Assembly (NCBI GenBank): GCA_050015075.1
Contig: JBEKCB010000007.1
Location: 64,001-128,000 of the forward strand
Length of the DNA stretch: 64,000 bases
Reading direction: 5' to 3'
From: Candidatus Brocadiia bacterium
GTDB taxonomy: Bacteria; Planctomycetota; Brocadiia; CAIUPP01
Positions 1 to 64,000 of the stretch are shown one piece after another. A program made the position numbers and the translations under genes. Under the pieces are notes generated by a model. The model was not told the DNA's origin. It saw only the letters and a program-made list of their open reading frames with translations, and did no database searches. The stretch's first letter is position 1; each line of letters starts with the position of its first letter.

Positions 1-316
1 CAAGGTCCGATCTGCCCCTGATGGGCACGACGGTATTCTCAAGCCCTTGCTCGCAAATCCCGGCCCAGAACCTGGAGAATATATCCTCTCTCTGCGCCGC
101 CGCGAAAAGCTCCGTGCCGGGACTGCCCTTCCACCAGTCCACGCAGAAGAGGTGCCCATCGTGACATTGCGCGACCTTGCCGAGAATAGCGGCGGATTCG
201 CCGAGCCAACTGCCCACTTCGAGGAACCGGGCGCCCGGACGGGCCGCCGCCTCGGCCAGGGTGCGCAGGACGATCTCCTGTTCGCGGCTCGGGATCTGCT
301 TCGCGGGCGCGGTCAT
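1..316 (-). CDS. Class I SAM-dependent methyltransferase (Methyltransf_24-like), 3' end runs off window
   Basis: Own translation of the minus strand: MTAPAKQIPSREQEIVLRTLAEAAARPGARFLEVGSWLGESAAIL...LFCVDWWKGS. It has motif I (LEVGSxxG), and its ATG overlaps the wzt stop (ATGA). Not in the ORF track because it is truncated. Confidence 0.8.
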   Translation of the reverse strand, partial: MTAPAKQIPSREQEIVLRTLAEAAARPGARFLEVGSWLGESAAILGKVAQCHDGHLFCVDWWKGSPGTELFAAAQREDIFSRFWAGICEQGLENTVVPIRGRSDL

Positions 317-1902
317 CTGTGGCTGTTTCCTTCGACTCCGGACACGAGCGTAAAGGAACTCTCCAGCGCCGCGATCCCATCGAACCGCCGCGTCTGGCGC
401 ACGGCCAGATGGATGACGCTGGTGCGAATGTCAATCGGCACGTCCTCCGCCGGCTCTTTCTGGGCCAGCCCCAGGTCCATAAAGTAGTCGCCGTAATGAA
501 CGTTGAGCTGAATCGTGAACTTCCCCAGAAGGATCTCTCCGCCGGACACCGGGGCCAATTCCACTCCCATGAACCGCGTGTTGCTCCCGTTGACCATGAG
601 GCCGTCGAGGGCTCTCAGGGCGTATCCGAACATCGGGTTGGCGATCGGCTGGTGCACGCGGGCCTTCACATAGATGTCCACGACCTCGCCGCTGTCCATG
701 GCCGCCGGGGCGCAGGAGGCGGCATCCGCGACGAGGAAGTCCACGATTTCGCCGCGACGATCGCCGAAACGGTATTCATTCCTATTGTAGCCGCTGCGCG
801 CCGGACAATGATCTCCCGGCGGCGTGTCCCGCAGGAATTCCTCGATCTGCCTGGCCCGGAGCGCTTTTGCCTTGTCGTTCACCGCCTCTCCGGTCGTCGT
901 CTCGGCGGCCGATGCGCCGCGCGGCTGGGCGCTGTCGGGGCGCGAGGCGTCCACCGCCTCGCGGACCGCCTTTTCCGAATTGCCGACGAAGATCCGCTTT
1001 TCCTCCACGCGCTGCTCGATGACCGTCTCCGGCAGACTCGAGAAATCCATCGGCCCGAGTCCCTGGTCCACCGCGAACAACCGGCGGCCGAATTTCACGA
1101 TGTTGAACCCCTTGTAACCTTCGAAGACCAGTTCCGGATACGGCGTGTACCCCTCGATGACGCCGGTGAACAGCAGCTCATTGTAACAGTTCGCCACGTG
1201 CTTCGGCTCGCCCTGTTCGAGCACCCGGCCATGGTCCAGGAGAATGGCGCGGTTGCAATGTTCCACAATCGCGTTCGTATCGTGACTGACGAAGAGGATG
1301 GTTTTTCCGCCCGACTGGAACTCGAGGAACTTCCGGTAGCACTTGTGCTGGAACTTGGCGTCGCCGACCGCGAGCGCCTCGTCCACCACCAGGATATCGG
1401 GGTCCACGTAGATCGCGGCGGCGAACGCCAGGCGGGCATACATCCCCGAGGAATAGGTCTTCAGCGGCTGGTCGAAGAACTCGTCAATCTCAGCGAACTG
1501 CTGGATCACCGGAAGCCGGCTCCGCATCTCCGACGCCGAATACCCGAATGTCCTGCCCTGCATCAGAACGTTCTCCCGGCCGGTGAACTCCGGGCTGAAG
1601 CCGGCGCCCAGCTCCAGCAGCGCCGACACCCGCCCGCGGACTTCCACCGTGCCGGCCGTGGGCCGCAACACGGAACTGACGATCTGCAGCAGGGTGCTCT
1701 TCCCCGATCCGTTTCGGCCCATGATGCCCAAGGTCAGCCCCTTCGGCACATCGAAGCTGACCTCCTGCAAGGCCCAGAACTCCTTGTGATGCTTCTTCCG
1801 GAAAGGGTCGAGCGCCTCCAGCAACCGTTCCTTGGGCGAGCCGTAGAGCCGGTATTTCTTGGAGAGCCCCTTTGCCGAGATGGCCAGGGAATCATCCGCC
1901 AT
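313..1902 (-). CDS. wzt: Polysaccharide ABC exporter ATPase Wzt with C-terminal carbohydrate-binding domain
   Basis: Walker A GRNGSGKST, signature YSSGM, Walker B DEALAVGD, Wzt_C-like tail; adjacent to a Wzm permease. Confidence 0.92.
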   Translation of the reverse strand: MADDSLAISAKGLSKKYRLYGSPKERLLEALDPFRKKHHKEFWALQEVSFDVPKGLTLGIMGRNGSGKSTLLQIVSSVLRPTAGTVEVRGRVSALLELGAGFSPEFTGRENVLMQGRTFGYSASEMRSRLPVIQQFAEIDEFFDQPLKTYSSGMYARLAFAAAIYVDPDILVVDEALAVGDAKFQHKCYRKFLEFQSGGKTILFVSHDTNAIVEHCNRAILLDHGRVLEQGEPKHVANCYNELLFTGVIEGYTPYPELVFEGYKGFNIVKFGRRLFAVDQGLGPMDFSSLPETVIEQRVEEKRIFVGNSEKAVREAVDASRPDSAQPRGASAAETTTGEAVNDKAKALRARQIEEFLRDTPPGDHCPARSGYNRNEYRFGDRRGEIVDFLVADAASCAPAAMDSGEVVDIYVKARVHQPIANPMFGYALRALDGLMVNGSNTRFMGVELAPVSGGEILLGKFTIQLNVHYGDYFMDLGLAQKEPAEDVPIDIRTSVIHLAVRQTRRFDGIAALESSFTLVSGVEGNSHR

Positions 1903-1903
1903 T

Positions 1904-2743
1904 CTAGAGCACCTCCGGGAAGTCCGGCTTCAGCCGCCGGAACAGCAGCCCGCCGGCGGAGAAGAGTCCCAGGCTGACGATCCAGAAATAAATTCCCGCC
2001 TTCCAGTTCTGCCAGAGCGGCGCGTACAGGTCCGGGATAAAGCTCGCCCGGTAGCCGTGGATGACGTAGTACATGGGATTCAACTTAGGCAGAAAACGCA
2101 GAGACTGCGGCAACCGAAGCATCATGTCCTCGGTCCACACCACCGGCGTCAGCCAGAACCACATATTCAGCACCACGGCGAGAATCTGACCGACGTCGCG
2201 GTAAAAGACGTTCAGCGCCGCGACGATCCATCCCAGGCCCACGCTGAACACGGCCATCCCGAGCAGGAAATAGACGAATTGAACGTTGTAGAACGAAAAC
2301 CGCAGACCGCTGGCCATGATCACGATGGCCAGGATCACCAGCATGATCACATGGCTGACCATGCTGGCCAGCCAGTGTGCGAGGGGCAGAATCTCCGTCG
2401 GAAAAACCGTCTTCTTGACCAGGTACGGATTGCCGGTGACCGCATTGCTGCTCGCCGATACGGTCTCGGCAAAGGCCGTCCAGGGAATCAGACCGCACAG
2501 GAAGTAGACGATGAACGGCGTGTTGCCGGCCGGGTGAACCCGGAAGCCGAGCGAAAAGATCACCCAGTAGATGAGGATCATCATCAGCGGGTGCGCGACC
2601 GACCAGGCCATCCCGGCGAGCGTCCCCACGTATCGCTTGCGAATTTCCATTCGGGCCATGGCCCAAATAGTCCTTCGGTTGCCCACAACCCGGATCACGA
2701 ACCTTGCGAGGGACGCCAAGAGGGACTCTCCGTGTCTGCGCAA
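1904..2743 (-). CDS. wzm: ABC-2 polysaccharide export permease Wzm
   Basis: RYVGTLAGMAWS, LVKKTVFPTEILP, FWLTPVVW, LNPMYYVIHGYR motifs; six hydrophobic segments. Confidence 0.92.
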   Translation of the reverse strand: MRRHGESLLASLARFVIRVVGNRRTIWAMARMEIRKRYVGTLAGMAWSVAHPLMMILIYWVIFSLGFRVHPAGNTPFIVYFLCGLIPWTAFAETVSASSNAVTGNPYLVKKTVFPTEILPLAHWLASMVSHVIMLVILAIVIMASGLRFSFYNVQFVYFLLGMAVFSVGLGWIVAALNVFYRDVGQILAVVLNMWFWLTPVVWTEDMMLRLPQSLRFLPKLNPMYYVIHGYRASFIPDLYAPLWQNWKAGIYFWIVSLGLFSAGGLLFRRLKPDFPEVL

Positions 2744-2882
2744 GACAACTCAGTCTCTGGGAGGTTAGTGTATCACGTCGCGTTGCGCTGCCGCAACGCC
2801 CGCGGACCGCGGCGCAGTGTCAACATCGGCTGAGAAGGAGTGATGCTGCCGGGATTCCCGAGTGAGGCGATGCGTAGTGGAA

Positions 2883-3212
2883 TCATTCCGGAATCATTCG
2901 GGTCGCTTCCGCGCCCTCGATATCCGCGGAATCCGCCACCTGCCGAACTGAGGCCGCTTTTGAAAGCCTGCCGATGGCAGCGTTGGCTGCGGACAAACAG
3001 ACCAGGCGCCTCAGCACGCGTGCCCGCGCCGCCTGCCACTCCAGAAAGGCGCGGCGCGCCGCCTCGTCCTGGAACCGGGGTGCGGCCGGGTTTTCAGGCA
3101 TGGCCATTTTCTCCCGCGTCATTTTCGTTGCTGGAGCACGGTCTATCGCCTGGGCCGCATGCCGCGGGGCGGCGTGGCAATCTCGACGACGACTTTTTCG
3201 CTTGTCGGCCAT
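2883..3212 (-). CDS. Hypothetical protein (doubtful)
   Basis: ATG preceded by a GAGGAGAGG RBS-like run; no recognisable domain. Confidence 0.25.
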   Translation of the reverse strand: MADKRKSRRRDCHAAPRHAAQAIDRAPATKMTREKMAMPENPAAPRFQDEAARRAFLEWQAARARVLRRLVCLSAANAAIGRLSKAASVRQVADSADIEGAEATRMIPE

Positions 3213-3320
3213 CCCGCCTCTCCTCTCATTTCCCTGGGCCTGGCGGTTCGTGTCTTCAGTGTTAGCGTTATTCCGGCCACAGGACGTTTTTTGCCGTCAT
3301 AGACCGTGTTGATAAGAGGC

Positions 3321-4370
3321 CTACTCGAACCGGAAGTTTTCGCTCCTGATAAGCTCGCAGCAGGCATTTGCCGCATTCGCGTCAAAAAGCGTGCCGCAGC
3401 CCTTGGTCACTTGTTCAATCACAAGCTCAATCGTCATAGCCGGACGATAGGGACGAGGAGAGGACATTGCCTCGACCACGTCGGCCACGGCCAGAACCTG
3501 CGCTTCGAGGATGATCTGGCTCCCCTTGAGTCCATGAGGGTAGCCGGAGCCGTTGAGCCGTTCATGGTGCTGCAGCGTCGCGTCTGCAACAGGCCAGAAG
3601 AAGTCAATCTTTCGCAAAATGTCATAACCGACCTGCGGGTGCGTCTTGATGATGCCGAACTCGCATTCGCTGAGCTTCCCCGGCTTGGAAAGAATTTCGG
3701 CGGGCACGGCGATCTTCCCTATATCGTGCAGGAACCCGGTAATCTCGATGCCTCGCTCCTGCGTCTCGCTGATGCCCAACCGTCGAGCGATTGCCGCAGC
3801 CAGGCGTGCGACGCGCCGTTCGTGCCCCGCCGTGAAGGGGTCGCGGATTTCAATTGCCGACGATATGGCTTCGACACTTCCGTCCATCACGCGCTCAAGA
3901 CGACTCTCGCGCTCCTGCAGCGCCGAGGTTCGGTCAATGATCAGGTCCTCCATCCTTTCCCGGTAGCGCAGGTTTTCAGCTTCGAGTCTCGCCTTTTCGT
4001 CATTCAACGTCCTGATTTTGCAGGCGTTGCCTACAGAGCGCAGGACGGCCTCTTTGGTACAGGGTTTGAACAGGTAGTCCACGGCCCCATCCCGGAGCGA
4101 TGCCGCCGCCGTCTCGGCCGTCGGTTCACCGGTCATCATGACCACCAGCGTGCGCGGCGTGGCCACCTTGATCTTTGCGAGGAGTGCGACACCATTCAGG
4201 CCGGGGAGAATGATATCCGAAAGAATGACATCGAATTCCTTTGCGCGGAACAGCGTTTCCGCCGCATCGGCGTTCTCGGCCGTATCCACTTCGTACCCGG
4301 CGGCGCCGAGGAACGTGCTGAACGTCCTGCGTATCGCCTTCTCGTCGTCTACAACAAGCACTTTTGCCAT
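3321..4370 (-). CDS. REC + HD-GYP c-di-GMP phosphodiesterase
   Basis: N-terminal receiver; RDPFTAGH, HDIGK, HHERLNGSGYP and ADVVEAM..RPYR motifs intact. Confidence 0.92.
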   Translation of the reverse strand: MAKVLVVDDEKAIRRTFSTFLGAAGYEVDTAENADAAETLFRAKEFDVILSDIILPGLNGVALLAKIKVATPRTLVVMMTGEPTAETAAASLRDGAVDYLFKPCTKEAVLRSVGNACKIRTLNDEKARLEAENLRYRERMEDLIIDRTSALQERESRLERVMDGSVEAISSAIEIRDPFTAGHERRVARLAAAIARRLGISETQERGIEITGFLHDIGKIAVPAEILSKPGKLSECEFGIIKTHPQVGYDILRKIDFFWPVADATLQHHERLNGSGYPHGLKGSQIILEAQVLAVADVVEAMSSPRPYRPAMTIELVIEQVTKGCGTLFDANAANACCELIRSENFRFE

Positions 4371-4443
4371 GACATGGTCTCCATTGCCTTTTCGTCACTT
4401 GCCGGGTGGCTCAACGCTCATCCGGGTCGCCTCGGGGCATCCA

Positions 4444-5706
4444 TCACGTTCTTCGCACGACCAGAATCGTCTGGTCGTCTGTTTGCGGTTGTCCCGTGCT
4501 GAAATACGACACGGCCTGGGCCACCGCGCTGACCAGCGCATCCGGTTGCCCGTGGTGTGTACGAAGTACCTCTTCCAAACGGGCAGCGCCGAAGAACTCC
4601 CCGTTGCCATCCACGGCATCCGTGATGCCGTCGGTGTACAAGACCAGACTATCACCGCTCTCCAAAGTCAGGTCGGAACCGTCATATTCGCAGTTTTCAT
4701 CCACGCCGAGCGGCAGTCCATTCTTAACCGCGACCGGACTCAGCGTGCCTCTTTTTTCGCAGATCAGGTATGGCGGCGAGTGGCCGGCGCCGTAGATGGA
4801 CGCCGTGGAGCGGTCCATGTTGATCACGACCATCAAAGCCGTGGCGAAGGTGCGGTCGCACCATTCCCTCGCGAGGAAGCGGTTGACATAGGGCAGCAGC
4901 CCTTCGGCGTCGTTTCGCAGGGAGGCGACCGCGCGGAAGTAGCTCATGACGCGCGCCATGTACAATGCGGCGGCAATGCCCTTGCCGCACACGTCTCCGA
5001 GGAGCACAACTTGCATGTTGCCGATCAAGGGAAGGACATCATAGAAATCGCCTGCCACCTTGCGGGCGGAATGACAGTACGCCGCGAACTGTAAGTTTCC
5101 TCCCGCGGGAAAGGCCTTCGGGAGGAAGGCCTGCTGGATGTCCTGCGCCAAATCGAGCTCGAAGTCTATGCGTTTCTTTTCCTCCTCCACTTCGCGCAAT
5201 TCCGCTTTTTCCAGAGCAATCACCAGGAAGTTCGCGACCGTGCTCAGCAGCACCTGGTCCGATTCTTTGAAGACCGCGCCGTCGCGCTTGTTGTTCACGT
5301 TCAGCACGCCGATCACCCGGTCCCGGAAGAGCAGGGGAACACTCAATAGAGAGCGCGTACTATAGTGGGCAGCGCTTTGTCGTTTGAAAAGCGGGTGCGT
5401 GGCGACGTCCTTGACCAGCAGGGGACGGCCATGCAGAGCGACCCAGCCGGCAATGCCTTCGCCCATTCTAATCCGCGCGGCCTTGACGACGTCCGGGGCA
5501 ATGCCGTGGGCGGCGCGGATGCGCAGCGTCTTGCCGCCCGGCTCGATCAACATCAACGAGCATCGGTTGACCTCGAGCATGCGCCCGACCCGGCGCACGA
5601 GTTCGTTCAGGACTCTTTCTGAATCCTTCTGGGACGCGACGATGTCGCTGATTTCCTTAAAGATCGCCTGCACGAAAGACTGACCTTGATCCAACGACGC
5701 TATCAT
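4444..5706 (-). CDS. GAF + PP2C/SpoIIE (RsbU-like) serine phosphatase
   Basis: GAF (GEGIAGWVA...SLLSVPL...GVLNVNNK), then GDFYD, GDVCGKG, YTDGITDA, DDQT; start set at the ATG after an AAGGAG RBS. Confidence 0.9.
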   Translation of the reverse strand: MIASLDQGQSFVQAIFKEISDIVASQKDSERVLNELVRRVGRMLEVNRCSLMLIEPGGKTLRIRAAHGIAPDVVKAARIRMGEGIAGWVALHGRPLLVKDVATHPLFKRQSAAHYSTRSLLSVPLLFRDRVIGVLNVNNKRDGAVFKESDQVLLSTVANFLVIALEKAELREVEEEKKRIDFELDLAQDIQQAFLPKAFPAGGNLQFAAYCHSARKVAGDFYDVLPLIGNMQVVLLGDVCGKGIAAALYMARVMSYFRAVASLRNDAEGLLPYVNRFLAREWCDRTFATALMVVINMDRSTASIYGAGHSPPYLICEKRGTLSPVAVKNGLPLGVDENCEYDGSDLTLESGDSLVLYTDGITDAVDGNGEFFGAARLEEVLRTHHGQPDALVSAVAQAVSYFSTGQPQTDDQTILVVRRT

Positions 5707-5847
5707 GACACGTCTCCTTAGCCTTGTTGCAGCATGTCCAGCCCAAAAGGGCCGGCCATCGTCGAGCGACGGGTTTCCCCGCCGACGACTGCCCTCGCTC
5801 CGTCCGTAGCCACCATGTTGCACTTCCCGAATGTAAGCGTCTATCAA

Positions 5848-7284
5848 TCAATTCCGAGGCTGCTGCTTCTGATCCTCGGCGAAAGTGGTCGGGTTGCGCG
5901 CGTAAACGCGGGCGACGTTCATCTCCACGATGCCGTTCCTGACGAGGTTGGCCAGGGAGTGGTCGAGCAGGTACATGCCGGACTTGCTGCCCGACTCCTG
6001 ACACGTCTGGATCTGGTCCATGTGCCCCTGCCGGATGAGATTGCTCACCGCCGGCGTAACGATCAGCACTTCGGTCGCCAGCACACGCCCCTTCAGGTCG
6101 CGGCGCGGCAGCAGGACCTGTCCGATGACGCCCTGCAGGACCGATGCCAACTGCCTGCGCACTTGCTCCTGCTGCCCGCCCGGATAGGCGTCCACGATGC
6201 GATTGATGCATTCAATGGTATTGGTCGTGTGAAGGGTGGTCAGCACCAGGTGGCCCGACTCCGCCGCCGTGATGGCCATCGAAGTCGAGTCCAGATCGCG
6301 AATCTCGCCCACGAGGATCACGTTGGGGTCCTGCCGCAACACGTGCCGGAGCGCGCTGGCAAAGGAAGGCGTATCCACCCCCACTTCCCGCTGCTTGACA
6401 ATGCTGCCCGAGCCGGCGGAGGCGTAAATGTACTCGATGGGGTCCTCAATGCTGATGATCATACACTGGCGCTGACGACGGATCAGATCCACGATGGAGG
6501 CGAGGGTCGTGCTCTTGCCGGATCCCGCCGGACCGCTGACGATCACCAGCCCCTTCTGCAGCTTGGCGAGGTCCTGCACGACTGCGGGCAGTCCAAGCTC
6601 GTCCCACGGTGGAATGGAGATGGATATCACGCGGAAGGCCGCCTCGACGTTCCCCATACCGATGTTCACGTTGACTCGGAATCGTGTGCCTTCAGGAAGG
6701 GTGTATGAGAAGTCCATATCCTGGTGCTGCTGAAAACCCTGGCTTTGCTCCTCGCTCATCATGCCCATCAGGATGCGCTCGAGCACGGGGGCCTCGAGGA
6801 CTTGGGTGTCGCCCGGCACAAGGTTGCCGTTAATGCGGAACATCGGAGGCCGGCCGGCTGTCAAGTGTACGTCCGAAGCTCCCCGCTGCACCGCCTCCCG
6901 CAAGATCTGGTTCATCCTGCCGGATTCCGCGTACTCTTCCATTGCATGGCGGTCGTCCGGATCCATTTTGTCAATCGCGATCCCGTGAAGAAACAAGGTA
7001 CCGCCCGCGACTTCCGCTAGCCGCACAACGCGTCCCTGCGCCCGCACCGGCGCGCGCACCAGCCCCGTGATGAACAGTTGCATGTCCACGCGCGACCCGA
7101 CCTGCAGCGGCTTCTGGCCCTCGAACGCGATGCCATTCGCGCTGACATCCACCGCCGTTGCCGTCCCCGCCAGCGGCTTGAGATCCTCGGTTTGGTACTT
7201 GACCATGAAACGGGCGCGCTTGCGCCAACTTTTCCGTTTGGATAAGAGCAGATCATTCTCGTGGACTAGACTTGAACGCGCCAT
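5848..7284 (-). CDS. pilT: PilZ-PilT fusion: type IV pilus retraction ATPase with N-terminal PilZ domain
   Basis: PilZ RxxxR (RKRARF) and DxSxxG (DVSANG); PilT ASDVHL, GPAGSGKST, LRQDPNVILVGEIRD, TLHT, AVSNLIR; AGGAGG RBS. Confidence 0.88.
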   Translation of the reverse strand: MARSSLVHENDLLLSKRKSWRKRARFMVKYQTEDLKPLAGTATAVDVSANGIAFEGQKPLQVGSRVDMQLFITGLVRAPVRAQGRVVRLAEVAGGTLFLHGIAIDKMDPDDRHAMEEYAESGRMNQILREAVQRGASDVHLTAGRPPMFRINGNLVPGDTQVLEAPVLERILMGMMSEEQSQGFQQHQDMDFSYTLPEGTRFRVNVNIGMGNVEAAFRVISISIPPWDELGLPAVVQDLAKLQKGLVIVSGPAGSGKSTTLASIVDLIRRQRQCMIISIEDPIEYIYASAGSGSIVKQREVGVDTPSFASALRHVLRQDPNVILVGEIRDLDSTSMAITAAESGHLVLTTLHTTNTIECINRIVDAYPGGQQEQVRRQLASVLQGVIGQVLLPRRDLKGRVLATEVLIVTPAVSNLIRQGHMDQIQTCQESGSKSGMYLLDHSLANLVRNGIVEMNVARVYARNPTTFAEDQKQQPRN

Positions 7285-7394
7285 GCTATCGCCTCCTAAA
7301 AGGGTGCCCACCGCCGCCTTGTTGCAGCGCCTCCAGCCTGTAAGTTCCAGCCATTGTCGAGCGGTGAGCCCACGCACATCCGCGTTTAGCGCCC

Positions 7395-7470
7395 GTCCTC
7401 CGTCTCGAGGTGACCGCGCCGCCATGGTCCTTAATAATCCCGTGGCTGATCGCAAGCCCGGGCCCGTGCC
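7395..7470 (-). pseudogene. Histidine kinase HATPase fragment
   Basis: Intergenic stretch translates as GPGLAISHGIIKDHGGAVTS, a G2-box relic with no rest of the gene. Confidence 0.6.
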
Positions 7471-7485
7471 GCGGTCGCGCGGCTT

Positions 7486-9357
7486 TCAAATGGACATCTC
7501 CAGCTCGAACGCGTCTTCCAATGTGGTAATGCCCGCGATGGCCTTGCGCAGCGCGTTCTCGAGCAAGCTGCCGGACGCGTGCTTTCTTTGGTACGCGCGC
7601 AGTTCGGCCTCCGGCGCGCGGCGCGTCACGAGTTCTTTCGCCTCATCATCGAGGTGGAAGTACTCGAAGACGGCGGCGCGCCCGCGATAGCCGGTCCCGG
7701 CGCAGTTGGCGCAGCCGGCGCCGCGCCAGAGCCGTTTCGGAATGTCCTCCTGGAGGAGTTCGTGCATGCGCGCCCGCACCGGGTCGGGCAGGTCGTACTC
7801 TTCCTTGCAATGCGGGCAGATCGAGCGCACGAGCCGTTGCGCGGCCGCCGTGATTAGCGTCGAGGCGATCAGGTACGGTTCGGTGCCCATGTTGACCATG
7901 CGCGTAATGGTGGAGACGGAGTCGTTGGTGTGGATCGTGCTCAAGACGAGATGCCCGGTGAGCGAGGAGCGGATGCCGATCTCGAGCGTTTCGAGGTCGC
8001 GCATCTCGCCGACCATGATGATGTCCGGGTCCTGCCGCAGGATGGACCGCAGCGCGCGCGCGAAGGTCAGCCCGATCTCCGGCCGCGCGTGCACCTGCGT
8101 GACGCCCTCGACCTCGTACTCGATCGGGTCTTCGACGGAGATGACGTTCTTGGTGACGTTCTTGACGTATTGGAGGCTCGCGTAGAGCGTGGTGGTCTTG
8201 CCGCTGCCGGTCGGCCCGGTGACCAGGATCATGCCGCTCTGCCGGGCGAGGATCTTCTGCATATGCGCCAGGAAGGCCGCGTCGGTGATGATCTTGTTCA
8301 GCTCGAGGTTCACTGAGCTCCGGTCGAGGATTCGCAGCACGACCTTTTCGCCGTTGATGGAGGGCAAGGTAGAAACGCGCAGGTCTACGTCGCGCCCCTG
8401 GAACTTTGCGCGCATGCGGCCGTCGAGCGGCAGCCGTTTCTCCGCGATGTCCAGCCGCGAGAGGATCTTGATGCGCGAGATCACGGCGTTCTGCATCCGC
8501 TTGGGCGGCGGGATCGTTCGGCGCAGGCGACCGTCCACGCGCACGCGGACGGAGACCGCTTCGCGGCCGGGTTCGATGTGGATATCGCTGGCGCGCTCGG
8601 CGATGGAGTCTCTGATCAGCGAGTCCACGTATTTCACCACCGGCGCGTCCTCGGCCTCGTTGCGGAGCTGCTCGGCCTCCGCCACGGACTCATCGCTCTC
8701 GAGGCTGATTTCCTCTTCGTTTCCGGTGGTGACCATATCCGAGGCGCTGCGTTGCAGATCGGAACGGATCCCATAGCAGCGCTCGAGCGCTTGGCGGATG
8801 GCGTGTTCGGTCGCGGCCACCGGCTTCACCTCGAAGCCGGTCACGGCGCGGACCACGTCGAGCGCGTAGACGTTGCCCGGGCTGCTCATAGCGACGACGA
8901 GGACGTTGCCCTCAATGCGCAGGGGAATCAGCGAGTAACGGCGCGCAATGCGGTCCGGCACCACTGCAATCGCCGCCGGCTGCGTCTCGGAAGGCTCGGT
9001 CAATTCGGTGAAGCCGACTCCCAGGCGAAGGCTCACCGCATACGCGAGCTGCCCTTCGTTGATCACTCCTTTGTGGAGCAGCCGCATGCCCAATCGGGCG
9101 TAGGCGTCTTCCTTGCTGTCGAGCGCCTGATCAATCTGTACCGTCGTGACATAGCCCAGGTCCACCAGGATTTCGCCGATGCGCCGGCCCGGCGTATTGC
9201 CGTTCGTTTCCGGCTCCGAAGCGCCCGCCGCGCCGGAAGCCGCCGCGCCGGCTGCGTTGTTTTCGGGAATCACGGCGAGCGGGACGGCTTCCCCTGCCGT
9301 TCCCGCCGGGCGGGGCTTGTAGGCCAGCATCTCAGGCCGCGCGGATGAAACAACCAT
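7486..9357 (-). CDS. PilB/GspE/MshE secretion ATPase with N-terminal MshEN c-di-GMP-binding domain
   Basis: Tandem RIGEILVDLGYV...QAL / RLGMRLLHKGVI...LAYA motif; ASDIHIEP, GPTGSGKTT, LRQDPDIIMVGEMRD; CxxC...CxxC Zn site. Confidence 0.9.
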   Translation of the reverse strand: MVVSSARPEMLAYKPRPAGTAGEAVPLAVIPENNAAGAAASGAAGASEPETNGNTPGRRIGEILVDLGYVTTVQIDQALDSKEDAYARLGMRLLHKGVINEGQLAYAVSLRLGVGFTELTEPSETQPAAIAVVPDRIARRYSLIPLRIEGNVLVVAMSSPGNVYALDVVRAVTGFEVKPVAATEHAIRQALERCYGIRSDLQRSASDMVTTGNEEEISLESDESVAEAEQLRNEAEDAPVVKYVDSLIRDSIAERASDIHIEPGREAVSVRVRVDGRLRRTIPPPKRMQNAVISRIKILSRLDIAEKRLPLDGRMRAKFQGRDVDLRVSTLPSINGEKVVLRILDRSSVNLELNKIITDAAFLAHMQKILARQSGMILVTGPTGSGKTTTLYASLQYVKNVTKNVISVEDPIEYEVEGVTQVHARPEIGLTFARALRSILRQDPDIIMVGEMRDLETLEIGIRSSLTGHLVLSTIHTNDSVSTITRMVNMGTEPYLIASTLITAAAQRLVRSICPHCKEEYDLPDPVRARMHELLQEDIPKRLWRGAGCANCAGTGYRGRAAVFEYFHLDDEAKELVTRRAPEAELRAYQRKHASGSLLENALRKAIAGITTLEDAFELEMSI

Positions 9358-9462
9358 GGTAAACGACCTTTCTGAAAATGTCGCCGGGTCCGCCGCAGGC
9401 GGAATGCCGAATGTCTTGTGATGAATTCATTCGGCCATGGGCCATCCGTCAATGGCCGCCCA

Positions 9463-10365
9463 TCATCTCTTCGGTTCTTTGAGGCGCTCCACAAACACGC
9501 CGGGTTTCTCCCCGCCGCCGACGGCCGTCGCTCCGTATTCCCCGTTTGAAGTCAGGTCGCCCGCGAGCCGCTTGAGCGCCGCGCGGTGAATCTGGCAGAC
9601 GCGGGGAACGGTCACATGGAGGATGGCGCCTATCTCGTGCAGCGCCAGCCGCTCGAAGTAATAGCGCCTGATGACCATCCGCTCGGTCCCGGGCAGGCGA
9701 AGGATGGCTCCGGCGAGCCGGGACTTGCTCTCCTCGAGCGCCGCGCAGTCCGGCGGCTGGAGTGCGGAGTCGCGCCGCTCGTACTGCGGCATCGCATACT
9801 TCCCATCGAGCCCACCCGCCGGCGGCGGGGCGTCCAACGAGAAAAACGCGTGCGCACCGGCGACCTTCAGCCTGGCGAGATCCTGCGCCGCGAGTCCCGC
9901 TCGGCCGCAAATCTCGGCGGACGTCGGCGGCCGGCTGACTTCCTGCTCGAGTTCCGCGCTGATGCGCGCGACGCGTCGCAGCGTCGAACGCACCGAACGC
10001 GGCAGCCAATCGGCGGACCGCAGCAGATCCAGCATAGCTCCGCGGATCCGGATCATAGCGTAAGTGTGAAAGCGTATGTTCCGGCCCGGGTCAAAACGGT
10101 CGGTCGCTTCAATCAGGCCCAGCGTGCCCGCTTCCAGCAAGTCTTCCCGGTCAACGTGAGACGGCAAGTGCGCGGCGACGCAGGACAGGACATGTTTCAC
10201 CAGCGGCAGATGGTCCAGAATCAACTTCTCCCGCACCGCTTGCGAAAAACGCCCGGCATGGCGTCCGCGCTCCACGGCTTCTCCTGCACATGGGCTCGCC
10301 TTCCGGCCGAACGACGCGCGACGAGCCGCCATGCCCGTGACGCGATCCGCCGTGGAAGTTATCAT
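9463..10365 (-). CDS. FliA/WhiG-family (sigma28-like) RNA polymerase sigma factor
   Basis: EDLLEAGTLGLIEA.DRFDP, RIRGAMLDLLRSADWLPRSVR, region 4 EIGAIL.VT..RVCQIH; AAGGAG RBS before ATG 10365. Confidence 0.88.
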   Translation of the reverse strand: MITSTADRVTGMAARRASFGRKASPCAGEAVERGRHAGRFSQAVREKLILDHLPLVKHVLSCVAAHLPSHVDREDLLEAGTLGLIEATDRFDPGRNIRFHTYAMIRIRGAMLDLLRSADWLPRSVRSTLRRVARISAELEQEVSRPPTSAEICGRAGLAAQDLARLKVAGAHAFFSLDAPPPAGGLDGKYAMPQYERRDSALQPPDCAALEESKSRLAGAILRLPGTERMVIRRYYFERLALHEIGAILHVTVPRVCQIHRAALKRLAGDLTSNGEYGATAVGGGEKPGVFVERLKEPKR

Positions 10366-10409
10366 CTGCTTCTCCTTTTCCGGCCCGTCGTTGCTTTTCA
10401 AGTGCCGCA

Positions 10410-10829
10410 TCATCCGTCGCGCGCACCGGCGCTCACCGCCCGCACCCCGCTTAACCCGCCGCCGAGAAAGAAAGCGCACAAGAGCGACGCGTTATCACTC
10501 TCGACGGTCCAGATTTCCTCGATAATCTCGATCATGTGATCCAGCAGCGTATCCAATTTCGAGCGGTCCGGGCATTTCGGCGGCTTCTTGAAAAGCACAA
10601 CGGCCCTCGCGGCGCGCATTCCCAATTCGATCTCTTCGACCATCTGGAGGAGGTCCTCCTTCTCGTCCCGGAGGTCGTGGAATTGATCCAGGTCCCATCC
10701 TTCGTGGAGCGTGTCGTGCTGTTTCCATGTGAGCCTGCGGACGTGCGTGTAGAGTTGCGCCTCTTCTTTGTAACCGTGCACCAGGGCGTTGATAGCCGCC
10801 GCGACGTCGGTCAGCGTGTCGTTCTTCAC
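10410..10829 (-). CDS. Helical hypothetical protein, FlgN-like
   Basis: GTG start with GAGGAGG RBS; amphipathic helices with an E..LY..L..L...Q...L...D...EKE.LL pattern reminiscent of FlgN. Confidence 0.55.
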   Translation of the reverse strand: MKNDTLTDVAAAINALVHGYKEEAQLYTHVRRLTWKQHDTLHEGWDLDQFHDLRDEKEDLLQMVEEIELGMRAARAVVLFKKPPKCPDRSKLDTLLDHMIEIIEEIWTVESDNASLLCAFFLGGGLSGVRAVSAGARDG

Positions 10830-10939
10830 GGAATTCCCTCCTCATATCTCGCAAAATGAAAGTGTGCGGCCCAGCTCAGGCCACCGTTTGCACCGGGTCG
10901 TCTCCCTGACGGAACGCTCCCCGCGTGTCAATCCAGTCT

Positions 10940-11812
10940 TCAATCCCGGACGCAATCTCTGCCGGCGGACTTGGCGCGATACAGGGCCTCGTCGGCTGCC
11001 TGGAGAAGCGCCCCCGCCGAGTTACGGCCCTCGCTATCCGCGACGCCAAAGCTCACTGTGACCTCCAATGTCTTGTCGCGAACTGTCAAGTGTCCGGAGC
11101 GGATGCTCATCCGCAGCCGCTCGGCGAAGGCCATGGCGCCCTGAAGAGAGATTTCCGGCGCCACGACGACGAACTCCTCGCCGCCGAAGCGAACAGGGGT
11201 ATCCGATTGGCGGCAGCGCGCGGCCAGCAGGCGGGCCACCTGGCGCAGGACATCGTCGCCTGCCGCATGGCCAAACTGGTCGTTGACCCTTTTGAAATGA
11301 TCAATGTCCGCCATAATGACCGACAGATGCTCACCATACCGCACATGTCTGGTCCACTCGCGCTGAAGGCATTCGTCCAGGGCCCGGCGGTTGAACAACT
11401 CGGTCAGGGGATCCATCAAGGCGTGTTTCCGGAGCAGGTCCTGGAGACGCTTGGTCCGCAAGGCCGCCCGGACGCGCGCGCGCAACTCGAATGCGTCGAA
11501 GGGCTTGGTGACGAAGTCCACGCCTCCCAGATCCAGTCCCTTGACTTTATCGTCGGCGCCGTCCGACCCGGACAGGAAGATCACCGGAATCGAAGAGGTG
11601 AGCGCCTCGCTCTTCAGTCGCCGGCAGACCTCGAAGCCGCTCATGCCGGGCATGTCCACGTCCAGCAGGACCAGGTCCGGGATATCGCGGCTGGCCGCCT
11701 CAAGCCCATCTTTGCCGCCGCCGGCGCACAGAATCTCGTGGCCTTCATGGGCCAGCCGGGCCTTTGCCACAGCCAGCGCGTCGGGGCTATCGTCTATAAT
11801 GAGTATCTTCAT
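10940..11812 (-). CDS. REC + GGDEF diguanylate cyclase
   Basis: Receiver, [20 protein letters not shown], RxxD I-site (RQSD), GGEEF; ATGA overlap with the upstream kinase. Confidence 0.93.
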
Positions 11813-14793
11813 GTCTTCCCCACATCCGAGGACACGTAATCCGGCACGTGTCCTGCTTGAATTCTCTCGCACAAATGCCCCAGGTGGTCCAATACTCGAA
11901 TCGCCGCCTCGGCGTCGCCCGACCTGGCGTGGGATTCAAGCTCACCGGCCGCGTCGGTCAGGCAGGCGAAACCGTAACTGCCCCCGGCGCCCTTCATCTG
12001 GTGGGCCAGTCTGCGAAGCGCGTTCCACTGACTGTTGTGCGCCGCCTCCCGCATCTCCGCCAGTCGTCGCGGCAATTTGCCGACGAACTCCGCAATGATC
12101 CCCGCCATGTCCGGGTCGGTGCGGAAGACTGAGTGAATAGCATTCTCCGAAGACGCCTTCCCCGACGCCGGCACAACCGGCCCGCTCTCGCTCCCGGGTC
12201 CCGGACTGCCCATCAGCCGGGCGAGAATCGCCAGCAGGGCTATACGGTTCACCGGTTTCGTGGCGTAGTCATCGCACCCGGCGGCGATGCACTTCCGGCG
12301 ATCTTCCGGCATGGCGTGGGCTGTCAGGGCAACGATCGGCTTGTCGTACTTCGACTGACGCAGTTGACGGGTCGCGTCGTACCCGTCCATCACCGGCATT
12401 TGCATGTCCATGAGGATCGCGCCGTATGGCGCGCCCGCCGACAGCGCCGCCAGGGCTTTTTCCACGGCTGTTCGGCCGTTGGAGGCCAGGTCCACCTCCG
12501 CCCCGGCCATGCGAAGGATGAGGGAGATGAGCTTCTGGTTGTCAAGGCCGTCCTCGGCCAGCAGAACTCTGCCGCGAAGCTTCACGTCAGCGGGGGAAGG
12601 TGATCGTGATTCATGAGACATCCGAGTTGCCGCCTCGGAAAGATCACTCAGCATGCGGACAGACTCGGGAAGGTCCGTTTTCATCGTGAAGGTGAACGTA
12701 CTTCCCTTGCCCGGCACGCTGACGACGTGGACGTCGCCACCCAAGGCTTCCGCCAGCCGTTTGCTGATGGCCAGGCCCAGCCCGGTGCCCCCGTACTGCC
12801 GCGTCGTGGAGGAATCCGCCTGGGTGAACGGTTGGAAGAGCCGCTCGATCTGCTCGGGCGTCACGCCGATACCTGTATCCTTCACGTCGAAGGCCACGGC
12901 CGCGCGTTCGGCCTGGGCGTCCGTGACGCAGCGCACGACGATTTCCACGTGCCCCTTGGAGGTGAACTTCGCGGCATTACTGACCAGGTTCACAAGAACC
13001 TGTCGTATCCTTGCCGGATCGCTCAGGATCGTCTCCGGCAGGGGGAACTCGTAGCGGGCGTTCAGGCTCGTGTCCTTCTCAACGGCCCGGACCCTCATCA
13101 GCGACACCGTCTCTTCAACTAACTGCACGAGCGAACAGGGCACGCGCTCGACTTGAATTTTGCCGGCTTCGACCTTCGCCAGGTCCAGGATTTCGTTGAT
13201 GAGTTCCAGCAGGAGCTGGCCATTGCGACGAATGACCTGAATACTCTCTTTGTTCTGCACGCGCGTGGCGCAGGCTTGGTGATCCGGGCACGCGATGCAG
13301 CAGCACTCGATGGAGTTATCGAGCATGTCGGCGAATCCCAGGATCGCCGTCATCGGCGTGCGGATTTCATGACTCATGTTGGCCAGGAAAGCGCTCTTGG
13401 AAGCGTTGGCGGCATCGGCGGCAGCCTTGGCTTGTTTCAGGGCTTCCTCACTCTGCTTCTGTGCGGTGATGTCGCGGACCGTTGCCAGGATAAACACCTT
13501 GCCGGCCTGCTCCACCCGGGTGAGGAGCACGTTGGTGGGGAATTCCTCGCCGTCGAGCCGCTTGTGTATCCACTCGAAGAAGTGGGTGCCTTCGCGCATG
13601 GCCTTCTCAATCAGCACCCGGGCCTTCTCGGCGGAAACGCTCCCGTCCGGCTGCCGTTCGGGAGAAAGGTCCGCAGGCCCGTGCAAGAGGAACTCCGCCT
13701 CACTCTTTGCCCTGAACATCGCCACCGCTGCCGGGTTCCCGGATGTGAAACTCCATGACGGCGGCGCGTCGGTCATCAGGGCGTCGCGCGAGCTTTCAAA
13801 GAGAACCCGGAACCGCTCCTCGCTCTGCCGCAGCGCCTCCTCCGCCCGTTTGCGGTCGGTGATGTCCATATACGTTCCGAGCACGCCGATGATTTCTCCC
13901 GTAGAGTTGGGCAGAGGGACCTTGCTCGTGAGAACCGTGATGGTGTTTCCTTCAGGGGTCGTCTGGGGTTCTTCGGTGAGAAGCCTGGGGCGGCCGCTCT
14001 CGATGACTTGGCGGTCATCGGCGCGATATAATTCCGCCTGGTTGCGCCACACCATCTGGTAATCATCTTTTCCGATGATGTCTTTCGATTCGGCAAATCC
14101 CGCATCGCGCGCGAATGCCGCGTTACAGCCCAGGAAAACGAGGTTCTTGTCCTTCCAGAAAACCCTCATGGGTATTGCTTTGATAATACCTTCGATGATC
14201 TGTTGTGATGCCCGCAGCGCCTCCTCCGCCTGCTTGCGCCACGTGATATTGACGATGGAGGCGACGATGTGCGGTCGCCCGCCAATCACCGCCGGATCGG
14301 CGCTGATCTCAAGCCAGGGCTTGACCTGTACGCCGCCGACGGCCAGGACGGGCTGGACCTCAATCGCGTGAGCGGGTTGGCCGGTCTTGAAGACGTCTTC
14401 AATGACCGCTCGGATCGGACATGATGCACATGAGGAACTTCTCCCGCATCCTCCGGGGTGCTCTGAGGCATGCAGGCAGCCGAAGGCATCCCCGGGTTGG
14501 CGATTGACCATCTCGGCGGAGGTCTTGGCGACCAGCTTTGCGGCGACGTCGTTGACGGCTGTGATCACCGTGTTCGCGTCCATCAGCAGCAGCCCAACCG
14601 GCGAGGCATTGAACGTGCTTTGCCATCGCTGCTGGGAGGCCCGGGCTTCCTGGACGGCCTGCTCCAACTTTGTGGATTGGTCAATCACAACCCTTTCCTG
14701 CACCGTCAGCAACGCGGTCAGTGCCGCCACCTCAGCCTGCAGAATAGATGCCTTGTCGAGAACATCGCGGACAGCCACAACCTTTGCCTCCAT
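11809..14793 (-). CDS. Hybrid sensor kinase (3xPAS-HisKA-HATPase-REC-Hpt)
   Basis: [14 protein letters not shown]-box, GGTGLGL, REC (MDMQMP), Hpt AHQMKGAGG. Confidence 0.93.
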
Positions 14794-14814
14794 ATGGGAA
14801 CGGTTTCCGACGCA

Positions 14815-15690
14815 TCAGCCGAAGACTCTCCCGCTAACGAAGGACAGGAGGGCAATGCCGATGCTCAATGCCAGCGTCTTGAACATCTCGGCGGTCTCCG
14901 GCGGAACGTGGGCTCTGGAAAACAAGATCGTTGTGTAGAGATTCCCTGACGGCAGCATCCCACCGAAGCCGATCACGGACCGAACGCCGAACGGCACGAC
15001 GAATTCCTTCTGCGCCGGCACATACTCGTTGCCGACGGCGTCCGGGACATAGAAGACGTTGTACGTCTTCTGCGTCAGATCCATGATGACCTTCGGGTCG
15101 GGCTCCAGCAGGGTCTTGATCTCCAGCCCAAGCTGTTGGACCAGTTGGCGGACCATCGGCACGCGGTTGACGAACTGCTCGCTGGGCAGCGGGATGACTT
15201 TATGCCCTTGGGAGTTCCTCCGGAAGTTCCACTCCGGCCTCGCGCCGGCGGTGGCGAGCAGGACCAGACATTTCATCGAGGGAGGTGGCGAAGACGCGCC
15301 GATCATGTTCCGCGCAGCAGCCCGTAACTCTTCGTCAAGCTCGTCGTAGAAGTGAGTCTTGAATAAGCGAGCCAGGACGAAAGCCTGCCGGCCCGTCTTG
15401 CCGTCGAGGAAATGGTCATAGAGATAGCGCACTATGCGGTTTGCCGTTTCCTCCATGCTCGTCGCTCCGGCCGCCATCGTCCTCAGCGCGCCGGAGCATT
15501 CGGCCATGTCCTTCATCGTGAAGTTGCCGATGTCATGCATCTTCGCTTCTCCCGGAGCGGCTACGTTCGTTACAATATTCTCTGCCGATGACGCATCTGC
15601 CGACGGCAAGCGCGCAGATGAATTGTGCGTTGCCTGCGACCGCACAGCCGCTGTCTCGCGCAGGGACTCGCGTTTCACGTCATTCTCCAT
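14815..15690 (-). CDS. Conserved-looking hypothetical protein, possible stand-alone GAF-like sensor
   Basis: Long ORF with protein-like composition; C-terminus FVVPFGVRSVIGFGGMLPSG resembles GAF strands; start uncertain (15690 or ~15540). Confidence 0.7.
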   Translation of the reverse strand: MENDVKRESLRETAAVRSQATHNSSARLPSADASSAENIVTNVAAPGEAKMHDIGNFTMKDMAECSGALRTMAAGATSMEETANRIVRYLYDHFLDGKTGRQAFVLARLFKTHFYDELDEELRAAARNMIGASSPPPSMKCLVLLATAGARPEWNFRRNSQGHKVIPLPSEQFVNRVPMVRQLVQQLGLEIKTLLEPDPKVIMDLTQKTYNVFYVPDAVGNEYVPAQKEFVVPFGVRSVIGFGGMLPSGNLYTTILFSRAHVPPETAEMFKTLALSIGIALLSFVSGRVFG

Positions 15691-15741
15691 GTTCTTTCCT
15701 GGCCGACGCGGCGATAAACCCAAGCCACACCCAGAGACATT

Positions 15742-16785
15742 TCACGGTTCGCTGATCTCCTCGCGGATCTTCCGGAACTCGGAGACGCCTTCCATAAAGG
15801 CGTCGAAGACGGCAGGGGCGAAGTGTTTCCCTCGTCCCTCTCGCATGACCTCAAGGGTTTGTGTTTCGGGGATCGCCGGGCGATAGACCCGGTTGTGCGT
15901 CATGGCGTCATACACGCTGGCGACGGCCACGATGCGCGCGCTGAGCGGAATGGCATCGCCGGCGAGCGCGTGGATATAGCCGTTGCCGTCCCACTTCTCG
16001 TGGTGCCACAACGCAATGTCCCTGGCCATGCGCAGCAGCGGCGCCTCCTCGCCGGAAAGCATCTGCGCCCCGATGACGGTATGCCGTTTCATGATCTCGA
16101 ATTCCTCAGCGGTCAGCTTCCCCGGCTTCCTGAGAATCGCGTCGGGGACCCCGATCTTCCCGATGTCGTGCATGGGCGCCGCCAGGCGGATGTCCTCCAG
16201 TTCGCGCCCTTCCCATCCCAATTGCTGGGCGATTTGCCAGGCGTAGAGGCCGATGCGCCTGGTGCCCGCCCCGGTTGCCTCGTCGCGGCGCTCTGCGGAG
16301 GCCAGCAGTCTCAGAATGATCGCCTCCTGGGTCGCCCGGACTTCCGCCGTCCGCTCGCTGACTTTCTGTTCGAATTCCTGTTCGTGGCGCCGGAGCGCCA
16401 TCACCAGGCGACGTCGTTCCAGAGCGTTGGCGACGTTGGCCACCAATTCGTTGGCCTCAAACGGCTTGACGATATACCCGTAAGCGCCCAGTTGAAGCGC
16501 CCGGATGGCTGTGGGCCGGTCATCAACGCCCGTCACCACGATCACGGCGGTGTCGGGGCGGGCATTCCGAACTTTTTCCAGGAGTTCCAGGCCCGACATC
16601 CCCGGCATCGTGATATCCAGCACCACCAGCGAGTACTCCGCGCGCTGCAGAAGGTCCCACGCTTCGTCACCGCTTGCCGCCGTGGTGCACTCATAGCCGT
16701 CGAGATCGAGCTGTCGCGACACGAGACGGCGCAGGCATTCTTCGTCGTCCACGACCAGTATGCGATGCCTTGGTTCGTCGGCCAT
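15742..16785 (-). CDS. REC + degenerate HD-GYP protein
   Basis: Paralog of the next gene. HD kept, but ETGAH>ATGAG, GYP>GYI, ADVYD>ASVYD. Confidence 0.88.
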   Translation of the reverse strand: MADEPRHRILVVDDEECLRRLVSRQLDLDGYECTTAASGDEAWDLLQRAEYSLVVLDITMPGMSGLELLEKVRNARPDTAVIVVTGVDDRPTAIRALQLGAYGYIVKPFEANELVANVANALERRRLVMALRRHEQEFEQKVSERTAEVRATQEAIILRLLASAERRDEATGAGTRRIGLYAWQIAQQLGWEGRELEDIRLAAPMHDIGKIGVPDAILRKPGKLTAEEFEIMKRHTVIGAQMLSGEEAPLLRMARDIALWHHEKWDGNGYIHALAGDAIPLSARIVAVASVYDAMTHNRVYRPAIPETQTLEVMREGRGKHFAPAVFDAFMEGVSEFRKIREEISEP

Positions 16786-16801
16786 CGTTCCGTTCCTCCG
16801 C

Positions 16802-17944
16802 TCAACTGTCCAGGACATGGCCGACCTTTCGGGCGACCGTTTCCATTGTCAACGGCTTCAACATGAAGGCGGCGTCGGTATCGGGTGCGCCTTGATGTAA
16901 AATCGCGTCGTCCGCTTCCTCCCGGATCTTCCGGACTTGGGAAAGGACCTCCATAAAGGCGTCGAAGACGGCCGGGTCGAAGTGCTTTCCGCGCTCCTCT
17001 CGCATGATCTCAATCGTCTGTGCTTCGGGGATCGCCGGATGATAGACCCGGGCGTGCGTCATGGCGTCATAGACGTCGGCGACGGCCACGATGCGCGCGC
17101 TGAGCGGAATGGCCTCGCCGACCAGTCCCTCGGGATAGCCGCTGCCGTCCCATTTCTCATGGTGCGACATCGCAATATCCCCGGCCATGCGCAGCAACGG
17201 CGAGTTGGCGCCGGCCAGCACCTTCACCCCGATGACGGTATGCCGTTTGATGAACTCAAATTCCTCAGCGGTCAGCTTGCCCGGTTTCTGAAGTATGCCA
17301 TCCGGGACGCCGACCTTGCCGATGTCGTGCATCGGGGCCGCCAGGCGTATGTCCTCGAGTTCGCGCCCTTTCCATCCCAATTGCCGGGCGATTTGCCAGG
17401 CGTAGAGGCCGATGCGCTTGACGTGCGCTCCGGTTTCCTCGTCGCGATACTCCGTGGCGGACAGCAGTCTCAGGGTGGTTTCCTCCTGGGCCGCCCGGAC
17501 TTCCGCCGTTCGCTCGCTGACTTTCTGCTCGAGTTCCCATTCACGGTCCTGGCTCGCCCTGACCATGCGGCGGCGCTCCAGGGCGTTGACAATATTGATG
17601 GCCAACTCATTGGCTTCGAATGGCTTGACGATATAGCCGTAAGCCCCCAGTTGCAGCGCACGGATGGCGGTGGGCCGGTCGTCAACGCCCGTCACCATGA
17701 TGACGGCGATGTCCGGGCGGGCCTGCCGGACTTTCTCCAAAAGTTCCAGACCTGACATCCCCGGCATCGTGATGTCCAGCACCACCAGCGAGTATTCCGC
17801 GCGCTGGAGCATTTCCCACGCCGCTTCCCCGCTCGCGGCGAGGTCGCACTCGTAGCCCTCGAAGGTGAGCTGGCGGGCCACGAGGCGCCGCAGGAACTCT
17901 TCGTCGTCCACCACGAGAATGCGATCCCGCAATTTCACTGCCAT
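16802..17944 (-). CDS. REC + HD-GYP phosphodiesterase (RpfG-like) with C-terminal receiver-derived tail
   Basis: RDEETGAH, HDIGK, HHEKWDGSGYP and ADVYDA intact. Confidence 0.92.
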   Translation of the reverse strand: MAVKLRDRILVVDDEEFLRRLVARQLTFEGYECDLAASGEAAWEMLQRAEYSLVVLDITMPGMSGLELLEKVRQARPDIAVIMVTGVDDRPTAIRALQLGAYGYIVKPFEANELAINIVNALERRRMVRASQDREWELEQKVSERTAEVRAAQEETTLRLLSATEYRDEETGAHVKRIGLYAWQIARQLGWKGRELEDIRLAAPMHDIGKVGVPDGILQKPGKLTAEEFEFIKRHTVIGVKVLAGANSPLLRMAGDIAMSHHEKWDGSGYPEGLVGEAIPLSARIVAVADVYDAMTHARVYHPAIPEAQTIEIMREERGKHFDPAVFDAFMEVLSQVRKIREEADDAILHQGAPDTDAAFMLKPLTMETVARKVGHVLDS

Positions 17945-17960
17945 CGTCAACCTGCTTCCT

Positions 17961-20900
17961 TCAACTATCCAGAACCTGCCGGACTTTATGGACGATCGTT
18001 TCGACGGTGAACGGCTTCTGCATGAAGGCGACACTAATGTCGAGCACGCCGTCGTGCACAATCGCATTGTCCGTGTAACCGGACATGTAGAGCACCTTGA
18101 GACCGGGCAGCTTGGTCTTCAGCCGGTCAGCAAGCTCGTGTCCGCTGATTCCGGACATGACCATGTCCGTCAGCAGCAAGGCAATCGGTCCTTCATGTTC
18201 CGCGACCAGGCGTTCTGCCTCCTCGCCGGAGGCGGCCGTCAACACCGCGTATCCCCGCGCCTTCAGGACGCGTTCCGCGATCTGGCGGACGGGCGTCTCG
18301 TCCTCGACAATGAGAAGGGTTTCGCTGCCGCCCTCGGCCGAGGGCGCCACCGCGACTTTGACTGGGGCGAGCGCTTCTTCGACCCTGGGCAGATAAATCT
18401 TGAAGGTGGTCCCTTTGCCCGGCTCGCTGTAAACCCAGATGTTGCCGCCGTGCTGCGTGACGATGCCGTAGACGGTGGCCAGGCCCAGGCCCGTTCCCTT
18501 GCCCTTCTCCTTCGTCGTGAAGAACGGCTCAAAGAGGTGGCCCTTCGTGGCGGCGTCCATGCCGTGCCCCGTGTCCGACACGGCCAGCATGACATAGGGT
18601 CCGGGCTTGACGGAGACATGTTGGCCGGCATACTCCGCGTCCAGCTCGACATTCGCCGTCTCCAGCGTGAGTTTCCCGCCGGTCGGCATGGCGTCCCGCG
18701 CGTTGACGGCGAGGTTCACGAGGACCTGCTCCATCTGGCCGGGGTCGGCCCGGACGTTGCCGAGGTCCGGCGCCGGCGTGAATCGAATGTCAATGTCCTC
18801 GCCCAACACCCGCTTCAGCATCTTGCTGGCCTCCGCGGCCGTGTCATTGATATTGAGGACTTGCATCGCCAGCGGCTGACGGCGGCTGAACGCGAGCAGT
18901 TGCCGCGTCAGCTCGGCGGCCCGTTTCGTCAGCCGCTGAACTTCCGCCAGATCCTCCCGCATCGGCGACGCCGCATCCAGTTGGTCCGAGACGAGTTCGA
19001 CGTAGCCGCCGATGCCCGTCAGGATGTTGTTGAAGTCGTGCGCCACACCCCCGGCGAGACGGCCGACGGACTCCATCTTCTGGGCTTGTTGGAGTTGCGC
19101 ATCGAGCGCGGCGCGCTCAATTTCCGAGCGTTTGCGCCCGGTGATGTCGTGCAGGAAACAGACCAGGCGCCCGCCGTGAATCGGGAGGAAATTGAGGCTG
19201 ATATCCAGGTGCATCAGCGTTCCGTCTTTGCGGCGATGCCGCCGCTCGAACTGCGCCTTGCCTTCCTGGATCACGCGGCTGAGTTGCAGCATGACCTGGG
19301 GCCCCGTTTCATCGGCTTCGAGGTCGGGGATGGACATGCGCAGCAGTTCGTCGCGGCTGTAACCGGTCATGCGGCAAAAGGTGTCGTTCACCTCCAGGAA
19401 GCGCCCCTGCAGGTCGGCCAGGTAGAAGCCCTCCATCGTGGTTTTCAGAATCGTGCGGAGTTCCTCTTCGCTTTCGCGCAACGCGGCCTCGTCGCGCTTG
19501 CGCTCGGTGACGTCGCGGAGGAAGCAAACGTAGCGCCCGCCATGGGTCGAGATGAAGTTGACGCTGACATCCAGATCCGCCAGCGTTCCGTCCTTGCGGC
19601 GCTGGCGCCGCTCGAACCGCGCCTTCCCTTTCTCTGTGATGCGCCGGAGGTTGGCCGCGACCTCGGCGGGTGTTTCATCGGCTTCGACGTCGGGAATGGA
19701 CATGTGCAGCAGTTCGTCGCGGCTGTAACCGATCATGCTGCAATAGGTGTCGTTCACCTCCAGGAAGCGCCCCTGGTGGTCGAAGATGAAAACCCCTTCC
19801 ATGGTGGTTTTCAGGATCGTCCGGCTTTCCTCCTCCTGTTCGCGGACCGCGGCCACCGCGCGCTTGCGCTCGGTAATGTCGCGAATGTTGCATTGGATCA
19901 CCTTGTGATGGTCCACCGCGTAGACGTTGCTGACGAACTCCACGCTGATCTTTCGCCCGTCGGCCGTTTCCAGCGGCAAGTCGTCGTAACGGACGAATCC
20001 CTTCTTCTGCAATTCCATGAACTTAGCCTGGTTGGCCCAGACATCCTTGAAGAACCCCAGGTCCCAGACCGCCTTGTTCAGGAACTGCTCATGCGAAAAA
20101 CTCAACAACTCGATCAGGAACGGGTTCACGTCGGTGACCATGCCGGTCTCTGGATCGAGGAGCAGGATGCCGTCTTTGGCCGCCTCGAAGAGCCGGCGAT
20201 AGCGCATCTCCGAGTCGCGCAGCACATTCTCCGCCAGCTTGCGCTCGGTGATGTCCATATAAGTCCCGAGCAGGCCGCTGATCTCGCCCGTAGAACTGCG
20301 CAGAGGCAGCTTGTTCGTAAGAATCGTGATGGTTTTCCCTTCGGGAGTCGTCAGGAGTTCTTCGATGAGCAAATTGGAGCAACCGCTCTCAACGACCTGG
20401 CGGTCATCGCTGCGATACGATTCCGCCCGATCACGCCACCCCATCTGATAATCATCTTTGCCGATAATGTCCTTCGAACCGGCAAATCCCGCGTCGCGCG
20501 CAAATATCTCGTTACAGCCCAGGTAAACGAGATTCTTGTCCTTCCAGAACACCCTCACGGGGATCGCGTTGATAATCCCTTCGGTGATCTGTTGCGACGA
20601 GTGCAGCGTTTCTTCCGCCTGCTTGCGCTCGGTGATGTCTCGGGCATACAGGTTCACGTAGCCCTGGCCGACGACGGGGGCCAAGGTTGCGCTGAACGTG
20701 CGATCCCCCGCCTGGAACTCGAAGTTGACCGGGCGCTCCTTCGCAAGCGTTTCGCCGATGCGCGCCTGCCATTCGGCGTTGACCGCGCCGCCCACCGCGG
20801 CGCCCATCGTGAGGAGAATGGAGTCCGACGCCGCGTTTGCGTATTCCAGGAGGCCCTGGACAGACAGGCGCACCACCGGGTTCGGGTTTTCCGCGGGGAA

Positions 20901-21965
20901 CCGCGAGAGTGCTTCGATCTGCGCTGCGGCTCGCTTGCGCTCGGTGATGTCGCGGATGTTGCACTGGATCACCTTCTGGTGGTTCACGAGATAGACGTTG
21001 CTGACGAACTCGACGTGGCTCTGTCGTCCGTCGGCGGTTTCGAGCGGCAAGTCCTCATAGCGGACGTACCCTTTCCGCTGCAACTCCAGAAAATTGGCCC
21101 GGTTGGCGAAGATGTCCTTGAGGAATCCAAGTTCCCAGACCTTCATTTGGAGGAATTGGTCGCGCGAGAAACCCAACAGCTCGATCAGGAACGGATTTAC
21201 GTCCACGACCATGCCGGTCTCGGCGTTCAGGATCAAGATCCCATCTTTGGCCGCCTCGAAAAGCCGGCGATACCGAAGCTCCGAGTCGCGCAGCGCCTCC
21301 GAGGCCCGCTGGTGTGCAAGGGCAATTCCGATGCTTGAGCCAATCCCTTCGAGAAACTGGATTTTGTCCAACGTGAACATCCCCTTCCGGTGGTCATTGA
21401 GTTGAAGCAGGCCAATGACCTCGTCGCCGGAGCGCAGCGGAACCAGCGCCACGGACTCATACCCCTCGTCGTTGCATCGGTTGCGCGTGCGGGCCTGGCG
21501 CTCCTGCTCCGTGGCGCCGGCCGGGAGTTCCTCCATGCAGTTCGTCCAGAAGCTTCCCGCCGGCGTGAGGAAGGGCATCCCCGGGTCGTTTCGGCCGCAG
21601 AGGACGTTGCCGCATGCGCATTTCAATGCCGGCTGGCCGCTCGCTTCCCGAACGATCTTCCCGTCCGCGTCCCGCGCGCAGAGGAAGCGCTCCGCTTCGA
21701 CGAACGATTCCGGGAAGCCGCTGGTCTCGTAATAAGGGAAGTCATCGCCCTCCCGCATCCGGAGGCCGACCGCCTCCAGGCCCGTTTTTTCCTTGATGAG
21801 GTGCAGGATGTCCTTCATGAGCTGCGCGACGTCATTGCCGCGGTTGAGCGTCGCCAGTATCTGCGCGTTCAACTCCTGGCGCGCCTCCGGCAGTTTCCGC
21901 GCGGTCTTGGCCTCGAAAGGCGGTACGTGGTTCATGCGCTTGTCTTCCCGTACGCGAGTTTTCAT
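17961..21965 (-). CDS. Hybrid sensor kinase (Cys-rich GAF-6xPAS-HisKA-HATPase-REC)
   Basis: AGGVAHDFNNIL H-box, FTTKEKGKGTGLGL, C-terminal REC. The ORF-track extension to 22193 lies in duplicated DNA, so the start is set at MKTRV (21965). Confidence 0.92.
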   Translation of the reverse strand: MKTRVREDKRMNHVPPFEAKTARKLPEARQELNAQILATLNRGNDVAQLMKDILHLIKEKTGLEAVGLRMREGDDFPYYETSGFPESFVEAERFLCARDADGKIVREASGQPALKCACGNVLCGRNDPGMPFLTPAGSFWTNCMEELPAGATEQERQARTRNRCNDEGYESVALVPLRSGDEVIGLLQLNDHRKGMFTLDKIQFLEGIGSSIGIALAHQRASEALRDSELRYRRLFEAAKDGILILNAETGMVVDVNPFLIELLGFSRDQFLQMKVWELGFLKDIFANRANFLELQRKGYVRYEDLPLETADGRQSHVEFVSNVYLVNHQKVIQCNIRDITERKRAAAQIEALSRFPAENPNPVVRLSVQGLLEYANAASDSILLTMGAAVGGAVNAEWQARIGETLAKERPVNFEFQAGDRTFSATLAPVVGQGYVNLYARDITERKQAEETLHSSQQITEGIINAIPVRVFWKDKNLVYLGCNEIFARDAGFAGSKDIIGKDDYQMGWRDRAESYRSDDRQVVESGCSNLLIEELLTTPEGKTITILTNKLPLRSSTGEISGLLGTYMDITERKLAENVLRDSEMRYRRLFEAAKDGILLLDPETGMVTDVNPFLIELLSFSHEQFLNKAVWDLGFFKDVWANQAKFMELQKKGFVRYDDLPLETADGRKISVEFVSNVYAVDHHKVIQCNIRDITERKRAVAAVREQEEESRTILKTTMEGVFIFDHQGRFLEVNDTYCSMIGYSRDELLHMSIPDVEADETPAEVAANLRRITEKGKARFERRQRRKDGTLADLDVSVNFISTHGGRYVCFLRDVTERKRDEAALRESEEELRTILKTTMEGFYLADLQGRFLEVNDTFCRMTGYSRDELLRMSIPDLEADETGPQVMLQLSRVIQEGKAQFERRHRRKDGTLMHLDISLNFLPIHGGRLVCFLHDITGRKRSEIERAALDAQLQQAQKMESVGRLAGGVAHDFNNILTGIGGYVELVSDQLDAASPMREDLAEVQRLTKRAAELTRQLLAFSRRQPLAMQVLNINDTAAEASKMLKRVLGEDIDIRFTPAPDLGNVRADPGQMEQVLVNLAVNARDAMPTGGKLTLETANVELDAEYAGQHVSVKPGPYVMLAVSDTGHGMDAATKGHLFEPFFTTKEKGKGTGLGLATVYGIVTQHGGNIWVYSEPGKGTTFKIYLPRVEEALAPVKVAVAPSAEGGSETLLIVEDETPVRQIAERVLKARGYAVLTAASGEEAERLVAEHEGPIALLLTDMVMSGISGHELADRLKTKLPGLKVLYMSGYTDNAIVHDGVLDISVAFMQKPFTVETIVHKVRQVLDS

Positions 21966-21971
21966 GTCTTC
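21861..21971. repeat. ~110-bp imperfect direct repeat (copy 1, kinase 5' end); copy 2 at ~23077-23191
   Basis: ctgcgcgttcaactcctggcg...acgtggttcatgcgcttgtcttc...tacgcgagttttcatgtcttc occurs at both positions. Confidence 0.9.
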
Positions 21972-21984
21972 TCCACTTCCGGGC

Positions 21985-23065
21985 CGGAGTTCGGCAAGCC
22001 GTCCTGATAAAGCCGCACTCGCTCCCAGATGAGGCTGAGCTTCTCGATCACTTCCTGGACCTTGGTCCAGAATTCGCGGATATCTTTGACATGCCGCTCC
22101 CATTTGGACTGGCCCATGCGTTTCATATAGGCCCGCCGAACCAGTGTGCTCATCTTTCCGAAGTCGGCTTCGGTGTGAACCACCGGCATCCAAATTGGTT
22201 TCCTCGTCAAGTGTTGGTTCATGTTCGCTCGAATCCGCTCCCGCCGGTTCGCACTGGGTGAGGCATCACAACTTTGTCGGTACGCCGATTTCTATGGGAC
22301 CTGATGCCTGCTTATGGAACTTGTGCTATGGCGCAGGCTCCATACCTTGAAAACCTCACTTCCGTGTGCACGCCCGTCGCTCCAGGGCGCGATCGCACAG
22401 GCGCTTCCAACTTGAAAGCGCAAAAGTCGTGCCGCAGAGCGAATTAATCCGTGAGTTGTCCTTATCGTCATAGATATCAGCCAATTGAACCAATCCTCCT
22501 CCAAGTCTCCTTAGGAAGGAGAAGGTTAGCATAGAACGTTAACACCTCATCGAGTGAAAGATATAAGGAAGGCAGGGTCTGGTGAGCGTCCGTTGTTGTG
22601 AGGATATCTTCGAACACGTTAAGTTGCCTTGGAAGGTAATCCCCATGTCGCTGCCCCAATACTATTATGTGCGAGTGGAGGGGTAATAGATATAGCCTGT
22701 ATAGGTTAATTCATGCGGCTTTTAGCCCTACCTAAGAAAAGCCGTAAGGATGGACTACTATGTGTGTGGCAATGCCTGCTTTGATGGTGCAACGAACGCA
22801 GGGCGGGGCTGGCCTTCCGCTTCCCTTTGAGAACGTCCTCAACGACGAAATGGGCGATCTTTGGACTGAGATAGTGGCGTCCTGCGCGGACCTCCCTCAC
22901 GGCTTCGATCGCGCCCGGCACGCGCATCTCTTTCGTCAAGTGTCCCGGCGTGCCGACCGCCAACACCTACTCCGCCATGGGTTTCGTATCGTGGAGGCTC
23001 AGGATGATGCCCTTCGCTGTTGGGGCTCCCTTGACCAGTTGTTTTACGGTCTCAATTCCGTTTGC
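21985..23065 (-). pseudogene. Decayed duplicate of ~38300-39535: narL fragment (HTH deleted, frameshifted), intergenic promoter region and 5' third of the gene at 37898-38539
   Basis: Colinear similarity, e.g. MNQHLTRKPIWMPVVHTEADFGKMS vs MNDHLTRKLIWVPVVHTEADFGKMS, and YLSPKIAHFVVEDVLKGK in both. Confidence 0.92.
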
Positions 23066-23076
23066 GTGGCCAATAA

Positions 23077-23191
23077 CTGCGCGTTCAACTCCTGGCGAGC
23101 CTCCGGCAGCTTCCGAGCAGGATTGGCCCCGACACCGACAGGGGGACGTGGTTCATGCGCTTGTCTTCGCATACGCGAGTTTTCATGTCTT
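23077..23191. repeat. Direct repeat copy 2 (abandoned kinase start)
   Basis: Encodes MKTRVCEDKRMNHVP then frameshifts; its ATG overlaps the stop of the REC-PAS gene. Confidence 0.88.
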
Positions 23192-24013
23192 CACCTGAGA
23201 CTGAATCCCTGACAGCCGTTTGTGCATGCGAAGTTCCTCCTCGGTCTGTTTCCAACGAGAGATGTCGCGGAACAACCAGATTCGGCCGCAACATCTTTCG
23301 CCGGATCCGAACATCGGAGCGGAATCGCATTCGAAAGTCTTTCCGTCCTTCAGCTCAAGTTCATCCTTACTGATGGCGTGGTCTCCATAGAGGCGGGTCA
23401 AACGTGCGACGAGACCCCGGCGATCGGCGAGACTGCAGAGGATGATGTGTTGAACACGCTTGTCGGAGCCCGCCTCCATGACCTCGAGCGGAATGCTCCA
23501 GAGGTCCATGAAGCGCCTGTTGAAATGGATGATCCTGCGCTGCTCGTCCACCACGAGCACTCCGTCCGCGCAGAGTTCAAACTGGGTTGAAAGAATCGCG
23601 GTCTTGAGTTCAAGTTCTTCCTCGATCCGCTTGCGCTCAACCGCGTGGCGAACAGATCGAATGAGCGAGGCGCTGTCGAAGTGGCACTTGACGAGGTAGT
23701 CCTGCGCCCCTTCGCGCAGCGCGCTGAAAGCCCGCGCCCCATCGTCAAGCCCCGTCAGAACCACGACCGGAGCATGAGGCAACTGCGAGTGAACGGTGCG
23801 CAGGGTATCAAGGCCCTGGCTGTCCGGCAGCGCCAGGTCCAGCAGCACCACGTCAACGCCGCCTCCGGCGTAACGATCCAGTCCGCTTGAGAGCCGGCTG
23901 ACCCAATCCAGGTCAACGTCAATCTCCGTCACTTCCGCGAGCATCTCGCGGATGACCTGCGCGTCGGCGGGGTTATCCTCGATCAACAGGATCTGGAGGT
24001 GTTCACGAGTCAT
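23183..24013 (-). CDS. REC-PAS protein without output domain
   Basis: LLIEDNP...LLDLALPDSQG...GAQDYLVK receiver followed by one PAS ending in RDIS.WK. Confidence 0.85.
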   Translation of the reverse strand: MTREHLQILLIEDNPADAQVIREMLAEVTEIDVDLDWVSRLSSGLDRYAGGGVDVVLLDLALPDSQGLDTLRTVHSQLPHAPVVVLTGLDDGARAFSALREGAQDYLVKCHFDSASLIRSVRHAVERKRIEEELELKTAILSTQFELCADGVLVVDEQRRIIHFNRRFMDLWSIPLEVMEAGSDKRVQHIILCSLADRRGLVARLTRLYGDHAISKDELELKDGKTFECDSAPMFGSGERCCGRIWLFRDISRWKQTEEELRMHKRLSGIQSQVKT

Positions 24014-24461
24014 TTTCGTCGTCCTGAGAAAGCATGACCTGATGGAACCAGAAATCTTCGATGGCCTTTACGACCTTGACATAGTCATCCAGGTCAACGG
24101 GTTTGGTGATGTAGCAGTTGGCATGCAGGTCGTAGGCCATGTCCACATCCTGCCTCGCCCGGGAGGTGGTCAAAACGATAACGGGAATGCGTTTCAAGCT
24201 TGGGTCGCTCTTGATGTCCGCCAACAGCTCCCGTCCGTCCTTTCTGGGCAGGTTGAGGTCCAGCAGGATAAGATTGGGGCGCCAATGGCTGGGACATTCG
24301 CCGCTCCCGCGAAGCAGGGTCAGCGCCTCTTCGCCGTCCTGGGCCAGGGTGAGATGGGCCAACCCGCCGCGACTCTTCAGGATTTCCACCATCAGGCGGA
24401 CGTCGCTGGGGCTGTCCTCGACCAAGAGAACCTCAATGGCTTTCGTCAGTTCGTCAATCAC
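24003..24461 (-). CDS. Single-domain response regulator (Rcp1-like)
   Basis: LLVEDSPSD, PNLILLDLNLPRKDG, ANCYITKPVD. Confidence 0.92.
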   Translation of the reverse strand: MIDELTKAIEVLLVEDSPSDVRLMVEILKSRGGLAHLTLAQDGEEALTLLRGSGECPSHWRPNLILLDLNLPRKDGRELLADIKSDPSLKRIPVIVLTTSRARQDVDMAYDLHANCYITKPVDLDDYVKVVKAIEDFWFHQVMLSQDDENDS

Positions 24462-25762
24462 GGCTCAAGGGTCCCTTCAGGCATGGTGAAGTGAAATATG
24501 GCCCCCTCACCAGGCTTTGATTCGGTCCAAATGGTTCCGCCGTGGCGCTCAACGATTTTCTTGCAAATGGCCAACCCGATGCCGGTGCCGGGATATTCTT
24601 CCGGAGTGTGCAGCCGCTGGAAGATCACAAAAATGCGCGCGGCATGCTTCGGGTCAATGCCGATACCGTTATCCGAAACGGAAAACAGCCAGTCGCCTTT
24701 GCGTTTTTGCGCGGAGATGTGAATGCGCGGCGGTTTCTCGCTGCGGAACTTGATGGCGTTGCCCACCAGGTTCTGGAAGAGCTGCGCAAACTGCACGGCG
24801 TCGGCCATGACCGTCGGCAGCGGGTCGCGAGTGACGAGTGCCCCGCTTTCCTTGATGGCCACGCGCAGGCCCGCAAGCACGTGATCCACAATGAGCGAAC
24901 AATCCGCCGGCTTGCGGTCTTGGGTGCGTGTGCCGACGTGAGAGTAGGCCAGGAGGTCGCAAATCAACTGTTTCATCCGGCTGGCGCCCCCGACGGCGTA
25001 TTTGATGAAATCGTCCGCATCGGCATCCAACTTGCCGCTGTATCGTTTCGCGAGCATTTGGACCATGCTGGTGACCGAGCGCAACGGCTCCTGGAGGTCG
25101 TGGGAGGCTACATATGCGAACTGCTCCAGTTCCTCGTTCGAGCGCTGGAGTTCTCGCGTGCGTTCGGCCACGCGCTGCTCCAGGTGTTCGTTGAGCGTCT
25201 GGAGTCTCTCCTCGACCCTCTTGCGCTCCGTGATATCCACCAGGTTCCCCAGAATGGCCTGCCTGCTTTGGAACTCGATGGAGGACACCGTCTCCATGAC
25301 CCATTTGACTTCTCCACTCTTGGTAAGTATGCGGCACTCATAGGGGATCGCGTACTGTCCCTTCAGCATCTTCATGGTGGTTGCCCGAACCGCTTCCCGG
25401 TCTTCGGGAAAGATCAGGCCCAGAGAGTCCATGCTCAGCAGTTCATCGTCGTTGTAACCGGTAAGCCTCTGGAATTCCGGGTTGACCATTCTGAATTGCC
25501 TGCCTTGCAGGATGTAGATGCCGGTCGGAGCGCTGAGGATGAGAGTTTGGAACAATTTTCCCGCCTCTTCCTTTTTGCCTTCGGCGGGCCGCACGGATGA
25601 CGCGCGCTCGACGACTTCCCCAGGGTCTCCGAGGCTGACATTTCCCCTCACGGAGGCCATGTCGTCTGCGCTCCGCAACTTCGAAGTGGAATGGTCACTG
25701 AATGCAGCCACTTGCTTCACGCGCTCCCAAAGCCTGACTTCATGACACTTGCTCTGATGCAT
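24458..25762 (-). CDS. PAS histidine kinase (Cph1-type transmitter), putative gas-vesicle regulator
   Basis: ELEQFAYVASHDLQEPLR, NLVGNAIKF, YPGTGIGLAICKK; start uncertain. Confidence 0.9.
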   Translation of the reverse strand: MHQSKCHEVRLWERVKQVAAFSDHSTSKLRSADDMASVRGNVSLGDPGEVVERASSVRPAEGKKEEAGKLFQTLILSAPTGIYILQGRQFRMVNPEFQRLTGYNDDELLSMDSLGLIFPEDREAVRATTMKMLKGQYAIPYECRILTKSGEVKWVMETVSSIEFQSRQAILGNLVDITERKRVEERLQTLNEHLEQRVAERTRELQRSNEELEQFAYVASHDLQEPLRSVTSMVQMLAKRYSGKLDADADDFIKYAVGGASRMKQLICDLLAYSHVGTRTQDRKPADCSLIVDHVLAGLRVAIKESGALVTRDPLPTVMADAVQFAQLFQNLVGNAIKFRSEKPPRIHISAQKRKGDWLFSVSDNGIGIDPKHAARIFVIFQRLHTPEEYPGTGIGLAICKKIVERHGGTIWTESKPGEGAIFHFTMPEGTLEP

Positions 25763-25771
25763 CCGCGCGTT

Positions 25772-26080
25772 TCAGCGCGCGGCGACCGCCAGTTCGAGCC
25801 GTTCAATCCGCTGCTTCATTTCCGCCACGCCCTCCGGGAGGACGCTCTCGCTCTGGGGACAAAAGGCCGGATTATGCGCCCACCAATCCATTCCCATCTC
25901 CTTGGCCTTATCCACGGAAGCAATCATCAGACGGATTTGAATGGTGAGGAGTTCGATGTCCACGAGCTTGATCTTGATGTCCCCGACGATAACGACACCT
26001 TTGTCGAGGACGCGCTCCAGCACGTCGGCAAGCGTGGAACTCTCGACGGAGTGTTGCATCGAACCAGGATGACCGACCAT
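25772..26080 (-). CDS. gvpJ: Gas vesicle protein GvpJ (GvpA family)
   Basis: STLADVLERVLDKGVVIVGDI...ELLTIQIRLMIASVDKAKEMGMDWW. Confidence 0.88.
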   Translation of the reverse strand: MVGHPGSMQHSVESSTLADVLERVLDKGVVIVGDIKIKLVDIELLTIQIRLMIASVDKAKEMGMDWWAHNPAFCPQSESVLPEGVAEMKQRIERLELAVAAR

Positions 26081-26094
26081 GTCAGACTCCCTTG

Positions 26095-26457
26095 CTAAAG
26101 CAATTTGCCCAGGGGACCGAGGTCAATGTTGAGATCCTCGTTCTCCAACCCGAACTCTTTCTTCAATCGCGCGACCTGCTCCGAGAGGTTCATAAAGGCG
26201 ATGCCGAGTCTTTCGGCCTCCTGCTCGGTCAGCGAACCGGACTCGATGCGCCGAATCGCCTGCCGTTCCAGGAGTTCCCGGATCAGCTCGACGAGCGTCA
26301 GCACCAGCTTCCCCAGACCGTTGGCCACATTCTCCTGGCCAAGCGCGATGCGGGGCGAGGCCACGGCCGACGGCGACATGATTCGCGCAAACGCGCCAAG
26401 GTCTTGCGACTCGGGCGCCGGCATTCTGCTGTGCGGCATGCACGGGCTCCTTTTCAC
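26095..26457 (-). CDS. gvpK: Gas vesicle protein GvpK
   Basis: GLGKLVLTLVELIRELLERQAIRR...DLNIDLGPLGKLL. Confidence 0.95.
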   Translation of the reverse strand: MKRSPCMPHSRMPAPESQDLGAFARIMSPSAVASPRIALGQENVANGLGKLVLTLVELIRELLERQAIRRIESGSLTEQEAERLGIAFMNLSEQVARLKKEFGLENEDLNIDLGPLGKLL

Positions 26458-26460
26458 GGG

Positions 26461-26691
26461 CTACACGGAAGCGATCTGCATCCGGCGGGCCGTTTCAACC
26501 GACGTCAGCACCGCCTTCACACCGAGATAGACGAGGTCAATATCCGCGACCGAAATCACGATCTCCCCGCCGATGACCACTCCTTTGTTCAGGACGCGGT
26601 CGAGGGTCTCGCACAGAGAGATGCTCTCCACATCGCCTTGGGAGACCGCGGAAGAGCGAATTCCTTCAGTTCCGTTACAGAAGTCGTTCAT
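26461..26691 (-). CDS. gvpS: Minor GvpA-family protein (GvpS/GvpA2-like)
   Basis: SLCETLDRVLNKGVVIGGEIVISVADIDLVYL. Confidence 0.8.
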   Translation of the reverse strand: MNDFCNGTEGIRSSAVSQGDVESISLCETLDRVLNKGVVIGGEIVISVADIDLVYLGVKAVLTSVETARRMQIASV

Positions 26692-26971
26692 AGATGCCTC
26701 GTGCCTGGTGGGGCGCCCCGATATTCTCGTAATGTTCGGCAATCTCAAGAAGCCGCTGGCGGGCGCAGGACGATTCCGGCGCACCGAGGTAGCGATCCAC
26801 CACCTCGAAATACATCTCCGCGGCCTGGTGCAGAAGGTTGTCCGCGAGGTAGCGATCCGCCATTCCCAGAAGAAGGCACTCCAGCGCTTTTAATTCGGCC
26901 TGAACGGTCAGGGAAGGCGCCTCGACAACGGACGCCGCGCTCACATTGGCGGTATGAATCTCATCGGTCAT
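26675..26971 (-). CDS. Small TPR-like helical protein within the gvp operon
   Basis: AAGGAG RBS; two repeats of LLxMAxxY....HQAxxxY. Confidence 0.75.
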   Translation of the reverse strand: MTDEIHTANVSAASVVEAPSLTVQAELKALECLLLGMADRYLADNLLHQAAEMYFEVVDRYLGAPESSCARQRLLEIAEHYENIGAPHQARGIYERLL

Positions 26972-26990
26972 GAGTCTCTCCTTTACTAAG

Positions 26991-28925
26991 TTAGTTGGCA
27001 TAAAGAACGCGGCCCAGTTCAGTCAGCCGCTCAGCCCCGCGCGGAATTCCGCAACGATAAACCAGGGACTGAGGGATACGCCGGAATTCGTCACGGAACC
27101 GCGTCCGGACTTTGGATTCGACCGCGGACAATGTGCGGCACCATGGGCATTCACTCTCCGGAATCGCCATGTTCAGGAAGAGAATCGGCACGTTGACGCC
27201 CGCATGGGAGCACGCCAGGAGCAGGTCCCGCGTCTCCTCGAGGGCCATTTCGGTCAGAATGGCCACAGCGTAAACGTGGCTCTTGCGAGAGTCCTTCAGG
27301 AGGGACTGCAAGGACTCCAGGTTTCGCGAAAGGGTGGTCAGAAACAGTTGCATCCTGGGCGCCTGAAAGTTCGCCCGGTATTTGACGAAAACTCCGATAA
27401 TGGCACGGAGCCAGCCTAAAATCAGTTCCGGAAGCTCCAGAAGTCGGATCAGGTGCCCGGTCGGGGCGGTATCCACGACAATGAAGTCGTACTCTTGCGA
27501 CTCGATCAGTTCCACGATACGGGTCAACACCATCAGTTCGTCGAGTCCCGGAGGCGACAGATCAATCAGGCGCTCGACGACCTCGCGTTCGAACGGCAGG
27601 TCAACCCTGCCGCCGGTCAGGGAGTGAAAGAACTCCTCCACCTCGTCGGCATACAGGCTCTTCAGTTTCTTGAATTCCACTATGGCGTCAATTTCCATCG
27701 CCGTCAGACCGGGGGCCACGGCGACTCCGTCCGGCCCCACCGGCATCTGCAGGCAATCGGAGAGAGAATGGGCCGGGTCGGTGGAGAAAAGCAGAGTGCG
27801 GCGGTCGGCGTATCCCTGGGAAAGCCGGAAGGCCGTGGCGCAGGCCAGAGTCGTCTTGCCCACGCCTCCCTTGCCGGCGAACAGGCGCAGCACAGTATGC
27901 TTTCCCGGCAGATTATGGGGGGACTCCACATGCGACGGAAATGCCGGGACCGGCAGCGGCTCGCCCGTGTTCCGAACCGGCTGAATGTCGTCCCAGAAAG
28001 CAGACAACTGTCCGGCGCCCCTCACCTCGGCGCGCTGGTATGGGATTTCCCACAGCGGGTTGGAGGAGAACTCGGGGACGATCTGCCGCAATTCCGTCAA
28101 CTGCTGGCCGCGGACGCAACGACAGACGGCACAGCCGTTCGAGGAAGACGAATACAGTTTGTTCACCAGGATGTCCCCCACTGAAATATCCCAGTCGTGC
28201 AGCCTGTCCACGAAGCGCCGGGTCTCACTGGTGCTCAACGGCTCCGCCAACATCACAGGCACAAAGCGACAGCGCTGCGGGTCACGAAGCAGGGCGGCCA
28301 GTCCCTCGATGAGCTGCGACAGTTCTTCCAAAAAGAGATCCGCAGCGGTCTTGGTGTACATCCTGCGGTAAAGCATGGCCATGTAGCGGTGTTTGGCCAG
28401 CATGGCATCCAGGACGGACACCCACTGGGCCAGAACTTCAGGCAGGCCCAGGAACCTCAGCGTGTGGCCCGTGGCGGCGGTGTCAACGATGATGCAGGAA
28501 TAGGTGGCGCTCTCCACGAGACTGGATATTTCCAGGAAGGCCATGATCTCGTCCATGCCGGGCATGGACAGGTCCAGGAGGTGCGAGAGATCTTCGTCAT
28601 CCAGGAAAGTCCCGCTGGACACTATCTGGCGCAGTTGCGCGGCGTGCGCCTCTTTGAATCTTCCGAGACTCTCGTTGGCGTCTATCTCCCGCATCTCAAG
28701 GTTTGCCGGCAAAACGGATCCGCCAAAACTATCGACCAGAGAGTGAGCCGGATCTGTGGAAATAACCAGGTACCGCAGGTCGGGGAACCGGCGTGCCAGG
28801 CGCAGAGCCGCAGCCGCCGCACAAGTCGTCTTCCCCACGCCTCCCTTGCCGCCGAAAAAGAGAAGGCTCAGGCCGTGCCGGCCCAGAAACGACGGAACGC
28901 ATTCAGTTGGGCGGGCATCTGTCAT
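26991..28925 (-). CDS. Tandem-domain ArsA/Get3-family ATPase
   Basis: Two GKGGVGKTT P-loops, STDPAHSL twice, DTA(A/P)TGH twice, CxxC in each half. Confidence 0.92.
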   Translation of the reverse strand: MTDARPTECVPSFLGRHGLSLLFFGGKGGVGKTTCAAAAALRLARRFPDLRYLVISTDPAHSLVDSFGGSVLPANLEMREIDANESLGRFKEAHAAQLRQIVSSGTFLDDEDLSHLLDLSMPGMDEIMAFLEISSLVESATYSCIIVDTAATGHTLRFLGLPEVLAQWVSVLDAMLAKHRYMAMLYRRMYTKTAADLFLEELSQLIEGLAALLRDPQRCRFVPVMLAEPLSTSETRRFVDRLHDWDISVGDILVNKLYSSSSNGCAVCRCVRGQQLTELRQIVPEFSSNPLWEIPYQRAEVRGAGQLSAFWDDIQPVRNTGEPLPVPAFPSHVESPHNLPGKHTVLRLFAGKGGVGKTTLACATAFRLSQGYADRRTLLFSTDPAHSLSDCLQMPVGPDGVAVAPGLTAMEIDAIVEFKKLKSLYADEVEEFFHSLTGGRVDLPFEREVVERLIDLSPPGLDELMVLTRIVELIESQEYDFIVVDTAPTGHLIRLLELPELILGWLRAIIGVFVKYRANFQAPRMQLFLTTLSRNLESLQSLLKDSRKSHVYAVAILTEMALEETRDLLLACSHAGVNVPILFLNMAIPESECPWCRTLSAVESKVRTRFRDEFRRIPQSLVYRCGIPRGAERLTELGRVLYAN

Positions 28926-29182
28926 GGTTTGTTCACCGGTGTCTCCGACTCCCGTTGAGGCGCTTCAATTGCGTCGAGGCGGTCCAGAAGTCGCGCCTCG
29001 CGCGCATCGAACTCATCCGAAGTAATCCCGCCCGTTTCCAGCATTCGGTACAACTCCGTCAGTTCCGCTCGCAGGCCGTCGGCGCTTTTGGCGGTTGCTT
29101 CCCGGGCGGCGGACTCAATCGTGCGGGCCAGGTGCAGGGTGCCGGTCAGTGGGAGAAGCAGAAGATTGTCTATCAGGAACAT
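28922..29182 (-). CDS. gvpG: Gas vesicle protein GvpG
   Basis: MFLIDNLLLLP...LTELYRMLETGGITSDEFDAREARLLDRL. Confidence 0.9.
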   Translation of the reverse strand: MFLIDNLLLLPLTGTLHLARTIESAAREATAKSADGLRAELTELYRMLETGGITSDEFDAREARLLDRLDAIEAPQRESETPVNKP

Positions 29183-29991
29183 GACGCCCTCGCGTTCCGC
29201 ATTTCAGCCATGCTCAAGTCCAAGTCCACGAAATTGTGAGGCGGGAACGGCCCGCTGATATCGAACGTATAGGTGTCGTCGAACTGGCTGGCCGACTGGA
29301 GAACGGCGTTCTCGAACTCCGCCTGCGCGGTTTTCGCGATGAGGCAGACCAGGTTCATCACCTCGCGTTCCTCCCGCAGCTTGTTCTCCTTGATCTCGGA
29401 GCATCCGTTGCGCAGGGCGCCGATCACGCTCCGCGTGTGATGCGCTTGCTCGCGGGTGAGCATCCGCTCGAACAGCCGGCCGAGGTTGATCTTCTCCTCG
29501 GCGGAAGGCTCGCACCCGGGGCGGAACAACCTGTCCCGGAACTCGCGCAGTTCCCCGCACACATTGATGAAGTGCTCGAAGATGTTGGGGACGTTCCAGG
29601 ACACCTTGAGCCCCATCTCCACCTTTCCCTCCACGCGCTTGAGCTGCTCGAGCAGCATGTCTTTATGGGACTGGAGAATCCGTTGAATGACCTCCTCGTT
29701 CTCCGCGATCGTTCCGAACGCCATCGGCAAGACGGCCCCTTGCCCCATGAGGCGTTTCAGCACGGCATAATGAATCGCCAGATTGCGGCGTTCGGGCCGC
29801 AGCGCGCAGTTGGGAACGTCGCTGACCACCGCGGCCACTCGTGCCTCGGAGACCAGGCGCACGCGGCCCCCGCCGAAGCCGAGGCAATCCTCGCCCCAGG
29901 GGAACCCGCCTCGCTCGCCGGCCGCGCCGTCCTTGTCATCTATGATTGCGTAGATGTATCGTCCGGTGGCATTTGCCTGTTCTACAGTCAT
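29173..29991 (-). CDS. gvpF: Gas vesicle protein GvpF/GvpL family
   Basis: YIYAII, H.AVL..LM...VLPMAFG, GKVEMGLKV, SGPFPPHNFV. Confidence 0.92.
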   Translation of the reverse strand: MTVEQANATGRYIYAIIDDKDGAAGERGGFPWGEDCLGFGGGRVRLVSEARVAAVVSDVPNCALRPERRNLAIHYAVLKRLMGQGAVLPMAFGTIAENEEVIQRILQSHKDMLLEQLKRVEGKVEMGLKVSWNVPNIFEHFINVCGELREFRDRLFRPGCEPSAEEKINLGRLFERMLTREQAHHTRSVIGALRNGCSEIKENKLREEREVMNLVCLIAKTAQAEFENAVLQSASQFDDTYTFDISGPFPPHNFVDLDLSMAEMRNARASCS

Positions 29992-30016
29992 GTCTCTTTG
30001 CTCCTAAGCAGTTCAG

Positions 30017-30370
30017 CTAGTACCTGAGCCTGAAGACGGGCCTGGGGGACCCCGGCGCGGCGTCCGGTGAACAACGGGAATCTTCGCGAGCTTTGCGCGT
30101 CTTGAGTGCTTTTCGGGGATCCTCGCGGGCCTTGCGCGCCTTGAGTGCTTTCAGGATCAGGGCCTGTTCCGCCTCGATTTCCCGGGAGCGATCGTCAATG
30201 CTCTTGACACGGCTCATCGCGCTCTGCCGTTCCTGCCCCCGGCGGAATTTTTCCAGTTCGAGAGAAGCGATCCGCATGTATCCGGTGTGGGGCTGGATCG
30301 TCTCCTCCGGCGCGCGGGAGTGTGTCCGAATGTCCCGAACACCTCTTGTCCGTCCTGCGGGTCTGGCCAT
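30017..30370 (-). CDS. Small basic coiled-coil gas-vesicle-associated protein
   Basis: Lies between gvpN and gvpF with an AAAGGA RBS; internal 13-aa tandem repeat KALK(A/T)RKARED(P/S)R. Confidence 0.75.
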   Translation of the reverse strand: MARPAGRTRGVRDIRTHSRAPEETIQPHTGYMRIASLELEKFRRGQERQSAMSRVKSIDDRSREIEAEQALILKALKARKAREDPRKALKTRKAREDSRCSPDAAPGSPRPVFRLRY

Positions 30371-30374
30371 GTGT

Positions 30375-31382
30375 TTATCCTTTCTCCCCGGCGGAGCAAT
30401 TCAGACGTTTCTTGTTGGTCCGCGGCGAGCAGATCCTCTCGATAGCATCCTGCACGCCGTTCGACATGAGTGACTCACCCGAACGCGTGACCTTTGCCAG
30501 TTCCAGATTGCTCAAAACGTCGTGGCAGACGGACTTGAACACGGGGTCGTCGTTGCGGGCATGGCCGCCGCGATGAACCAGGACACGAGCGATGGCGATG
30601 CACGACCGGATCGTCGGCCGGTGTTTTTTCTGTCCCAGGGCGCGCAGTTCCCTCGCGGTGTCCACGATATTCTCGGCATCTTCACGAGAGACGCCGGAGT
30701 GAGCGATCGTGATGCAGATTTCCGTCTCCCGATCATGGTGCTCCAGTTCAATCGTGATGAGTCTGTCCATCAAGGCGTCCTGGGTCTTGTGAGTTCCGGC
30801 ATACTCCTCGGGGTTCGAGGTGAAAATGGCGTGAAACTCCGGGTGCACCTCCATGTAGCCTTCACCGGACATCCGCAGGCTCGGAAGGTTCAGAATCCTT
30901 TCCGAGAGGACGCTGAGGAGGGCGTTGTTGGCCTCCGGCCTGGAGCGGTTGAACTCATCGTAGATCAGCGTGCAACCATTCTGGCAGGCCGTGGTGAGAC
31001 GGTTGTCCACCCACAGGGATTTCATTTCCTCCTCCGCTCTGAGGACGGAGTGGATGTAATTGTCCACGGTCCGGGACTTGCGGTAGCCGGAGTTCCTGCC
31101 GATGAGGTCGGAGCTGCCGAACTCGTCGTCCCCATGGATGAGGATGACCGGCCTTCCGAGCCGTGCCGCGATGTGAAAAGCGAGGGTGGTTTTCCCTGTC
31201 CCGGCGGTTCCGGCGAAGTGAACCGGGTATCCCACCTCGAGGTAGGCGAGCGCGCGATCCGTCAGGGACTCAATCGCCGGCGTGATCACGAACTCCTCGC
31301 TGCGCTCGGGCAGTATGCCGTCCTCCATCGGCGACACTCGGACTGTGGCCGATGAGGTGCAGGTTGCTTCTTTATTGAGCAT
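30375..31382 (-). CDS. gvpN: Gas vesicle AAA+ ATPase GvpN
   Basis: GYPVHFAGTAGTGKTTLA, VDNYIHSV, WVDNRLT, YDEFNRSRPEANN, TSNPEEYAG; start approximate. Confidence 0.96.
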   Translation of the reverse strand: MLNKEATCTSSATVRVSPMEDGILPERSEEFVITPAIESLTDRALAYLEVGYPVHFAGTAGTGKTTLAFHIAARLGRPVILIHGDDEFGSSDLIGRNSGYRKSRTVDNYIHSVLRAEEEMKSLWVDNRLTTACQNGCTLIYDEFNRSRPEANNALLSVLSERILNLPSLRMSGEGYMEVHPEFHAIFTSNPEEYAGTHKTQDALMDRLITIELEHHDRETEICITIAHSGVSREDAENIVDTARELRALGQKKHRPTIRSCIAIARVLVHRGGHARNDDPVFKSVCHDVLSNLELAKVTRSGESLMSNGVQDAIERICSPRTNKKRLNCSAGEKG

Positions 31383-31517
31383 CTCGATCAACTTCCTACC
31401 CACCCTTTCTAGGGGGTTCTTTTTCTCGGCCGGACGACGGATACACTCCCTCAATTCCTCCGGTAAGACGCGCGACCTCATTCCTGATCCGGCTCGCCCG
31501 TACGGAGCGAGGATTCC

Positions 31518-31886
31518 TCACGCCTTGTTCTTGTGCTTCCTGGAATGCTCCACCTTCTTGACGGGAACGCGAACGGACGAGCCATGTCCGCTCCACGCCA
31601 CGCGCGCTCCGGCCAGGTCGGCGGCGAACTCGCGCCTCACTCCCAGCGCCCTCTTCTCCAGGTCTCCCACGGTGTGCTTGAGTTCGGCGAGGAACGCCTG
31701 GCTCTCCGCCTTCATCGTGCGCGCCATGTGCTCTCGACCGTTACGGAAGTCCGTCTGCATCCGCTGAACGCCATCGCGCAGATCCGATACCTTGCTCGTG
31801 AGTTCCCGCATGAACGTGGTGCGCGCCTCGCGGAGCGTCCCGATCTCGCGGGCCAGGCTTGCCATTTCCCGTGTCATCTGATCCAT
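31518..31886 (-). CDS. gvpC: GvpC-like helical gas vesicle reinforcing protein
   Basis: Position between gvpA and gvpN; repetitive amphipathic helix (R..F..EL...V.DL); AAGGAG RBS. Confidence 0.6.
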   Translation of the reverse strand: MDQMTREMASLAREIGTLREARTTFMRELTSKVSDLRDGVQRMQTDFRNGREHMARTMKAESQAFLAELKHTVGDLEKRALGVRREFAADLAGARVAWSGHGSSVRVPVKKVEHSRKHKNKA

Positions 31887-31971
31887 TTTCAACTCCTTTG
31901 TTTGCTGGAATCCTCAAGTGACCTTCTTTCTCGTTGTCCGCCGAACCGCTGGAGGCCGCATCACCAGAGTA

Positions 31972-32002
31972 CCGGGAGGGGACTTAGGCGTTCCCCTCCC
32001 GG
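31972..32002 (-). terminator. 11-bp GC stem-loop just downstream of gvpA (attenuator or mRNA-stabilising hairpin)
   Basis: ccgggagggga-N9-tcccctcccgg, no long U-tract. Confidence 0.7.
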
Positions 32003-32025
32003 CAATCTCCTGGTTACGCGACGAC

Positions 32026-32244
32026 TTAGGCCGGCGCTGCGGCGGTGGCGGTAAGACCGATCGCCTCGGCGTACTTCAGATACGTCTCGACAGAAGCGAT
32101 CACCACGCGTGCCTCGATGGACAAGAGTTCAATGCCGACGAGCGACACCTTCACCCACGCGTCAATGACGATGCCTTTGTCCAGGATGCGGTCCACGACT
32201 TCCGCCAAACTCGAACTGTCAGTCGATTTCTGCACATTAGCCAT
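32026..32244 (-). CDS. gvpA: Major gas vesicle structural protein GvpA
   Basis: [64 protein letters not shown]; GAGGAGGT RBS. Confidence 0.98.
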
Positions 32245-32334
32245 GTATGTCACCTCCTCTCGGAGCCTTCTAAAGTTCAGTTGCCCAGGAGGAAGGAGTG
32301 AGCCTTCGTCTCCCTGGCATCTTCTAACTAGAAG

Positions 32335-32350
32335 AGCAATTGATGTGCCG
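32335..32350 (-). promoter_or_regulatory. sigma54 (-24/-12) promoter of the gvpA operon
   Basis: Minus strand CGGCACATCAATTGCT = GG-N10-GC consensus, ~90 bp upstream of gvpA; an enhancer-binding protein is encoded in the cluster. Confidence 0.85.
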
Positions 32351-32612
32351 TGGACCACAATACTTTTGGAATACGAAGATCGGCTCGCGGTAAGGCCGTT
32401 GGAGAGTTAGGCGCGAGGAAAGCGAGGCTTCGGTGTGTCGCCGCTATGGAATGGGTTCCCTGCTCTGGAAATGCCTCCACACTCCTGGCGCCACGTCTTG
32501 CAGATCCTCGCAGGATTTCTGAAATGCTGTGCTTGGTCTTCCATTCTCGCGCGAAGAAACTGCGTGATGTTGCGTCTGTTGGGAGGCCCCGCGATCAAGG
32601 GCGTTGTTCCGC

Positions 32613-33317
32613 TCACACGCGGAGGAGAGGCGCGCTGTCGAGGGCCGCAAAGCTGTACGGAGGCCATGGGCCGGTCAGGAGGAGTTTTTCGATGGTCTGT
32701 TGCTGAAGGCGGCGAAAGGCGTCACGGAAGCGCTCCGTGTCCGACCGTCGAACGAGAAATTGGAACGAGAGAATCGGCGTGTCGCCGTATGAGAGTGGAG
32801 TCATCTTGCATTTAAGAAAAAGCCCATCGAAAGGCCGCTGCATGCGGTCGGCGGCTTGCAGGAGTTCCCGGCGCTTGGCGTCCTGGCCGGCGTAATAAGC
32901 CTTCCGAGATGCCAGGTAGGCGCGGGTGCGCGAAACCGGCTCTCCCGCGCCGGCTTCGGCAGCGGATGCGGCGGTCACCCTGCAGAGAACCCGCAGCCCC
33001 ATCTCGGCGCACCCTTGCAGCGCGGCCAGAGAGGCCCGGAATTCCTCTACGTGATCCTGCAGGAGCGCATGAACCTCCGCTTCGGTCCGGAACCCTGTGC
33101 CGCAGCGCATCGGCAGCACCGTGCAGACCTCATGCAGCATCTGCACGACCTCCGCATGGCGCTTGGGGTCCGGCGGAGCGTCGGCGGGAGCTATGGAAAC
33201 GGCCGCCGCCAGGCCGCCGTTCGCAATCAGGCAGACCGACGCGCCCTCCGCCAGGGCGGAAAGTCGCGGCTCGGCATACTCCGCCGGGCGGAGGACTCCG
33301 TACAGGACGTACTTCAT
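32613..33317 (-). CDS. GvpF/GvpL-family protein
   Basis: YVLYGV, HAEVV..LH..CTVLPMRCG, EMGLRV, TGPWPPYSF; TGATG coupling to the upstream gene. Confidence 0.88.
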   Translation of the reverse strand: MKYVLYGVLRPAEYAEPRLSALAEGASVCLIANGGLAAAVSIAPADAPPDPKRHAEVVQMLHEVCTVLPMRCGTGFRTEAEVHALLQDHVEEFRASLAALQGCAEMGLRVLCRVTAASAAEAGAGEPVSRTRAYLASRKAYYAGQDAKRRELLQAADRMQRPFDGLFLKCKMTPLSYGDTPILSFQFLVRRSDTERFRDAFRRLQQQTIEKLLLTGPWPPYSFAALDSAPLLRV

Positions 33318-34213
33318 CAGGGTGTTTCTGCGATGGAAGGACAGAAGCTGTAGGGCGGCCACGGGCCCGACAATTCAACCGTGATGCCCCGCCCTCGGCG
33401 GGCCGCGTTGAGGCTCTCGACATGGGCCTGGAAGTTCGTGATGCTGTCGCGGCCCAGCAGGAACGCGCAGTTGAGGATCATCTCTTCCCTTCTTCCAGAG
33501 ACGCTCCGCGGCTGAAGGCGCAGCGGGCAAGTCTTGTGGGCTTGGTCCTTCAATTCGTTCCTAACCTGCTCGGCGGCCGCCGGCCAACCCTGTCGAGCCT
33601 TCTTGTCCGCCCGAAGATGAAGGTGTCTCTCATGCAAGTAACGCGCGCCGGGTGAACTGGGAGCGCGCTTGCGTTTCTGCGCGAATTCCGGGTCGGAGCC
33701 GAGCAGCCAGTCCCGGCTCTTATCCATATCCGCAAAGCACTTGACGGACCATTCCTGTTTGTCCGACAGAAGATCCAGGAACCCGGAAATCTCCGGGCCT
33801 TTCCTGTCCAGCAGGTCCATGAGGACCTGCGTCGAGGTAAACATGGAGCCGAACCTCACGGGGAGAACCGGGGAGCGTTCCATGACCTCTTCGATGACCC
33901 GCTCGTGCCGGCAGACCCTCGGCAACACCCAGGCCGGATTCTCGAGTCGGCTCCACGCGCCGTCGCCGACGAATTCCGGGAGCGAAACGGGGCTGAAAAC
34001 AGCCGTGATACCCTTGACGCTGAGACCGTTCACCGGTTGGGATTCGTCAACCCCGATGCACATAATGCCTTCTACGGCCTGCGCGCGGGCAAAACAGTAG
34101 AGGTAGAACCCTATGTCTTTAATGGCGGAGCCGGACGGCTGTGCGGACTCACGCACTCGGGTGGTTTGCACGGGCTTCCTCCAGCGCATGGGAGATGTGT
34201 TCTCGCGTGACAC
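33317..34213 (-). CDS. GvpF/GvpL-family protein
   Basis: YLYCF, HERVIEEVM..SPVLPVRFG, EWSVK, SPGARYL, SGPWPPYSF; start uncertain. Confidence 0.9.
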   Translation of the reverse strand: MSRENTSPMRWRKPVQTTRVRESAQPSGSAIKDIGFYLYCFARAQAVEGIMCIGVDESQPVNGLSVKGITAVFSPVSLPEFVGDGAWSRLENPAWVLPRVCRHERVIEEVMERSPVLPVRFGSMFTSTQVLMDLLDRKGPEISGFLDLLSDKQEWSVKCFADMDKSRDWLLGSDPEFAQKRKRAPSSPGARYLHERHLHLRADKKARQGWPAAAEQVRNELKDQAHKTCPLRLQPRSVSGRREEMILNCAFLLGRDSITNFQAHVESLNAARRGRGITVELSGPWPPYSFCPSIAETP

Positions 34214-36302
34214 TCACGGGCCAGTCCTTTTCCGCCGTATCGCCGTGCTCCGTGTCGATGGCCTGGCGGACGGCTTCGAGGGAGGCGCGGCGGCACACGC
34301 CCTGAATCTCCGCGCCGCTGAACCCTTCGGTCTCGGCCGCCAGTTCACTCGCGGACACGTCGCCTGCGATGGGCTTGCCGTGCAGGCCGATCTCAAATAT
34401 CTGCCGGCGTCCGTCTTCATCGGGCGGTGGAATATTGAGCAATATGTCGAACCGGCCGGGACGCAGGAGCGCGGGGTCCAGCAGGTCCGGCCGATTCGTT
34501 GCGGCCAGGACGAGCACTCCCTCCAATTCCTCCACGCCGTCCAACTCCGTGAGGAACTGGCTGATGACGCGTTCAGTGACCTGCGAATCCGACCCCTTGG
34601 ATCCGCGGGTCGGAACGAGGGCGTCAATTTCGTCGAAGAACAGAATACAGGAAGCCGCCTGCTTGGCTTTACGGAAAACGTCGCGGACCGCCCTTTCCGA
34701 TTCCCCAACGTACATGGAAAGGAGCGCCGGTCCTTTCACGGAGATGAAGTTCACCTGGCTCTCATTGGCCACGGCCTTCGCCAGCAGCGTTTTGCCGCAG
34801 CCCGGAGGACCGGACAGGAGGATGCCCTTGGGCGGGTTGACGGAGGCGCGCGCGAAGAGGTCCGGGTGCTTCAAAGGCCACTCGACGGACTCGATCAACT
34901 GTTTCTTCACGTCCTCCAGGCCGCCCACGTCGGCCCAGCGGACATCGGGGATCTCGACGAAGACCTCGCGTATGGCGGAAGGCTCGACCTCTCGAAGGGC
35001 GTCTGTGAAGTCGGACATGTGGACCTCGAGCTTCATCAGCGCGTCGTACGGAATGTTCGCTGCCGCAAAGTCAATCTCGGGCATGATGCGGCGCAGGCAG
35101 ATCATGGCCGCCTCGCGGCAGAGGGATTGAAGGTCTGCGCCGACGAAGCCGTGCGTGATCCCCGCCAGTTGGCCCACGTCAACGTCCTGGGCGAGAGGCA
35201 TTCCGCGGCTGTGAATTTCGAGTATTTCCTTCCGGCCGTTGCGGTCGGGAATCGGCAGGGATATCTCGCGGTCGAATCGCCCGGGCCGCCGCAAGGCGGG
35301 GTCCAGCGCGTCGGGAATGTTCGTGGCGGCGATGACCATCACGTGCTCCCGCTGGGCCAGGCCGTCCATAAGGGCCAGGAGCTGAGCGACGACGCGCTTC
35401 TCCACGTCGCCGACCACCTTCTCCCGTTTGGGCGCGATGGCGTCAATCTCATCAATGAAGATGATGCTCGGCGCCTGCCGGGTCGCCTCCTCGAAAATCT
35501 TGCGCAGATTGGCCTCGCTCTCCCCGTAGAACTTGTGGATGATCTCGGGGCCGTTGACCAGGAAAAAGTTGGCATCCGTCTCGTGAACGACGGCGCGCGC
35601 AATGAGGGTTTTGCCGCAGCCGGGCGGCCCGTGCAGGAGCACGCCTTTGGGCGCGCCGATGCCCAGCCGCTCGAAGACCTCAGGGTATCGCAGCGGCAGT
35701 TCGATAATTTCCCGGATCCGGAGGACCTCGCGTTTCAAGCCTCCGATGTCTTCGTAGGATACCGTGTGCGCCTTTTCCTTGCCCGGGGCCCGCTTCACCA
35801 CCTCCAGCGTGGTCGCCGAGTTGATCACGACCGGTCCGGACGGAACCGTGGAGACGACCTTGAAGTCGGCGGACCGCGTGCCGAAGAGCGTGGCGCGGAT
35901 GCGGTCTTCCTCGACCACCGGTATGCCGTCGAGGAGGCGGCCGATGTATTCCAGGTCCCGGTCGCGCGGAGTGATCGTGATGGGCGATAACTCTACGCTC
36001 GTGGCCGGCTTGGCGACGATTTTGCGGACCTCCACAAGCTGATCCAGGCCGATCCCCGCGTTCTCCCGGGTCACGCCGTCCACCTGAATCCGCGAGGCTC
36101 CGCGATCTTCGCGATACGCCGGCATCGCCTTGGCGACCGTCTTCCGCTTGCCGGCAACCTCAACGATGTCGCCGACCTTCAGTTGGAGTGTCTCCATGTC
36201 CGAAGGGTCGAAGCGGGCCAGCGCGCGGCCGACGTCTTTCCCCAGGGCTTCCGAGACTCGTAGTTTGAGAGCGCCGTTGCCTCTGCCGTCCATGTGCGTC
36301 AT
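34149..36302 (-). CDS. CDC48/p97/VAT-family double-ring AAA+ ATPase
   Basis: N domain (DVGRALARFD), two AAA modules GPPGCGKTL, YEDIGGL, ALRRPGRFDRE, WADVGGLEDVK. Confidence 0.95.
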   Translation of the reverse strand: MTHMDGRGNGALKLRVSEALGKDVGRALARFDPSDMETLQLKVGDIVEVAGKRKTVAKAMPAYREDRGASRIQVDGVTRENAGIGLDQLVEVRKIVAKPATSVELSPITITPRDRDLEYIGRLLDGIPVVEEDRIRATLFGTRSADFKVVSTVPSGPVVINSATTLEVVKRAPGKEKAHTVSYEDIGGLKREVLRIREIIELPLRYPEVFERLGIGAPKGVLLHGPPGCGKTLIARAVVHETDANFFLVNGPEIIHKFYGESEANLRKIFEEATRQAPSIIFIDEIDAIAPKREKVVGDVEKRVVAQLLALMDGLAQREHVMVIAATNIPDALDPALRRPGRFDREISLPIPDRNGRKEILEIHSRGMPLAQDVDVGQLAGITHGFVGADLQSLCREAAMICLRRIMPEIDFAAANIPYDALMKLEVHMSDFTDALREVEPSAIREVFVEIPDVRWADVGGLEDVKKQLIESVEWPLKHPDLFARASVNPPKGILLSGPPGCGKTLLAKAVANESQVNFISVKGPALLSMYVGESERAVRDVFRKAKQAASCILFFDEIDALVPTRGSKGSDSQVTERVISQFLTELDGVEELEGVLVLAATNRPDLLDPALLRPGRFDILLNIPPPDEDGRRQIFEIGLHGKPIAGDVSASELAAETEGFSGAEIQGVCRRASLEAVRQAIDTEHGDTAEKDWPVSVTREHISHALEEARANHPSA

Positions 36303-36808
36303 CGTTTGGGAGCGTCTTTCATGAATTTGACTTCAAGAATGCCGTTACGGCACGTGTGGCTCATGTTCGCCGGCAGAAAAGCCGACGGCAGAAGCACCTC
36401 CTTGCGATATTTCTGGTCCCCTTTCTCCGCGGCGATGGTCAGGATGTCGTCCCGCAGTTCAAGCTGGACGTCGCCGGATCCCATCCCCGGCATTTCGACC
36501 AGGACGAGGACATGATCCGCCTCGTCGAACAGGTCTACCAGGGGTTCACGCACGGGGTGGACGACGGCTTTGCCGGTCTTCTCGTCCTTCCGAAGATTGC
36601 CGAAACGTTCGACTTTGATTCCTTCATTGCCGATTCCGACGCGAATTGAATACCCGACAACGCCGCGGGTTTGTCCGGTCGCGGGGTCGCGGATGTCCTT
36701 AGTCTCGTGAAGTTCCTTTCCCGATTCCGCCAACTCAGAAAGTTTTTCGAGGATTGTGCCCAGTCTGTCCACGATTCCGCTGGAGCCCATGAGGTCATTC
36801 TCCTCCAA
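36299..36808 (-). CDS. Hsp20/alpha-crystallin protein (GvpH-like)
   Basis: REPLVDLFDE, VEMPG, YRKEVLLP, NGILEV (archaeal-type sHsp pattern). Confidence 0.88.
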   Translation of the reverse strand: MEENDLMGSSGIVDRLGTILEKLSELAESGKELHETKDIRDPATGQTRGVVGYSIRVGIGNEGIKVERFGNLRKDEKTGKAVVHPVREPLVDLFDEADHVLVLVEMPGMGSGDVQLELRDDILTIAAEKGDQKYRKEVLLPSAFLPANMSHTCRNGILEVKFMKDAPKR

Positions 36809-36816
36809 GATTTGTT

Positions 36817-37896
36817 TTACATCGTTTGCCGTGTCGCATTGACATCCTCCACTCCAGCAAATGAAATGCCATAGCTCTTGATTTTCCCGTGCAGGGTCTT
36901 GTAATCCACTTTCAACAGACGCGCCGCCCTGGCTTTGTTTCCTCGCGTCTGCCTCAGGACCTGAATGAGAACACTCCGCTCAACGTTAGCGACAGCATGG
37001 TGGACGACTTCCTTGAGAGAGAGACTGCCGTCAAACTCCGCGCCACTATCGGGCTGAGCAAGGTTCGTCACGGAACTACCGTCCGTCAGGTGCAGATGTT
37101 CCGGAAGAATCTCCTTCTCCGCCACGAGCACCGCGGATCGGATGGCGTTGCGTAATTCCCGGACATTCCCAGGCCAGGAGTACACGAGGAGTATCTGCAA
37201 AGCGGGGCGCGACAGCGTGATGGTTTTGTTCATTTCTTCGTTGGCGATGCGAAGGAAACGGTTTGCGAGATACTCGATGTCCTCCTTGCGTTTGCGCAAC
37301 GGCGGGATCACGATGTTGAACTCGTTCAAGCGGTGATAAAGGTCGCGCCGGAATTTCTCCGCGTGCACCAGCGCAAGCAGGTCATCATTGGTGGCCACAA
37401 TGAGGCGGGGATTAACTGCAACCGGCTGCGTTCCACCCACGCGGAAGACTTGTTGTTCCTGCAATGCACGAAGCAATTTCGGCTGCAGATCAAGCGGGAG
37501 ATTTGATATCTCATCGAGAAACAGCGTGCCCCCTGTGGCAATTTCAAACTTTCCCAACTTGACTCGGTCTGCGCCCGTGAACGCTCCCTTCTCGTGGCCG
37601 AACAATTCCGACTCGAGCAGCGTGGGGGAAATTGAGCCGCAGTCCATGGGAATGAAAGGGCCTGTGTCGTAAGGGGGAGAACGATGGAGCGCGTTGGCAA
37701 TGACCTCTTTGCCGGTGCCGGTTTCACCGCAAATGACCACCGTTAGCGACGTAGATACAACGAGCTTCACCTGCCCACAGATGCGGGATACGTGCGTGCT
37801 CGGCCCCATCATATGGTGCAAAAAGGAATCGGCGTCCACTTCCAAGCCAGCCAGCGTGAAGTGCTCAGTATCAGTCGAGCGCATATTTGTCAACAT
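36817..37896 (-). CDS. sigma54 enhancer-binding protein (AAA+-Fis HTH) lacking a receiver domain
   Basis: GETGTGKE, ESELFGHEKGAFTGA, WPGNVREL, GNKARAARLL; only ~30 aa precede the AAA domain. Confidence 0.93.
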   Translation of the reverse strand: MLTNMRSTDTEHFTLAGLEVDADSFLHHMMGPSTHVSRICGQVKLVVSTSLTVVICGETGTGKEVIANALHRSPPYDTGPFIPMDCGSISPTLLESELFGHEKGAFTGADRVKLGKFEIATGGTLFLDEISNLPLDLQPKLLRALQEQQVFRVGGTQPVAVNPRLIVATNDDLLALVHAEKFRRDLYHRLNEFNIVIPPLRKRKEDIEYLANRFLRIANEEMNKTITLSRPALQILLVYSWPGNVRELRNAIRSAVLVAEKEILPEHLHLTDGSSVTNLAQPDSGAEFDGSLSLKEVVHHAVANVERSVLIQVLRQTRGNKARAARLLKVDYKTLHGKIKSYGISFAGVEDVNATRQTM

Positions 37897-37897
37897 A

Positions 37898-38539
37898 TTA
37901 ACAGGGCGCTAAAAAAACCTTTTTGGACCACACAGAGGCAGTCTCTGCAGATAGTTGTGTAACCCGGATGTCGTCCGGAAGACGGCCGTTGAGCGAATGA
38001 AGCATTCCCAGGAAGATGAGGCCTGTTTCACCCTGTTTCAGAGTCTGGCCGATCCGTTCTGCGATGTAATGGTCGCGCATGTCGAGGATGCGTCTATTGC
38101 GTTCCACGCATTCAGCCGACTTTCCGTTCCGGGCGGAAGCGCCCGGAGCCAGAAGCTGCCGGGCCAGTTCATATTCCTGGATGAGCAACTCCGGAGACTC
38201 GGTGCCGGTTAATTGGGCGCCGCGTTCCATGAGCTTCAGCAGGAGCTGATGATTGAAGCTTCCGGACTTGGCTATCGTGTGGACGATCTCCACTTCACGG
38301 CCGCAGTTCGGCAAGCCGTCCTGATAAAGCCGCACTCGCTCCCAGGCCAGGCGGAGGTTCCCGATCACTTCCTGAACTTTGGTCCAGAATTCGCGGATAT
38401 CTTTGACATGCCGCTCCCATTTGGCCTGGCCCATGCGTTTTACATAGGCCTGCCGAACCAGTTTGCTCATCTTTCCGAAGTCGGCTTCGGTGTGAACCAC
38501 GGGTACCCAGATTAGTTTTCTCGTCAAATGATCGTTCAT
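37898..38539 (-). CDS. Gas-vesicle-cluster-associated hypothetical protein
   Basis: Clean ORF with motifs PVVHT..D.G, YQDGLP.CG.E, GTESPELL, RD.YIA.RI, FLG.LH; first gene of the regulator operon. Confidence 0.8.
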   Translation of the reverse strand: MNDHLTRKLIWVPVVHTEADFGKMSKLVRQAYVKRMGQAKWERHVKDIREFWTKVQEVIGNLRLAWERVRLYQDGLPNCGREVEIVHTIAKSGSFNHQLLLKLMERGAQLTGTESPELLIQEYELARQLLAPGASARNGKSAECVERNRRILDMRDHYIAERIGQTLKQGETGLIFLGMLHSLNGRLPDDIRVTQLSAETASVWSKKVFLAPC

Positions 38540-39065
38540 GTTCGCTCGAGTCCACTTCCGTCGGTTCGTACTGCGTGAAGCATCGCAACGTTTCCGGCAC
38601 GCCGATTTCTATGGGACATGATACCTGCTTCTGGAACTTGTTCTATGGCGCAGGCTCCATACCTCGAAAACCTCTCGCCTTCCGTGTGCACGCCTGTTGC
38701 TCCACGGACAGGACGGTAAACGCCCTCCCGACGCGAAAGCGCAAAAGTCGTGCCGCAGAGCGAATGAATCCATGACTTATCCTTACCGCCATAGACATCA
38801 GCCAGTTGAGGCGATCTTTCTCCAAGTCTCCTTAGGAAGGAGAAGGTTTGCATCGAACGCTAACAACTCATGGAGTGGAAGATATAAGTAAGGCAGGGTC
38901 TGGTGAGCGTCAATGGTTGTGGGGATAAGTTCCCTTGGAAGGTTATCCCTATGTCGCTTGCCCAATACTATTATGCGACAGCGCGGGGGAAATAGATATA
39001 GCCTGAAGAGGTTAGATCATGCGGATTTTAATCCTACCCCCCAAGACGGCCGCAAGGATGCATTG

Positions 39066-39719
39066 CTATAGTTTGGCAATTCCTGCTTTGATGGCGTAAC
39101 GGACGAGGTCGGTCTGTTTGTGGATGCCCAGTTTTGCCGCAAGATGGTTCCGGTGGGCGTGGACAGTGTTGTCGGACACCTCCAGCGCGGCGGCGACTTC
39201 TTTGTTGCTGTGGCCTTCGGCTATGAGTTGCAGCACTTTCCTTTCCTGCCCGGTGAGCGCCGAGGCGGGGCTGGCCTTCCGCTTCCCCTTCTTCCCTTTG
39301 AGAACGTCTTCAACGACGAAATGGGCGATCTTTGGACTGAGATAGTAGCGTCCTGCGTGGACCTCCCTCACGGCCTTGATCACGTCCGGGACGGCCATTT
39401 CCTTCGTCAAGTATCCCCGCGCGCCGGCCGCCAACGCCTCCTCCACCATGGGTTTCGTATCGTGAAGGCTCAGGATGATGACCTTTGTGGCCGGAGACCT
39501 TTTGACCAGTTCTTTAGCAGTCTCGATTCCGTTCATATTGGGCATGACGATATCGAGGATGGCGACGTCGGCCGGCCGGGTCTTGACTATCTCCAGGACT
39601 TCCTGGCCGTCCGAAGCCTCCCCGACGACCGCGATATCCTTTCCGCCGCTTTCAATCTTCAATCGCAGCCCCTCGCGAACCACCGGGTGATCATCGGCAA
39701 TGACAACGCGAATGCTCAT
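39066..39719 (-). CDS. NarL/LuxR-family response regulator
   Basis: ADDHPVVREG receiver; LT..E..VL.LIAEG.SNKEVA..L.VS..TV..H HTH. Confidence 0.95.
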   Translation of the reverse strand: MSIRVVIADDHPVVREGLRLKIESGGKDIAVVGEASDGQEVLEIVKTRPADVAILDIVMPNMNGIETAKELVKRSPATKVIILSLHDTKPMVEEALAAGARGYLTKEMAVPDVIKAVREVHAGRYYLSPKIAHFVVEDVLKGKKGKRKASPASALTGQERKVLQLIAEGHSNKEVAAALEVSDNTVHAHRNHLAAKLGIHKQTDLVRYAIKAGIAKL

Positions 39720-39974
39720 GGGCTGCTCCCTCCGCGGTGATCGCCTCCGCATTGTGCCTGGCAAGCTGTAGCGCATTGATCCCATTTTACATTGGGAGTG
39801 CGCTCACTCAAGGAAACTTTGTCGGTAGTCAAGAATACCTGCCAATATTGCCTCCCGCGAGCATTCCCGGTGGAATTCGTGGGCGCGTGATACGTCAATT
39901 GCCGCGCGTCTCGATCCTCCGAGCCGAGTCGGGAAATAGATCCACGCAGCTCTCTCGCGTTATGCCAATCTTGC

Positions 39975-40115
39975 TCGACATATCGCATCTTTGGATCAAC
40001 TCGAAGACGCTCGGCGTCGTTCAGATCCTCATAACCAGTACACCGCTCATAGACAGACTGCCGCAGCAGGGGAATCATCCCGTGTCGTATCTTGCTTCCA
40101 GGTCGAGTATCCTTG
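39975..40115 (-). mobile_element. IS1380-family transposase relic
   Basis: DTRPGSKIRHGMIPLLRQSVYERCTGYEDLNDAERLRVDPKMR matches the IS1380 N-terminal LLRQ..Y....GYED.NDA..LR.DP motif; the rest is absent. Confidence 0.75.
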
Positions 40116-40121
40116 GGATAC

Positions 40122-42113
40122 TCATCCGCCATCGTCGTCACTCCCTGCGCTTTCTCCATCTCCCGATGCGCCGTCAGCGCCGCAACTGAGCGGCAGGCTC
40201 ACGCGCAGCGTGGTTCCTTTCCCCCGCTTGGAATCAATCAGGCAGGCGCCCCCGGCGTAAGTCACCATCTCCTGTATCACACGAAGGCCCATGTGCGATG
40301 TTTGCCGCACCTGGTTTTCGGACGGATCGAATCCCGTTCCGTTGTCACGCACAGTCAGTCTGACTTCCTTTTTCAACGCCCTGAGGCTCACGTCCACTCG
40401 TTTCGCCTCACCGTGCGTGATGGCGTTCGTCAGCGCCTCCTGCGCAATGCGAAACAGAATTGTGGCAGTGTCTCCGTCCACTCGCCTTCGTCCCAGGGTC
40501 TCTCTGAAATGAATTCGGGTCTGCCCGCACTCTGTAATCTGAGAGAAGTGCTGTCGCAAGGCGGCGGGCAGCCCGAGGACATCGAGTTCGGGCGGCCGAA
40601 GTTGAATGGCCAACCCCCTCAGGTGGCCCACCGACTCGTCAAACAGCTCCCGGATCCGCTTCGTCCACTTGAGCGCTTCCTCACTTTTCCCGCAGCGGAG
40701 CCCCTCGTCAATCGCGTCAAGGTGGGCTGCAATCCCCACCGCCAGTGAACCCACATCGTGGTGCAAGGCGGACGACACCTGCCTCCTCTCATTCTCTCGC
40801 ACGACCAGAAGTTCCCGGGCCAGCCTCCGGGTTTTCTCCTCCGCCCGCTTGCGCTCGGTGATATCCAGAAACGCGCCGACCGCGCCGCGCACCTTGCCTT
40901 CCGCGTCGAACAAGGGAACGGCGTCACCCACGGTGTCCACCGAGGTGCCGTCCTCGAACGCCAGCGTCATCTCAAAGTTCTTCACCGCCTTCCCGGTGGC
41001 CGCGGCGAGCTGAACGGGCAGTTCTTTGGGCCGCAACTCGCGCCCGTTCTTCAGGGCGCGAAACGTCCTGGGTCGCTCGCCGGGCGGCGCGCTCTTGGAA
41101 GTGTTCGCATCGTGGGGGAGCCGTAACACGCGCAGGGCGGCGTCGGAGCTGGTCATGCGCCGGCAGGCGGGGTCGTGTGCGATGAAGATGAGGGCGGGCG
41201 TCGCTGCCAGCAACGCCGCGAGTTCATCCGCGCGGGCGCGAGCTGAAGCCTCGTTCTCGCGCAACTCCTCTTCCATCCGTACTCGTTCGGTGACGTCGCG
41301 GATCACCATGCTGGTACGCAGTTCCCCATGCCATCCGGTGAAGTGCGCCGAAGAGACTTCACCGGGAAATTTCGTTCCGTCCTTGCGCATCAGGGTCAGT
41401 TCGCCACGGAACCGGCCCGTGCGAGCGCGTTCTTCCAAGGCCGTCGCCATGCGCGGGTCCAAGCCGTCAACGACGCCGCTCTGCCCAACCTGCATCAACT
41501 CCTGCTCGGATCGGCCAAACATGCGGCAGGCCGCCTCGTTGGCGGCCAGAATGCGGCCATCCTGCGCCGTCAGCAGCACCGCGTCCATGCTGGAGGTCAC
41601 GAACGAACGGTAGCATCCCTCGCTCTCCCGCAGCGCCCCCTCAGCCCGCTTGCGATCGGTGATATCCTGGAGGACGCCCGAAAGAATGTTGAACTCGCCG
41701 GACGCGTCGCGGACCGGCATGCCCCGCGTGTGGATATATCTCAGTTCCCCATCGGGCCGCCGGATGCGAAACTCGGCATCGAGGGCCTGCCCGCTTGCAA
41801 GTGCCGCCTCGATCTCCTGGTTGAGGCGCACCCGATCCTCGGGATGAACCAGCGCGAGAAAGTCATCGAGCGGGGGCGCCGCGCTCCCAGCCGGCAGACC
41901 GAACACATCGCAGACACCCGCCGACCAGAATGTCTTGCCGGTCCTGAAGTCGCGTTCCCAATGGCCGAGATGGGCCATTTTCTCCGCGGCGCGATAGCTG
42001 GCTTCACTCGCCCACAGCTCTTCTTCCACTCGCTTCCGTTCGGTGATGTTCTGCCCTTGCGCGATGGCGGATGCCGGGGCTTTTCCGTCCGGAGAAGGAT
42101 TGGATTCTGTCAT
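40122..42113 (-). CDS. Cytoplasmic 3xPAS histidine kinase (HisKA_3, NarX/UhpB type)
   Basis: ERRQVSSALHHDVG, LRPPELDVLGL, FRIAQEALTN, DNGTGFD; likely partner of the downstream NarL. Confidence 0.92.
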   Translation of the reverse strand: MTESNPSPDGKAPASAIAQGQNITERKRVEEELWASEASYRAAEKMAHLGHWERDFRTGKTFWSAGVCDVFGLPAGSAAPPLDDFLALVHPEDRVRLNQEIEAALASGQALDAEFRIRRPDGELRYIHTRGMPVRDASGEFNILSGVLQDITDRKRAEGALRESEGCYRSFVTSSMDAVLLTAQDGRILAANEAACRMFGRSEQELMQVGQSGVVDGLDPRMATALEERARTGRFRGELTLMRKDGTKFPGEVSSAHFTGWHGELRTSMVIRDVTERVRMEEELRENEASARARADELAALLAATPALIFIAHDPACRRMTSSDAALRVLRLPHDANTSKSAPPGERPRTFRALKNGRELRPKELPVQLAAATGKAVKNFEMTLAFEDGTSVDTVGDAVPLFDAEGKVRGAVGAFLDITERKRAEEKTRRLARELLVVRENERRQVSSALHHDVGSLAVGIAAHLDAIDEGLRCGKSEEALKWTKRIRELFDESVGHLRGLAIQLRPPELDVLGLPAALRQHFSQITECGQTRIHFRETLGRRRVDGDTATILFRIAQEALTNAITHGEAKRVDVSLRALKKEVRLTVRDNGTGFDPSENQVRQTSHMGLRVIQEMVTYAGGACLIDSKRGKGTTLRVSLPLSCGADGASGDGESAGSDDDGG

Positions 42114-42363
42114 GGTGCGACTCCCTTGATCCCCGGCTCTCACGTCCCGGCCTTCGCGTCCCACCTGATCCATGCATCGGACAGTGCATCATCACGACAA
42201 CAGCGCTTCGTGATAATAATCGGACATATCTGTGCAAATCTGAGGCAAAATCATGGTCCGCCGCGGCAAGAACGCTGCCTGGGGATGGAATCCCGGAGAT
42301 TGGGATAGAGTCGGATGGAGTCACAAAGGAGAGCGCTGGGCATGTGGCGGCAGGTGCGGAAGG

Positions 42364-42399
42364 GCCCGTGAATCAAGGAGGGAACGCGAATTCACGGGC
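42364..42399 (-). terminator. Hairpin 3' of tRNA-Ser
   Basis: gcccgtgaat...attcacgggc inverted repeat. Confidence 0.55.
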
Positions 42400-42410
42400 A
42401 CAGAATCAAC

Positions 42411-42497
42411 GGCGGAGGGAGAGGGATTCGAACCCCCGGAGCCTTTCGACTCAGCGGTTTTCAAGACCGCCGCCTTAAACCACTCGGCCATCCCTCC
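42411..42497 (-). tRNA. tRNA-Ser(TGA)
   Basis: GGAGGGATGGCCGAGTGGTTTAAGGCGGCGGTCTTGAAAACCGC...GGTTCGAATCCCTCTCCCTCCGCC; long variable arm. Confidence 0.97.
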
Positions 42498-42502
42498 ACG
42501 AT

Positions 42503-42590
42503 CGAGTGCGGAGTGCGGAGTGTCGAGTGCGGAATGGAATCCGGTTCGGGCTTCGCCCGGACTCAGCGCGCTCCGCGCTCTGGACTCCTC
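42503..42590. repeat. REP-like heptamer array (GAGTGCG)n with degenerate inverted partner
   Basis: gagtgcggagtgcggagtgtcgagtgcggaat ... ctcagcgcgctccgcgctc. Confidence 0.6.
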
Positions 42591-42591
42591 G

Positions 42592-43047
42592 CTACTTCTC
42601 TTCCTCCTCGCCTTCCTCGTCGAGGTCTCTCGGCTCGCCGCCCAATTGCTCTTCGTCCTTGCTGACCTCCTCGAAGACTTTCTCCTCGACGAAGATCGGC
42701 GTGCCGAACTGGACGGAGATGGCGATGGCGTCGCTGGGCCGCGAGTCCACCTCCAGCGTGCGCCCGTTCTGCTCGAGGATGAGCGTGGCATAGAACGTGC
42801 GGTTGCGCATGTCGCTGACGATCGTGCGCTGGAGCGTTACGTTCAGGCCCTTGAGGATCGAGCAGATCAAGTCGTGCGTGAGCGGGCGCGGCGTCCGGTA
42901 CTCCTTGATGCCGCGGTCAATCGCCGTGGCTTCGTAGATGCCGATCAGGATGGGAAAGGCGCGCTGGCCCTGCTTTTCCTTGAGGACGATCACCTGCTGG
43001 TCGCTCCGCTCGTTGATGATGATCCGCGACAATTCCACTTCAACCAT
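42592..43047 (-). CDS. Bifunctional nuclease family protein (DUF151)
   Basis: FPILIG.YEA.AI, RPLTHDL, FYA.L, DSRPSDAIA. Confidence 0.93.
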   Translation of the reverse strand: MVEVELSRIIINERSDQQVIVLKEKQGQRAFPILIGIYEATAIDRGIKEYRTPRPLTHDLICSILKGLNVTLQRTIVSDMRNRTFYATLILEQNGRTLEVDSRPSDAIAISVQFGTPIFVEEKVFEEVSKDEEQLGGEPRDLDEEGEEEEK

Positions 43048-43232
43048 GATTTTCTCCGTCGCCTGGCCCGCGTTGGCCGCAGGCGGAAAAGGGAACGCGA
43101 CCGTCCGAGTCGCATTCTAGCACAAGCGCGCGGCGGGCGAAAGCGCGGGCGATTTGCCAAAAGGCGGCGCTTGCGCTATGCTGCGCGGCGCGGTGCGGCG
43201 AACGATTTTCGGGAGCGGGCTCGGAGGGCGTT

Positions 43233-43934
43233 TTGCATAGCGGCAGGGGACGGCTGATCGTTATCGAGGGTTCCGACGGGAGCGGCAAGGCGACGCAGAG
43301 CCGCGCGCTGGTCCGACGTCTGCGCGCCAGGGATGTCCCCGTCGCGCGCATCGCTTTTCCCGGCTACCGGCGCGGGTTCTTCGGCAGCATGGCCGGCGAG
43401 TACCTGCGGGGCGAGCTCGGCGTCGATGCGGACCCGCGCCTCGTTTCGCTGCTCTATGCCGGCGACCGATGGGAGGCGAAAGCGAAGATCGCGCGCTGGC
43501 TGGCCGAGGGCCGGGTGGTCGTCTGCGACCGCTATGTGGATTCGAACAAGGCGCACCAGGGCGCGCGGCTGCGAAGTGCTGCGTCGCGAGGAAGATTCCT
43601 CGACTGGGTGGACCGGCTGGAGTACGGGGTGTTCGGTCTTCCGAGGCCGGATTTCACGATCTTTCTTCACGTGCCACAACAGTTCGCGGACCGGCTGATT
43701 GCGCGCAAGGCGCCGCGCGCGTACCTGCGCGGGAAGCGGCGCGATATTCACGAGTCGGACCCCCGGCATCTGCGCGACGCCGAACGCATCTACCTGCAAC
43801 TGGCCTCGAGCCGTTCCGCGCGCCAGGGTGCGCTGATCAAGTGTACGGAGTCCGGCCGATTGCTCTCGAAGTCGCAGGTCGCGGACCGGGTCTGGCGCGC
43901 CATACTCCGCCGCGGATTGCTTTGTCGCCGCTGA
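43233..43934 (+). CDS. tmk: Thymidylate kinase
   Basis: IVIEGSDGSGKATQ, YAGDR, DRYVDSNKAHQG, LPRPD, DIHE. Confidence 0.9.
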   Translation: MHSGRGRLIVIEGSDGSGKATQSRALVRRLRARDVPVARIAFPGYRRGFFGSMAGEYLRGELGVDADPRLVSLLYAGDRWEAKAKIARWLAEGRVVVCDRYVDSNKAHQGARLRSAASRGRFLDWVDRLEYGVFGLPRPDFTIFLHVPQQFADRLIARKAPRAYLRGKRRDIHESDPRHLRDAERIYLQLASSRSARQGALIKCTESGRLLSKSQVADRVWRAILRRGLLCRR

Positions 43935-43954
43935 TAATAACGGAAAAAGTTTTT

Positions 43955-44143
43955 GCCACGGATTTCACGGATTTACACGGATTACCGGCGACGGACTGGA
44001 AAATGATTACAGCGGTTATTGCCCGTGTTCTTCTTCATCAGTATAATCTGTGACAAAATTCGGTCGTCGCCTTTCGGTAATCCGTGTAAATCCGTGAAAT
44101 CCGTGGCCAAGATTCCGTCGTAGTCGTTCGGTAATCCGTGGCG
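43955..44143. repeat. 33-bp perfect inverted repeat (43955-43987 / 44075-44107) plus partial third copy; REP/MITE-like
   Basis: gccacggatttcacggatttacacggattaccg and its reverse complement flank an 87-bp AT-richer spacer. Confidence 0.9.
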
Positions 44144-44169
44144 AACGTTCTTTTTCGCGAGGTGCGGCG

Positions 44170-45378
44170 ATGATGAACCGGCTGCTGTGGCTGGCGCAGT
44201 TGGGGTGCCTCTGCGCGCTGCTTTCCGGGTGTGCGCTAAGCGGCGGATCGGCCGAGCGCACGACCCGCGACATGCTGGACCCGGCGACTTCGCCCCGGCA
44301 AGAGATCCTGCTGCAAGAGCATTTGATCGCGCTCGCACCGGACTCCGACCGGTTCCTGGCCGAGGCGTTCTTCCCGATCGGGCTGTACGACGTGCCGGAG
44401 GAGGCGCTGCCGGAGGTCGCCGCGGCCGGGTTCAACACCGTGGTCAACGGCGGGAAGGATGCGTCGTACCTGGCGCGGGCGCAGGCGCTCGGGCTGCGCG
44501 TGATTCCTTACATTGACATGGCGCACATGGCAGCCGATGTCGCGAGCGCCGCCGGCCGGCGGACTCTGTTCGCGTGGTACCTGTTCGATGAGCCGGACCT
44601 CAACGCGCTTTCGGCGACGGCGTACTTGGAACTCGTGAAGCTCTTCCGCGCTGCCGAAAGCCGGCGGCCGCTTTTCCTGACGGTGCAGTCGCCGGACAAC
44701 TACGCGGATTACGCCGCCGGCTGCGACATCCTGGCGGTGGACCCCTATCCGATCCAGCACCTGGCGCCGGAGTTGAACGACCTGAGGCGCGTGCCGCAGT
44801 GGATCGAGGCCGCGCGCGCCGCGGCGGGTCCGAAGCCGGTCTGGGCGGTGATGCAGGCGTTCTTCGCCGCGCCGATGTGGCCGCGCAATCCGACTCCGCA
44901 GGAACTCCGCGCGATGGTCTTTATGGCGCTCAACCATCGCGCGAGCGGCATCGTCTTCTTCTCGTACAAGTCGGGCGACCGGCCGATCACGCAGCATGCG
45001 GACCTGTTCCCGGCGATCGAACGGCTGGTCGGAGAGATCAACGCGCTGCGCGGACCGCTGCTGGCGCCGCCGACGCCGGTGGACTTCAATGTGCAGGTGC
45101 TGGAGGAGCAGGTTCCGCCTGCGGCGCCGAAACCGCCGGAGGACCGCGCGCCGCTGGACTGCTCGCTGCGGACCTTCATGGACGCGCAGTTGTTCATCGC
45201 CGTGAACCCGGATTTCTGGAAGAAGACCACGCGGCTCTCGATGCCTCCGTCGGTCGTGGGAAAGTCCCTGGTAGAGATTTTCCCCGATTCGCCGACGCAA
45301 CCGCTGACCGTGCCGCGTACGCATCCGTTCGACATCACTTTCGAGCCATACCAGACGCGCATATTCTGGACTCGCTGA
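44170..45378 (+). CDS. Lipoprotein with glycoside-hydrolase-like TIM barrel
   Basis: Lipobox LSGC; FFPIGLY, AGFNTV, AWYLFDEPD, DILAVDPYP, PVWAVMQAF. Confidence 0.75.
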   Translation: MMNRLLWLAQLGCLCALLSGCALSGGSAERTTRDMLDPATSPRQEILLQEHLIALAPDSDRFLAEAFFPIGLYDVPEEALPEVAAAGFNTVVNGGKDASYLARAQALGLRVIPYIDMAHMAADVASAAGRRTLFAWYLFDEPDLNALSATAYLELVKLFRAAESRRPLFLTVQSPDNYADYAAGCDILAVDPYPIQHLAPELNDLRRVPQWIEAARAAAGPKPVWAVMQAFFAAPMWPRNPTPQELRAMVFMALNHRASGIVFFSYKSGDRPITQHADLFPAIERLVGEINALRGPLLAPPTPVDFNVQVLEEQVPPAAPKPPEDRAPLDCSLRTFMDAQLFIAVNPDFWKKTTRLSMPPSVVGKSLVEIFPDSPTQPLTVPRTHPFDITFEPYQTRIFWTR

Positions 45379-45962
45379 CCTTGCCGGGCGTCGCAAGCTG
45401 AGACGCGCAATATTCCGGCTTGCGACGTTTTGAACGGTTGGCGTTCCACTGCCGCGTCAGACATCTTCCGCACGCGATCTAACCGTTGACCTATCTACTC
45501 AATTTTCGGCGACTTGCGACACTGCTATTTCGGCGAGCATGGAATCAACGTCCAGCCGACAACATTGGCATAATGTTTGCTGTATGCCCAGTGCTATGTA
45601 GCAGGTTCTTGGAAACGGCGTGACGTCCGCCTGGGTTCCCCCATCCCAGGCATGACCCCGGCGTCACGCCGTCCTCCCTTTTCAGCGGCTTCCGGCGATC
45701 TGCCCTATCGCGCCAACGTCTCGTTCAGACGTTCGCGGACCGCGTCCTCGTCCTCGAATAGCCGTAACGAGCGGCCGAAAAACGACCGAGGCGAGCGCGC
45801 GCCCAACGCTCCGCGCAAAATTCCGGTTGCGGGACTTGACTCGCAGTGTCGGGCGGCGGTACATTCGAATAGAGTTGGGGCGGAGGCATGCGGGCGAATT
45901 TCAGCAACTGGGGTTGCCGGATTCCCGAATGAAGGGGCCCATTGATGGGAAGGATTCCTGCC

Positions 45963-46379
45963 ATGAGAAAGAGTTGGATTGTCGCCGCATTCTGCGCCGG
46001 CCTCGTCGTCCTCGCCGCCGGTTGCGCCTCGTCGTGGCACAAGGGACGCGTGCAGCCGATGCTCTCCGGCATTCTCGACGGCAAGACTTTTGTCGGCGAA
46101 GTCGGCGTCGCGGAGGCGCCCTCGACGCGCGACACGTTGACCTTCAAGGACGGCTACTTCCATTCGGCCGCCTGCGACCAGTTCCATTTCGGGAGCGGCG
46201 CGTACCTGGCCGTGGCGAGCGGCGACACGACGACGTTCCAGGCGATAACGCACAACCGGCAAGGCGCGGTGAATGTCTGGATGGGAACGGTCAAGGACAA
46301 CAAACTCGAAGGCACGGCGACGTTGTACGAGAAAGGCAAAGAGCCGTTCAAGCGCTGGGTGAGGGCAACGCTGCAGTAG
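45963..46379 (+). CDS. Lipoprotein, beta-rich, unknown function
   Basis: Signal peptide with LAAGC lipobox; LDGKTF.G, D.LTF.DG.F.S..C. Confidence 0.75.
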   Translation: MRKSWIVAAFCAGLVVLAAGCASSWHKGRVQPMLSGILDGKTFVGEVGVAEAPSTRDTLTFKDGYFHSAACDQFHFGSGAYLAVASGDTTTFQAITHNRQGAVNVWMGTVKDNKLEGTATLYEKGKEPFKRWVRATLQ

Positions 46380-46435
46380 CGTTGCAGTTCGGAGCGGGCT
46401 GAGGGACGTTTCATTTTTTTAGGGGGAAAGCGCAC

Positions 46436-46639
46436 ATGGCGAAGGGCAAGAAGCGGATGGTCAAAGCGCATGCGTTGGAGCAGTCGCACGCGGGTCACGC
46501 GAAGCACCTGTGCGACCTGGCGTCGCGCAAGCTGATGGACCAGGTGGCGGACCTGGCGAAGAACTCACAATACGTCTGCCACTTCTGCGGCCGCGCGGCG
46601 GCCAAACCGGGCAATCTCTGCGAGCCGATCAAAATCTAG
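46436..46639 (+). CDS. Small Cys/His-rich (Zn-finger-like) protein
   Basis: GGGGGA RBS; H..HLC...YVCHFCGR.A....LCEP. Confidence 0.8.
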   Translation: MAKGKKRMVKAHALEQSHAGHAKHLCDLASRKLMDQVADLAKNSQYVCHFCGRAAAKPGNLCEPIKI

Positions 46640-46653
46640 TCGGCCGGACCGAG

Positions 46654-46692
46654 CAGGGCGGAGTTGATTCAGCGACTCCGCCCTGTTTCTTC
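46654..46692 (+). terminator. Rho-independent terminator
   Basis: cagggcggagt...actccgccctg followed by tttctt. Confidence 0.8.
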
Positions 46693-46730
46693 CCAACCCC
46701 CAAAAGAGACGCCGCGCTCCGCAGCGCCCC

Positions 46731-46759
46731 TTGACAGTCCATCCGGCGTCCTCCATACT
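46731..46759 (+). promoter_or_regulatory. sigma70 promoter for the rhodanese gene
   Basis: TTGACA-17-CATACT. Confidence 0.75.
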
Positions 46760-46914
46760 TTTATTAAAGGAGTCGTCAAGGGCGTCATGGCTCCGGGGTG
46801 GAAGCGCAAAGACGACTCCACAAGTGATTGTATCACAAGACGTTAGCCTGAAAGACGTTCAATCGCACCACTCCGGACCGGACGCATGAATGTCGTTGAT
46901 AGGAGGGCACAACC

Positions 46915-47427
46915 ATGGTCACAGAAATTGCCATGCTGCCGGTGATCCTGATGGGAGTTTCGTTCTTTGGCAGGGGTAAATCCGGAAGCTCGGCGGGCGA
47001 CAGTTCGTGTTCGTCGTGCGGCTCCAGCGAAAAGAACCTGCCCGATGAGGCCAGGGAATCGGTGAAGACACTCCATGAGAACGGCATCGGATTCCTGACG
47101 GCGGATCAACTTCAACAGAAGTTGCTGTCCGGCGCGCCGCCGATCGTGGTGGACGTGCTGCCCGCGGACAACTACCGTGAGTCGCACATCAAAGGCTCCG
47201 TCAACATCCCGTATGACCAGGTCGAGCAGTGGGCCTCGCGCCTGATTCCGGATATGAACGCCGAGGTGGTCGTCTATTGCGCGAACTACAAATGCCCGGC
47301 CAGCATTGAGGCGGGCAAGACGCTGAAACGGCTCGGTTACACCAACGTGCATGACTTCAAGGGCGGAATGAAGGAGTGGCTGGACCGGAAGTACACGGTC
47401 GAAGGTCATAAGGCTAAAGCGGCGTAG
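46915..47427 (+). CDS. Rhodanese-like domain protein
   Basis: VVDV...Y..SHIKGSVNIP, VVYC...C.AS, LGYTNV....GGM.EW; AGGAGG RBS. Confidence 0.88.
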   Translation: MVTEIAMLPVILMGVSFFGRGKSGSSAGDSSCSSCGSSEKNLPDEARESVKTLHENGIGFLTADQLQQKLLSGAPPIVVDVLPADNYRESHIKGSVNIPYDQVEQWASRLIPDMNAEVVVYCANYKCPASIEAGKTLKRLGYTNVHDFKGGMKEWLDRKYTVEGHKAKAA

Positions 47428-47607
47428 CAATTCCATCTGCGCCGGTCGGTTGTGCGGAGCGCCGCCCATCCGGCCGGCGTCGTCGTTGTAAGAAGTCGGC
47501 TTGATTTGCCGGCCGAATCACGATAATCTGAGCCAAACCGGGCTCGTCCTGGGACCCTTCGGTATCGTTTCAGGTTTCGAGCCCTTTCTCTCTCGTCGAG
47601 GAGCACC

Positions 47608-47901
47608 ATGTCCCCGTTTGAAATTCTCATGCTCGTCTGTTTCGGCGCCGCGTGGCCCTTCTCCATCGTCAAGGCGTATCGTTCCCGCGAGAACGGCGGC
47701 AAGAGCCTGCTGTTCCTCATCGTGATCTTCATCGGCTACCTGGCGGGCACGGCGAACAAGCTGTGGTACAAGCCCGACGCGGTCGCCGGAGTCGTTTACC
47801 TTTATATTCTGAACGGCATCATGGTCGCGGTGGACATCGCGATCCATTTCCGCAACCAGCAGTTCGCCGCGCAGCCCGACAAGGATTTTCTGGGCGAATA
47901 A
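47608..47901 (+). CDS. Small 3-TM PQ-loop/SemiSWEET-like membrane protein
   Basis: CFG.AWP.SI.K.YRSR...GKS..FL; three hydrophobic helices; GAGGAG RBS. Confidence 0.7.
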   Translation: MSPFEILMLVCFGAAWPFSIVKAYRSRENGGKSLLFLIVIFIGYLAGTANKLWYKPDAVAGVVYLYILNGIMVAVDIAIHFRNQQFAAQPDKDFLGE

Positions 47902-47942
47902 CGCATCGTCGCCCGGTTCGCCGAGAGGATTAGGAGCAATCC

Positions 47943-48026
47943 ATGGCTGATCTCCTGTACGTGGGAATCGTCATCGCGTTCTTCGCGGTCACCATCGTCG
48001 GCCTCAAGGCGCTCGACCGGATTTAG
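47943..48026 (+). CDS. 27-aa hydrophobic peptide upstream of kdpF
   Basis: MADLLYVGIVIAFFAVTIVGLKALDRI with AGGAG RBS; below the ORF-track cutoff. Confidence 0.75.
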   Translation: MADLLYVGIVIAFFAVTIVGLKALDRI

Positions 48027-48035
48027 GAAGAGACC

Positions 48036-48125
48036 ATGACCGCCATCCACGCCGTCTGCGGCGCCGTCGCGCTCGGGCTGCTCATCTACCTCTTCGTGGC
48101 GCTGCTGAAGCCGGAGAAATTCTGA
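48036..48125 (+). CDS. kdpF: K+-transporting ATPase subunit F
   Basis: MTAIHAVCGAVALGLLIYLFVALLKPEKF; TGATG overlap with kdpA. Confidence 0.92.
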   Translation: MTAIHAVCGAVALGLLIYLFVALLKPEKF

Positions 48126-49906
48126 TGACCGCCAATGCGTGGTTTCAGATCCTTCTCTACGTCGGCATATTGACCCTCCTCGCCATCCCGCTGGGCCTGT
48201 TCATGGCCAGCGTGTTCGAAGGCCGCGCCGGCCGGATGGAGAAAATCCTGCGCCCCGTCGAGCGCCTCCTGTACCGTCTCTGCGGCGTCCGCGCCGACGA
48301 GGAGATGAACTGGAAGCAGTACGCGGTGGCGATGCTGCTCTTCAACCTCTTCGGCTGCCTGCTCGTGTACGCCCTTCAGCGGATCCAGCTCTTCCTGCCG
48401 CTGAACCCGCACAAGCTCGGCGCCGTGTCGCCCGACTCGGCGTTCAACACCGCCGTGAGCTTCGCCAGCAACACGAACTGGCAGGACTACGGCGGCGAGT
48501 CCACGATGAGCTACCTGACGCAGATGCTGGCGCTCACCGTGCAGAATTTCGTCTCCGCCGCCACCGGCATCGCCGTCCTTGTCGCGCTGATCCGCGGGAT
48601 CGTGCGGAAGGAGACCGAGCACATCGGGAATTTCTGGACCGACCTGACGCGCAGCACGCTCTACGTCCTCATGCCGCTATCCATTGTGCTGGCGCTGGCG
48701 CTGGTCTGGCAGGGCGTGCCGCAGACGTTCGGCCCGTCGCGGACTGTGCCGTTCCTTCAGCCGACGCAGGACGACAAGGGCAAAGCGGTCGCCGAGCAGG
48801 CGCTGTCGGTCGGCCCGGTGGCCTCGCAGGTGGCCATCAAGCAACTGGGAACCAACGGCGGCGGCTTCTTCAACGCCAACTCCGCACACCCCTTCGAGAA
48901 CCCGACTCCGCTCTCCAACTTCCTGGAACTCCTGGCGATCCTCCTCATTCCGGCCGCGCTCTGTTTTACGTATGGAAAAATGGTCAAAGACATGCGCCAG
49001 GGCTTGGCCATTTTCGCGGCGATGATGGGCTTGTACCTCGTCTGCGCGATCGGGTGCGTGTGGGTCGAAGAGCGCGGCAACCCGATCCTGGCGAAGCTCG
49101 GCGTGGACCAGGCGCCGCACGACGGGGCATCGGCGCTCACGACGGCGGGCTCGAACAACGCCCTGTCCGGCGGGAACATGGAGGGCAAAGAGGTGCGCTT
49201 CGGCCCGGTCAATTCCGCCATCTGGGCCACCGCGACCACGGCGGCCTCGAACGGCTCGGTGAACTCGATGCACGACTCGTTCACGCCGCTCGGAGGGCTG
49301 ATCCCGATGTGGCTCATCAAGGTGGGCGAAGTCATCTTCGGCGGCGTAGGCTCGGGCCTGTACGGCATGCTGGCGTTCGTCATCGTCACGGTCTTCGTCG
49401 CCGGCCTGATGGTCGGCCGCACGCCGGAGTACCTCGGCAAGAAGATCGAAGCGAAAGAGATGAAGATGGCCTCGCTCGTCATCCTGATCGTCCCGCTGCT
49501 GGTCCTCATTGGCTCGGCCGCCGCCGCCGTCTGCGACGCCGGGACCAGCGGCCTGGGCAACCGCGGCCCGCACGGGCTCAGCGAAATTCTCTACGCGTAC
49601 GCCAGCACCTCCAACAACAACGGCAGCGCGTTCGCCGGGCTGAACGTCAACACGCCGTACTATAACCTGACCACGGGCCTGGCCATGCTGCTCGGGCGGT
49701 ACTGGCTGGCGGTGCCGATCCTGGCCATCGCCGGCTCGCTGGCGCGGAAGAAAATCGTCCCCGCCGGCGCGGGCACGCTCTCGACGCACACGCCGCTGTT
49801 CGTGGCGATGCTCGCCGGCGTCGTGGGGCTTGTCGGCGCGCTCTCCTTCATCCCGGCGTTGGCGCTGGGGCCCATCGCGGAATTTCTTCAGATGATCCGC
49901 TCATGA
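48125..49906 (+). CDS. kdpA: K+-transporting ATPase subunit A
   Basis: [35 protein letters not shown]. Confidence 0.97.
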
Positions 49907-51978
49907 GCGACAAGAAAACCGGAACGCGCCCGCTGTTCGACCCGCCGATCGTGAAACGGGCCGTGCTCGACTCGTTCCGCAAGCTCCATCCCGCGCTGCA
50001 AATCCACAACCCGGTCATGTTCACCGTGTTCATCGGCAGTGTGGTGACGCTGGCGCTCTTCGTCCAGGCGGTGCTGGGCAAGGGCGAGGCGGCGCCCGGA
50101 TTCATCCTCGCCGTCTCCGCCTGGCTGTGGCTGACGGTGCTGTTCTCGAACTTCGCCGAGGCGATGGCCGAGGGCCGCGGCAAGGCGCAGGCCGACACCC
50201 TGCGCAAGGCGCGGCGCGACATCCTGACGCGGAGACTCGCCGCGCCGAAGCGCGATGCCTTGTCGGTGCGCGTCGCCTCCGCCGACCTCCGCACCGGCGA
50301 CTTCGTGCTCGTCGAAGCCGGCGAATTCATCCCCGGCGACGGCGAAGTGGTCGAGGGCGTCGCCTCCGTGGACGAGAGCGCCATCACCGGCGAGAGCGCC
50401 CCGGTGATCCGCGAGAGCGGCGGCGACCGCAGCGCCGTCACCGGCGGCACCCGCGTCCTCTCCGACTGGCTGATCGTCCGCGTCACCGCGAATCCCGGCG
50501 AGAGCTTCCTCGACCGCATGATCTCCATGGTCGAGGGCGCCAAGCGCCAGAAGACCCCGAACGAGATCGCGCTGAACATCCTCCTCGCGGCGCTGACGAT
50601 CGTGTTCCTGGTCGTCTGCACCACGCTGCTGCCGTACTCCATCTACAGCGTCAAGGAAGCCGGGAAAGGCGTCGTGGTCAGCATCACGGTGCTCGTCGCG
50701 CTGTTCGTCTGCCTGGCGCCGACGACCATCGGCGCGCTGCTCTCGGCGATCGGCATCGCCGGCATGGACCGCCTGATCCAGGCGAACTGCATCGCGATGT
50801 CCGGCCGCGCGGTCGAAGCCGCCGGCGACGTGGACGTGCTGCTCCTCGACAAGACCGGCACGATCACGCTGGGCAACCGGCAGGCGACGGAGTTCATCCC
50901 GGCGCCGGGCGTCAACCTGCCGGAACTGGCCGACGCGGCGCAGTTCGCCTCGCTGGCCGACGAGACGCCCGAGGGCCGCAGCATCGTCGTGCTCGCCAAG
51001 GAGAAATACGGCCTGCGCGGGCGCGACATCCATCCGCTGGGCGCGGCGTTCGTCCCGTTCACCGCGCAGACGCGCATGAGCGGCGTCAACCTCGAAGGCC
51101 GCCAGATCCGCAAGGGCGCCGCGGAGGCCATCGAGGCGCACGTCCAGACCCTTGGCGGCGAATTCCCCGCCGGCGTGCAGGAGAAAGTCCGCGCCATCTC
51201 GCTCGAAGGCGGCACGCCGCTGGTGGTCTCGGAAGGCGCGCGGGTGCTGGGGGTCATCCGGCTCAAGGACGTCGTCAAGGGCGGCATCCGCGAGCGGTTC
51301 CTCGAACTGCGCCGCATGGGGATCAAGACGGTGATGATCACTGGCGACAACCCGCTGACGGCGGCTGCCATCGCGGCGGAGGCCGGGGTGGACGATTTCC
51401 TGGCCGAGGCCACGCCCGAGGCGAAGCTGAAGTACATCCGCGAATCGCAGGCCGGCGGCCGCATGGTCGCCATGACCGGCGACGGCACCAACGACGCGCC
51501 CGCGCTCGCCCAGGCCGACGTCGCCGTGGCGATGAACACCGGCACGCAGGCGGCCAAGGAAGCCGGAAACATCGTGGACCTCGACTCGAACCCGACGAAG
51601 CTCATCGAGATCGTGAGCATCGGCAAGCAGTTGCTGATGACGCGCGGCTCGCTGACGACGTTCAGCATCGCCAACGACGTGGCGAAGTATTTCGCCATCA
51701 TCCCGGCGGCCTTCGCCGCGACGTATCCCGCGCTCAACGCGCTCAACCTGATGCACCTGGCCACGCCGCAGAGCGCCATCCTCTCGGCGGTGATCTTCAA
51801 CGCGCTGATCATCGTCTTCCTCATCCCGCTGGCCCTGCGCGGCGTCAAGTACCGTCCCGTCGGCGCCGAGAAGCTCCTCCGGTTGAACCTGCTGATTTAC
51901 GGCCTCGGCGGCCTGGCGCTGCCATTCGTCGGCATCAAGTTGATTGACATGATTCTCGTTCTGCTGCGGGTCGCTTGA
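49903..51978 (+). CDS. kdpB: K+-transporting P-type ATPase subunit B
   Basis: [20 protein letters not shown]. Confidence 0.98.
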
Positions 51979-51988
51979 GGGAAAAGAC

Positions 51989-52606
51989 ATGTTCGCCGAA
52001 ATCCGCCGTCAAATCCGCCCGGCGCTCGTCGCGCTGGCCCTGTCCTCGGCGCTGCTGGGGCTGGTCTATCCGGCGGTCATCACCGCCATCGCCCGCACGC
52101 TCTTCCCCGGCGCGTCGCATGGCGCCCTCATTGAAAAGGACGGCCGCGCGCTGGGCTCCCGGCTCATCGGGCAGCCCTTCACGGACCCGAAGTATTTCTG
52201 GAGCCGGCCTTCGGCGACCACGCCCTTTCCGTACAACGCGGAATCCTCCAACGGCTCCAATCTCGGCCCGACCAACCCGGACCTGGCGAAGGCGGTCCGC
52301 GAGCGGATCGCCGCGTTGCGCGCCGCCGATCCGGGCAATTCGGCGCCCGTGCCGGCGGACCTCGTGACGGCCTCGGCCAGCGGGCTCGACCCGGACATCA
52401 CGCCGGCGGCGGCGGAGTTCCAGGTGCGGCGCGTCGCCCGCGCGCGGAAGCTCGACGAGAAGGAGGTCCGCGCCCTCGTCGCACGGTTCACCCAGGACCG
52501 CCAACTCGGCATCCTCGGCGAGGCGCGAGTGAACGTCCTCGAGCTGAATCTGGCTTTGGACGGGCGGATCCAGCAAGACCGCCTTAAGGAATCAAGCACA
52601 GATTGA
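51989..52606 (+). CDS. kdpC: K+-transporting ATPase subunit C
   Basis: [36 protein letters not shown]. Confidence 0.96.
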
Positions 52607-52640
52607 CAAAGCATCTTTTGATGGCCATAATATCATCAAA
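52603..52640 (+). promoter_or_regulatory. sigma70 promoter with overlapping palindromic operator for vapBC
   Basis: TTGACA(52603)-17-CATAAT(52626); TTTGATG-N10-CATCAAA straddles the -10. Confidence 0.8.
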
Positions 52641-52656
52641 TAGGAGGGCCCGAATC

Positions 52657-52872
52657 ATGCGGCTCACAATTGATATTGACGAGAAGGTGCTTCGCGGCAT
52701 TCAAAAGGCAACGGGGAATCGTAAGCGCTCGCCGGCCGTCCGCGAGGCGCTTGTGCGGTATCTGCGCGAGCGGGAGAAGAGAGAGTTCTTGCGCAAAGTC
52801 CTCCGCGGCGAGACGGATTTCGGCATGACGAACGAAGAACTGGAGAAACTCGCGACCTATGATTCTGATTGA
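52657..52872 (+). CDS. vapB: VapB-type ribbon-helix-helix antitoxin
   Basis: MRLTIDIDEKVL...S.AVREAL; overlaps the PIN toxin start. Confidence 0.85.
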   Translation: MRLTIDIDEKVLRGIQKATGNRKRSPAVREALVRYLREREKREFLRKVLRGETDFGMTNEELEKLATYDSD

Positions 52873-53248
52873 CACATCGGCCTGGATTGAGTTCTTCCGG
52901 CGCAGCGGTAATGCCGCCATCAAGTCGCGCGTGGCCGGGTGGGTGGAAACGGGCGAGGCGGGTTTCTGCGGCCCCATCCTTTACGAACTAACACTTGGCG
53001 CGCGTCCGGCGGAGACGCATTTGATTCGAAAAGCCCTCGGGTTCTGCGGTTTCCTGGAGTTTCCGGCCGCCGCCTGGGAACTGGGAGCATCACTGGAAAG
53101 AGGGATGCGGCAGAATGGCGCCACGGTCCCCCGCGACGACATCCTCGTCGCAGCCGCTGCGCTGCACCATGATGTTCCCCTCTACTGTTGCGACAAGCAC
53201 TTCCAGTTCATAGCAAAGCACGCGGCGCCGAAGCTGCGATTGGTCTGA
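52859..53248 (+). CDS. vapC: VapC PIN-domain toxin
   Basis: MILIDTSAWI, EL..G, D.LVAA.AL, D.HF. Confidence 0.92.
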   Translation: MILIDTSAWIEFFRRSGNAAIKSRVAGWVETGEAGFCGPILYELTLGARPAETHLIRKALGFCGFLEFPAAAWELGASLERGMRQNGATVPRDDILVAAAALHHDVPLYCCDKHFQFIAKHAAPKLRLV

Positions 53249-53319
53249 TGTTTTTTCGTTCTTAGCGCTCTGCGCGAGAGTATTTCTTTCTTCATGCGAA
53301 CGTCAATGATGAGAAGGCG

Positions 53320-55971
53320 ATGGACCCGACCCGCGCCAATCCCGACGAACTGCTCAAGCAGGTCAAGGCGGAGGAGCAGCGGCAGCGACGCGGCAAGCTG
53401 AAGATCTTCTTCGGTGCGGCCGCCGGCGTCGGCAAGACCTACGCCATGCTCGAAGCGGCCCAGGCGCGCAAGACCGAAGGGCTGAACGTCGTCGTCGGGA
53501 TCGTCGAAACCCATGGGCGCACTGAGACCGAGACGCTCCTCAAGGGGCTCGAAATCCTGCCGCCGCGTTTCGTGGAGTACCGCGGCACGAAGCTGCGCGA
53601 GTTCGACCTCGACGCGGCCCTGGCGCGCAAGCCGGAGCTGATCCTCGTGGACGAACTGGCGCACACGAACGCGCCCGGCAGCCGCCATGCAAAGCGATGG
53701 GAGGACACCAACGATCTCCTCGACGCCGGGATCAACGTCTACACCACGCTCAACGTGCAGCACCTCGAAAGCCTCAACGACGTCGTCCAGCAGGTCACCG
53801 GCGTCGTCGTCCGCGAGACCGTCCCCGACTCCGTCGTCGAGCAGGCCGACGAGATCGAGCTGATTGACCTGCCGCCCGACGACCTGATCCGGCGCCTGAA
53901 AGAGGGAAAGATCTATCTTCCCGAGCAGGCGGGGTTCGCGGCCGACAACTTCTTCCGCAAGGGCAACCTCATCGCGCTGCGCGAGCTGGCGCTGCGCTCG
54001 ACCGCCGACCGCGTGAACCTGCAGGTGCGCGACTACCGCGAAGAGCAGGCGATCAGCCGCGTCTGGCGGACCTCCGAACGGCTCCTCGCCTGCGTCAGCC
54101 CCAGCCCGTTTTCCGCCCAACTGGTGCGCGCGGCGCGGCGGATGGCCGCCGGCCTGCACGCGGAATGGATTGCCATCACCGTCGAGCAGCCGAACCTCTC
54201 CGAGGCCGGCAAGGAGGCGCTGGCGGAGAACCTAAGCCTGGCGGAGCAACTCGGCGCCGAGACGGTGAGGGTGACCGGCACGGACGTGGTGAAAGAGGTC
54301 GTCGCCTACGCGCGCAAGCACAACGTCACCAAGATCATCGCCGGCAAGCCCGGCCCGCTCCGCCTTCACGAGCGGCTCTACGGCTCCTTCGTGGGCAACC
54401 TGATCCGCGCCAGCGGCGATATTGACGTTTACATCATCAAGGGCGAGCCGGAGCCGTTCGAGATCACGCGCGCGGTGCGCGTCGAAGCGCCCATCGAGTG
54501 GAGGCGGTACGCCTGGGCGGCGCTGACGGTGCTCGTCTGCACCCTGCTCGCCTGGGCCATGCGCAAGAAGTTCGATCCGTCAAACCTCGTGATGGTCTAT
54601 CTCCTCGGAGTCGCGCTCATCGCCGCGCGGATCGGGTCCGGGCCGGCCATCCTCTGTTCCATCCTGAGCGTCGTCGCCTTCGACTTCGCTTTCGTCAAAG
54701 TCTATTTCAGCGTCACGGTCGCCGACATCCAGCACCTGGTGTCGCTGGGCGTCATGCTCGTGGTGGCCCTGATCATCAGCTCGCTGACCTCGCGGCTGCA
54801 CGTGCAGGCGGAGGACGCCGGCGAACGCGAGCGCCGCACCGCCGCGCTCTACTCCATGAGCGGCCAACTGGCCAGCAACTGGGGCACGGCGAAGCTGCTC
54901 GACGTGGTCGTGCGCCACGTGGCGGAGGTCCTGCAGAGCGAGGTCGCCGCCCTGGTGCCGGACGAGACCGGCCGGCTGGTGATCCGGGCCGGAAACGATG
55001 CGGCCTTTCCGATGGACGCGCGCGAGCGCGGCGTGGCGCACTGGGTCTTCGACGTCGGCCGCGTCGCCGGCCTGGGGACCGACACCATGCCCGGCGCGGA
55101 GTGCCTTTACGTGCCGCTGAACGGCACGCGCGGCCCGGTCGGCGTGCTGGCTGTCCGGCCGCTCCACGCGGGCCGGCCGCTGACGCCGGACCTGCTTCAG
55201 CTTCTCGAGGCGTTCGGCACGCAGGGCGGCATGGCCGTCGAGAGCGACCGCTTCGCCGACGAGGCCCGAAAGGCACAACTGGAAGCGGGAGTGGAGAAGT
55301 CGCGCAACGCGCTTCTGAACTCCGTGTCGCACGACCTGCGGACGCCGCTCTCCGCCATCACTGGCGCCGCCAGCACGCTGCTGGAGCACGACGAGCAAAT
55401 GACGCCCGCCGCCCGCCGCGAGATGGCCGAGAGTATCAGCGAAGAGGCCGCCCATCTCAGCCGGCTGGTCACCAACCTGCTCGAAATGACGCGGCTGGAG
55501 TCCGGCGCCGCCAAGGTCAAGAAGGAGCCGTGCCCGATCGAGGAGGTCGTCGGCAGCGCCCTGACCCGAATGGAGAAGCAGTTGAGCGGGCATCCGGTGA
55601 CCACGCATATTCCCGCCGATCTGCCGCTGGTGCCGCTGGACGTAATCCTCACCGAGCACGTCTTCATCAACCTGCTGGAGAACGCGGCGAAATACACGCC
55701 CGCCGGCTCCCCGATCGAGATCTCCGCGACGGCGTCGGACCAGCAGGTGACCGTGGAGATCGCCGACCGCGGGCCGGGCATCAGCCCCGGCGACGAAAAG
55801 AAGATCTTCGAGAAGTTCTACCGCGGCAAGCTGGCCGGCAGCGCCTCGGGCGTCGGCCTGGGCCTGACCATCTGCCGCGCGGTCGTCGAGGCCCACGGCG
55901 GAAAAATCTGGGCGGAGAACCGCCCCGGCGGCGGCGCGTCGTTCCGGTTCACCCTGCCGCTGGCGACGTGA
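53320..55971 (+). CDS. kdpD: Sensor histidine kinase KdpD
   Basis: GKLKIFFGAAAGVGKTYAML, DELAHTN, Usp, 4 TM, GAF, SHDLRTPL. Confidence 0.97.
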   Translation: MDPTRANPDELLKQVKAEEQRQRRGKLKIFFGAAAGVGKTYAMLEAAQARKTEGLNVVVGIVETHGRTETETLLKGLEILPPRFVEYRGTKLREFDLDAALARKPELILVDELAHTNAPGSRHAKRWEDTNDLLDAGINVYTTLNVQHLESLNDVVQQVTGVVVRETVPDSVVEQADEIELIDLPPDDLIRRLKEGKIYLPEQAGFAADNFFRKGNLIALRELALRSTADRVNLQVRDYREEQAISRVWRTSERLLACVSPSPFSAQLVRAARRMAAGLHAEWIAITVEQPNLSEAGKEALAENLSLAEQLGAETVRVTGTDVVKEVVAYARKHNVTKIIAGKPGPLRLHERLYGSFVGNLIRASGDIDVYIIKGEPEPFEITRAVRVEAPIEWRRYAWAALTVLVCTLLAWAMRKKFDPSNLVMVYLLGVALIAARIGSGPAILCSILSVVAFDFAFVKVYFSVTVADIQHLVSLGVMLVVALIISSLTSRLHVQAEDAGERERRTAALYSMSGQLASNWGTAKLLDVVVRHVAEVLQSEVAALVPDETGRLVIRAGNDAAFPMDARERGVAHWVFDVGRVAGLGTDTMPGAECLYVPLNGTRGPVGVLAVRPLHAGRPLTPDLLQLLEAFGTQGGMAVESDRFADEARKAQLEAGVEKSRNALLNSVSHDLRTPLSAITGAASTLLEHDEQMTPAARREMAESISEEAAHLSRLVTNLLEMTRLESGAAKVKKEPCPIEEVVGSALTRMEKQLSGHPVTTHIPADLPLVPLDVILTEHVFINLLENAAKYTPAGSPIEISATASDQQVTVEIADRGPGISPGDEKKIFEKFYRGKLAGSASGVGLGLTICRAVVEAHGGKIWAENRPGGGASFRFTLPLAT

Positions 55972-56000
55972 CCGTCGGCGACTTGGGCAGGCCAGATCGA

Positions 56001-56082
56001 ATCGTCCTCGTCCTCGAACTGCTCGTTTCAACGGCCGAGGACAACGACGAGGACGAGGACGAGCAGGGCAACGAGGACGAGT
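56001..56082. repeat. REP-like tcgtcctcgtcctcg / cgaggacgaggacga inverted element (related copy at ~45743)
   Basis: Direct reading of the kdpD-kdpE intergenic region. Confidence 0.65.
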
Positions 56083-56096
56083 AGGGGCTAAGCCTT

Positions 56097-56792
56097 ATGG
56101 CGGAAAACGCCGCGAGCATTCTGATCATCGAGGACGAGCCGCCGATCGTCCGCTTCCTGCGGACGGCGCTCGGCGGCCACGGCTATTCGTTCCACGAGGC
56201 CGCGACCGGGCAGGAAGGCCTGTCGCTGGCCGCGAGTTGCCGGCCGGATATCCTGCTGCTGGACCTCGGCCTGCCGGACATGGACGGGCTCGAAGTGATC
56301 CATCGGCTGCGCGCATGGAGCGCTGTGCCGATCGTCATCATCTCCGCGCGCGGGCAGGAGAGCGACAAAGTCGCCGCGCTCGACGCCGGCGCCGACGATT
56401 ACCTGACGAAGCCGTTCGGCGTCCCGGAACTCATGGCGCGCATCCGCGCGGCGCTGCGGCACGCCGGGCGTGTGGGCGACGACGCCGAAAGCGCCGTCTT
56501 CGTCTCGGGCGATCTGAAGGTGGACCTGGCCGGCCATCTCGTCTCCCTGCGCAACAAGCCGGTCAGCCTGACGCCGATCGAGTTCCGCCTGCTGGCGCTG
56601 CTGGTGAAGCACGCCGGCAAAGTCGTCACGCAGCGCCAGTTGCTCAAGGAAGTCTGGGGGCCGCACCTGACGGACGAAACGACCTACCTGCGCGTCTTCG
56701 TGCACCAGTTGCGGCACAAGCTCGAAGGCAACCCCGCGCGCCCCAAGTACATCCTCACCGAGGCCGGCATCGGCTACCGGTTCCGGCTCTGA
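56097..56792 (+). CDS. kdpE: Response regulator KdpE
   Basis: OmpR family; LDLGLPDMDG, EVWG, YLRVFVHQLRHKLE.NPARP. Confidence 0.96.
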   Translation: MAENAASILIIEDEPPIVRFLRTALGGHGYSFHEAATGQEGLSLAASCRPDILLLDLGLPDMDGLEVIHRLRAWSAVPIVIISARGQESDKVAALDAGADDYLTKPFGVPELMARIRAALRHAGRVGDDAESAVFVSGDLKVDLAGHLVSLRNKPVSLTPIEFRLLALLVKHAGKVVTQRQLLKEVWGPHLTDETTYLRVFVHQLRHKLEGNPARPKYILTEAGIGYRFRL

Positions 56793-56938
56793 CCGCACAG
56801 CCGGTTCTTCACGCCGCTCGATTTGCGGCGCGCCGACGCGCGTTCTATAATCAGAGTACGTCGGCTTCGAGATTTCAACCAGCGGGCGGGCGATGACCTC
56901 GCTCGCTCTCTTTTTATAGGCATGCGTTCGCGCGACCG

Positions 56939-58174
56939 ATGGGCATTTCCTGGAAAAAGACTCTCTATTCGGTCTGCATCGCCCAGTTCATCGCGATGGT
57001 CGGCTTCGGGTTCGTGTTTCCGTTCATGGCCTTCTACCTCCACGACCTCGGCGTGCCGGCGGGGCCGCAGGCGGACAAATGGGCCGGCATCCTCGTGACG
57101 GCGATGGGGGTTCCCATGGCGATCTGCTCGCCGATCTGGGGCTGGCTCGCCGACCGGCATGGCCGCAAAAGCATGGTGCTCAGGGCCATGTTCGGCGGCG
57201 CGGTCACCGTGGCGCTGATGGCGTTCGTCCAGAATGTCCACCAGCTCTTCGTCCTGCGCATTCTCCAGGGCATCCTCACCGGCACCATCACGGCGAGCAT
57301 GGCAATGGTCGCCAGCGCGACTCCGACGGAACACTCCGGCTATGCGCTCGGCCTGGTCACTGTCTCCGCGAGCGGCGGCAACTTCATGGGCCCGTTGCTG
57401 GGCGGCTACGCGGCCAAATTCTTCGGCTACCGGCCCACCTTCATCATCGCCGGCGCGATCCTCGTGGTCGGCGGCTTCATCGTGACGTACGGCACGGAGG
57501 AGAAATTCGAGCGCCACGCCACCAGCCGGGCGGGCGTGACCCGCGCGTTCCTGCCGTTGCTGGCGATCGGATCGTTCCTCGTGCCGCTGCTGACGCTCTG
57601 CCTGATCACCTTTGCCGCGACCGCGCCCACGCCGATCTTCCCCTATTTCGTGCAGGACGTATCCGCGATGAACGACAAAGACGCCGCCGCGCTGACCGGT
57701 ATCATCATCTCGGTGGTCGGGATCGTCGAAACGCTCTCCGCGTGGATATTCGGCCGCTTCGGCGACCGGTGGGGGCACCGGCAAGTGCTCATGGCGGCGG
57801 TGGTCTGGGGCGGGATCATGGCGGGCCTGCAAGCTTACGCGCGGAACATTCCGCAGCTCATGACGTTCCGCATCCTGTTCGCGTTCGGGATGGCGGGGGT
57901 TTTCCCCACCGCCAGCGCCATCATCCGCAAGGTGGTGCCCGAGCACAGCCTGGGCAAGGCGTTCGGCCTCGTCGCCTCGCTGAACGCCCTGGGATGGGCG
58001 TTCGGCCCGCTCGCCGGCGCGTACCTCTCCGCGTACATGCGGGATTATCGGCCGACCTTTACGTTTTCCGGAGTCGCGCTATGCATCGTCGCGCTGCTTA
58101 TCGCTTGGCGCGTGAAGGAGCCGTCCGCGCCCGCCGAGAGAGTCCAGGCAAGCGCACCGGGCGCCGGGCCGTAA
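56939..58174 (+). CDS. MFS transporter (DHA1/MdtG-like)
   Basis: Motif A WG.LADRHGRK; 12 hydrophobic segments. Confidence 0.9.
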   Translation: MGISWKKTLYSVCIAQFIAMVGFGFVFPFMAFYLHDLGVPAGPQADKWAGILVTAMGVPMAICSPIWGWLADRHGRKSMVLRAMFGGAVTVALMAFVQNVHQLFVLRILQGILTGTITASMAMVASATPTEHSGYALGLVTVSASGGNFMGPLLGGYAAKFFGYRPTFIIAGAILVVGGFIVTYGTEEKFERHATSRAGVTRAFLPLLAIGSFLVPLLTLCLITFAATAPTPIFPYFVQDVSAMNDKDAAALTGIIISVVGIVETLSAWIFGRFGDRWGHRQVLMAAVVWGGIMAGLQAYARNIPQLMTFRILFAFGMAGVFPTASAIIRKVVPEHSLGKAFGLVASLNALGWAFGPLAGAYLSAYMRDYRPTFTFSGVALCIVALLIAWRVKEPSAPAERVQASAPGAGP

Positions 58175-58304
58175 GCAGCGGCCCCATGAGCGGCATATTA
58201 TGGAACGGAACGCTTTTGGAAGAGTAGTTGTGACCACGTGCTTCGGCGTATAATGTTTGAGAGGGTTTTGAAACACATTATCCCTTCCGGGACCGGAGGT
58301 GGCC

Positions 58305-59216
58305 ATGCCGACCGTTATTGAGAACGTCCAGAAAGAAGGTCACGACCTGCTGGTTCAGGTTGAGATTTTCCTGTATGTGCATTCCAACATTGAGTCCGGC
58401 CCTTCCAACGACCCAGGCCGTGCTCAGGCAGGGTCGGGATCATTTTGCAATTGGGGCAAACTCGAAGAGGTGGGATTGCAGGAACAGGCAAGGTTGCTTC
58501 AAAAGTCCGACGCTTTCTTTTCCGTGCTGGAAACGCTGCTCTCAGGCCGAACTGCGAGTTGCCGCAAAGAGGTGGAGACGGCGAGCGCGGAATTCCATGA
58601 ACTCATCGCACAAGAAAAACGGTGCCCGTATAAGAGCGCTGATTCCGCCGTGCTGGCGGCCAAGAAGGCAATGCAGGTCGCCTTGAGCTGCCTGGCTCGA
58701 CTCTACGACGGGAAGGGCGGCGAAGTGTGCTTCGTTCCCGACACAAACGCCTTGCTTTACAACACGCAGCTCGATGCGTGGCAATTCGACCGCGTCCCAA
58801 CGTTCACGGTTGTCCTGACCCCCGCAGTCCTTTCTGAACTCGAGGACCTCAAAGTGCGGGGAAGTGACAGGAATAAGCCGAAGGCCGAAAACCTGGTGCG
58901 GCAAATAGAGGAGTATGCCGGCAGAGGCAACCTGAGCGAAGGCGTAACTCTCGCCGAGGGCAGGAGCGTGGTGCGCTCGCTGGCGACAGAACCCGACATG
59001 GCCCATACGCTGTCGTGGCTTGACGCCGGCAGTAAGGACGACAGGTTCATCGCTTCCTTTCTCGAAGTGATGCGGCATCATCCCTGCTGCGAAGTGTTTC
59101 TGGTGAGCCGGGACGACAACGTCCGCAACAAAGCGAACTTTGCCTCGCTTCCGGTCATCGCCCCGCCAGACCCTCCTGCCCAACAAGGTCTTAGACTTCG
59201 CCCGAGACAGGGCTGA
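58305..59216 (+). CDS. Protein with C-terminal PIN (PIN_4/PhoH-SMG6-like) nuclease domain
   Basis: VPDTNALL, PAVLSELEDLK, DDRFIA, LVSRD.NVR.KA; GGAGG RBS. Confidence 0.8.
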   Translation: MPTVIENVQKEGHDLLVQVEIFLYVHSNIESGPSNDPGRAQAGSGSFCNWGKLEEVGLQEQARLLQKSDAFFSVLETLLSGRTASCRKEVETASAEFHELIAQEKRCPYKSADSAVLAAKKAMQVALSCLARLYDGKGGEVCFVPDTNALLYNTQLDAWQFDRVPTFTVVLTPAVLSELEDLKVRGSDRNKPKAENLVRQIEEYAGRGNLSEGVTLAEGRSVVRSLATEPDMAHTLSWLDAGSKDDRFIASFLEVMRHHPCCEVFLVSRDDNVRNKANFASLPVIAPPDPPAQQGLRLRPRQG

Positions 59217-59222
59217 AGGCAC

Positions 59223-59620
59223 ATTGCCCGCGTGGCCGTGGCGCGCAAGCTGGTGGAGATTTGCTGGATTCTCCTGCGGCCCGGCATCGCGAGCGCGCCG
59301 CTGCATAGCGAGGAAAAGATTCCAGAACGCGCAGCGTACTGCGGGCGACGTGTGCCCAAGGCGGCGTTCGAGGCCCGGTCCAGGGGACTGGCGAGCGCCT
59401 CGCGTTGATGCCGGGGCGGATGCGCCGTTATTATGATTGGGCTGACGCCGCGCGACGAGAATCATGCACGATCCGAGGATGGAATTCGGAGACGGTGCGA
59501 ACCTGTCTGCCGTAGCTTCAGCGAACGCAGATGGGTGTCTGAACGGCACACGAACGGCACATTGAGAGTGAACGGCTTGGGCGAGGGACCGCCCTTGACA
59601 AGAAGACGGTTATGGATGTC
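59223..59620 (+). mobile_element. IS110/IS1111-family relic: transposase C-terminus plus downstream non-coding end
   Basis: IARVAVARKLVEICWILL; ~300 bp of non-coding DNA ending in an outward cttgaca. Confidence 0.55.
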
Positions 59621-59675
59621 GCCGGAGTCCTCAGTGAGGCGCTACCGACATCAGTCGGCAAGGACGCCGGACGGC

Positions 59676-60719
59676 CTATTTTCCGACGACCACGATCATG
59701 AAGCTATCCTTCACCATGGTCTGCGGGTGTCCCGATTTTGGCTCGAATCGCGCCGTCGCCAGATAAACGTTGTGGGTCTTGAGGTCAAGCGCCATCGTTT
59801 GCGCGTTGTCTTCCGTCGGGATGTTCTCCGCCTCAAACTTGCCCGGCGCCGTTTCGCGGGCCACCGTCAGGGTGCCCTCGCCGTTTGAGCTGAAAGCCAC
59901 GCCGGTGCCCGGATCGAACCCATTCGCGTCCACCCACCGGCCGATCGGCACGCAGGCGATCACTTTCCCCGCGCTCACGTCCAGGACGGTCATGATTTTG
60001 TTGCTGCACCCGGAGAAGACGAGATGATGCGCCGCGTCAAGGGCCAGGCCCGAAGGCTTCAGGCCCGGCGCGAGCGGGAAACGCTTCGTCACGACGAGTT
60101 TCGCGCTGTCAATTTCGACGACCTCGCTGGTGCTCACGATGTTCGCATAGACCTTGCCCTGGCCGTCGGCAGAGGCATACTCCGGACAACCGCCGAGCGG
60201 GACCGTGCCGACGACTTCGCCGGAGGCGGCGTCGAACGCGGTGGCGTCATTAGCGTCGCCGTTGAAAGTGAAGACGCGTTTCGAGGCCGGGTCGTAGATG
60301 ATGCAGTCGGGTCCTGCGCCCGTCTTCACTTCGCCGATCACCTTCAGCGTCTTCAAATCGAAAATGGTCGAGGTATTGGCGTCGCCGTTGCTGGTAAATC
60401 CGCGGCCCAATTCGGGCGCGAGCGCGATGCCGTGCACGCCTTGCGTGCCGGGGATGTCGCCGACCACTTTATCGGTCTCGAGGTCCACGACCATCACGTG
60501 GCTGCTGCGCGAGAGGTACAGCCGCCGCGCGGCGCTGTCAATCGTCAGGTAATCCCAGCGCCCCTCGCCGCCGAGCGTCACCTTCTTGATCACGTGATAG
60601 CCCGACGCCGCTCCGTTGCCGCCTTCCGGCGCCGCAATCGCCGGACGCCACATACCGATCCACAGGCACGCCGCCGTCAGCGCCAATCCCGCTTTCAAGG
60701 TTCCAAGTCGCATGGACAT
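59676..60719 (-). CDS. Secreted YncE/YVTN beta-propeller protein
   Basis: Signal peptide; GGEGRWDYL..D, GVHGIA, GPD.I.YDP repeats. Confidence 0.88.
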   Translation of the reverse strand: MSMRLGTLKAGLALTAACLWIGMWRPAIAAPEGGNGAASGYHVIKKVTLGGEGRWDYLTIDSAARRLYLSRSSHVMVVDLETDKVVGDIPGTQGVHGIALAPELGRGFTSNGDANTSTIFDLKTLKVIGEVKTGAGPDCIIYDPASKRVFTFNGDANDATAFDAASGEVVGTVPLGGCPEYASADGQGKVYANIVSTSEVVEIDSAKLVVTKRFPLAPGLKPSGLALDAAHHLVFSGCSNKIMTVLDVSAGKVIACVPIGRWVDANGFDPGTGVAFSSNGEGTLTVARETAPGKFEAENIPTEDNAQTMALDLKTHNVYLATARFEPKSGHPQTMVKDSFMIVVVGK

Positions 60720-61024
60720 TGCTTCTTTCCTCAAAAGACGTTTTTCCCATTTGACCGTCCCTCCGAGGACGGCCGCCTCTCACAAGCGAAATTGTAAGCT
60801 CGAAACGACCGGTGTCAAGGCGACTTCCGACACTTTATCGCCCCTGCAGATCCCGCCGCGGCCTCGGTCAATGCTAGTGACCTCGATACGATTCCAGGCC
60901 TCTCGGATGGTCCACGGTCTCGCCCTCCGTGATACGGATTTGATGCGGAATTCCGTATCAGGGCAAGGCCGGGCTTTCATTCCACCCGCGTCAATCCACG
61001 GGTTTTCCTTACGGGTGCGAGAAA

Positions 61025-61106
61025 TGCGAGGGGCGGGAGTTGAACCCGCATGGATTTCTCCACTGGATCCTAAGTCCAGCGCGTCTGCCAGTTCCGCCAC
61101 CCTCGC
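61025..61106 (-). tRNA. tRNA-Leu(TAG)
   Basis: GCGAGGGTGGCGGAACTGGCAGACGCGCTGGACTTAGGATCCAG...GGGTTCAACTCCCGCCCCTCGCA. Confidence 0.96.
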
Positions 61107-61115
61107 GCTGGCGCG

Positions 61116-61144
61116 ATTCTACTTGATTTTTCTTCGCTTCTCAA
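61116..61144 (-). promoter_or_regulatory. sigma70 promoter of tRNA-Leu
   Basis: TTGAGA-17-TAGAAT followed by a GC-rich discriminator. Confidence 0.75.
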
Positions 61145-61374
61145 TGCCCCGCTTGAAGTTGCGTCCTGTCCCTTGCCGTTCACATCGCATGGGCCCGGCG
61201 CCGGTCCGTCCTCTTCGACGGCCGGCATGGCATCGGCGAAAAAGGCTTGACAAGAGGAAAACGGAAGCGCAAACTACCTCCGGCCGGAGAAACGGAAGTG
61301 GGCTGCTCTGGAGAGAGTCTCTCGCCAGCGTGAGGCGTTTGTCCATTTCACGCTGAACCAGGACGACAACCGCT

Positions 61375-63303
61375 TTGTATGGCATCTCGCACAAGGGTGG
61401 CCCGGAGGTTCAGACCATTGGGCATGGGACGGGTTCAGCGACGGTCCCGGTGCTTCTGAGAAGACTCTGCCCGCAGCATGTCTTCATGCCCGTCTTTTCC
61501 GCACTCTTCCTCATCTCGTTTTTCCTCTACCTCTGGTTACGCATTGATCCCGCGCTGCTTTGGGGTTTCATGCGGTTCCGAGAGTTCCCTTGCTTCCGGA
61601 AGGGCGCGGAGTTCCTCGGAGACTTTCTGCCGTATCCGGGAGGACCGATCGGGTACCTGGCGGCGTTCCTCTCTCAGTTGTACTACTGGTCCTGGCTCGG
61701 CTCGTTGATCGTCACCCTGCTGGGCGGGCTGCTTTGCCTGGCCACTTACGGAGTATTCCAGGCGCTCGGCGGCACCCGCGTGCGCGCTCTTTACTTCGTT
61801 CCGGCAGTCCTCCTCCTGGCGCTTTATAACCTGTACGGCCATCTGCTTGCCGCCGCGCTGGCGTTGCTGGCCGCATTGCTTTTCGTGAATATCTACTCGC
61901 GGTGGGCGCCTCGATCTGCCTGGCTGCGGTTGCCTGCATTCCTGCTTCTGTCCGCCGCCGTCTACTATCTCACGGCGGGCGCGTATCTGGTTTTTGCGGC
62001 ATTATGCGGAATCCTGGAACTCTTGACCCGGCGGCGGCCTTTCCTCGGCGCGTGCTATATCGCGTGTGTCGTGGGAGTTCCCTATCTGGCCGAGAGGTGC
62101 GTCTTCCCCGTCAGCACCGTCGAGGCATCTCTGCGCTTGATTCCCTTCTCTTTGGCGAAAACAGGGCCGATTCCAACTGTCGCGCTTGGCCTGTATCTTT
62201 TCTGCCCCGTTGTTGGATTAGTGATCGCCATCGTGCGCCGATTCGGCGGAGGGCGGTTGCGAGCGACCGAAGGCACGCTCTCTCCGTCCGGTCAACAGTC
62301 GCAGCCGCGCTCCCTGAGAGCGGGGTTCAGGCCGGCGCTCGAATCGCCGCTCCTTCTCATCCTGGCCGCCATCCCGATCTATTTCTCGTTGGACATGGGG
62401 GCGAGGAGATCCCTTCGAATCGAAAGCTGGGCGAGCCAGGGACGGTGGGATCAGATCCTTCGAGAAGCCGAGCACCTCTCGCGCTCGCAATACAATCCGA
62501 CGATCAATTGGGAGGTCAAGCGGGCGCTCTACCACACCGGCCGGATGCCCGAGGGCCTGTTTGAGTATGTCCAATACCCCGGGAGCCTTGTGAGCCTTGT
62601 GCCCACCGCGGGCGGCGAAGCCAGCGACATCTGGATTGAACTGGGAGACGTGGCCGAGGCCGAACACCTGGCGTATGAGACGTTGGAAATAGATGGCGAG
62701 CGGCCGCGGAACCTGCAACGGGTGGCGCTGATCAACATGGTCAAGGGTAAGACGGAGGCCGCGCGCGTCTTCCTGGGCGCCCTCGCGCTGGACCCGGTTT
62801 GCGGGCGCTGGGGAACGCTCGGCCTGGAGCGTTTGGAGGCCGACCCGCAACTCTCCACCGACCCGGAAGTCCAGCGCCTGCGTTTCTTCAGGCCCACACG
62901 AGACACCGTCAAGTTCAATTCCGTGGAAGACAAGCTGTTGGCGCTCCTGGAAGCCAACAGGCGAAATCGAATGGCGTTCGAATACCTGATGAGTCACTAC
63001 CTCCTGTCCCGCCAGCTCGACAAGTTCGCCCTGAACATCCGCCGTCTCGATGATTTTGACTATCCCGCCGTCCCTCGCCTTTACGAGGAGGCAATACTGG
63101 TCTATACGGCCACGACCGGCAAGCAGATTGACCTGAACGGCCGGCGCATCAGGCCGGAGACGCTCGAACGGTTTCAGCGCGTCGGCAACATCCTCGCTTC
63201 TCACGGGAACGACCATGAGGGCGCCCTCAGAGACGTTGCCAGAGACTACGGCGGCAGTTTCTTCTGGTGGTCCCTGGCCATGAGAGGACGGCAACCGGAA
63301 TGA
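61375..63303 (+). CDS. DUF6057-like polytopic membrane protein with TPR-like C-terminus
   Basis: PGG...YLA.FL.Q.YY, many TMs, NRMAFEYLM..YLL..QL, P..Y.EA; start uncertain. Confidence 0.75.
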   Translation: MYGISHKGGPEVQTIGHGTGSATVPVLLRRLCPQHVFMPVFSALFLISFFLYLWLRIDPALLWGFMRFREFPCFRKGAEFLGDFLPYPGGPIGYLAAFLSQLYYWSWLGSLIVTLLGGLLCLATYGVFQALGGTRVRALYFVPAVLLLALYNLYGHLLAAALALLAALLFVNIYSRWAPRSAWLRLPAFLLLSAAVYYLTAGAYLVFAALCGILELLTRRRPFLGACYIACVVGVPYLAERCVFPVSTVEASLRLIPFSLAKTGPIPTVALGLYLFCPVVGLVIAIVRRFGGGRLRATEGTLSPSGQQSQPRSLRAGFRPALESPLLLILAAIPIYFSLDMGARRSLRIESWASQGRWDQILREAEHLSRSQYNPTINWEVKRALYHTGRMPEGLFEYVQYPGSLVSLVPTAGGEASDIWIELGDVAEAEHLAYETLEIDGERPRNLQRVALINMVKGKTEAARVFLGALALDPVCGRWGTLGLERLEADPQLSTDPEVQRLRFFRPTRDTVKFNSVEDKLLALLEANRRNRMAFEYLMSHYLLSRQLDKFALNIRRLDDFDYPAVPRLYEEAILVYTATTGKQIDLNGRRIRPETLERFQRVGNILASHGNDHEGALRDVARDYGGSFFWWSLAMRGRQPE

Positions 63304-64000
63304 GGAAGCGGAAACTCTGCGTGCTGCTGTTCTGCGCCGGCCTGGCGCTATCGGCGGCCGTCCTGTCTTTCCGGCTGCGCCCGCGTGCGAGCGACGTCGC
63401 GAACTGCGCGCCCGTGAACCGGCTTCCGCACATACACCCCGATTATTCCGGAGTCGTCATTCCGCCGAATATCGCGCCCATGAACTTCGTCGTGGAGGAG
63501 CCGGGTGCAGAATACTACGTCAGAATATCATCGAAGCGCGGAGAAGGTATTGACATTTCCTCCAGCACCCCGCGGATCGTGATCCCCTCAAGACCATGGA
63601 AAAGCCTCCTGGCGGCCAATCGCGGGGAGGAACTTCGTTTTGATCTCTGCGTGCGACCGGCCGGCGGCCGGTGGGAGAGGTTTGACAGCGTCATCAACAA
63701 GATCGCACAGGAGGAGGTGGACGGATACCTGGTGTACCGCCTGATCAACCCGGTGCACAACATTCATTCGGTGATGAGCATCCGTCAGCGGAACCTGCAG
63801 GACTTCGACGAATCGGTTCTTCTCGACAGCAGAGATTTCGGCGATCAATGCATGAACTGCCACACGTTCCTCAACAACAGGCCCGACAACATGATCGTGC
63901 AGACGCGCGGCGTCACAGGGGGCATGATCCTCCTGCGCGACGGGACGCTCACGAAGGTGGATACCCGCACGAAGCTCAATCCCGCTCCCGCGGCATTCGT
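63300..64000 (+). CDS. TolB-like/WD40 protein with single CxxCH motif (partial, runs off window)
   Basis: Own translation MRKRKLCVLL...PDYSGVVIPPNIAPMNF...YLVYRLINP...CMNCHTF; ATGA overlap with the upstream gene. Confidence 0.75.
   Translation, partial: MRKRKLCVLLFCAGLALSAAVLSFRLRPRASDVANCAPVNRLPHIHPDYSGVVIPPNIAPMNFVVEEPGAEYYVRISSKRGEGIDISSSTPRIVIPSRPWKSLLAANRGEELRFDLCVRPAGGRWERFDSVINKIAQEEVDGYLVYRLINPVHNIHSVMSIRQRNLQDFDESVLLDSRDFGDQCMNCHTFLNNRPDNMIVQTRGVTGGMILLRDGTLTKVDTRTKLNPAPAAF

Follow-up and report, generated by a model that had tools for sequence, protein, structure and literature searches.

Gene Content and Organization of the Locus

The window analyzed here is a 64,000-nucleotide stretch of DNA from a peat-bog planctomycete, a non-anammox member of a planctomycete class that also contains anammox bacteria. 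Pfam, NCBIfam and motif searches annotate 33 intact genes and 3 gene fragments on its minus strand from 42173 to 3321. All 33 genes (33/33) are co-directional, intergenic gaps are short, and start and stop codons overlap between several neighbors, which bears out a preliminary description of about 35 co-oriented genes with named domains, many of them translationally coupled. The region is composed of two adjoining units, a gas-vesicle (gvp) unit at 23.2-42.2 kb and, directly downstream of it, a signalling cassette of c-di-GMP and pilus-ATPase genes at 3.3-22.0 kb; 3321-42173 contains no gene for a pilin, PilC or a secretin. A Kyte-Doolittle scan identified no hydrophobic segments in the five kinases of the region, in agreement with the earlier statement that they lack obvious TM segments. 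On the right, the variable region is bounded by tRNA-Ser(TGA) (42411..42497, minus strand; ARAGORN and Rfam), which is 96-99% conserved in G001-G003. All protein-coding features below are on the minus strand.

The gvp unit is a known GvrA-type cluster with a sigma-54 activator, an Hsp20/Cdc48/ArsA module and its own embedded two-component genes. At its 5′ end are a cytoplasmic PAS-PAS histidine kinase (40122-42173; Pfam PAS_9, PAS_3 and HATPase_c) and a NarL/GerE response regulator (39066-39785; Response_reg and GerE) that is presumed to be its partner. Both genes of this previously described pair are present, and a DDE transposase fragment (39716-40159; 63 residues of the 435-position profile PF13701, E 1.9e-10) sits between them. 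The gvp regulatory operon opens with unk213 (37898..38539), a conserved gene that has no family match in Pfam or NCBIfam; its orthologues stand at the head of gvp clusters in relatives, and a fold search predicts a ChaN/HopBA1-like fold. It is followed by a sigma-54 activator in GvrA-like position, which has AAA+ and HTH_8 domains but lacks a receiver (36817-37896; Sigma54_activat, 2.1e-61), an Hsp20/GvpH-like protein (36299-36808), a CDC48-family double AAA+ protein (34149-36302; TIGR01243, 915.6 against a cut-off of 802.65), two GvpF/L proteins (33317-34213 and 32613-33362; PF06386, 2.2e-52 and 8.5e-40) and GvpA (32026-32244; NF006874, 136 bits against a cut-off of 100).

The remaining gvp genes occupy 25772..31892 in an order that is the same in relatives: unk124, the first of the block and ahead of gvpN; GvpN (30375-31481; TIGR02640, 339 against a cut-off of 266.8); unk117, between gvpN and the third GvpF/L gene; that GvpF/L gene (29173-29991); GvpG (28922-29182); ArsA/Get3 (26991-28925); a GvpJ-like protein (26461-26784); GvpK (26095-26457); and a GvpA/J-like protein (25772-26080). 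The 3′ end of the cluster consists of a PAS histidine kinase (24458-25762), a single-domain response regulator (24003-24461) and an RR-PAS protein (23183-24013), and these two-component genes (23183..25762) have no counterpart after gvp in G001, a same-genus genome that is 91% complete.

The first gene of the cassette encodes a GAF-PASx4 hybrid histidine kinase with a receiver (17961-~21965), followed by a tandem pair of RR-HD-GYP proteins (16802-17944 and 15742-16785; Pfam HD_5) that share 80% DNA identity, one with GYP and the other with GYI. By regular expression, the HD...GYP signature is found in two of the cassette's HD-GYP proteins and GYI in the third, the last RR-HD-GYP being the final gene of the cassette (3321-4370). 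Between these lie unk302 (14815..15690), a stand-alone GAF-like sensor-domain protein with no Pfam match, whose structural neighbors in Atlas are sensor parts of histidine kinases and whose homologues in anammox relatives are fused to larger proteins; a PAS hybrid kinase with receiver and Hpt (11809-14793); an RR-GGDEF protein (10940-11812) with a GGEEF motif and an RxxD site five residues upstream; a 139-aa FlgN-like protein (10410-10829; FlgN match below its cut-off); a FliA/WhiG-family sigma factor (9463-10365; TIGR02479, 196.8 against a cut-off of 189.6); the two pilus-motor ATPases; and a GAF-PP2C (SpoIIE-type) phosphatase (4444-5847). The sigma gene is distinct from the flagellar FliA that lies beside FlhA on contig C16, and its product is 66% identical to a sigma factor on contig C9 that adjoins a GAF-PP2C gene.

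The PilB/GspE-type ATPase MshEN-PilB (7486-9357; T2SSE 1.7e-130, MshEN 3.3e-18; NF053729, 38.7 against a cut-off of 38) contains two tandem 24-residue MshEN motifs separated by a 5-residue spacer. Scored against the relaxed motif of PMC5013675, both fit except for the final Gln, which is replaced by Lys and Arg; the lack of the terminal Gln from both motifs counts against the favored reading discussed below. The second ATPase, of the PilT/PilU family, is a PilZ-PilT fusion with an N-terminal PilZ domain (5848-7284; TIGR01420, 404.8 against 319.1; PilZ, 37.8 against 22.5) in which the RxxxR and DxSxxG motifs are present, an architecture that recurs in many database proteins. Some cassette genes have paralogs elsewhere in the host genome: its PilB is 86% identical to a PilB on contig C21. 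That copy belongs to a complete type IV pilus cluster, with a pilin-like gene, PilM, secretin, PilC, PilB and PilT, and is a 92% orthologue of the G001 PilB.

A Direct Repeat at the Junction of the Two Units

The 22-23 kb stretch is not empty: it contains a NarL-gene fragment (22706-22966) and a truncated copy of unk213 (21962-22222). Self-BLAST and alignment place these in a 1.1-kb direct repeat, 83-84% identical between copy A (38287..39533) and copy B (21970..23062), with long identical runs common to both. Copy A runs from the 3′ part of the NarL gene through the intergenic DNA, where its sigma-54-like element lies, into unk213, of which it takes in the first 84 codons; these codons share 90% DNA identity between the copies. 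Copy B holds the NarL fragment, a sigma-54-like element and the shortened unk213. A copy of the upstream region of the gvp regulatory operon lies directly before the cassette's first kinase, a feature new to this analysis, and the stop codon of the truncated gene overlaps the kinase start as ATGA at 21962-21965. This position suggests promoter capture.

The sigma-54-like element of copy A (38741-38755, matching the pattern CGGCACGACTTTTGC) has the same 15 nt as that of copy B (22420-22434), and another pattern match (32336-32350) begins 106 nt upstream of the gvpA ATG. The pattern is not enriched, with 54 matches across the window against 66 expected from shuffles; at ≤1 mismatch, no such element was found ahead of the unk213 orthologues of 8 other genomes, and only 3 of 11 genomes have it upstream of gvpA. 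The truncated leader copy differs from unk213 by 13 non-synonymous and 7 synonymous codon changes and therefore looks like a decaying fragment.

Distribution in Related Genomes

The c-di-GMP/PilB/PilZ-PilT part is a separate cassette, a unit kept collinear in L116, a related metagenome contig that matches the window from 19450 to 3303, where the match stops, at 82-90% DNA identity. There the hybrid kinase orthologue is 77% identical and those of GAF-PP2C and the last RR-HD-GYP are 89% identical; one RR-HD-GYP stands in place of the tandem pair, and a single PAS-GGDEF protein replaces the PAS hybrid kinase and RR-GGDEF. In G001, convergent AcrB and housekeeping genes follow the last gvp gene with no cassette, and homologues of the cassette genes are scattered over at least four contigs other than that of gvp (C83, C97, C106 and C128); the PilZ part of PilZ-PilT (residues 1-179) is covered by none of the 10 G001 PilT matches. 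Compared with G001, the gvp cluster has 71-72% DNA identity and the flanks 90-95%, and within the stretches compared G000 and G001 lose synteny every few kilobases, so adjacency changes easily.

The gvp flanks that were retrieved were inspected in 24 further gvp-bearing members of the class and in 13 genomes outside it. Nine of the 24, from 6 genera, have a GGDEF or HD-GYP gene within 15 kb of gvp, and six genomes (G042, G022, G081, G071, G079 and G083) have one within 4 kb; in G020 a kinase, sigma, kinase, RR-HD-GYP run is found downstream of gvp, and 15 of the 24 have no such neighbor, five of them with almost no flank to inspect. Applied to the host genome of 4.64 Mb, the same test counts 22 GGDEF/HD-GYP domains, from which simple arithmetic estimates that about 13% of loci would have one within 15 kb by chance and about 4% within 4 kb; the 9/24 is several times this estimate. 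T2SSE, PilZ and PP2C were seen near gvp in 0 of the 24 within the retrieved flanks, which, like the missing adjacency in G001, tells against co-regulation. Outside the class, only two of the 13 genomes, members of a single genus, have T2SSE and PP2C near gvp, 5 to 12.4 kb from gvpK and on the other strand, and in G243 an HD-GYP gene immediately follows gvp. Of the linkage to gvp posited earlier, the part with c-di-GMP enzymes is often seen in relatives, and the part with T2SSE and PilZ is not seen in the flanks of the 24 class genomes; the "one module" is not a conserved unit, and the cassette is lineage-specific.

In the HD-GYP tree, the genes next to gvp are spread over more than one clade, and the gvp-adjacent label is not significantly clustered. 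The window's tandem pair groups with gvp-adjacent genes of G020, G079 and G081 (support 86/90), in a clade that also includes two G081 paralogues not adjacent to gvp.

Proposed Function and Alternative Explanations

The favored reading, held tentatively and at slightly under an even chance, is that the cassette is co-regulated with gvp through the copied leader. The c-di-GMP level would be set by the RR-GGDEF cyclase and the three RR-HD-GYP phosphodiesterases, all presumably phosphorylated by the cytoplasmic PAS/GAF hybrid kinases, with MshEN-PilB and PilZ-PilT as candidate receptors. As type IV pilus clusters of the genome contain paralogues of the ATPase parts of both receptors, these two proteins most likely serve as alternative motors for pilus machinery whose genes lie elsewhere, for example in the complete C21 cluster, and the sigma-28-family factor and GAF-PP2C phosphatase would add transcriptional output. 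With its truncated leader gene translationally coupled to the first kinase, copy B would most likely place the cassette under the signals that switch on the gas-vesicle regulon, and buoyant cells would then also express c-di-GMP-tuned control of pilus extension and retraction. A float-or-attach switch is only plausible, since the gvp genes of relatives often have c-di-GMP enzymes as partners but no pilus motors.

The units might instead be neighbors through rearrangement alone, in a rearrangement-prone, signalling-rich variable region where the repeat is a recombination scar and not a promoter; this is a serious possibility, although its probability is clearly below one half. It is consistent with the missing adjacency and broken synteny in G001, the divergence of gvp relative to its flanks, the transposase fragment and tRNA at the region's edge, the lack of T2SSE and PilZ near gvp in the other class genomes, and a leader fragment under no visible purifying selection. 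Against it, the repeat puts an intact intergenic region and start codon exactly before the kinase with an ATGA overlap, all genes share one direction with short gaps, and c-di-GMP enzymes occur beside gvp more often than estimated by chance. An assembly chimera through the repeat, raised earlier for the 22-23 kb junction, is very improbable: although 22017-22415 is not bridged by any single contig among the Logan contigs listed and the repeat copies share identical runs, these copies are only 83% identical, and all 30 bins are covered in each of four peat runs. Independent contigs from peat metagenomes show the two blocks to be physically continuous: those of X4 (20952-22017 and 22846-29787) and X5 (20953-22017 and 22846-31013), two runs that were not flagged as potential sources, match with 0 differences and cross both outer edges of copy B, with copy-B-specific bases on one side and unique flanks on the other, and an X7 variant contig joins 22415 to 26611. 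A direct-repeat swap would, moreover, excise the gvp cluster and not yield the present order.

It is unlikely, though less so than a chimera, that c-di-GMP acts chiefly on the gas vesicles themselves, on gvp expression or assembly, through a yet-unrecognized receptor, with the response-regulator-coupled HD-GYP and GGDEF enzymes as the conserved companions of gvp and PilB and PilZ-PilT as a late lineage-specific addition. The close enzyme neighbors in the six genomes above, the G020 run, the G243 gene outside the class and the grouping of the tandem HD-GYPs with gvp-adjacent genes would fit such control. Against it, no PilZ, MshEN or riboswitch receptor was found within the gvp cluster, the supported clade holds non-adjacent paralogues and leaves out other HD-GYPs that do adjoin gvp, most class genomes have no such neighbor in the flanks retrieved, and no report of c-di-GMP control of gas vesicles was found in the gas-vesicle literature searched.

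Comparison with Known Gas-Vesicle Clusters

Co-regulation through the copied leader would draw on a control region of familiar type. In Serratia, PMC4982088 documents a GvrA-type organization with a sigma-54 site upstream of gvpA1; the window's cluster is also GvrA-type, with a sigma-54-like element upstream of gvpA.

Gene content and setting of the region

The window belongs to a 4.64-Mb metagenome-assembled genome (66 contigs, 93.6% complete and 3.8% contaminated), and a 6.5-kb query from it (20000-26500) is present in 24 listed peat, wetland and soil metagenome runs, none of them an RNA run. A weak Atlas hint of Acidobacteriota affinity for one protein family was discounted. Hydrazine-synthase alpha domains are found in three same-class genomes of family f4 and are absent from this genome and from its congener, G001. 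Between 42173 and 3321 the minus strand encodes 33 intact genes, along with three gene fragments. The domains named on this strand in a preliminary description are borne out, with Pfam and NCBIfam in agreement; GvpA, GvpN, CDC48, the PilT family and FliA/WhiG score over the NCBIfam cut-off. The kinases had also been described as free of obvious transmembrane segments, and a Kyte-Doolittle scan indeed found no hydrophobic segment in any of the five.

The region ceases to be syntenic with G001 at ~2.8 kb and 42.4 kb, and a tRNA-Ser (42411-42497) marks the right-hand end of the non-syntenic region. Between PAS kinase and NarL gene sits a DDE transposase fragment (39716-40159), no integrase was found among the Pfam matches in the window, and the GC content of the region (0.56-0.66) is close to that of its flanks. 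Over the whole window, Rfam recognized only two tRNAs at gathering thresholds. Farther along the window, kdpA, kdpB and kdpC with kdpD and kdpE (48125-56792; 94-95% DNA identity to G001) are ordinary, and short dispersed repeats of ~40-90 nt (~43940-44150 and 56002-56063) occur in dozens of copies, on many G001 contigs and on both strands.

The gas-vesicle cluster

By its gene content, the gas-vesicle part (23.2-42.2 kb) is a known kind of cluster. The genes run in the order unk213, sigma-54 activator, Hsp20, Cdc48, two GvpF/L, gvpA, unk124, gvpN, unk117, gvpF/L, gvpG, ArsA, gvpJ, gvpK and a gvpA/J-like gene, with Pfam and NCBIfam matches over cut-offs recovering the complete core (gvpA, gvpN, gvpF/L, gvpG, gvpJ/A-like and gvpK). 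G001 has the same gene set, ArsA excepted, and so do the gvp clusters retrieved from the class, mostly in the same order; these often carry additional embedded kinase and regulator genes. GvpK is present in 25 of the 132 genomes of the class, and in 20 of 401 in a sample drawn from the phylum as a whole. Hsp20, ArsA/Get3 and Cdc48 are found together inside this cluster and in most of the class clusters retrieved; this helper set concerns vesicle assembly and not c-di-GMP, and it is between gvpG and gvpJ that ArsA is missing from G001. The cluster encodes a sigma-54 activator of the NtrC family (Pfam), and a -24/-12 sigma-54-like element with one mismatch starts 106 nt upstream of gvpA; no more than 3 of 11 genomes showed similar elements, and matches to the pattern are not enriched in the window relative to shuffled sequence.

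In comparing the cluster (25772-38539) to its counterpart on G001 contigs C97 and C20, DNA identity is 71-72% and protein identity 48-81% for most genes, whereas the DNA to the right of the tRNA-Ser is 90-95% identical. This disparity, together with the missing ArsA, suggests that the cluster either evolved fast or was acquired separately.

The first gene of the gvp regulatory operon, unk213 (37898-38539), holds this position in no fewer than seven further gvp clusters from the class. The protein matches no family, and its alignment (A4) contains invariant His, Asp, Cys, Glu and Arg residues. A Foldseek search of its model (pLDDT 81) against the PDB gave no match at E <= 0.001; with a wider structural aligner the closest structures were ChaN (2g5g, Z 9.3) and HopBA1 (5t09, Z 8.4), with a Pasteurella toxin domain, EreC and RRSP ranking next. 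These neighbours of the predicted model point to a ChaN/EreA/TIKI-like fold.

The c-di-GMP and pilus-ATPase cassette

The c-di-GMP and ATPase genes (3.3-22.0 kb) are, as judged from sequence comparison, a cassette separate from the gvp cluster. A related metagenome contig, L116, is collinear with the window from 19450 to 3303 at 82-90% DNA identity and has no match to the window further on. Its genes encode, in order, a hybrid kinase, one RR-HD-GYP, unk302, a PAS-GGDEF protein, a FlgN-like protein, a sigma factor, PilB, PilZ-PilT, GAF-PP2C and RR-HD-GYP, the PAS-GGDEF protein standing where the window has a hybrid kinase and RR-GGDEF. The tandem RR-HD-GYP genes of the window are duplicates (80% identical), and self-comparison showed that its two hybrid kinases have PAS modules in common. 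The product of unk302 (14815-15690) is a member of an unnamed family of GAF-like sensor domains, ~240 residues in length, and ends in a hydrophobic segment; it stands alone in the window, G001 and the relative G002, but anammox relatives have it as a fused part of larger proteins (530-1140 residues).

Both turnover and reception of c-di-GMP are predicted from motifs. The GGDEF protein (GGDEF match, 5.2e-46) has a GGEEF motif with an RxxD inhibitory site five residues upstream and is a predicted active cyclase, while the HD-GYP proteins, with HDIGK and GYP in two and GYI in the third, are predicted phosphodiesterases. The PilZ domain (Pfam score 37.8, cut-off 22.5) displays RKSWR followed by DVSANG, corresponding to RxxxR and (D/N)xSxxG, and is a predicted receptor. 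For MshEN, the available text of PMC5013675 describes a pair of 24-residue motifs with a 5-residue spacer, as in Vibrio cholerae MshE; the window protein fits the relaxed form of this motif in both copies and the spacer, but with Lys or Arg in place of the final Gln, and it scores at the cut-off of NF053729, an MshE-related c-di-GMP motif (38.7, cut-off 38).

The PilB falls below the equivalog cut-offs for the ATPase of a dedicated machine (GspE 559.7 against 630.25; PilB 549.5 against 675.65). Pfam revealed no T2SSF, pilin or secretin domain beside it, and no PilC, pilin or secretin gene within the region. A PilB on contig C21 of the same genome shares 86% identity with it and lies in a cluster of a pilin-like gene, PilM, secretin, PilC, PilB and PilT; the C21 protein is itself a 92% identical orthologue of the single such PilB in G001. 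The genome contains 22 T2SSE matches in all.

PilZ-PilT belongs to the PilT/PilU family (TIGR01420, 404.8 against 319.1) and contains GPAGSGKS and AVSNLIR, which we take to be the Walker A motif and an AIRNLIRE-like PilT/PilU motif. Fusions of this kind, ~460-480 aa with PF07238 and PF00437, are common in public protein sets and apparently uncharacterised; the nearest relatives are 95, 90, 73 and 70% identical, and then ~55%. At 80 loci retrieved from species genomes with PilZ-PilT as the query, the matches listed cover the ATPase part only (query residues 84-473) and are generic PilT genes.

The sigma factor scores within the FliA/WhiG family (TIGR02479, 196.8 against 189.6). Its identification as the flagellar FliA was rejected, a 39% identical paralogue adjoining FlhA on contig C16; the closer paralogue, 66% identical on contig C9, adjoins GAF-PP2C. 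The preceding FlgN-like gene lies between RR-GGDEF and the sigma factor, and its paralogues elsewhere in the genome, at L133 (contig C13, 3873-4334) and L134 (contig C4, 3859-4491), each directly follow the gene of an RR-sigma-54 activator. When the FlgN-like protein was read by eye, the RsiG motif E(X)3S(X)2R(X)3Q(X)3D was not seen, and a complex prediction of the sigma factor with this protein (alignments A2 and A3) scored 0.01, which decides neither way.

The junction between cluster and cassette

The stretch preceding the first kinase of the cassette (21970-23062, copy B) is a direct copy, at 83-84% identity, of the stretch preceding the gvp regulatory operon (38287-39533, copy A). Copy B contains the 3' portion of the NarL gene, interrupted by an internal deletion of ~150 nt, together with the complete intergenic region and codons 1-84 of unk213. 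Both copies carry an identical sigma-54-like element of 15 nt. As the truncated leader gene overlaps the start of the first cassette kinase by ATGA, the cassette is now headed by a copy of the upstream region of the gvp regulatory operon, an arrangement that we read, from its layout, as suggesting promoter capture. Caution is called for by the codon changes in the leader fragment, 13 non-synonymous against 7 synonymous, by the failure to find the sigma-54-like element upstream of unk213 orthologues in 8 other genomes, and by the lack of enrichment of that pattern in the window. Scans for sigma-70 promoters and terminators gave counts at or near shuffle levels and were uninformative.

An assembly chimera at 22-23 kb, the weakness to which the preliminary description had itself drawn attention, is unlikely, as contigs from independent metagenome runs cover both edges of copy B. 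In four runs, none of the 30 bins between 14000 and 32000 lacks coverage; in the peat runs X4 and X5, difference-free contigs span both edges together with unique flanks, and in a third peat run, X7, a strain-variant contig extends from 22415 into the gvp genes. Only 22017-22415 has no single bridging contig among those listed, and X5 also contains a contig joining 32000 to 21970, with 48 letters on its shorter side.

Conservation of the linkage in relatives

The preliminary description had treated gas vesicles, c-di-GMP circuit and pilus motors as a single candidate island. Their physical adjacency stands, while conservation of the whole does not: it is not seen in G001, the last gvp gene there being followed by convergent AcrB and housekeeping genes, and homologues of cassette genes being found on contigs C83, C97, C106 and C128. 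The PilZ part of PilZ-PilT is left uncovered by all 10 PilT matches in G001 and by the matches in 39 other relatives searched. Over the stretches compared, synteny of the window's genome with G001 is interrupted every few kilobases.

The proposed search for recurring synteny gave a divided answer. With domain-only queries, a GGDEF or HD-GYP domain was found within 15 kb of gvp in nine of 24 other gvp-bearing genomes of the class, from six genera (G020, G042, G022, G081, G068, G069, G071, G079 and G083), and within 4 kb in six of them; in five of the 24 there was scarcely any flanking sequence to examine. None of the 24 had a T2SSE, PilZ or PP2C domain near gvp, and one had a sigma factor. In G020, gvp is followed by a hybrid kinase, then by an RR-sigma-54 activator and a sigma factor, and after these by another hybrid kinase and RR-HD-GYP. 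By the same test the window's genome holds 22 GGDEF/HD-GYP domains, and five genomes hold 7-23 HD-GYP domains each; on a rough estimate, chance would place such a domain within 15 kb at ~13% of loci and within 4 kb at ~4%. Of 13 gvp-bearing planctomycete genomes outside the class, one has HD-GYP adjoining gvp.

In a tree of HD-GYP domains, the tandem pair of the window groups with gvp-adjacent genes of G020, G079 and G081 (support 86/90). The same clade also includes two G081 paralogues that are not gvp-adjacent, and other gvp-adjacent genes fall elsewhere; the adjacency label is not significantly clustered, a value as low being reached in 307 of 500 shuffles. As a test for a single conserved gvp-linked HD-GYP lineage, the tree gave only a moderately supported mixed clade. 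Among the loci examined, the only gvp/T2SSE neighbourhood besides the window is that of L143-L145 (contigs G338:C39 and G294:C75), from two of those 13 genomes, both of one large-genome genus outside the class, in which a PilB-like ATPase and PP2C lie on the strand opposite gvpK, 5 to 12.4 kb beyond it.

Proposed working and competing readings

The working that we infer, in all of its steps, would begin with the cytoplasmic PAS/GAF hybrid kinases, which would signal to the receiver domains of one cyclase and three phosphodiesterases, and the level of c-di-GMP would in turn be sensed by MshEN-PilB and PilZ-PilT. As these two come without platform genes of their own, they most plausibly would act on a pilus machine encoded elsewhere, such as that of contig C21. 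The sigma-28-family factor, the FlgN-like protein and PP2C would add a transcriptional arm, and the promoter copy would couple the cassette circuit to conditions that induce gas vesicles.

How cluster and cassette relate to each other can be read in several ways, which overlap. Functional coupling, to which the copied upstream region points, is a serious possibility that falls somewhat short of an even chance. That the two units are merely adjacent is plausible, if not quite an even bet; the missing adjacency in G001 and the frequent breaks in synteny are consistent with it, and the junction itself, with the recurrence of c-di-GMP enzymes beside gvp in the class, would speak for more than neighbourhood. 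A primary control of the gas vesicles themselves by c-di-GMP would fit that same recurrence, the HD-GYP tree gives it no common lineage, and no c-di-GMP riboswitch was found by Rfam at E <= 1 in 2700-42600; this reading is rather unlikely. The most far-reaching proposal holds that gvp clusters of the class repeatedly recruited c-di-GMP-turnover genes and that, in this peat lineage, a duplicated gvp regulatory promoter wired a complete circuit to the buoyancy regulon, creating a recent switch between floating and holding on. The circuit would comprise sensors, cyclase, three phosphodiesterases, the sigma-28-family factor and, gated by c-di-GMP, spare motors for extending and retracting a type IV pilus; taken as a whole, this proposal is rather unlikely.

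Significance

The messenger c-di-GMP usually governs the choice between moving and attaching, and gas vesicles are the one common means of bacterial movement for which no c-di-GMP link was found in the literature titles and abstracts searched. A full-text literature search combining gas vesicles with c-di-GMP, diguanylate cyclase or type IV pili and buoyancy returned no such locus in the titles or abstracts listed, and none of these named gas vesicles and c-di-GMP together; in the available text of PMC3899966, PMC2405808 and PMC8851195, gvp genes and c-di-GMP genes are reported separately. Known families supply the components and a single lineage has the arrangement; the more general, testable lead is the recurrent neighbourhood of gvp and c-di-GMP enzymes in the class. 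Were this pairing of gvp with HD-GYP or GGDEF functional, buoyancy would join the general c-di-GMP scheme, and the promoter-copy junction would be a datable example of a regulon gaining a new output. Anammox bacteria could be concerned as well, their relatives having the same gvp-plus-HD-GYP arrangement; PMC8851195, in its available text, reports a full gas-vesicle gene set in one of them, 'Ca. Jettenia', and refers to studies on c-di-GMP and the aggregation of anammox bacteria. Should the adjacency be functionless, the region is simply well annotated, rich in signalling genes and variable.

Comparison with known systems

The gas-vesicle part resembles a locus of Serratia. There, according to the available text of PMC4982088, a single operon unites gvrA, which encodes a sigma-54 activator, with gvpH, GvpF genes and gvrB/gvrC, and a sigma-54 site lies upstream of gvpA1; published abstracts also describe co-regulation of Serratia flotation with another form of motility. 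Shared are the sigma-54 activator followed by Hsp20-like, GvpF-family and two-component genes, then gvpA, gvpN, gvpF, gvpG, gvpK and further GvpA-like genes, and, as a candidate, the sigma-54-like element upstream of gvpA. Unlike in Serratia, the activator of the window has no receiver domain, the operon is headed by the putatively ChaN-like gene, Cdc48 and ArsA are present, and the kinase and regulator genes lie at the ends of the cluster. The window cluster is also followed by a c-di-GMP/pilus-ATPase cassette, none being described for the Serratia locus in that text.

With V. cholerae MshE and other MshEN ATPases, as covered in the available text of PMC5013675, the window PilB shares an N-terminal motif tandem before a PilB/GspE ATPase with a tetracysteine motif. 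It differs in the Lys or Arg replacing the terminal Gln of each motif, and is a candidate receptor; unlike in MshE-type systems, it is an extra paralogue without PilC or pilin alongside.

The transcriptional arm has its nearest described analogy in Rubrobacter, where an (RsiG)2-(c-di-GMP)2-WhiG switch governs type IV pili, as stated in the available portion of PMC8325347. Rubrobacter belongs to a different phylum, and the small protein of the window is FlgN-like, its binding to the sigma factor being hypothetical. In both, a non-flagellar sigma-28/WhiG-family gene stands beside c-di-GMP and pilus genes and directly follows the gene of a small helical protein.
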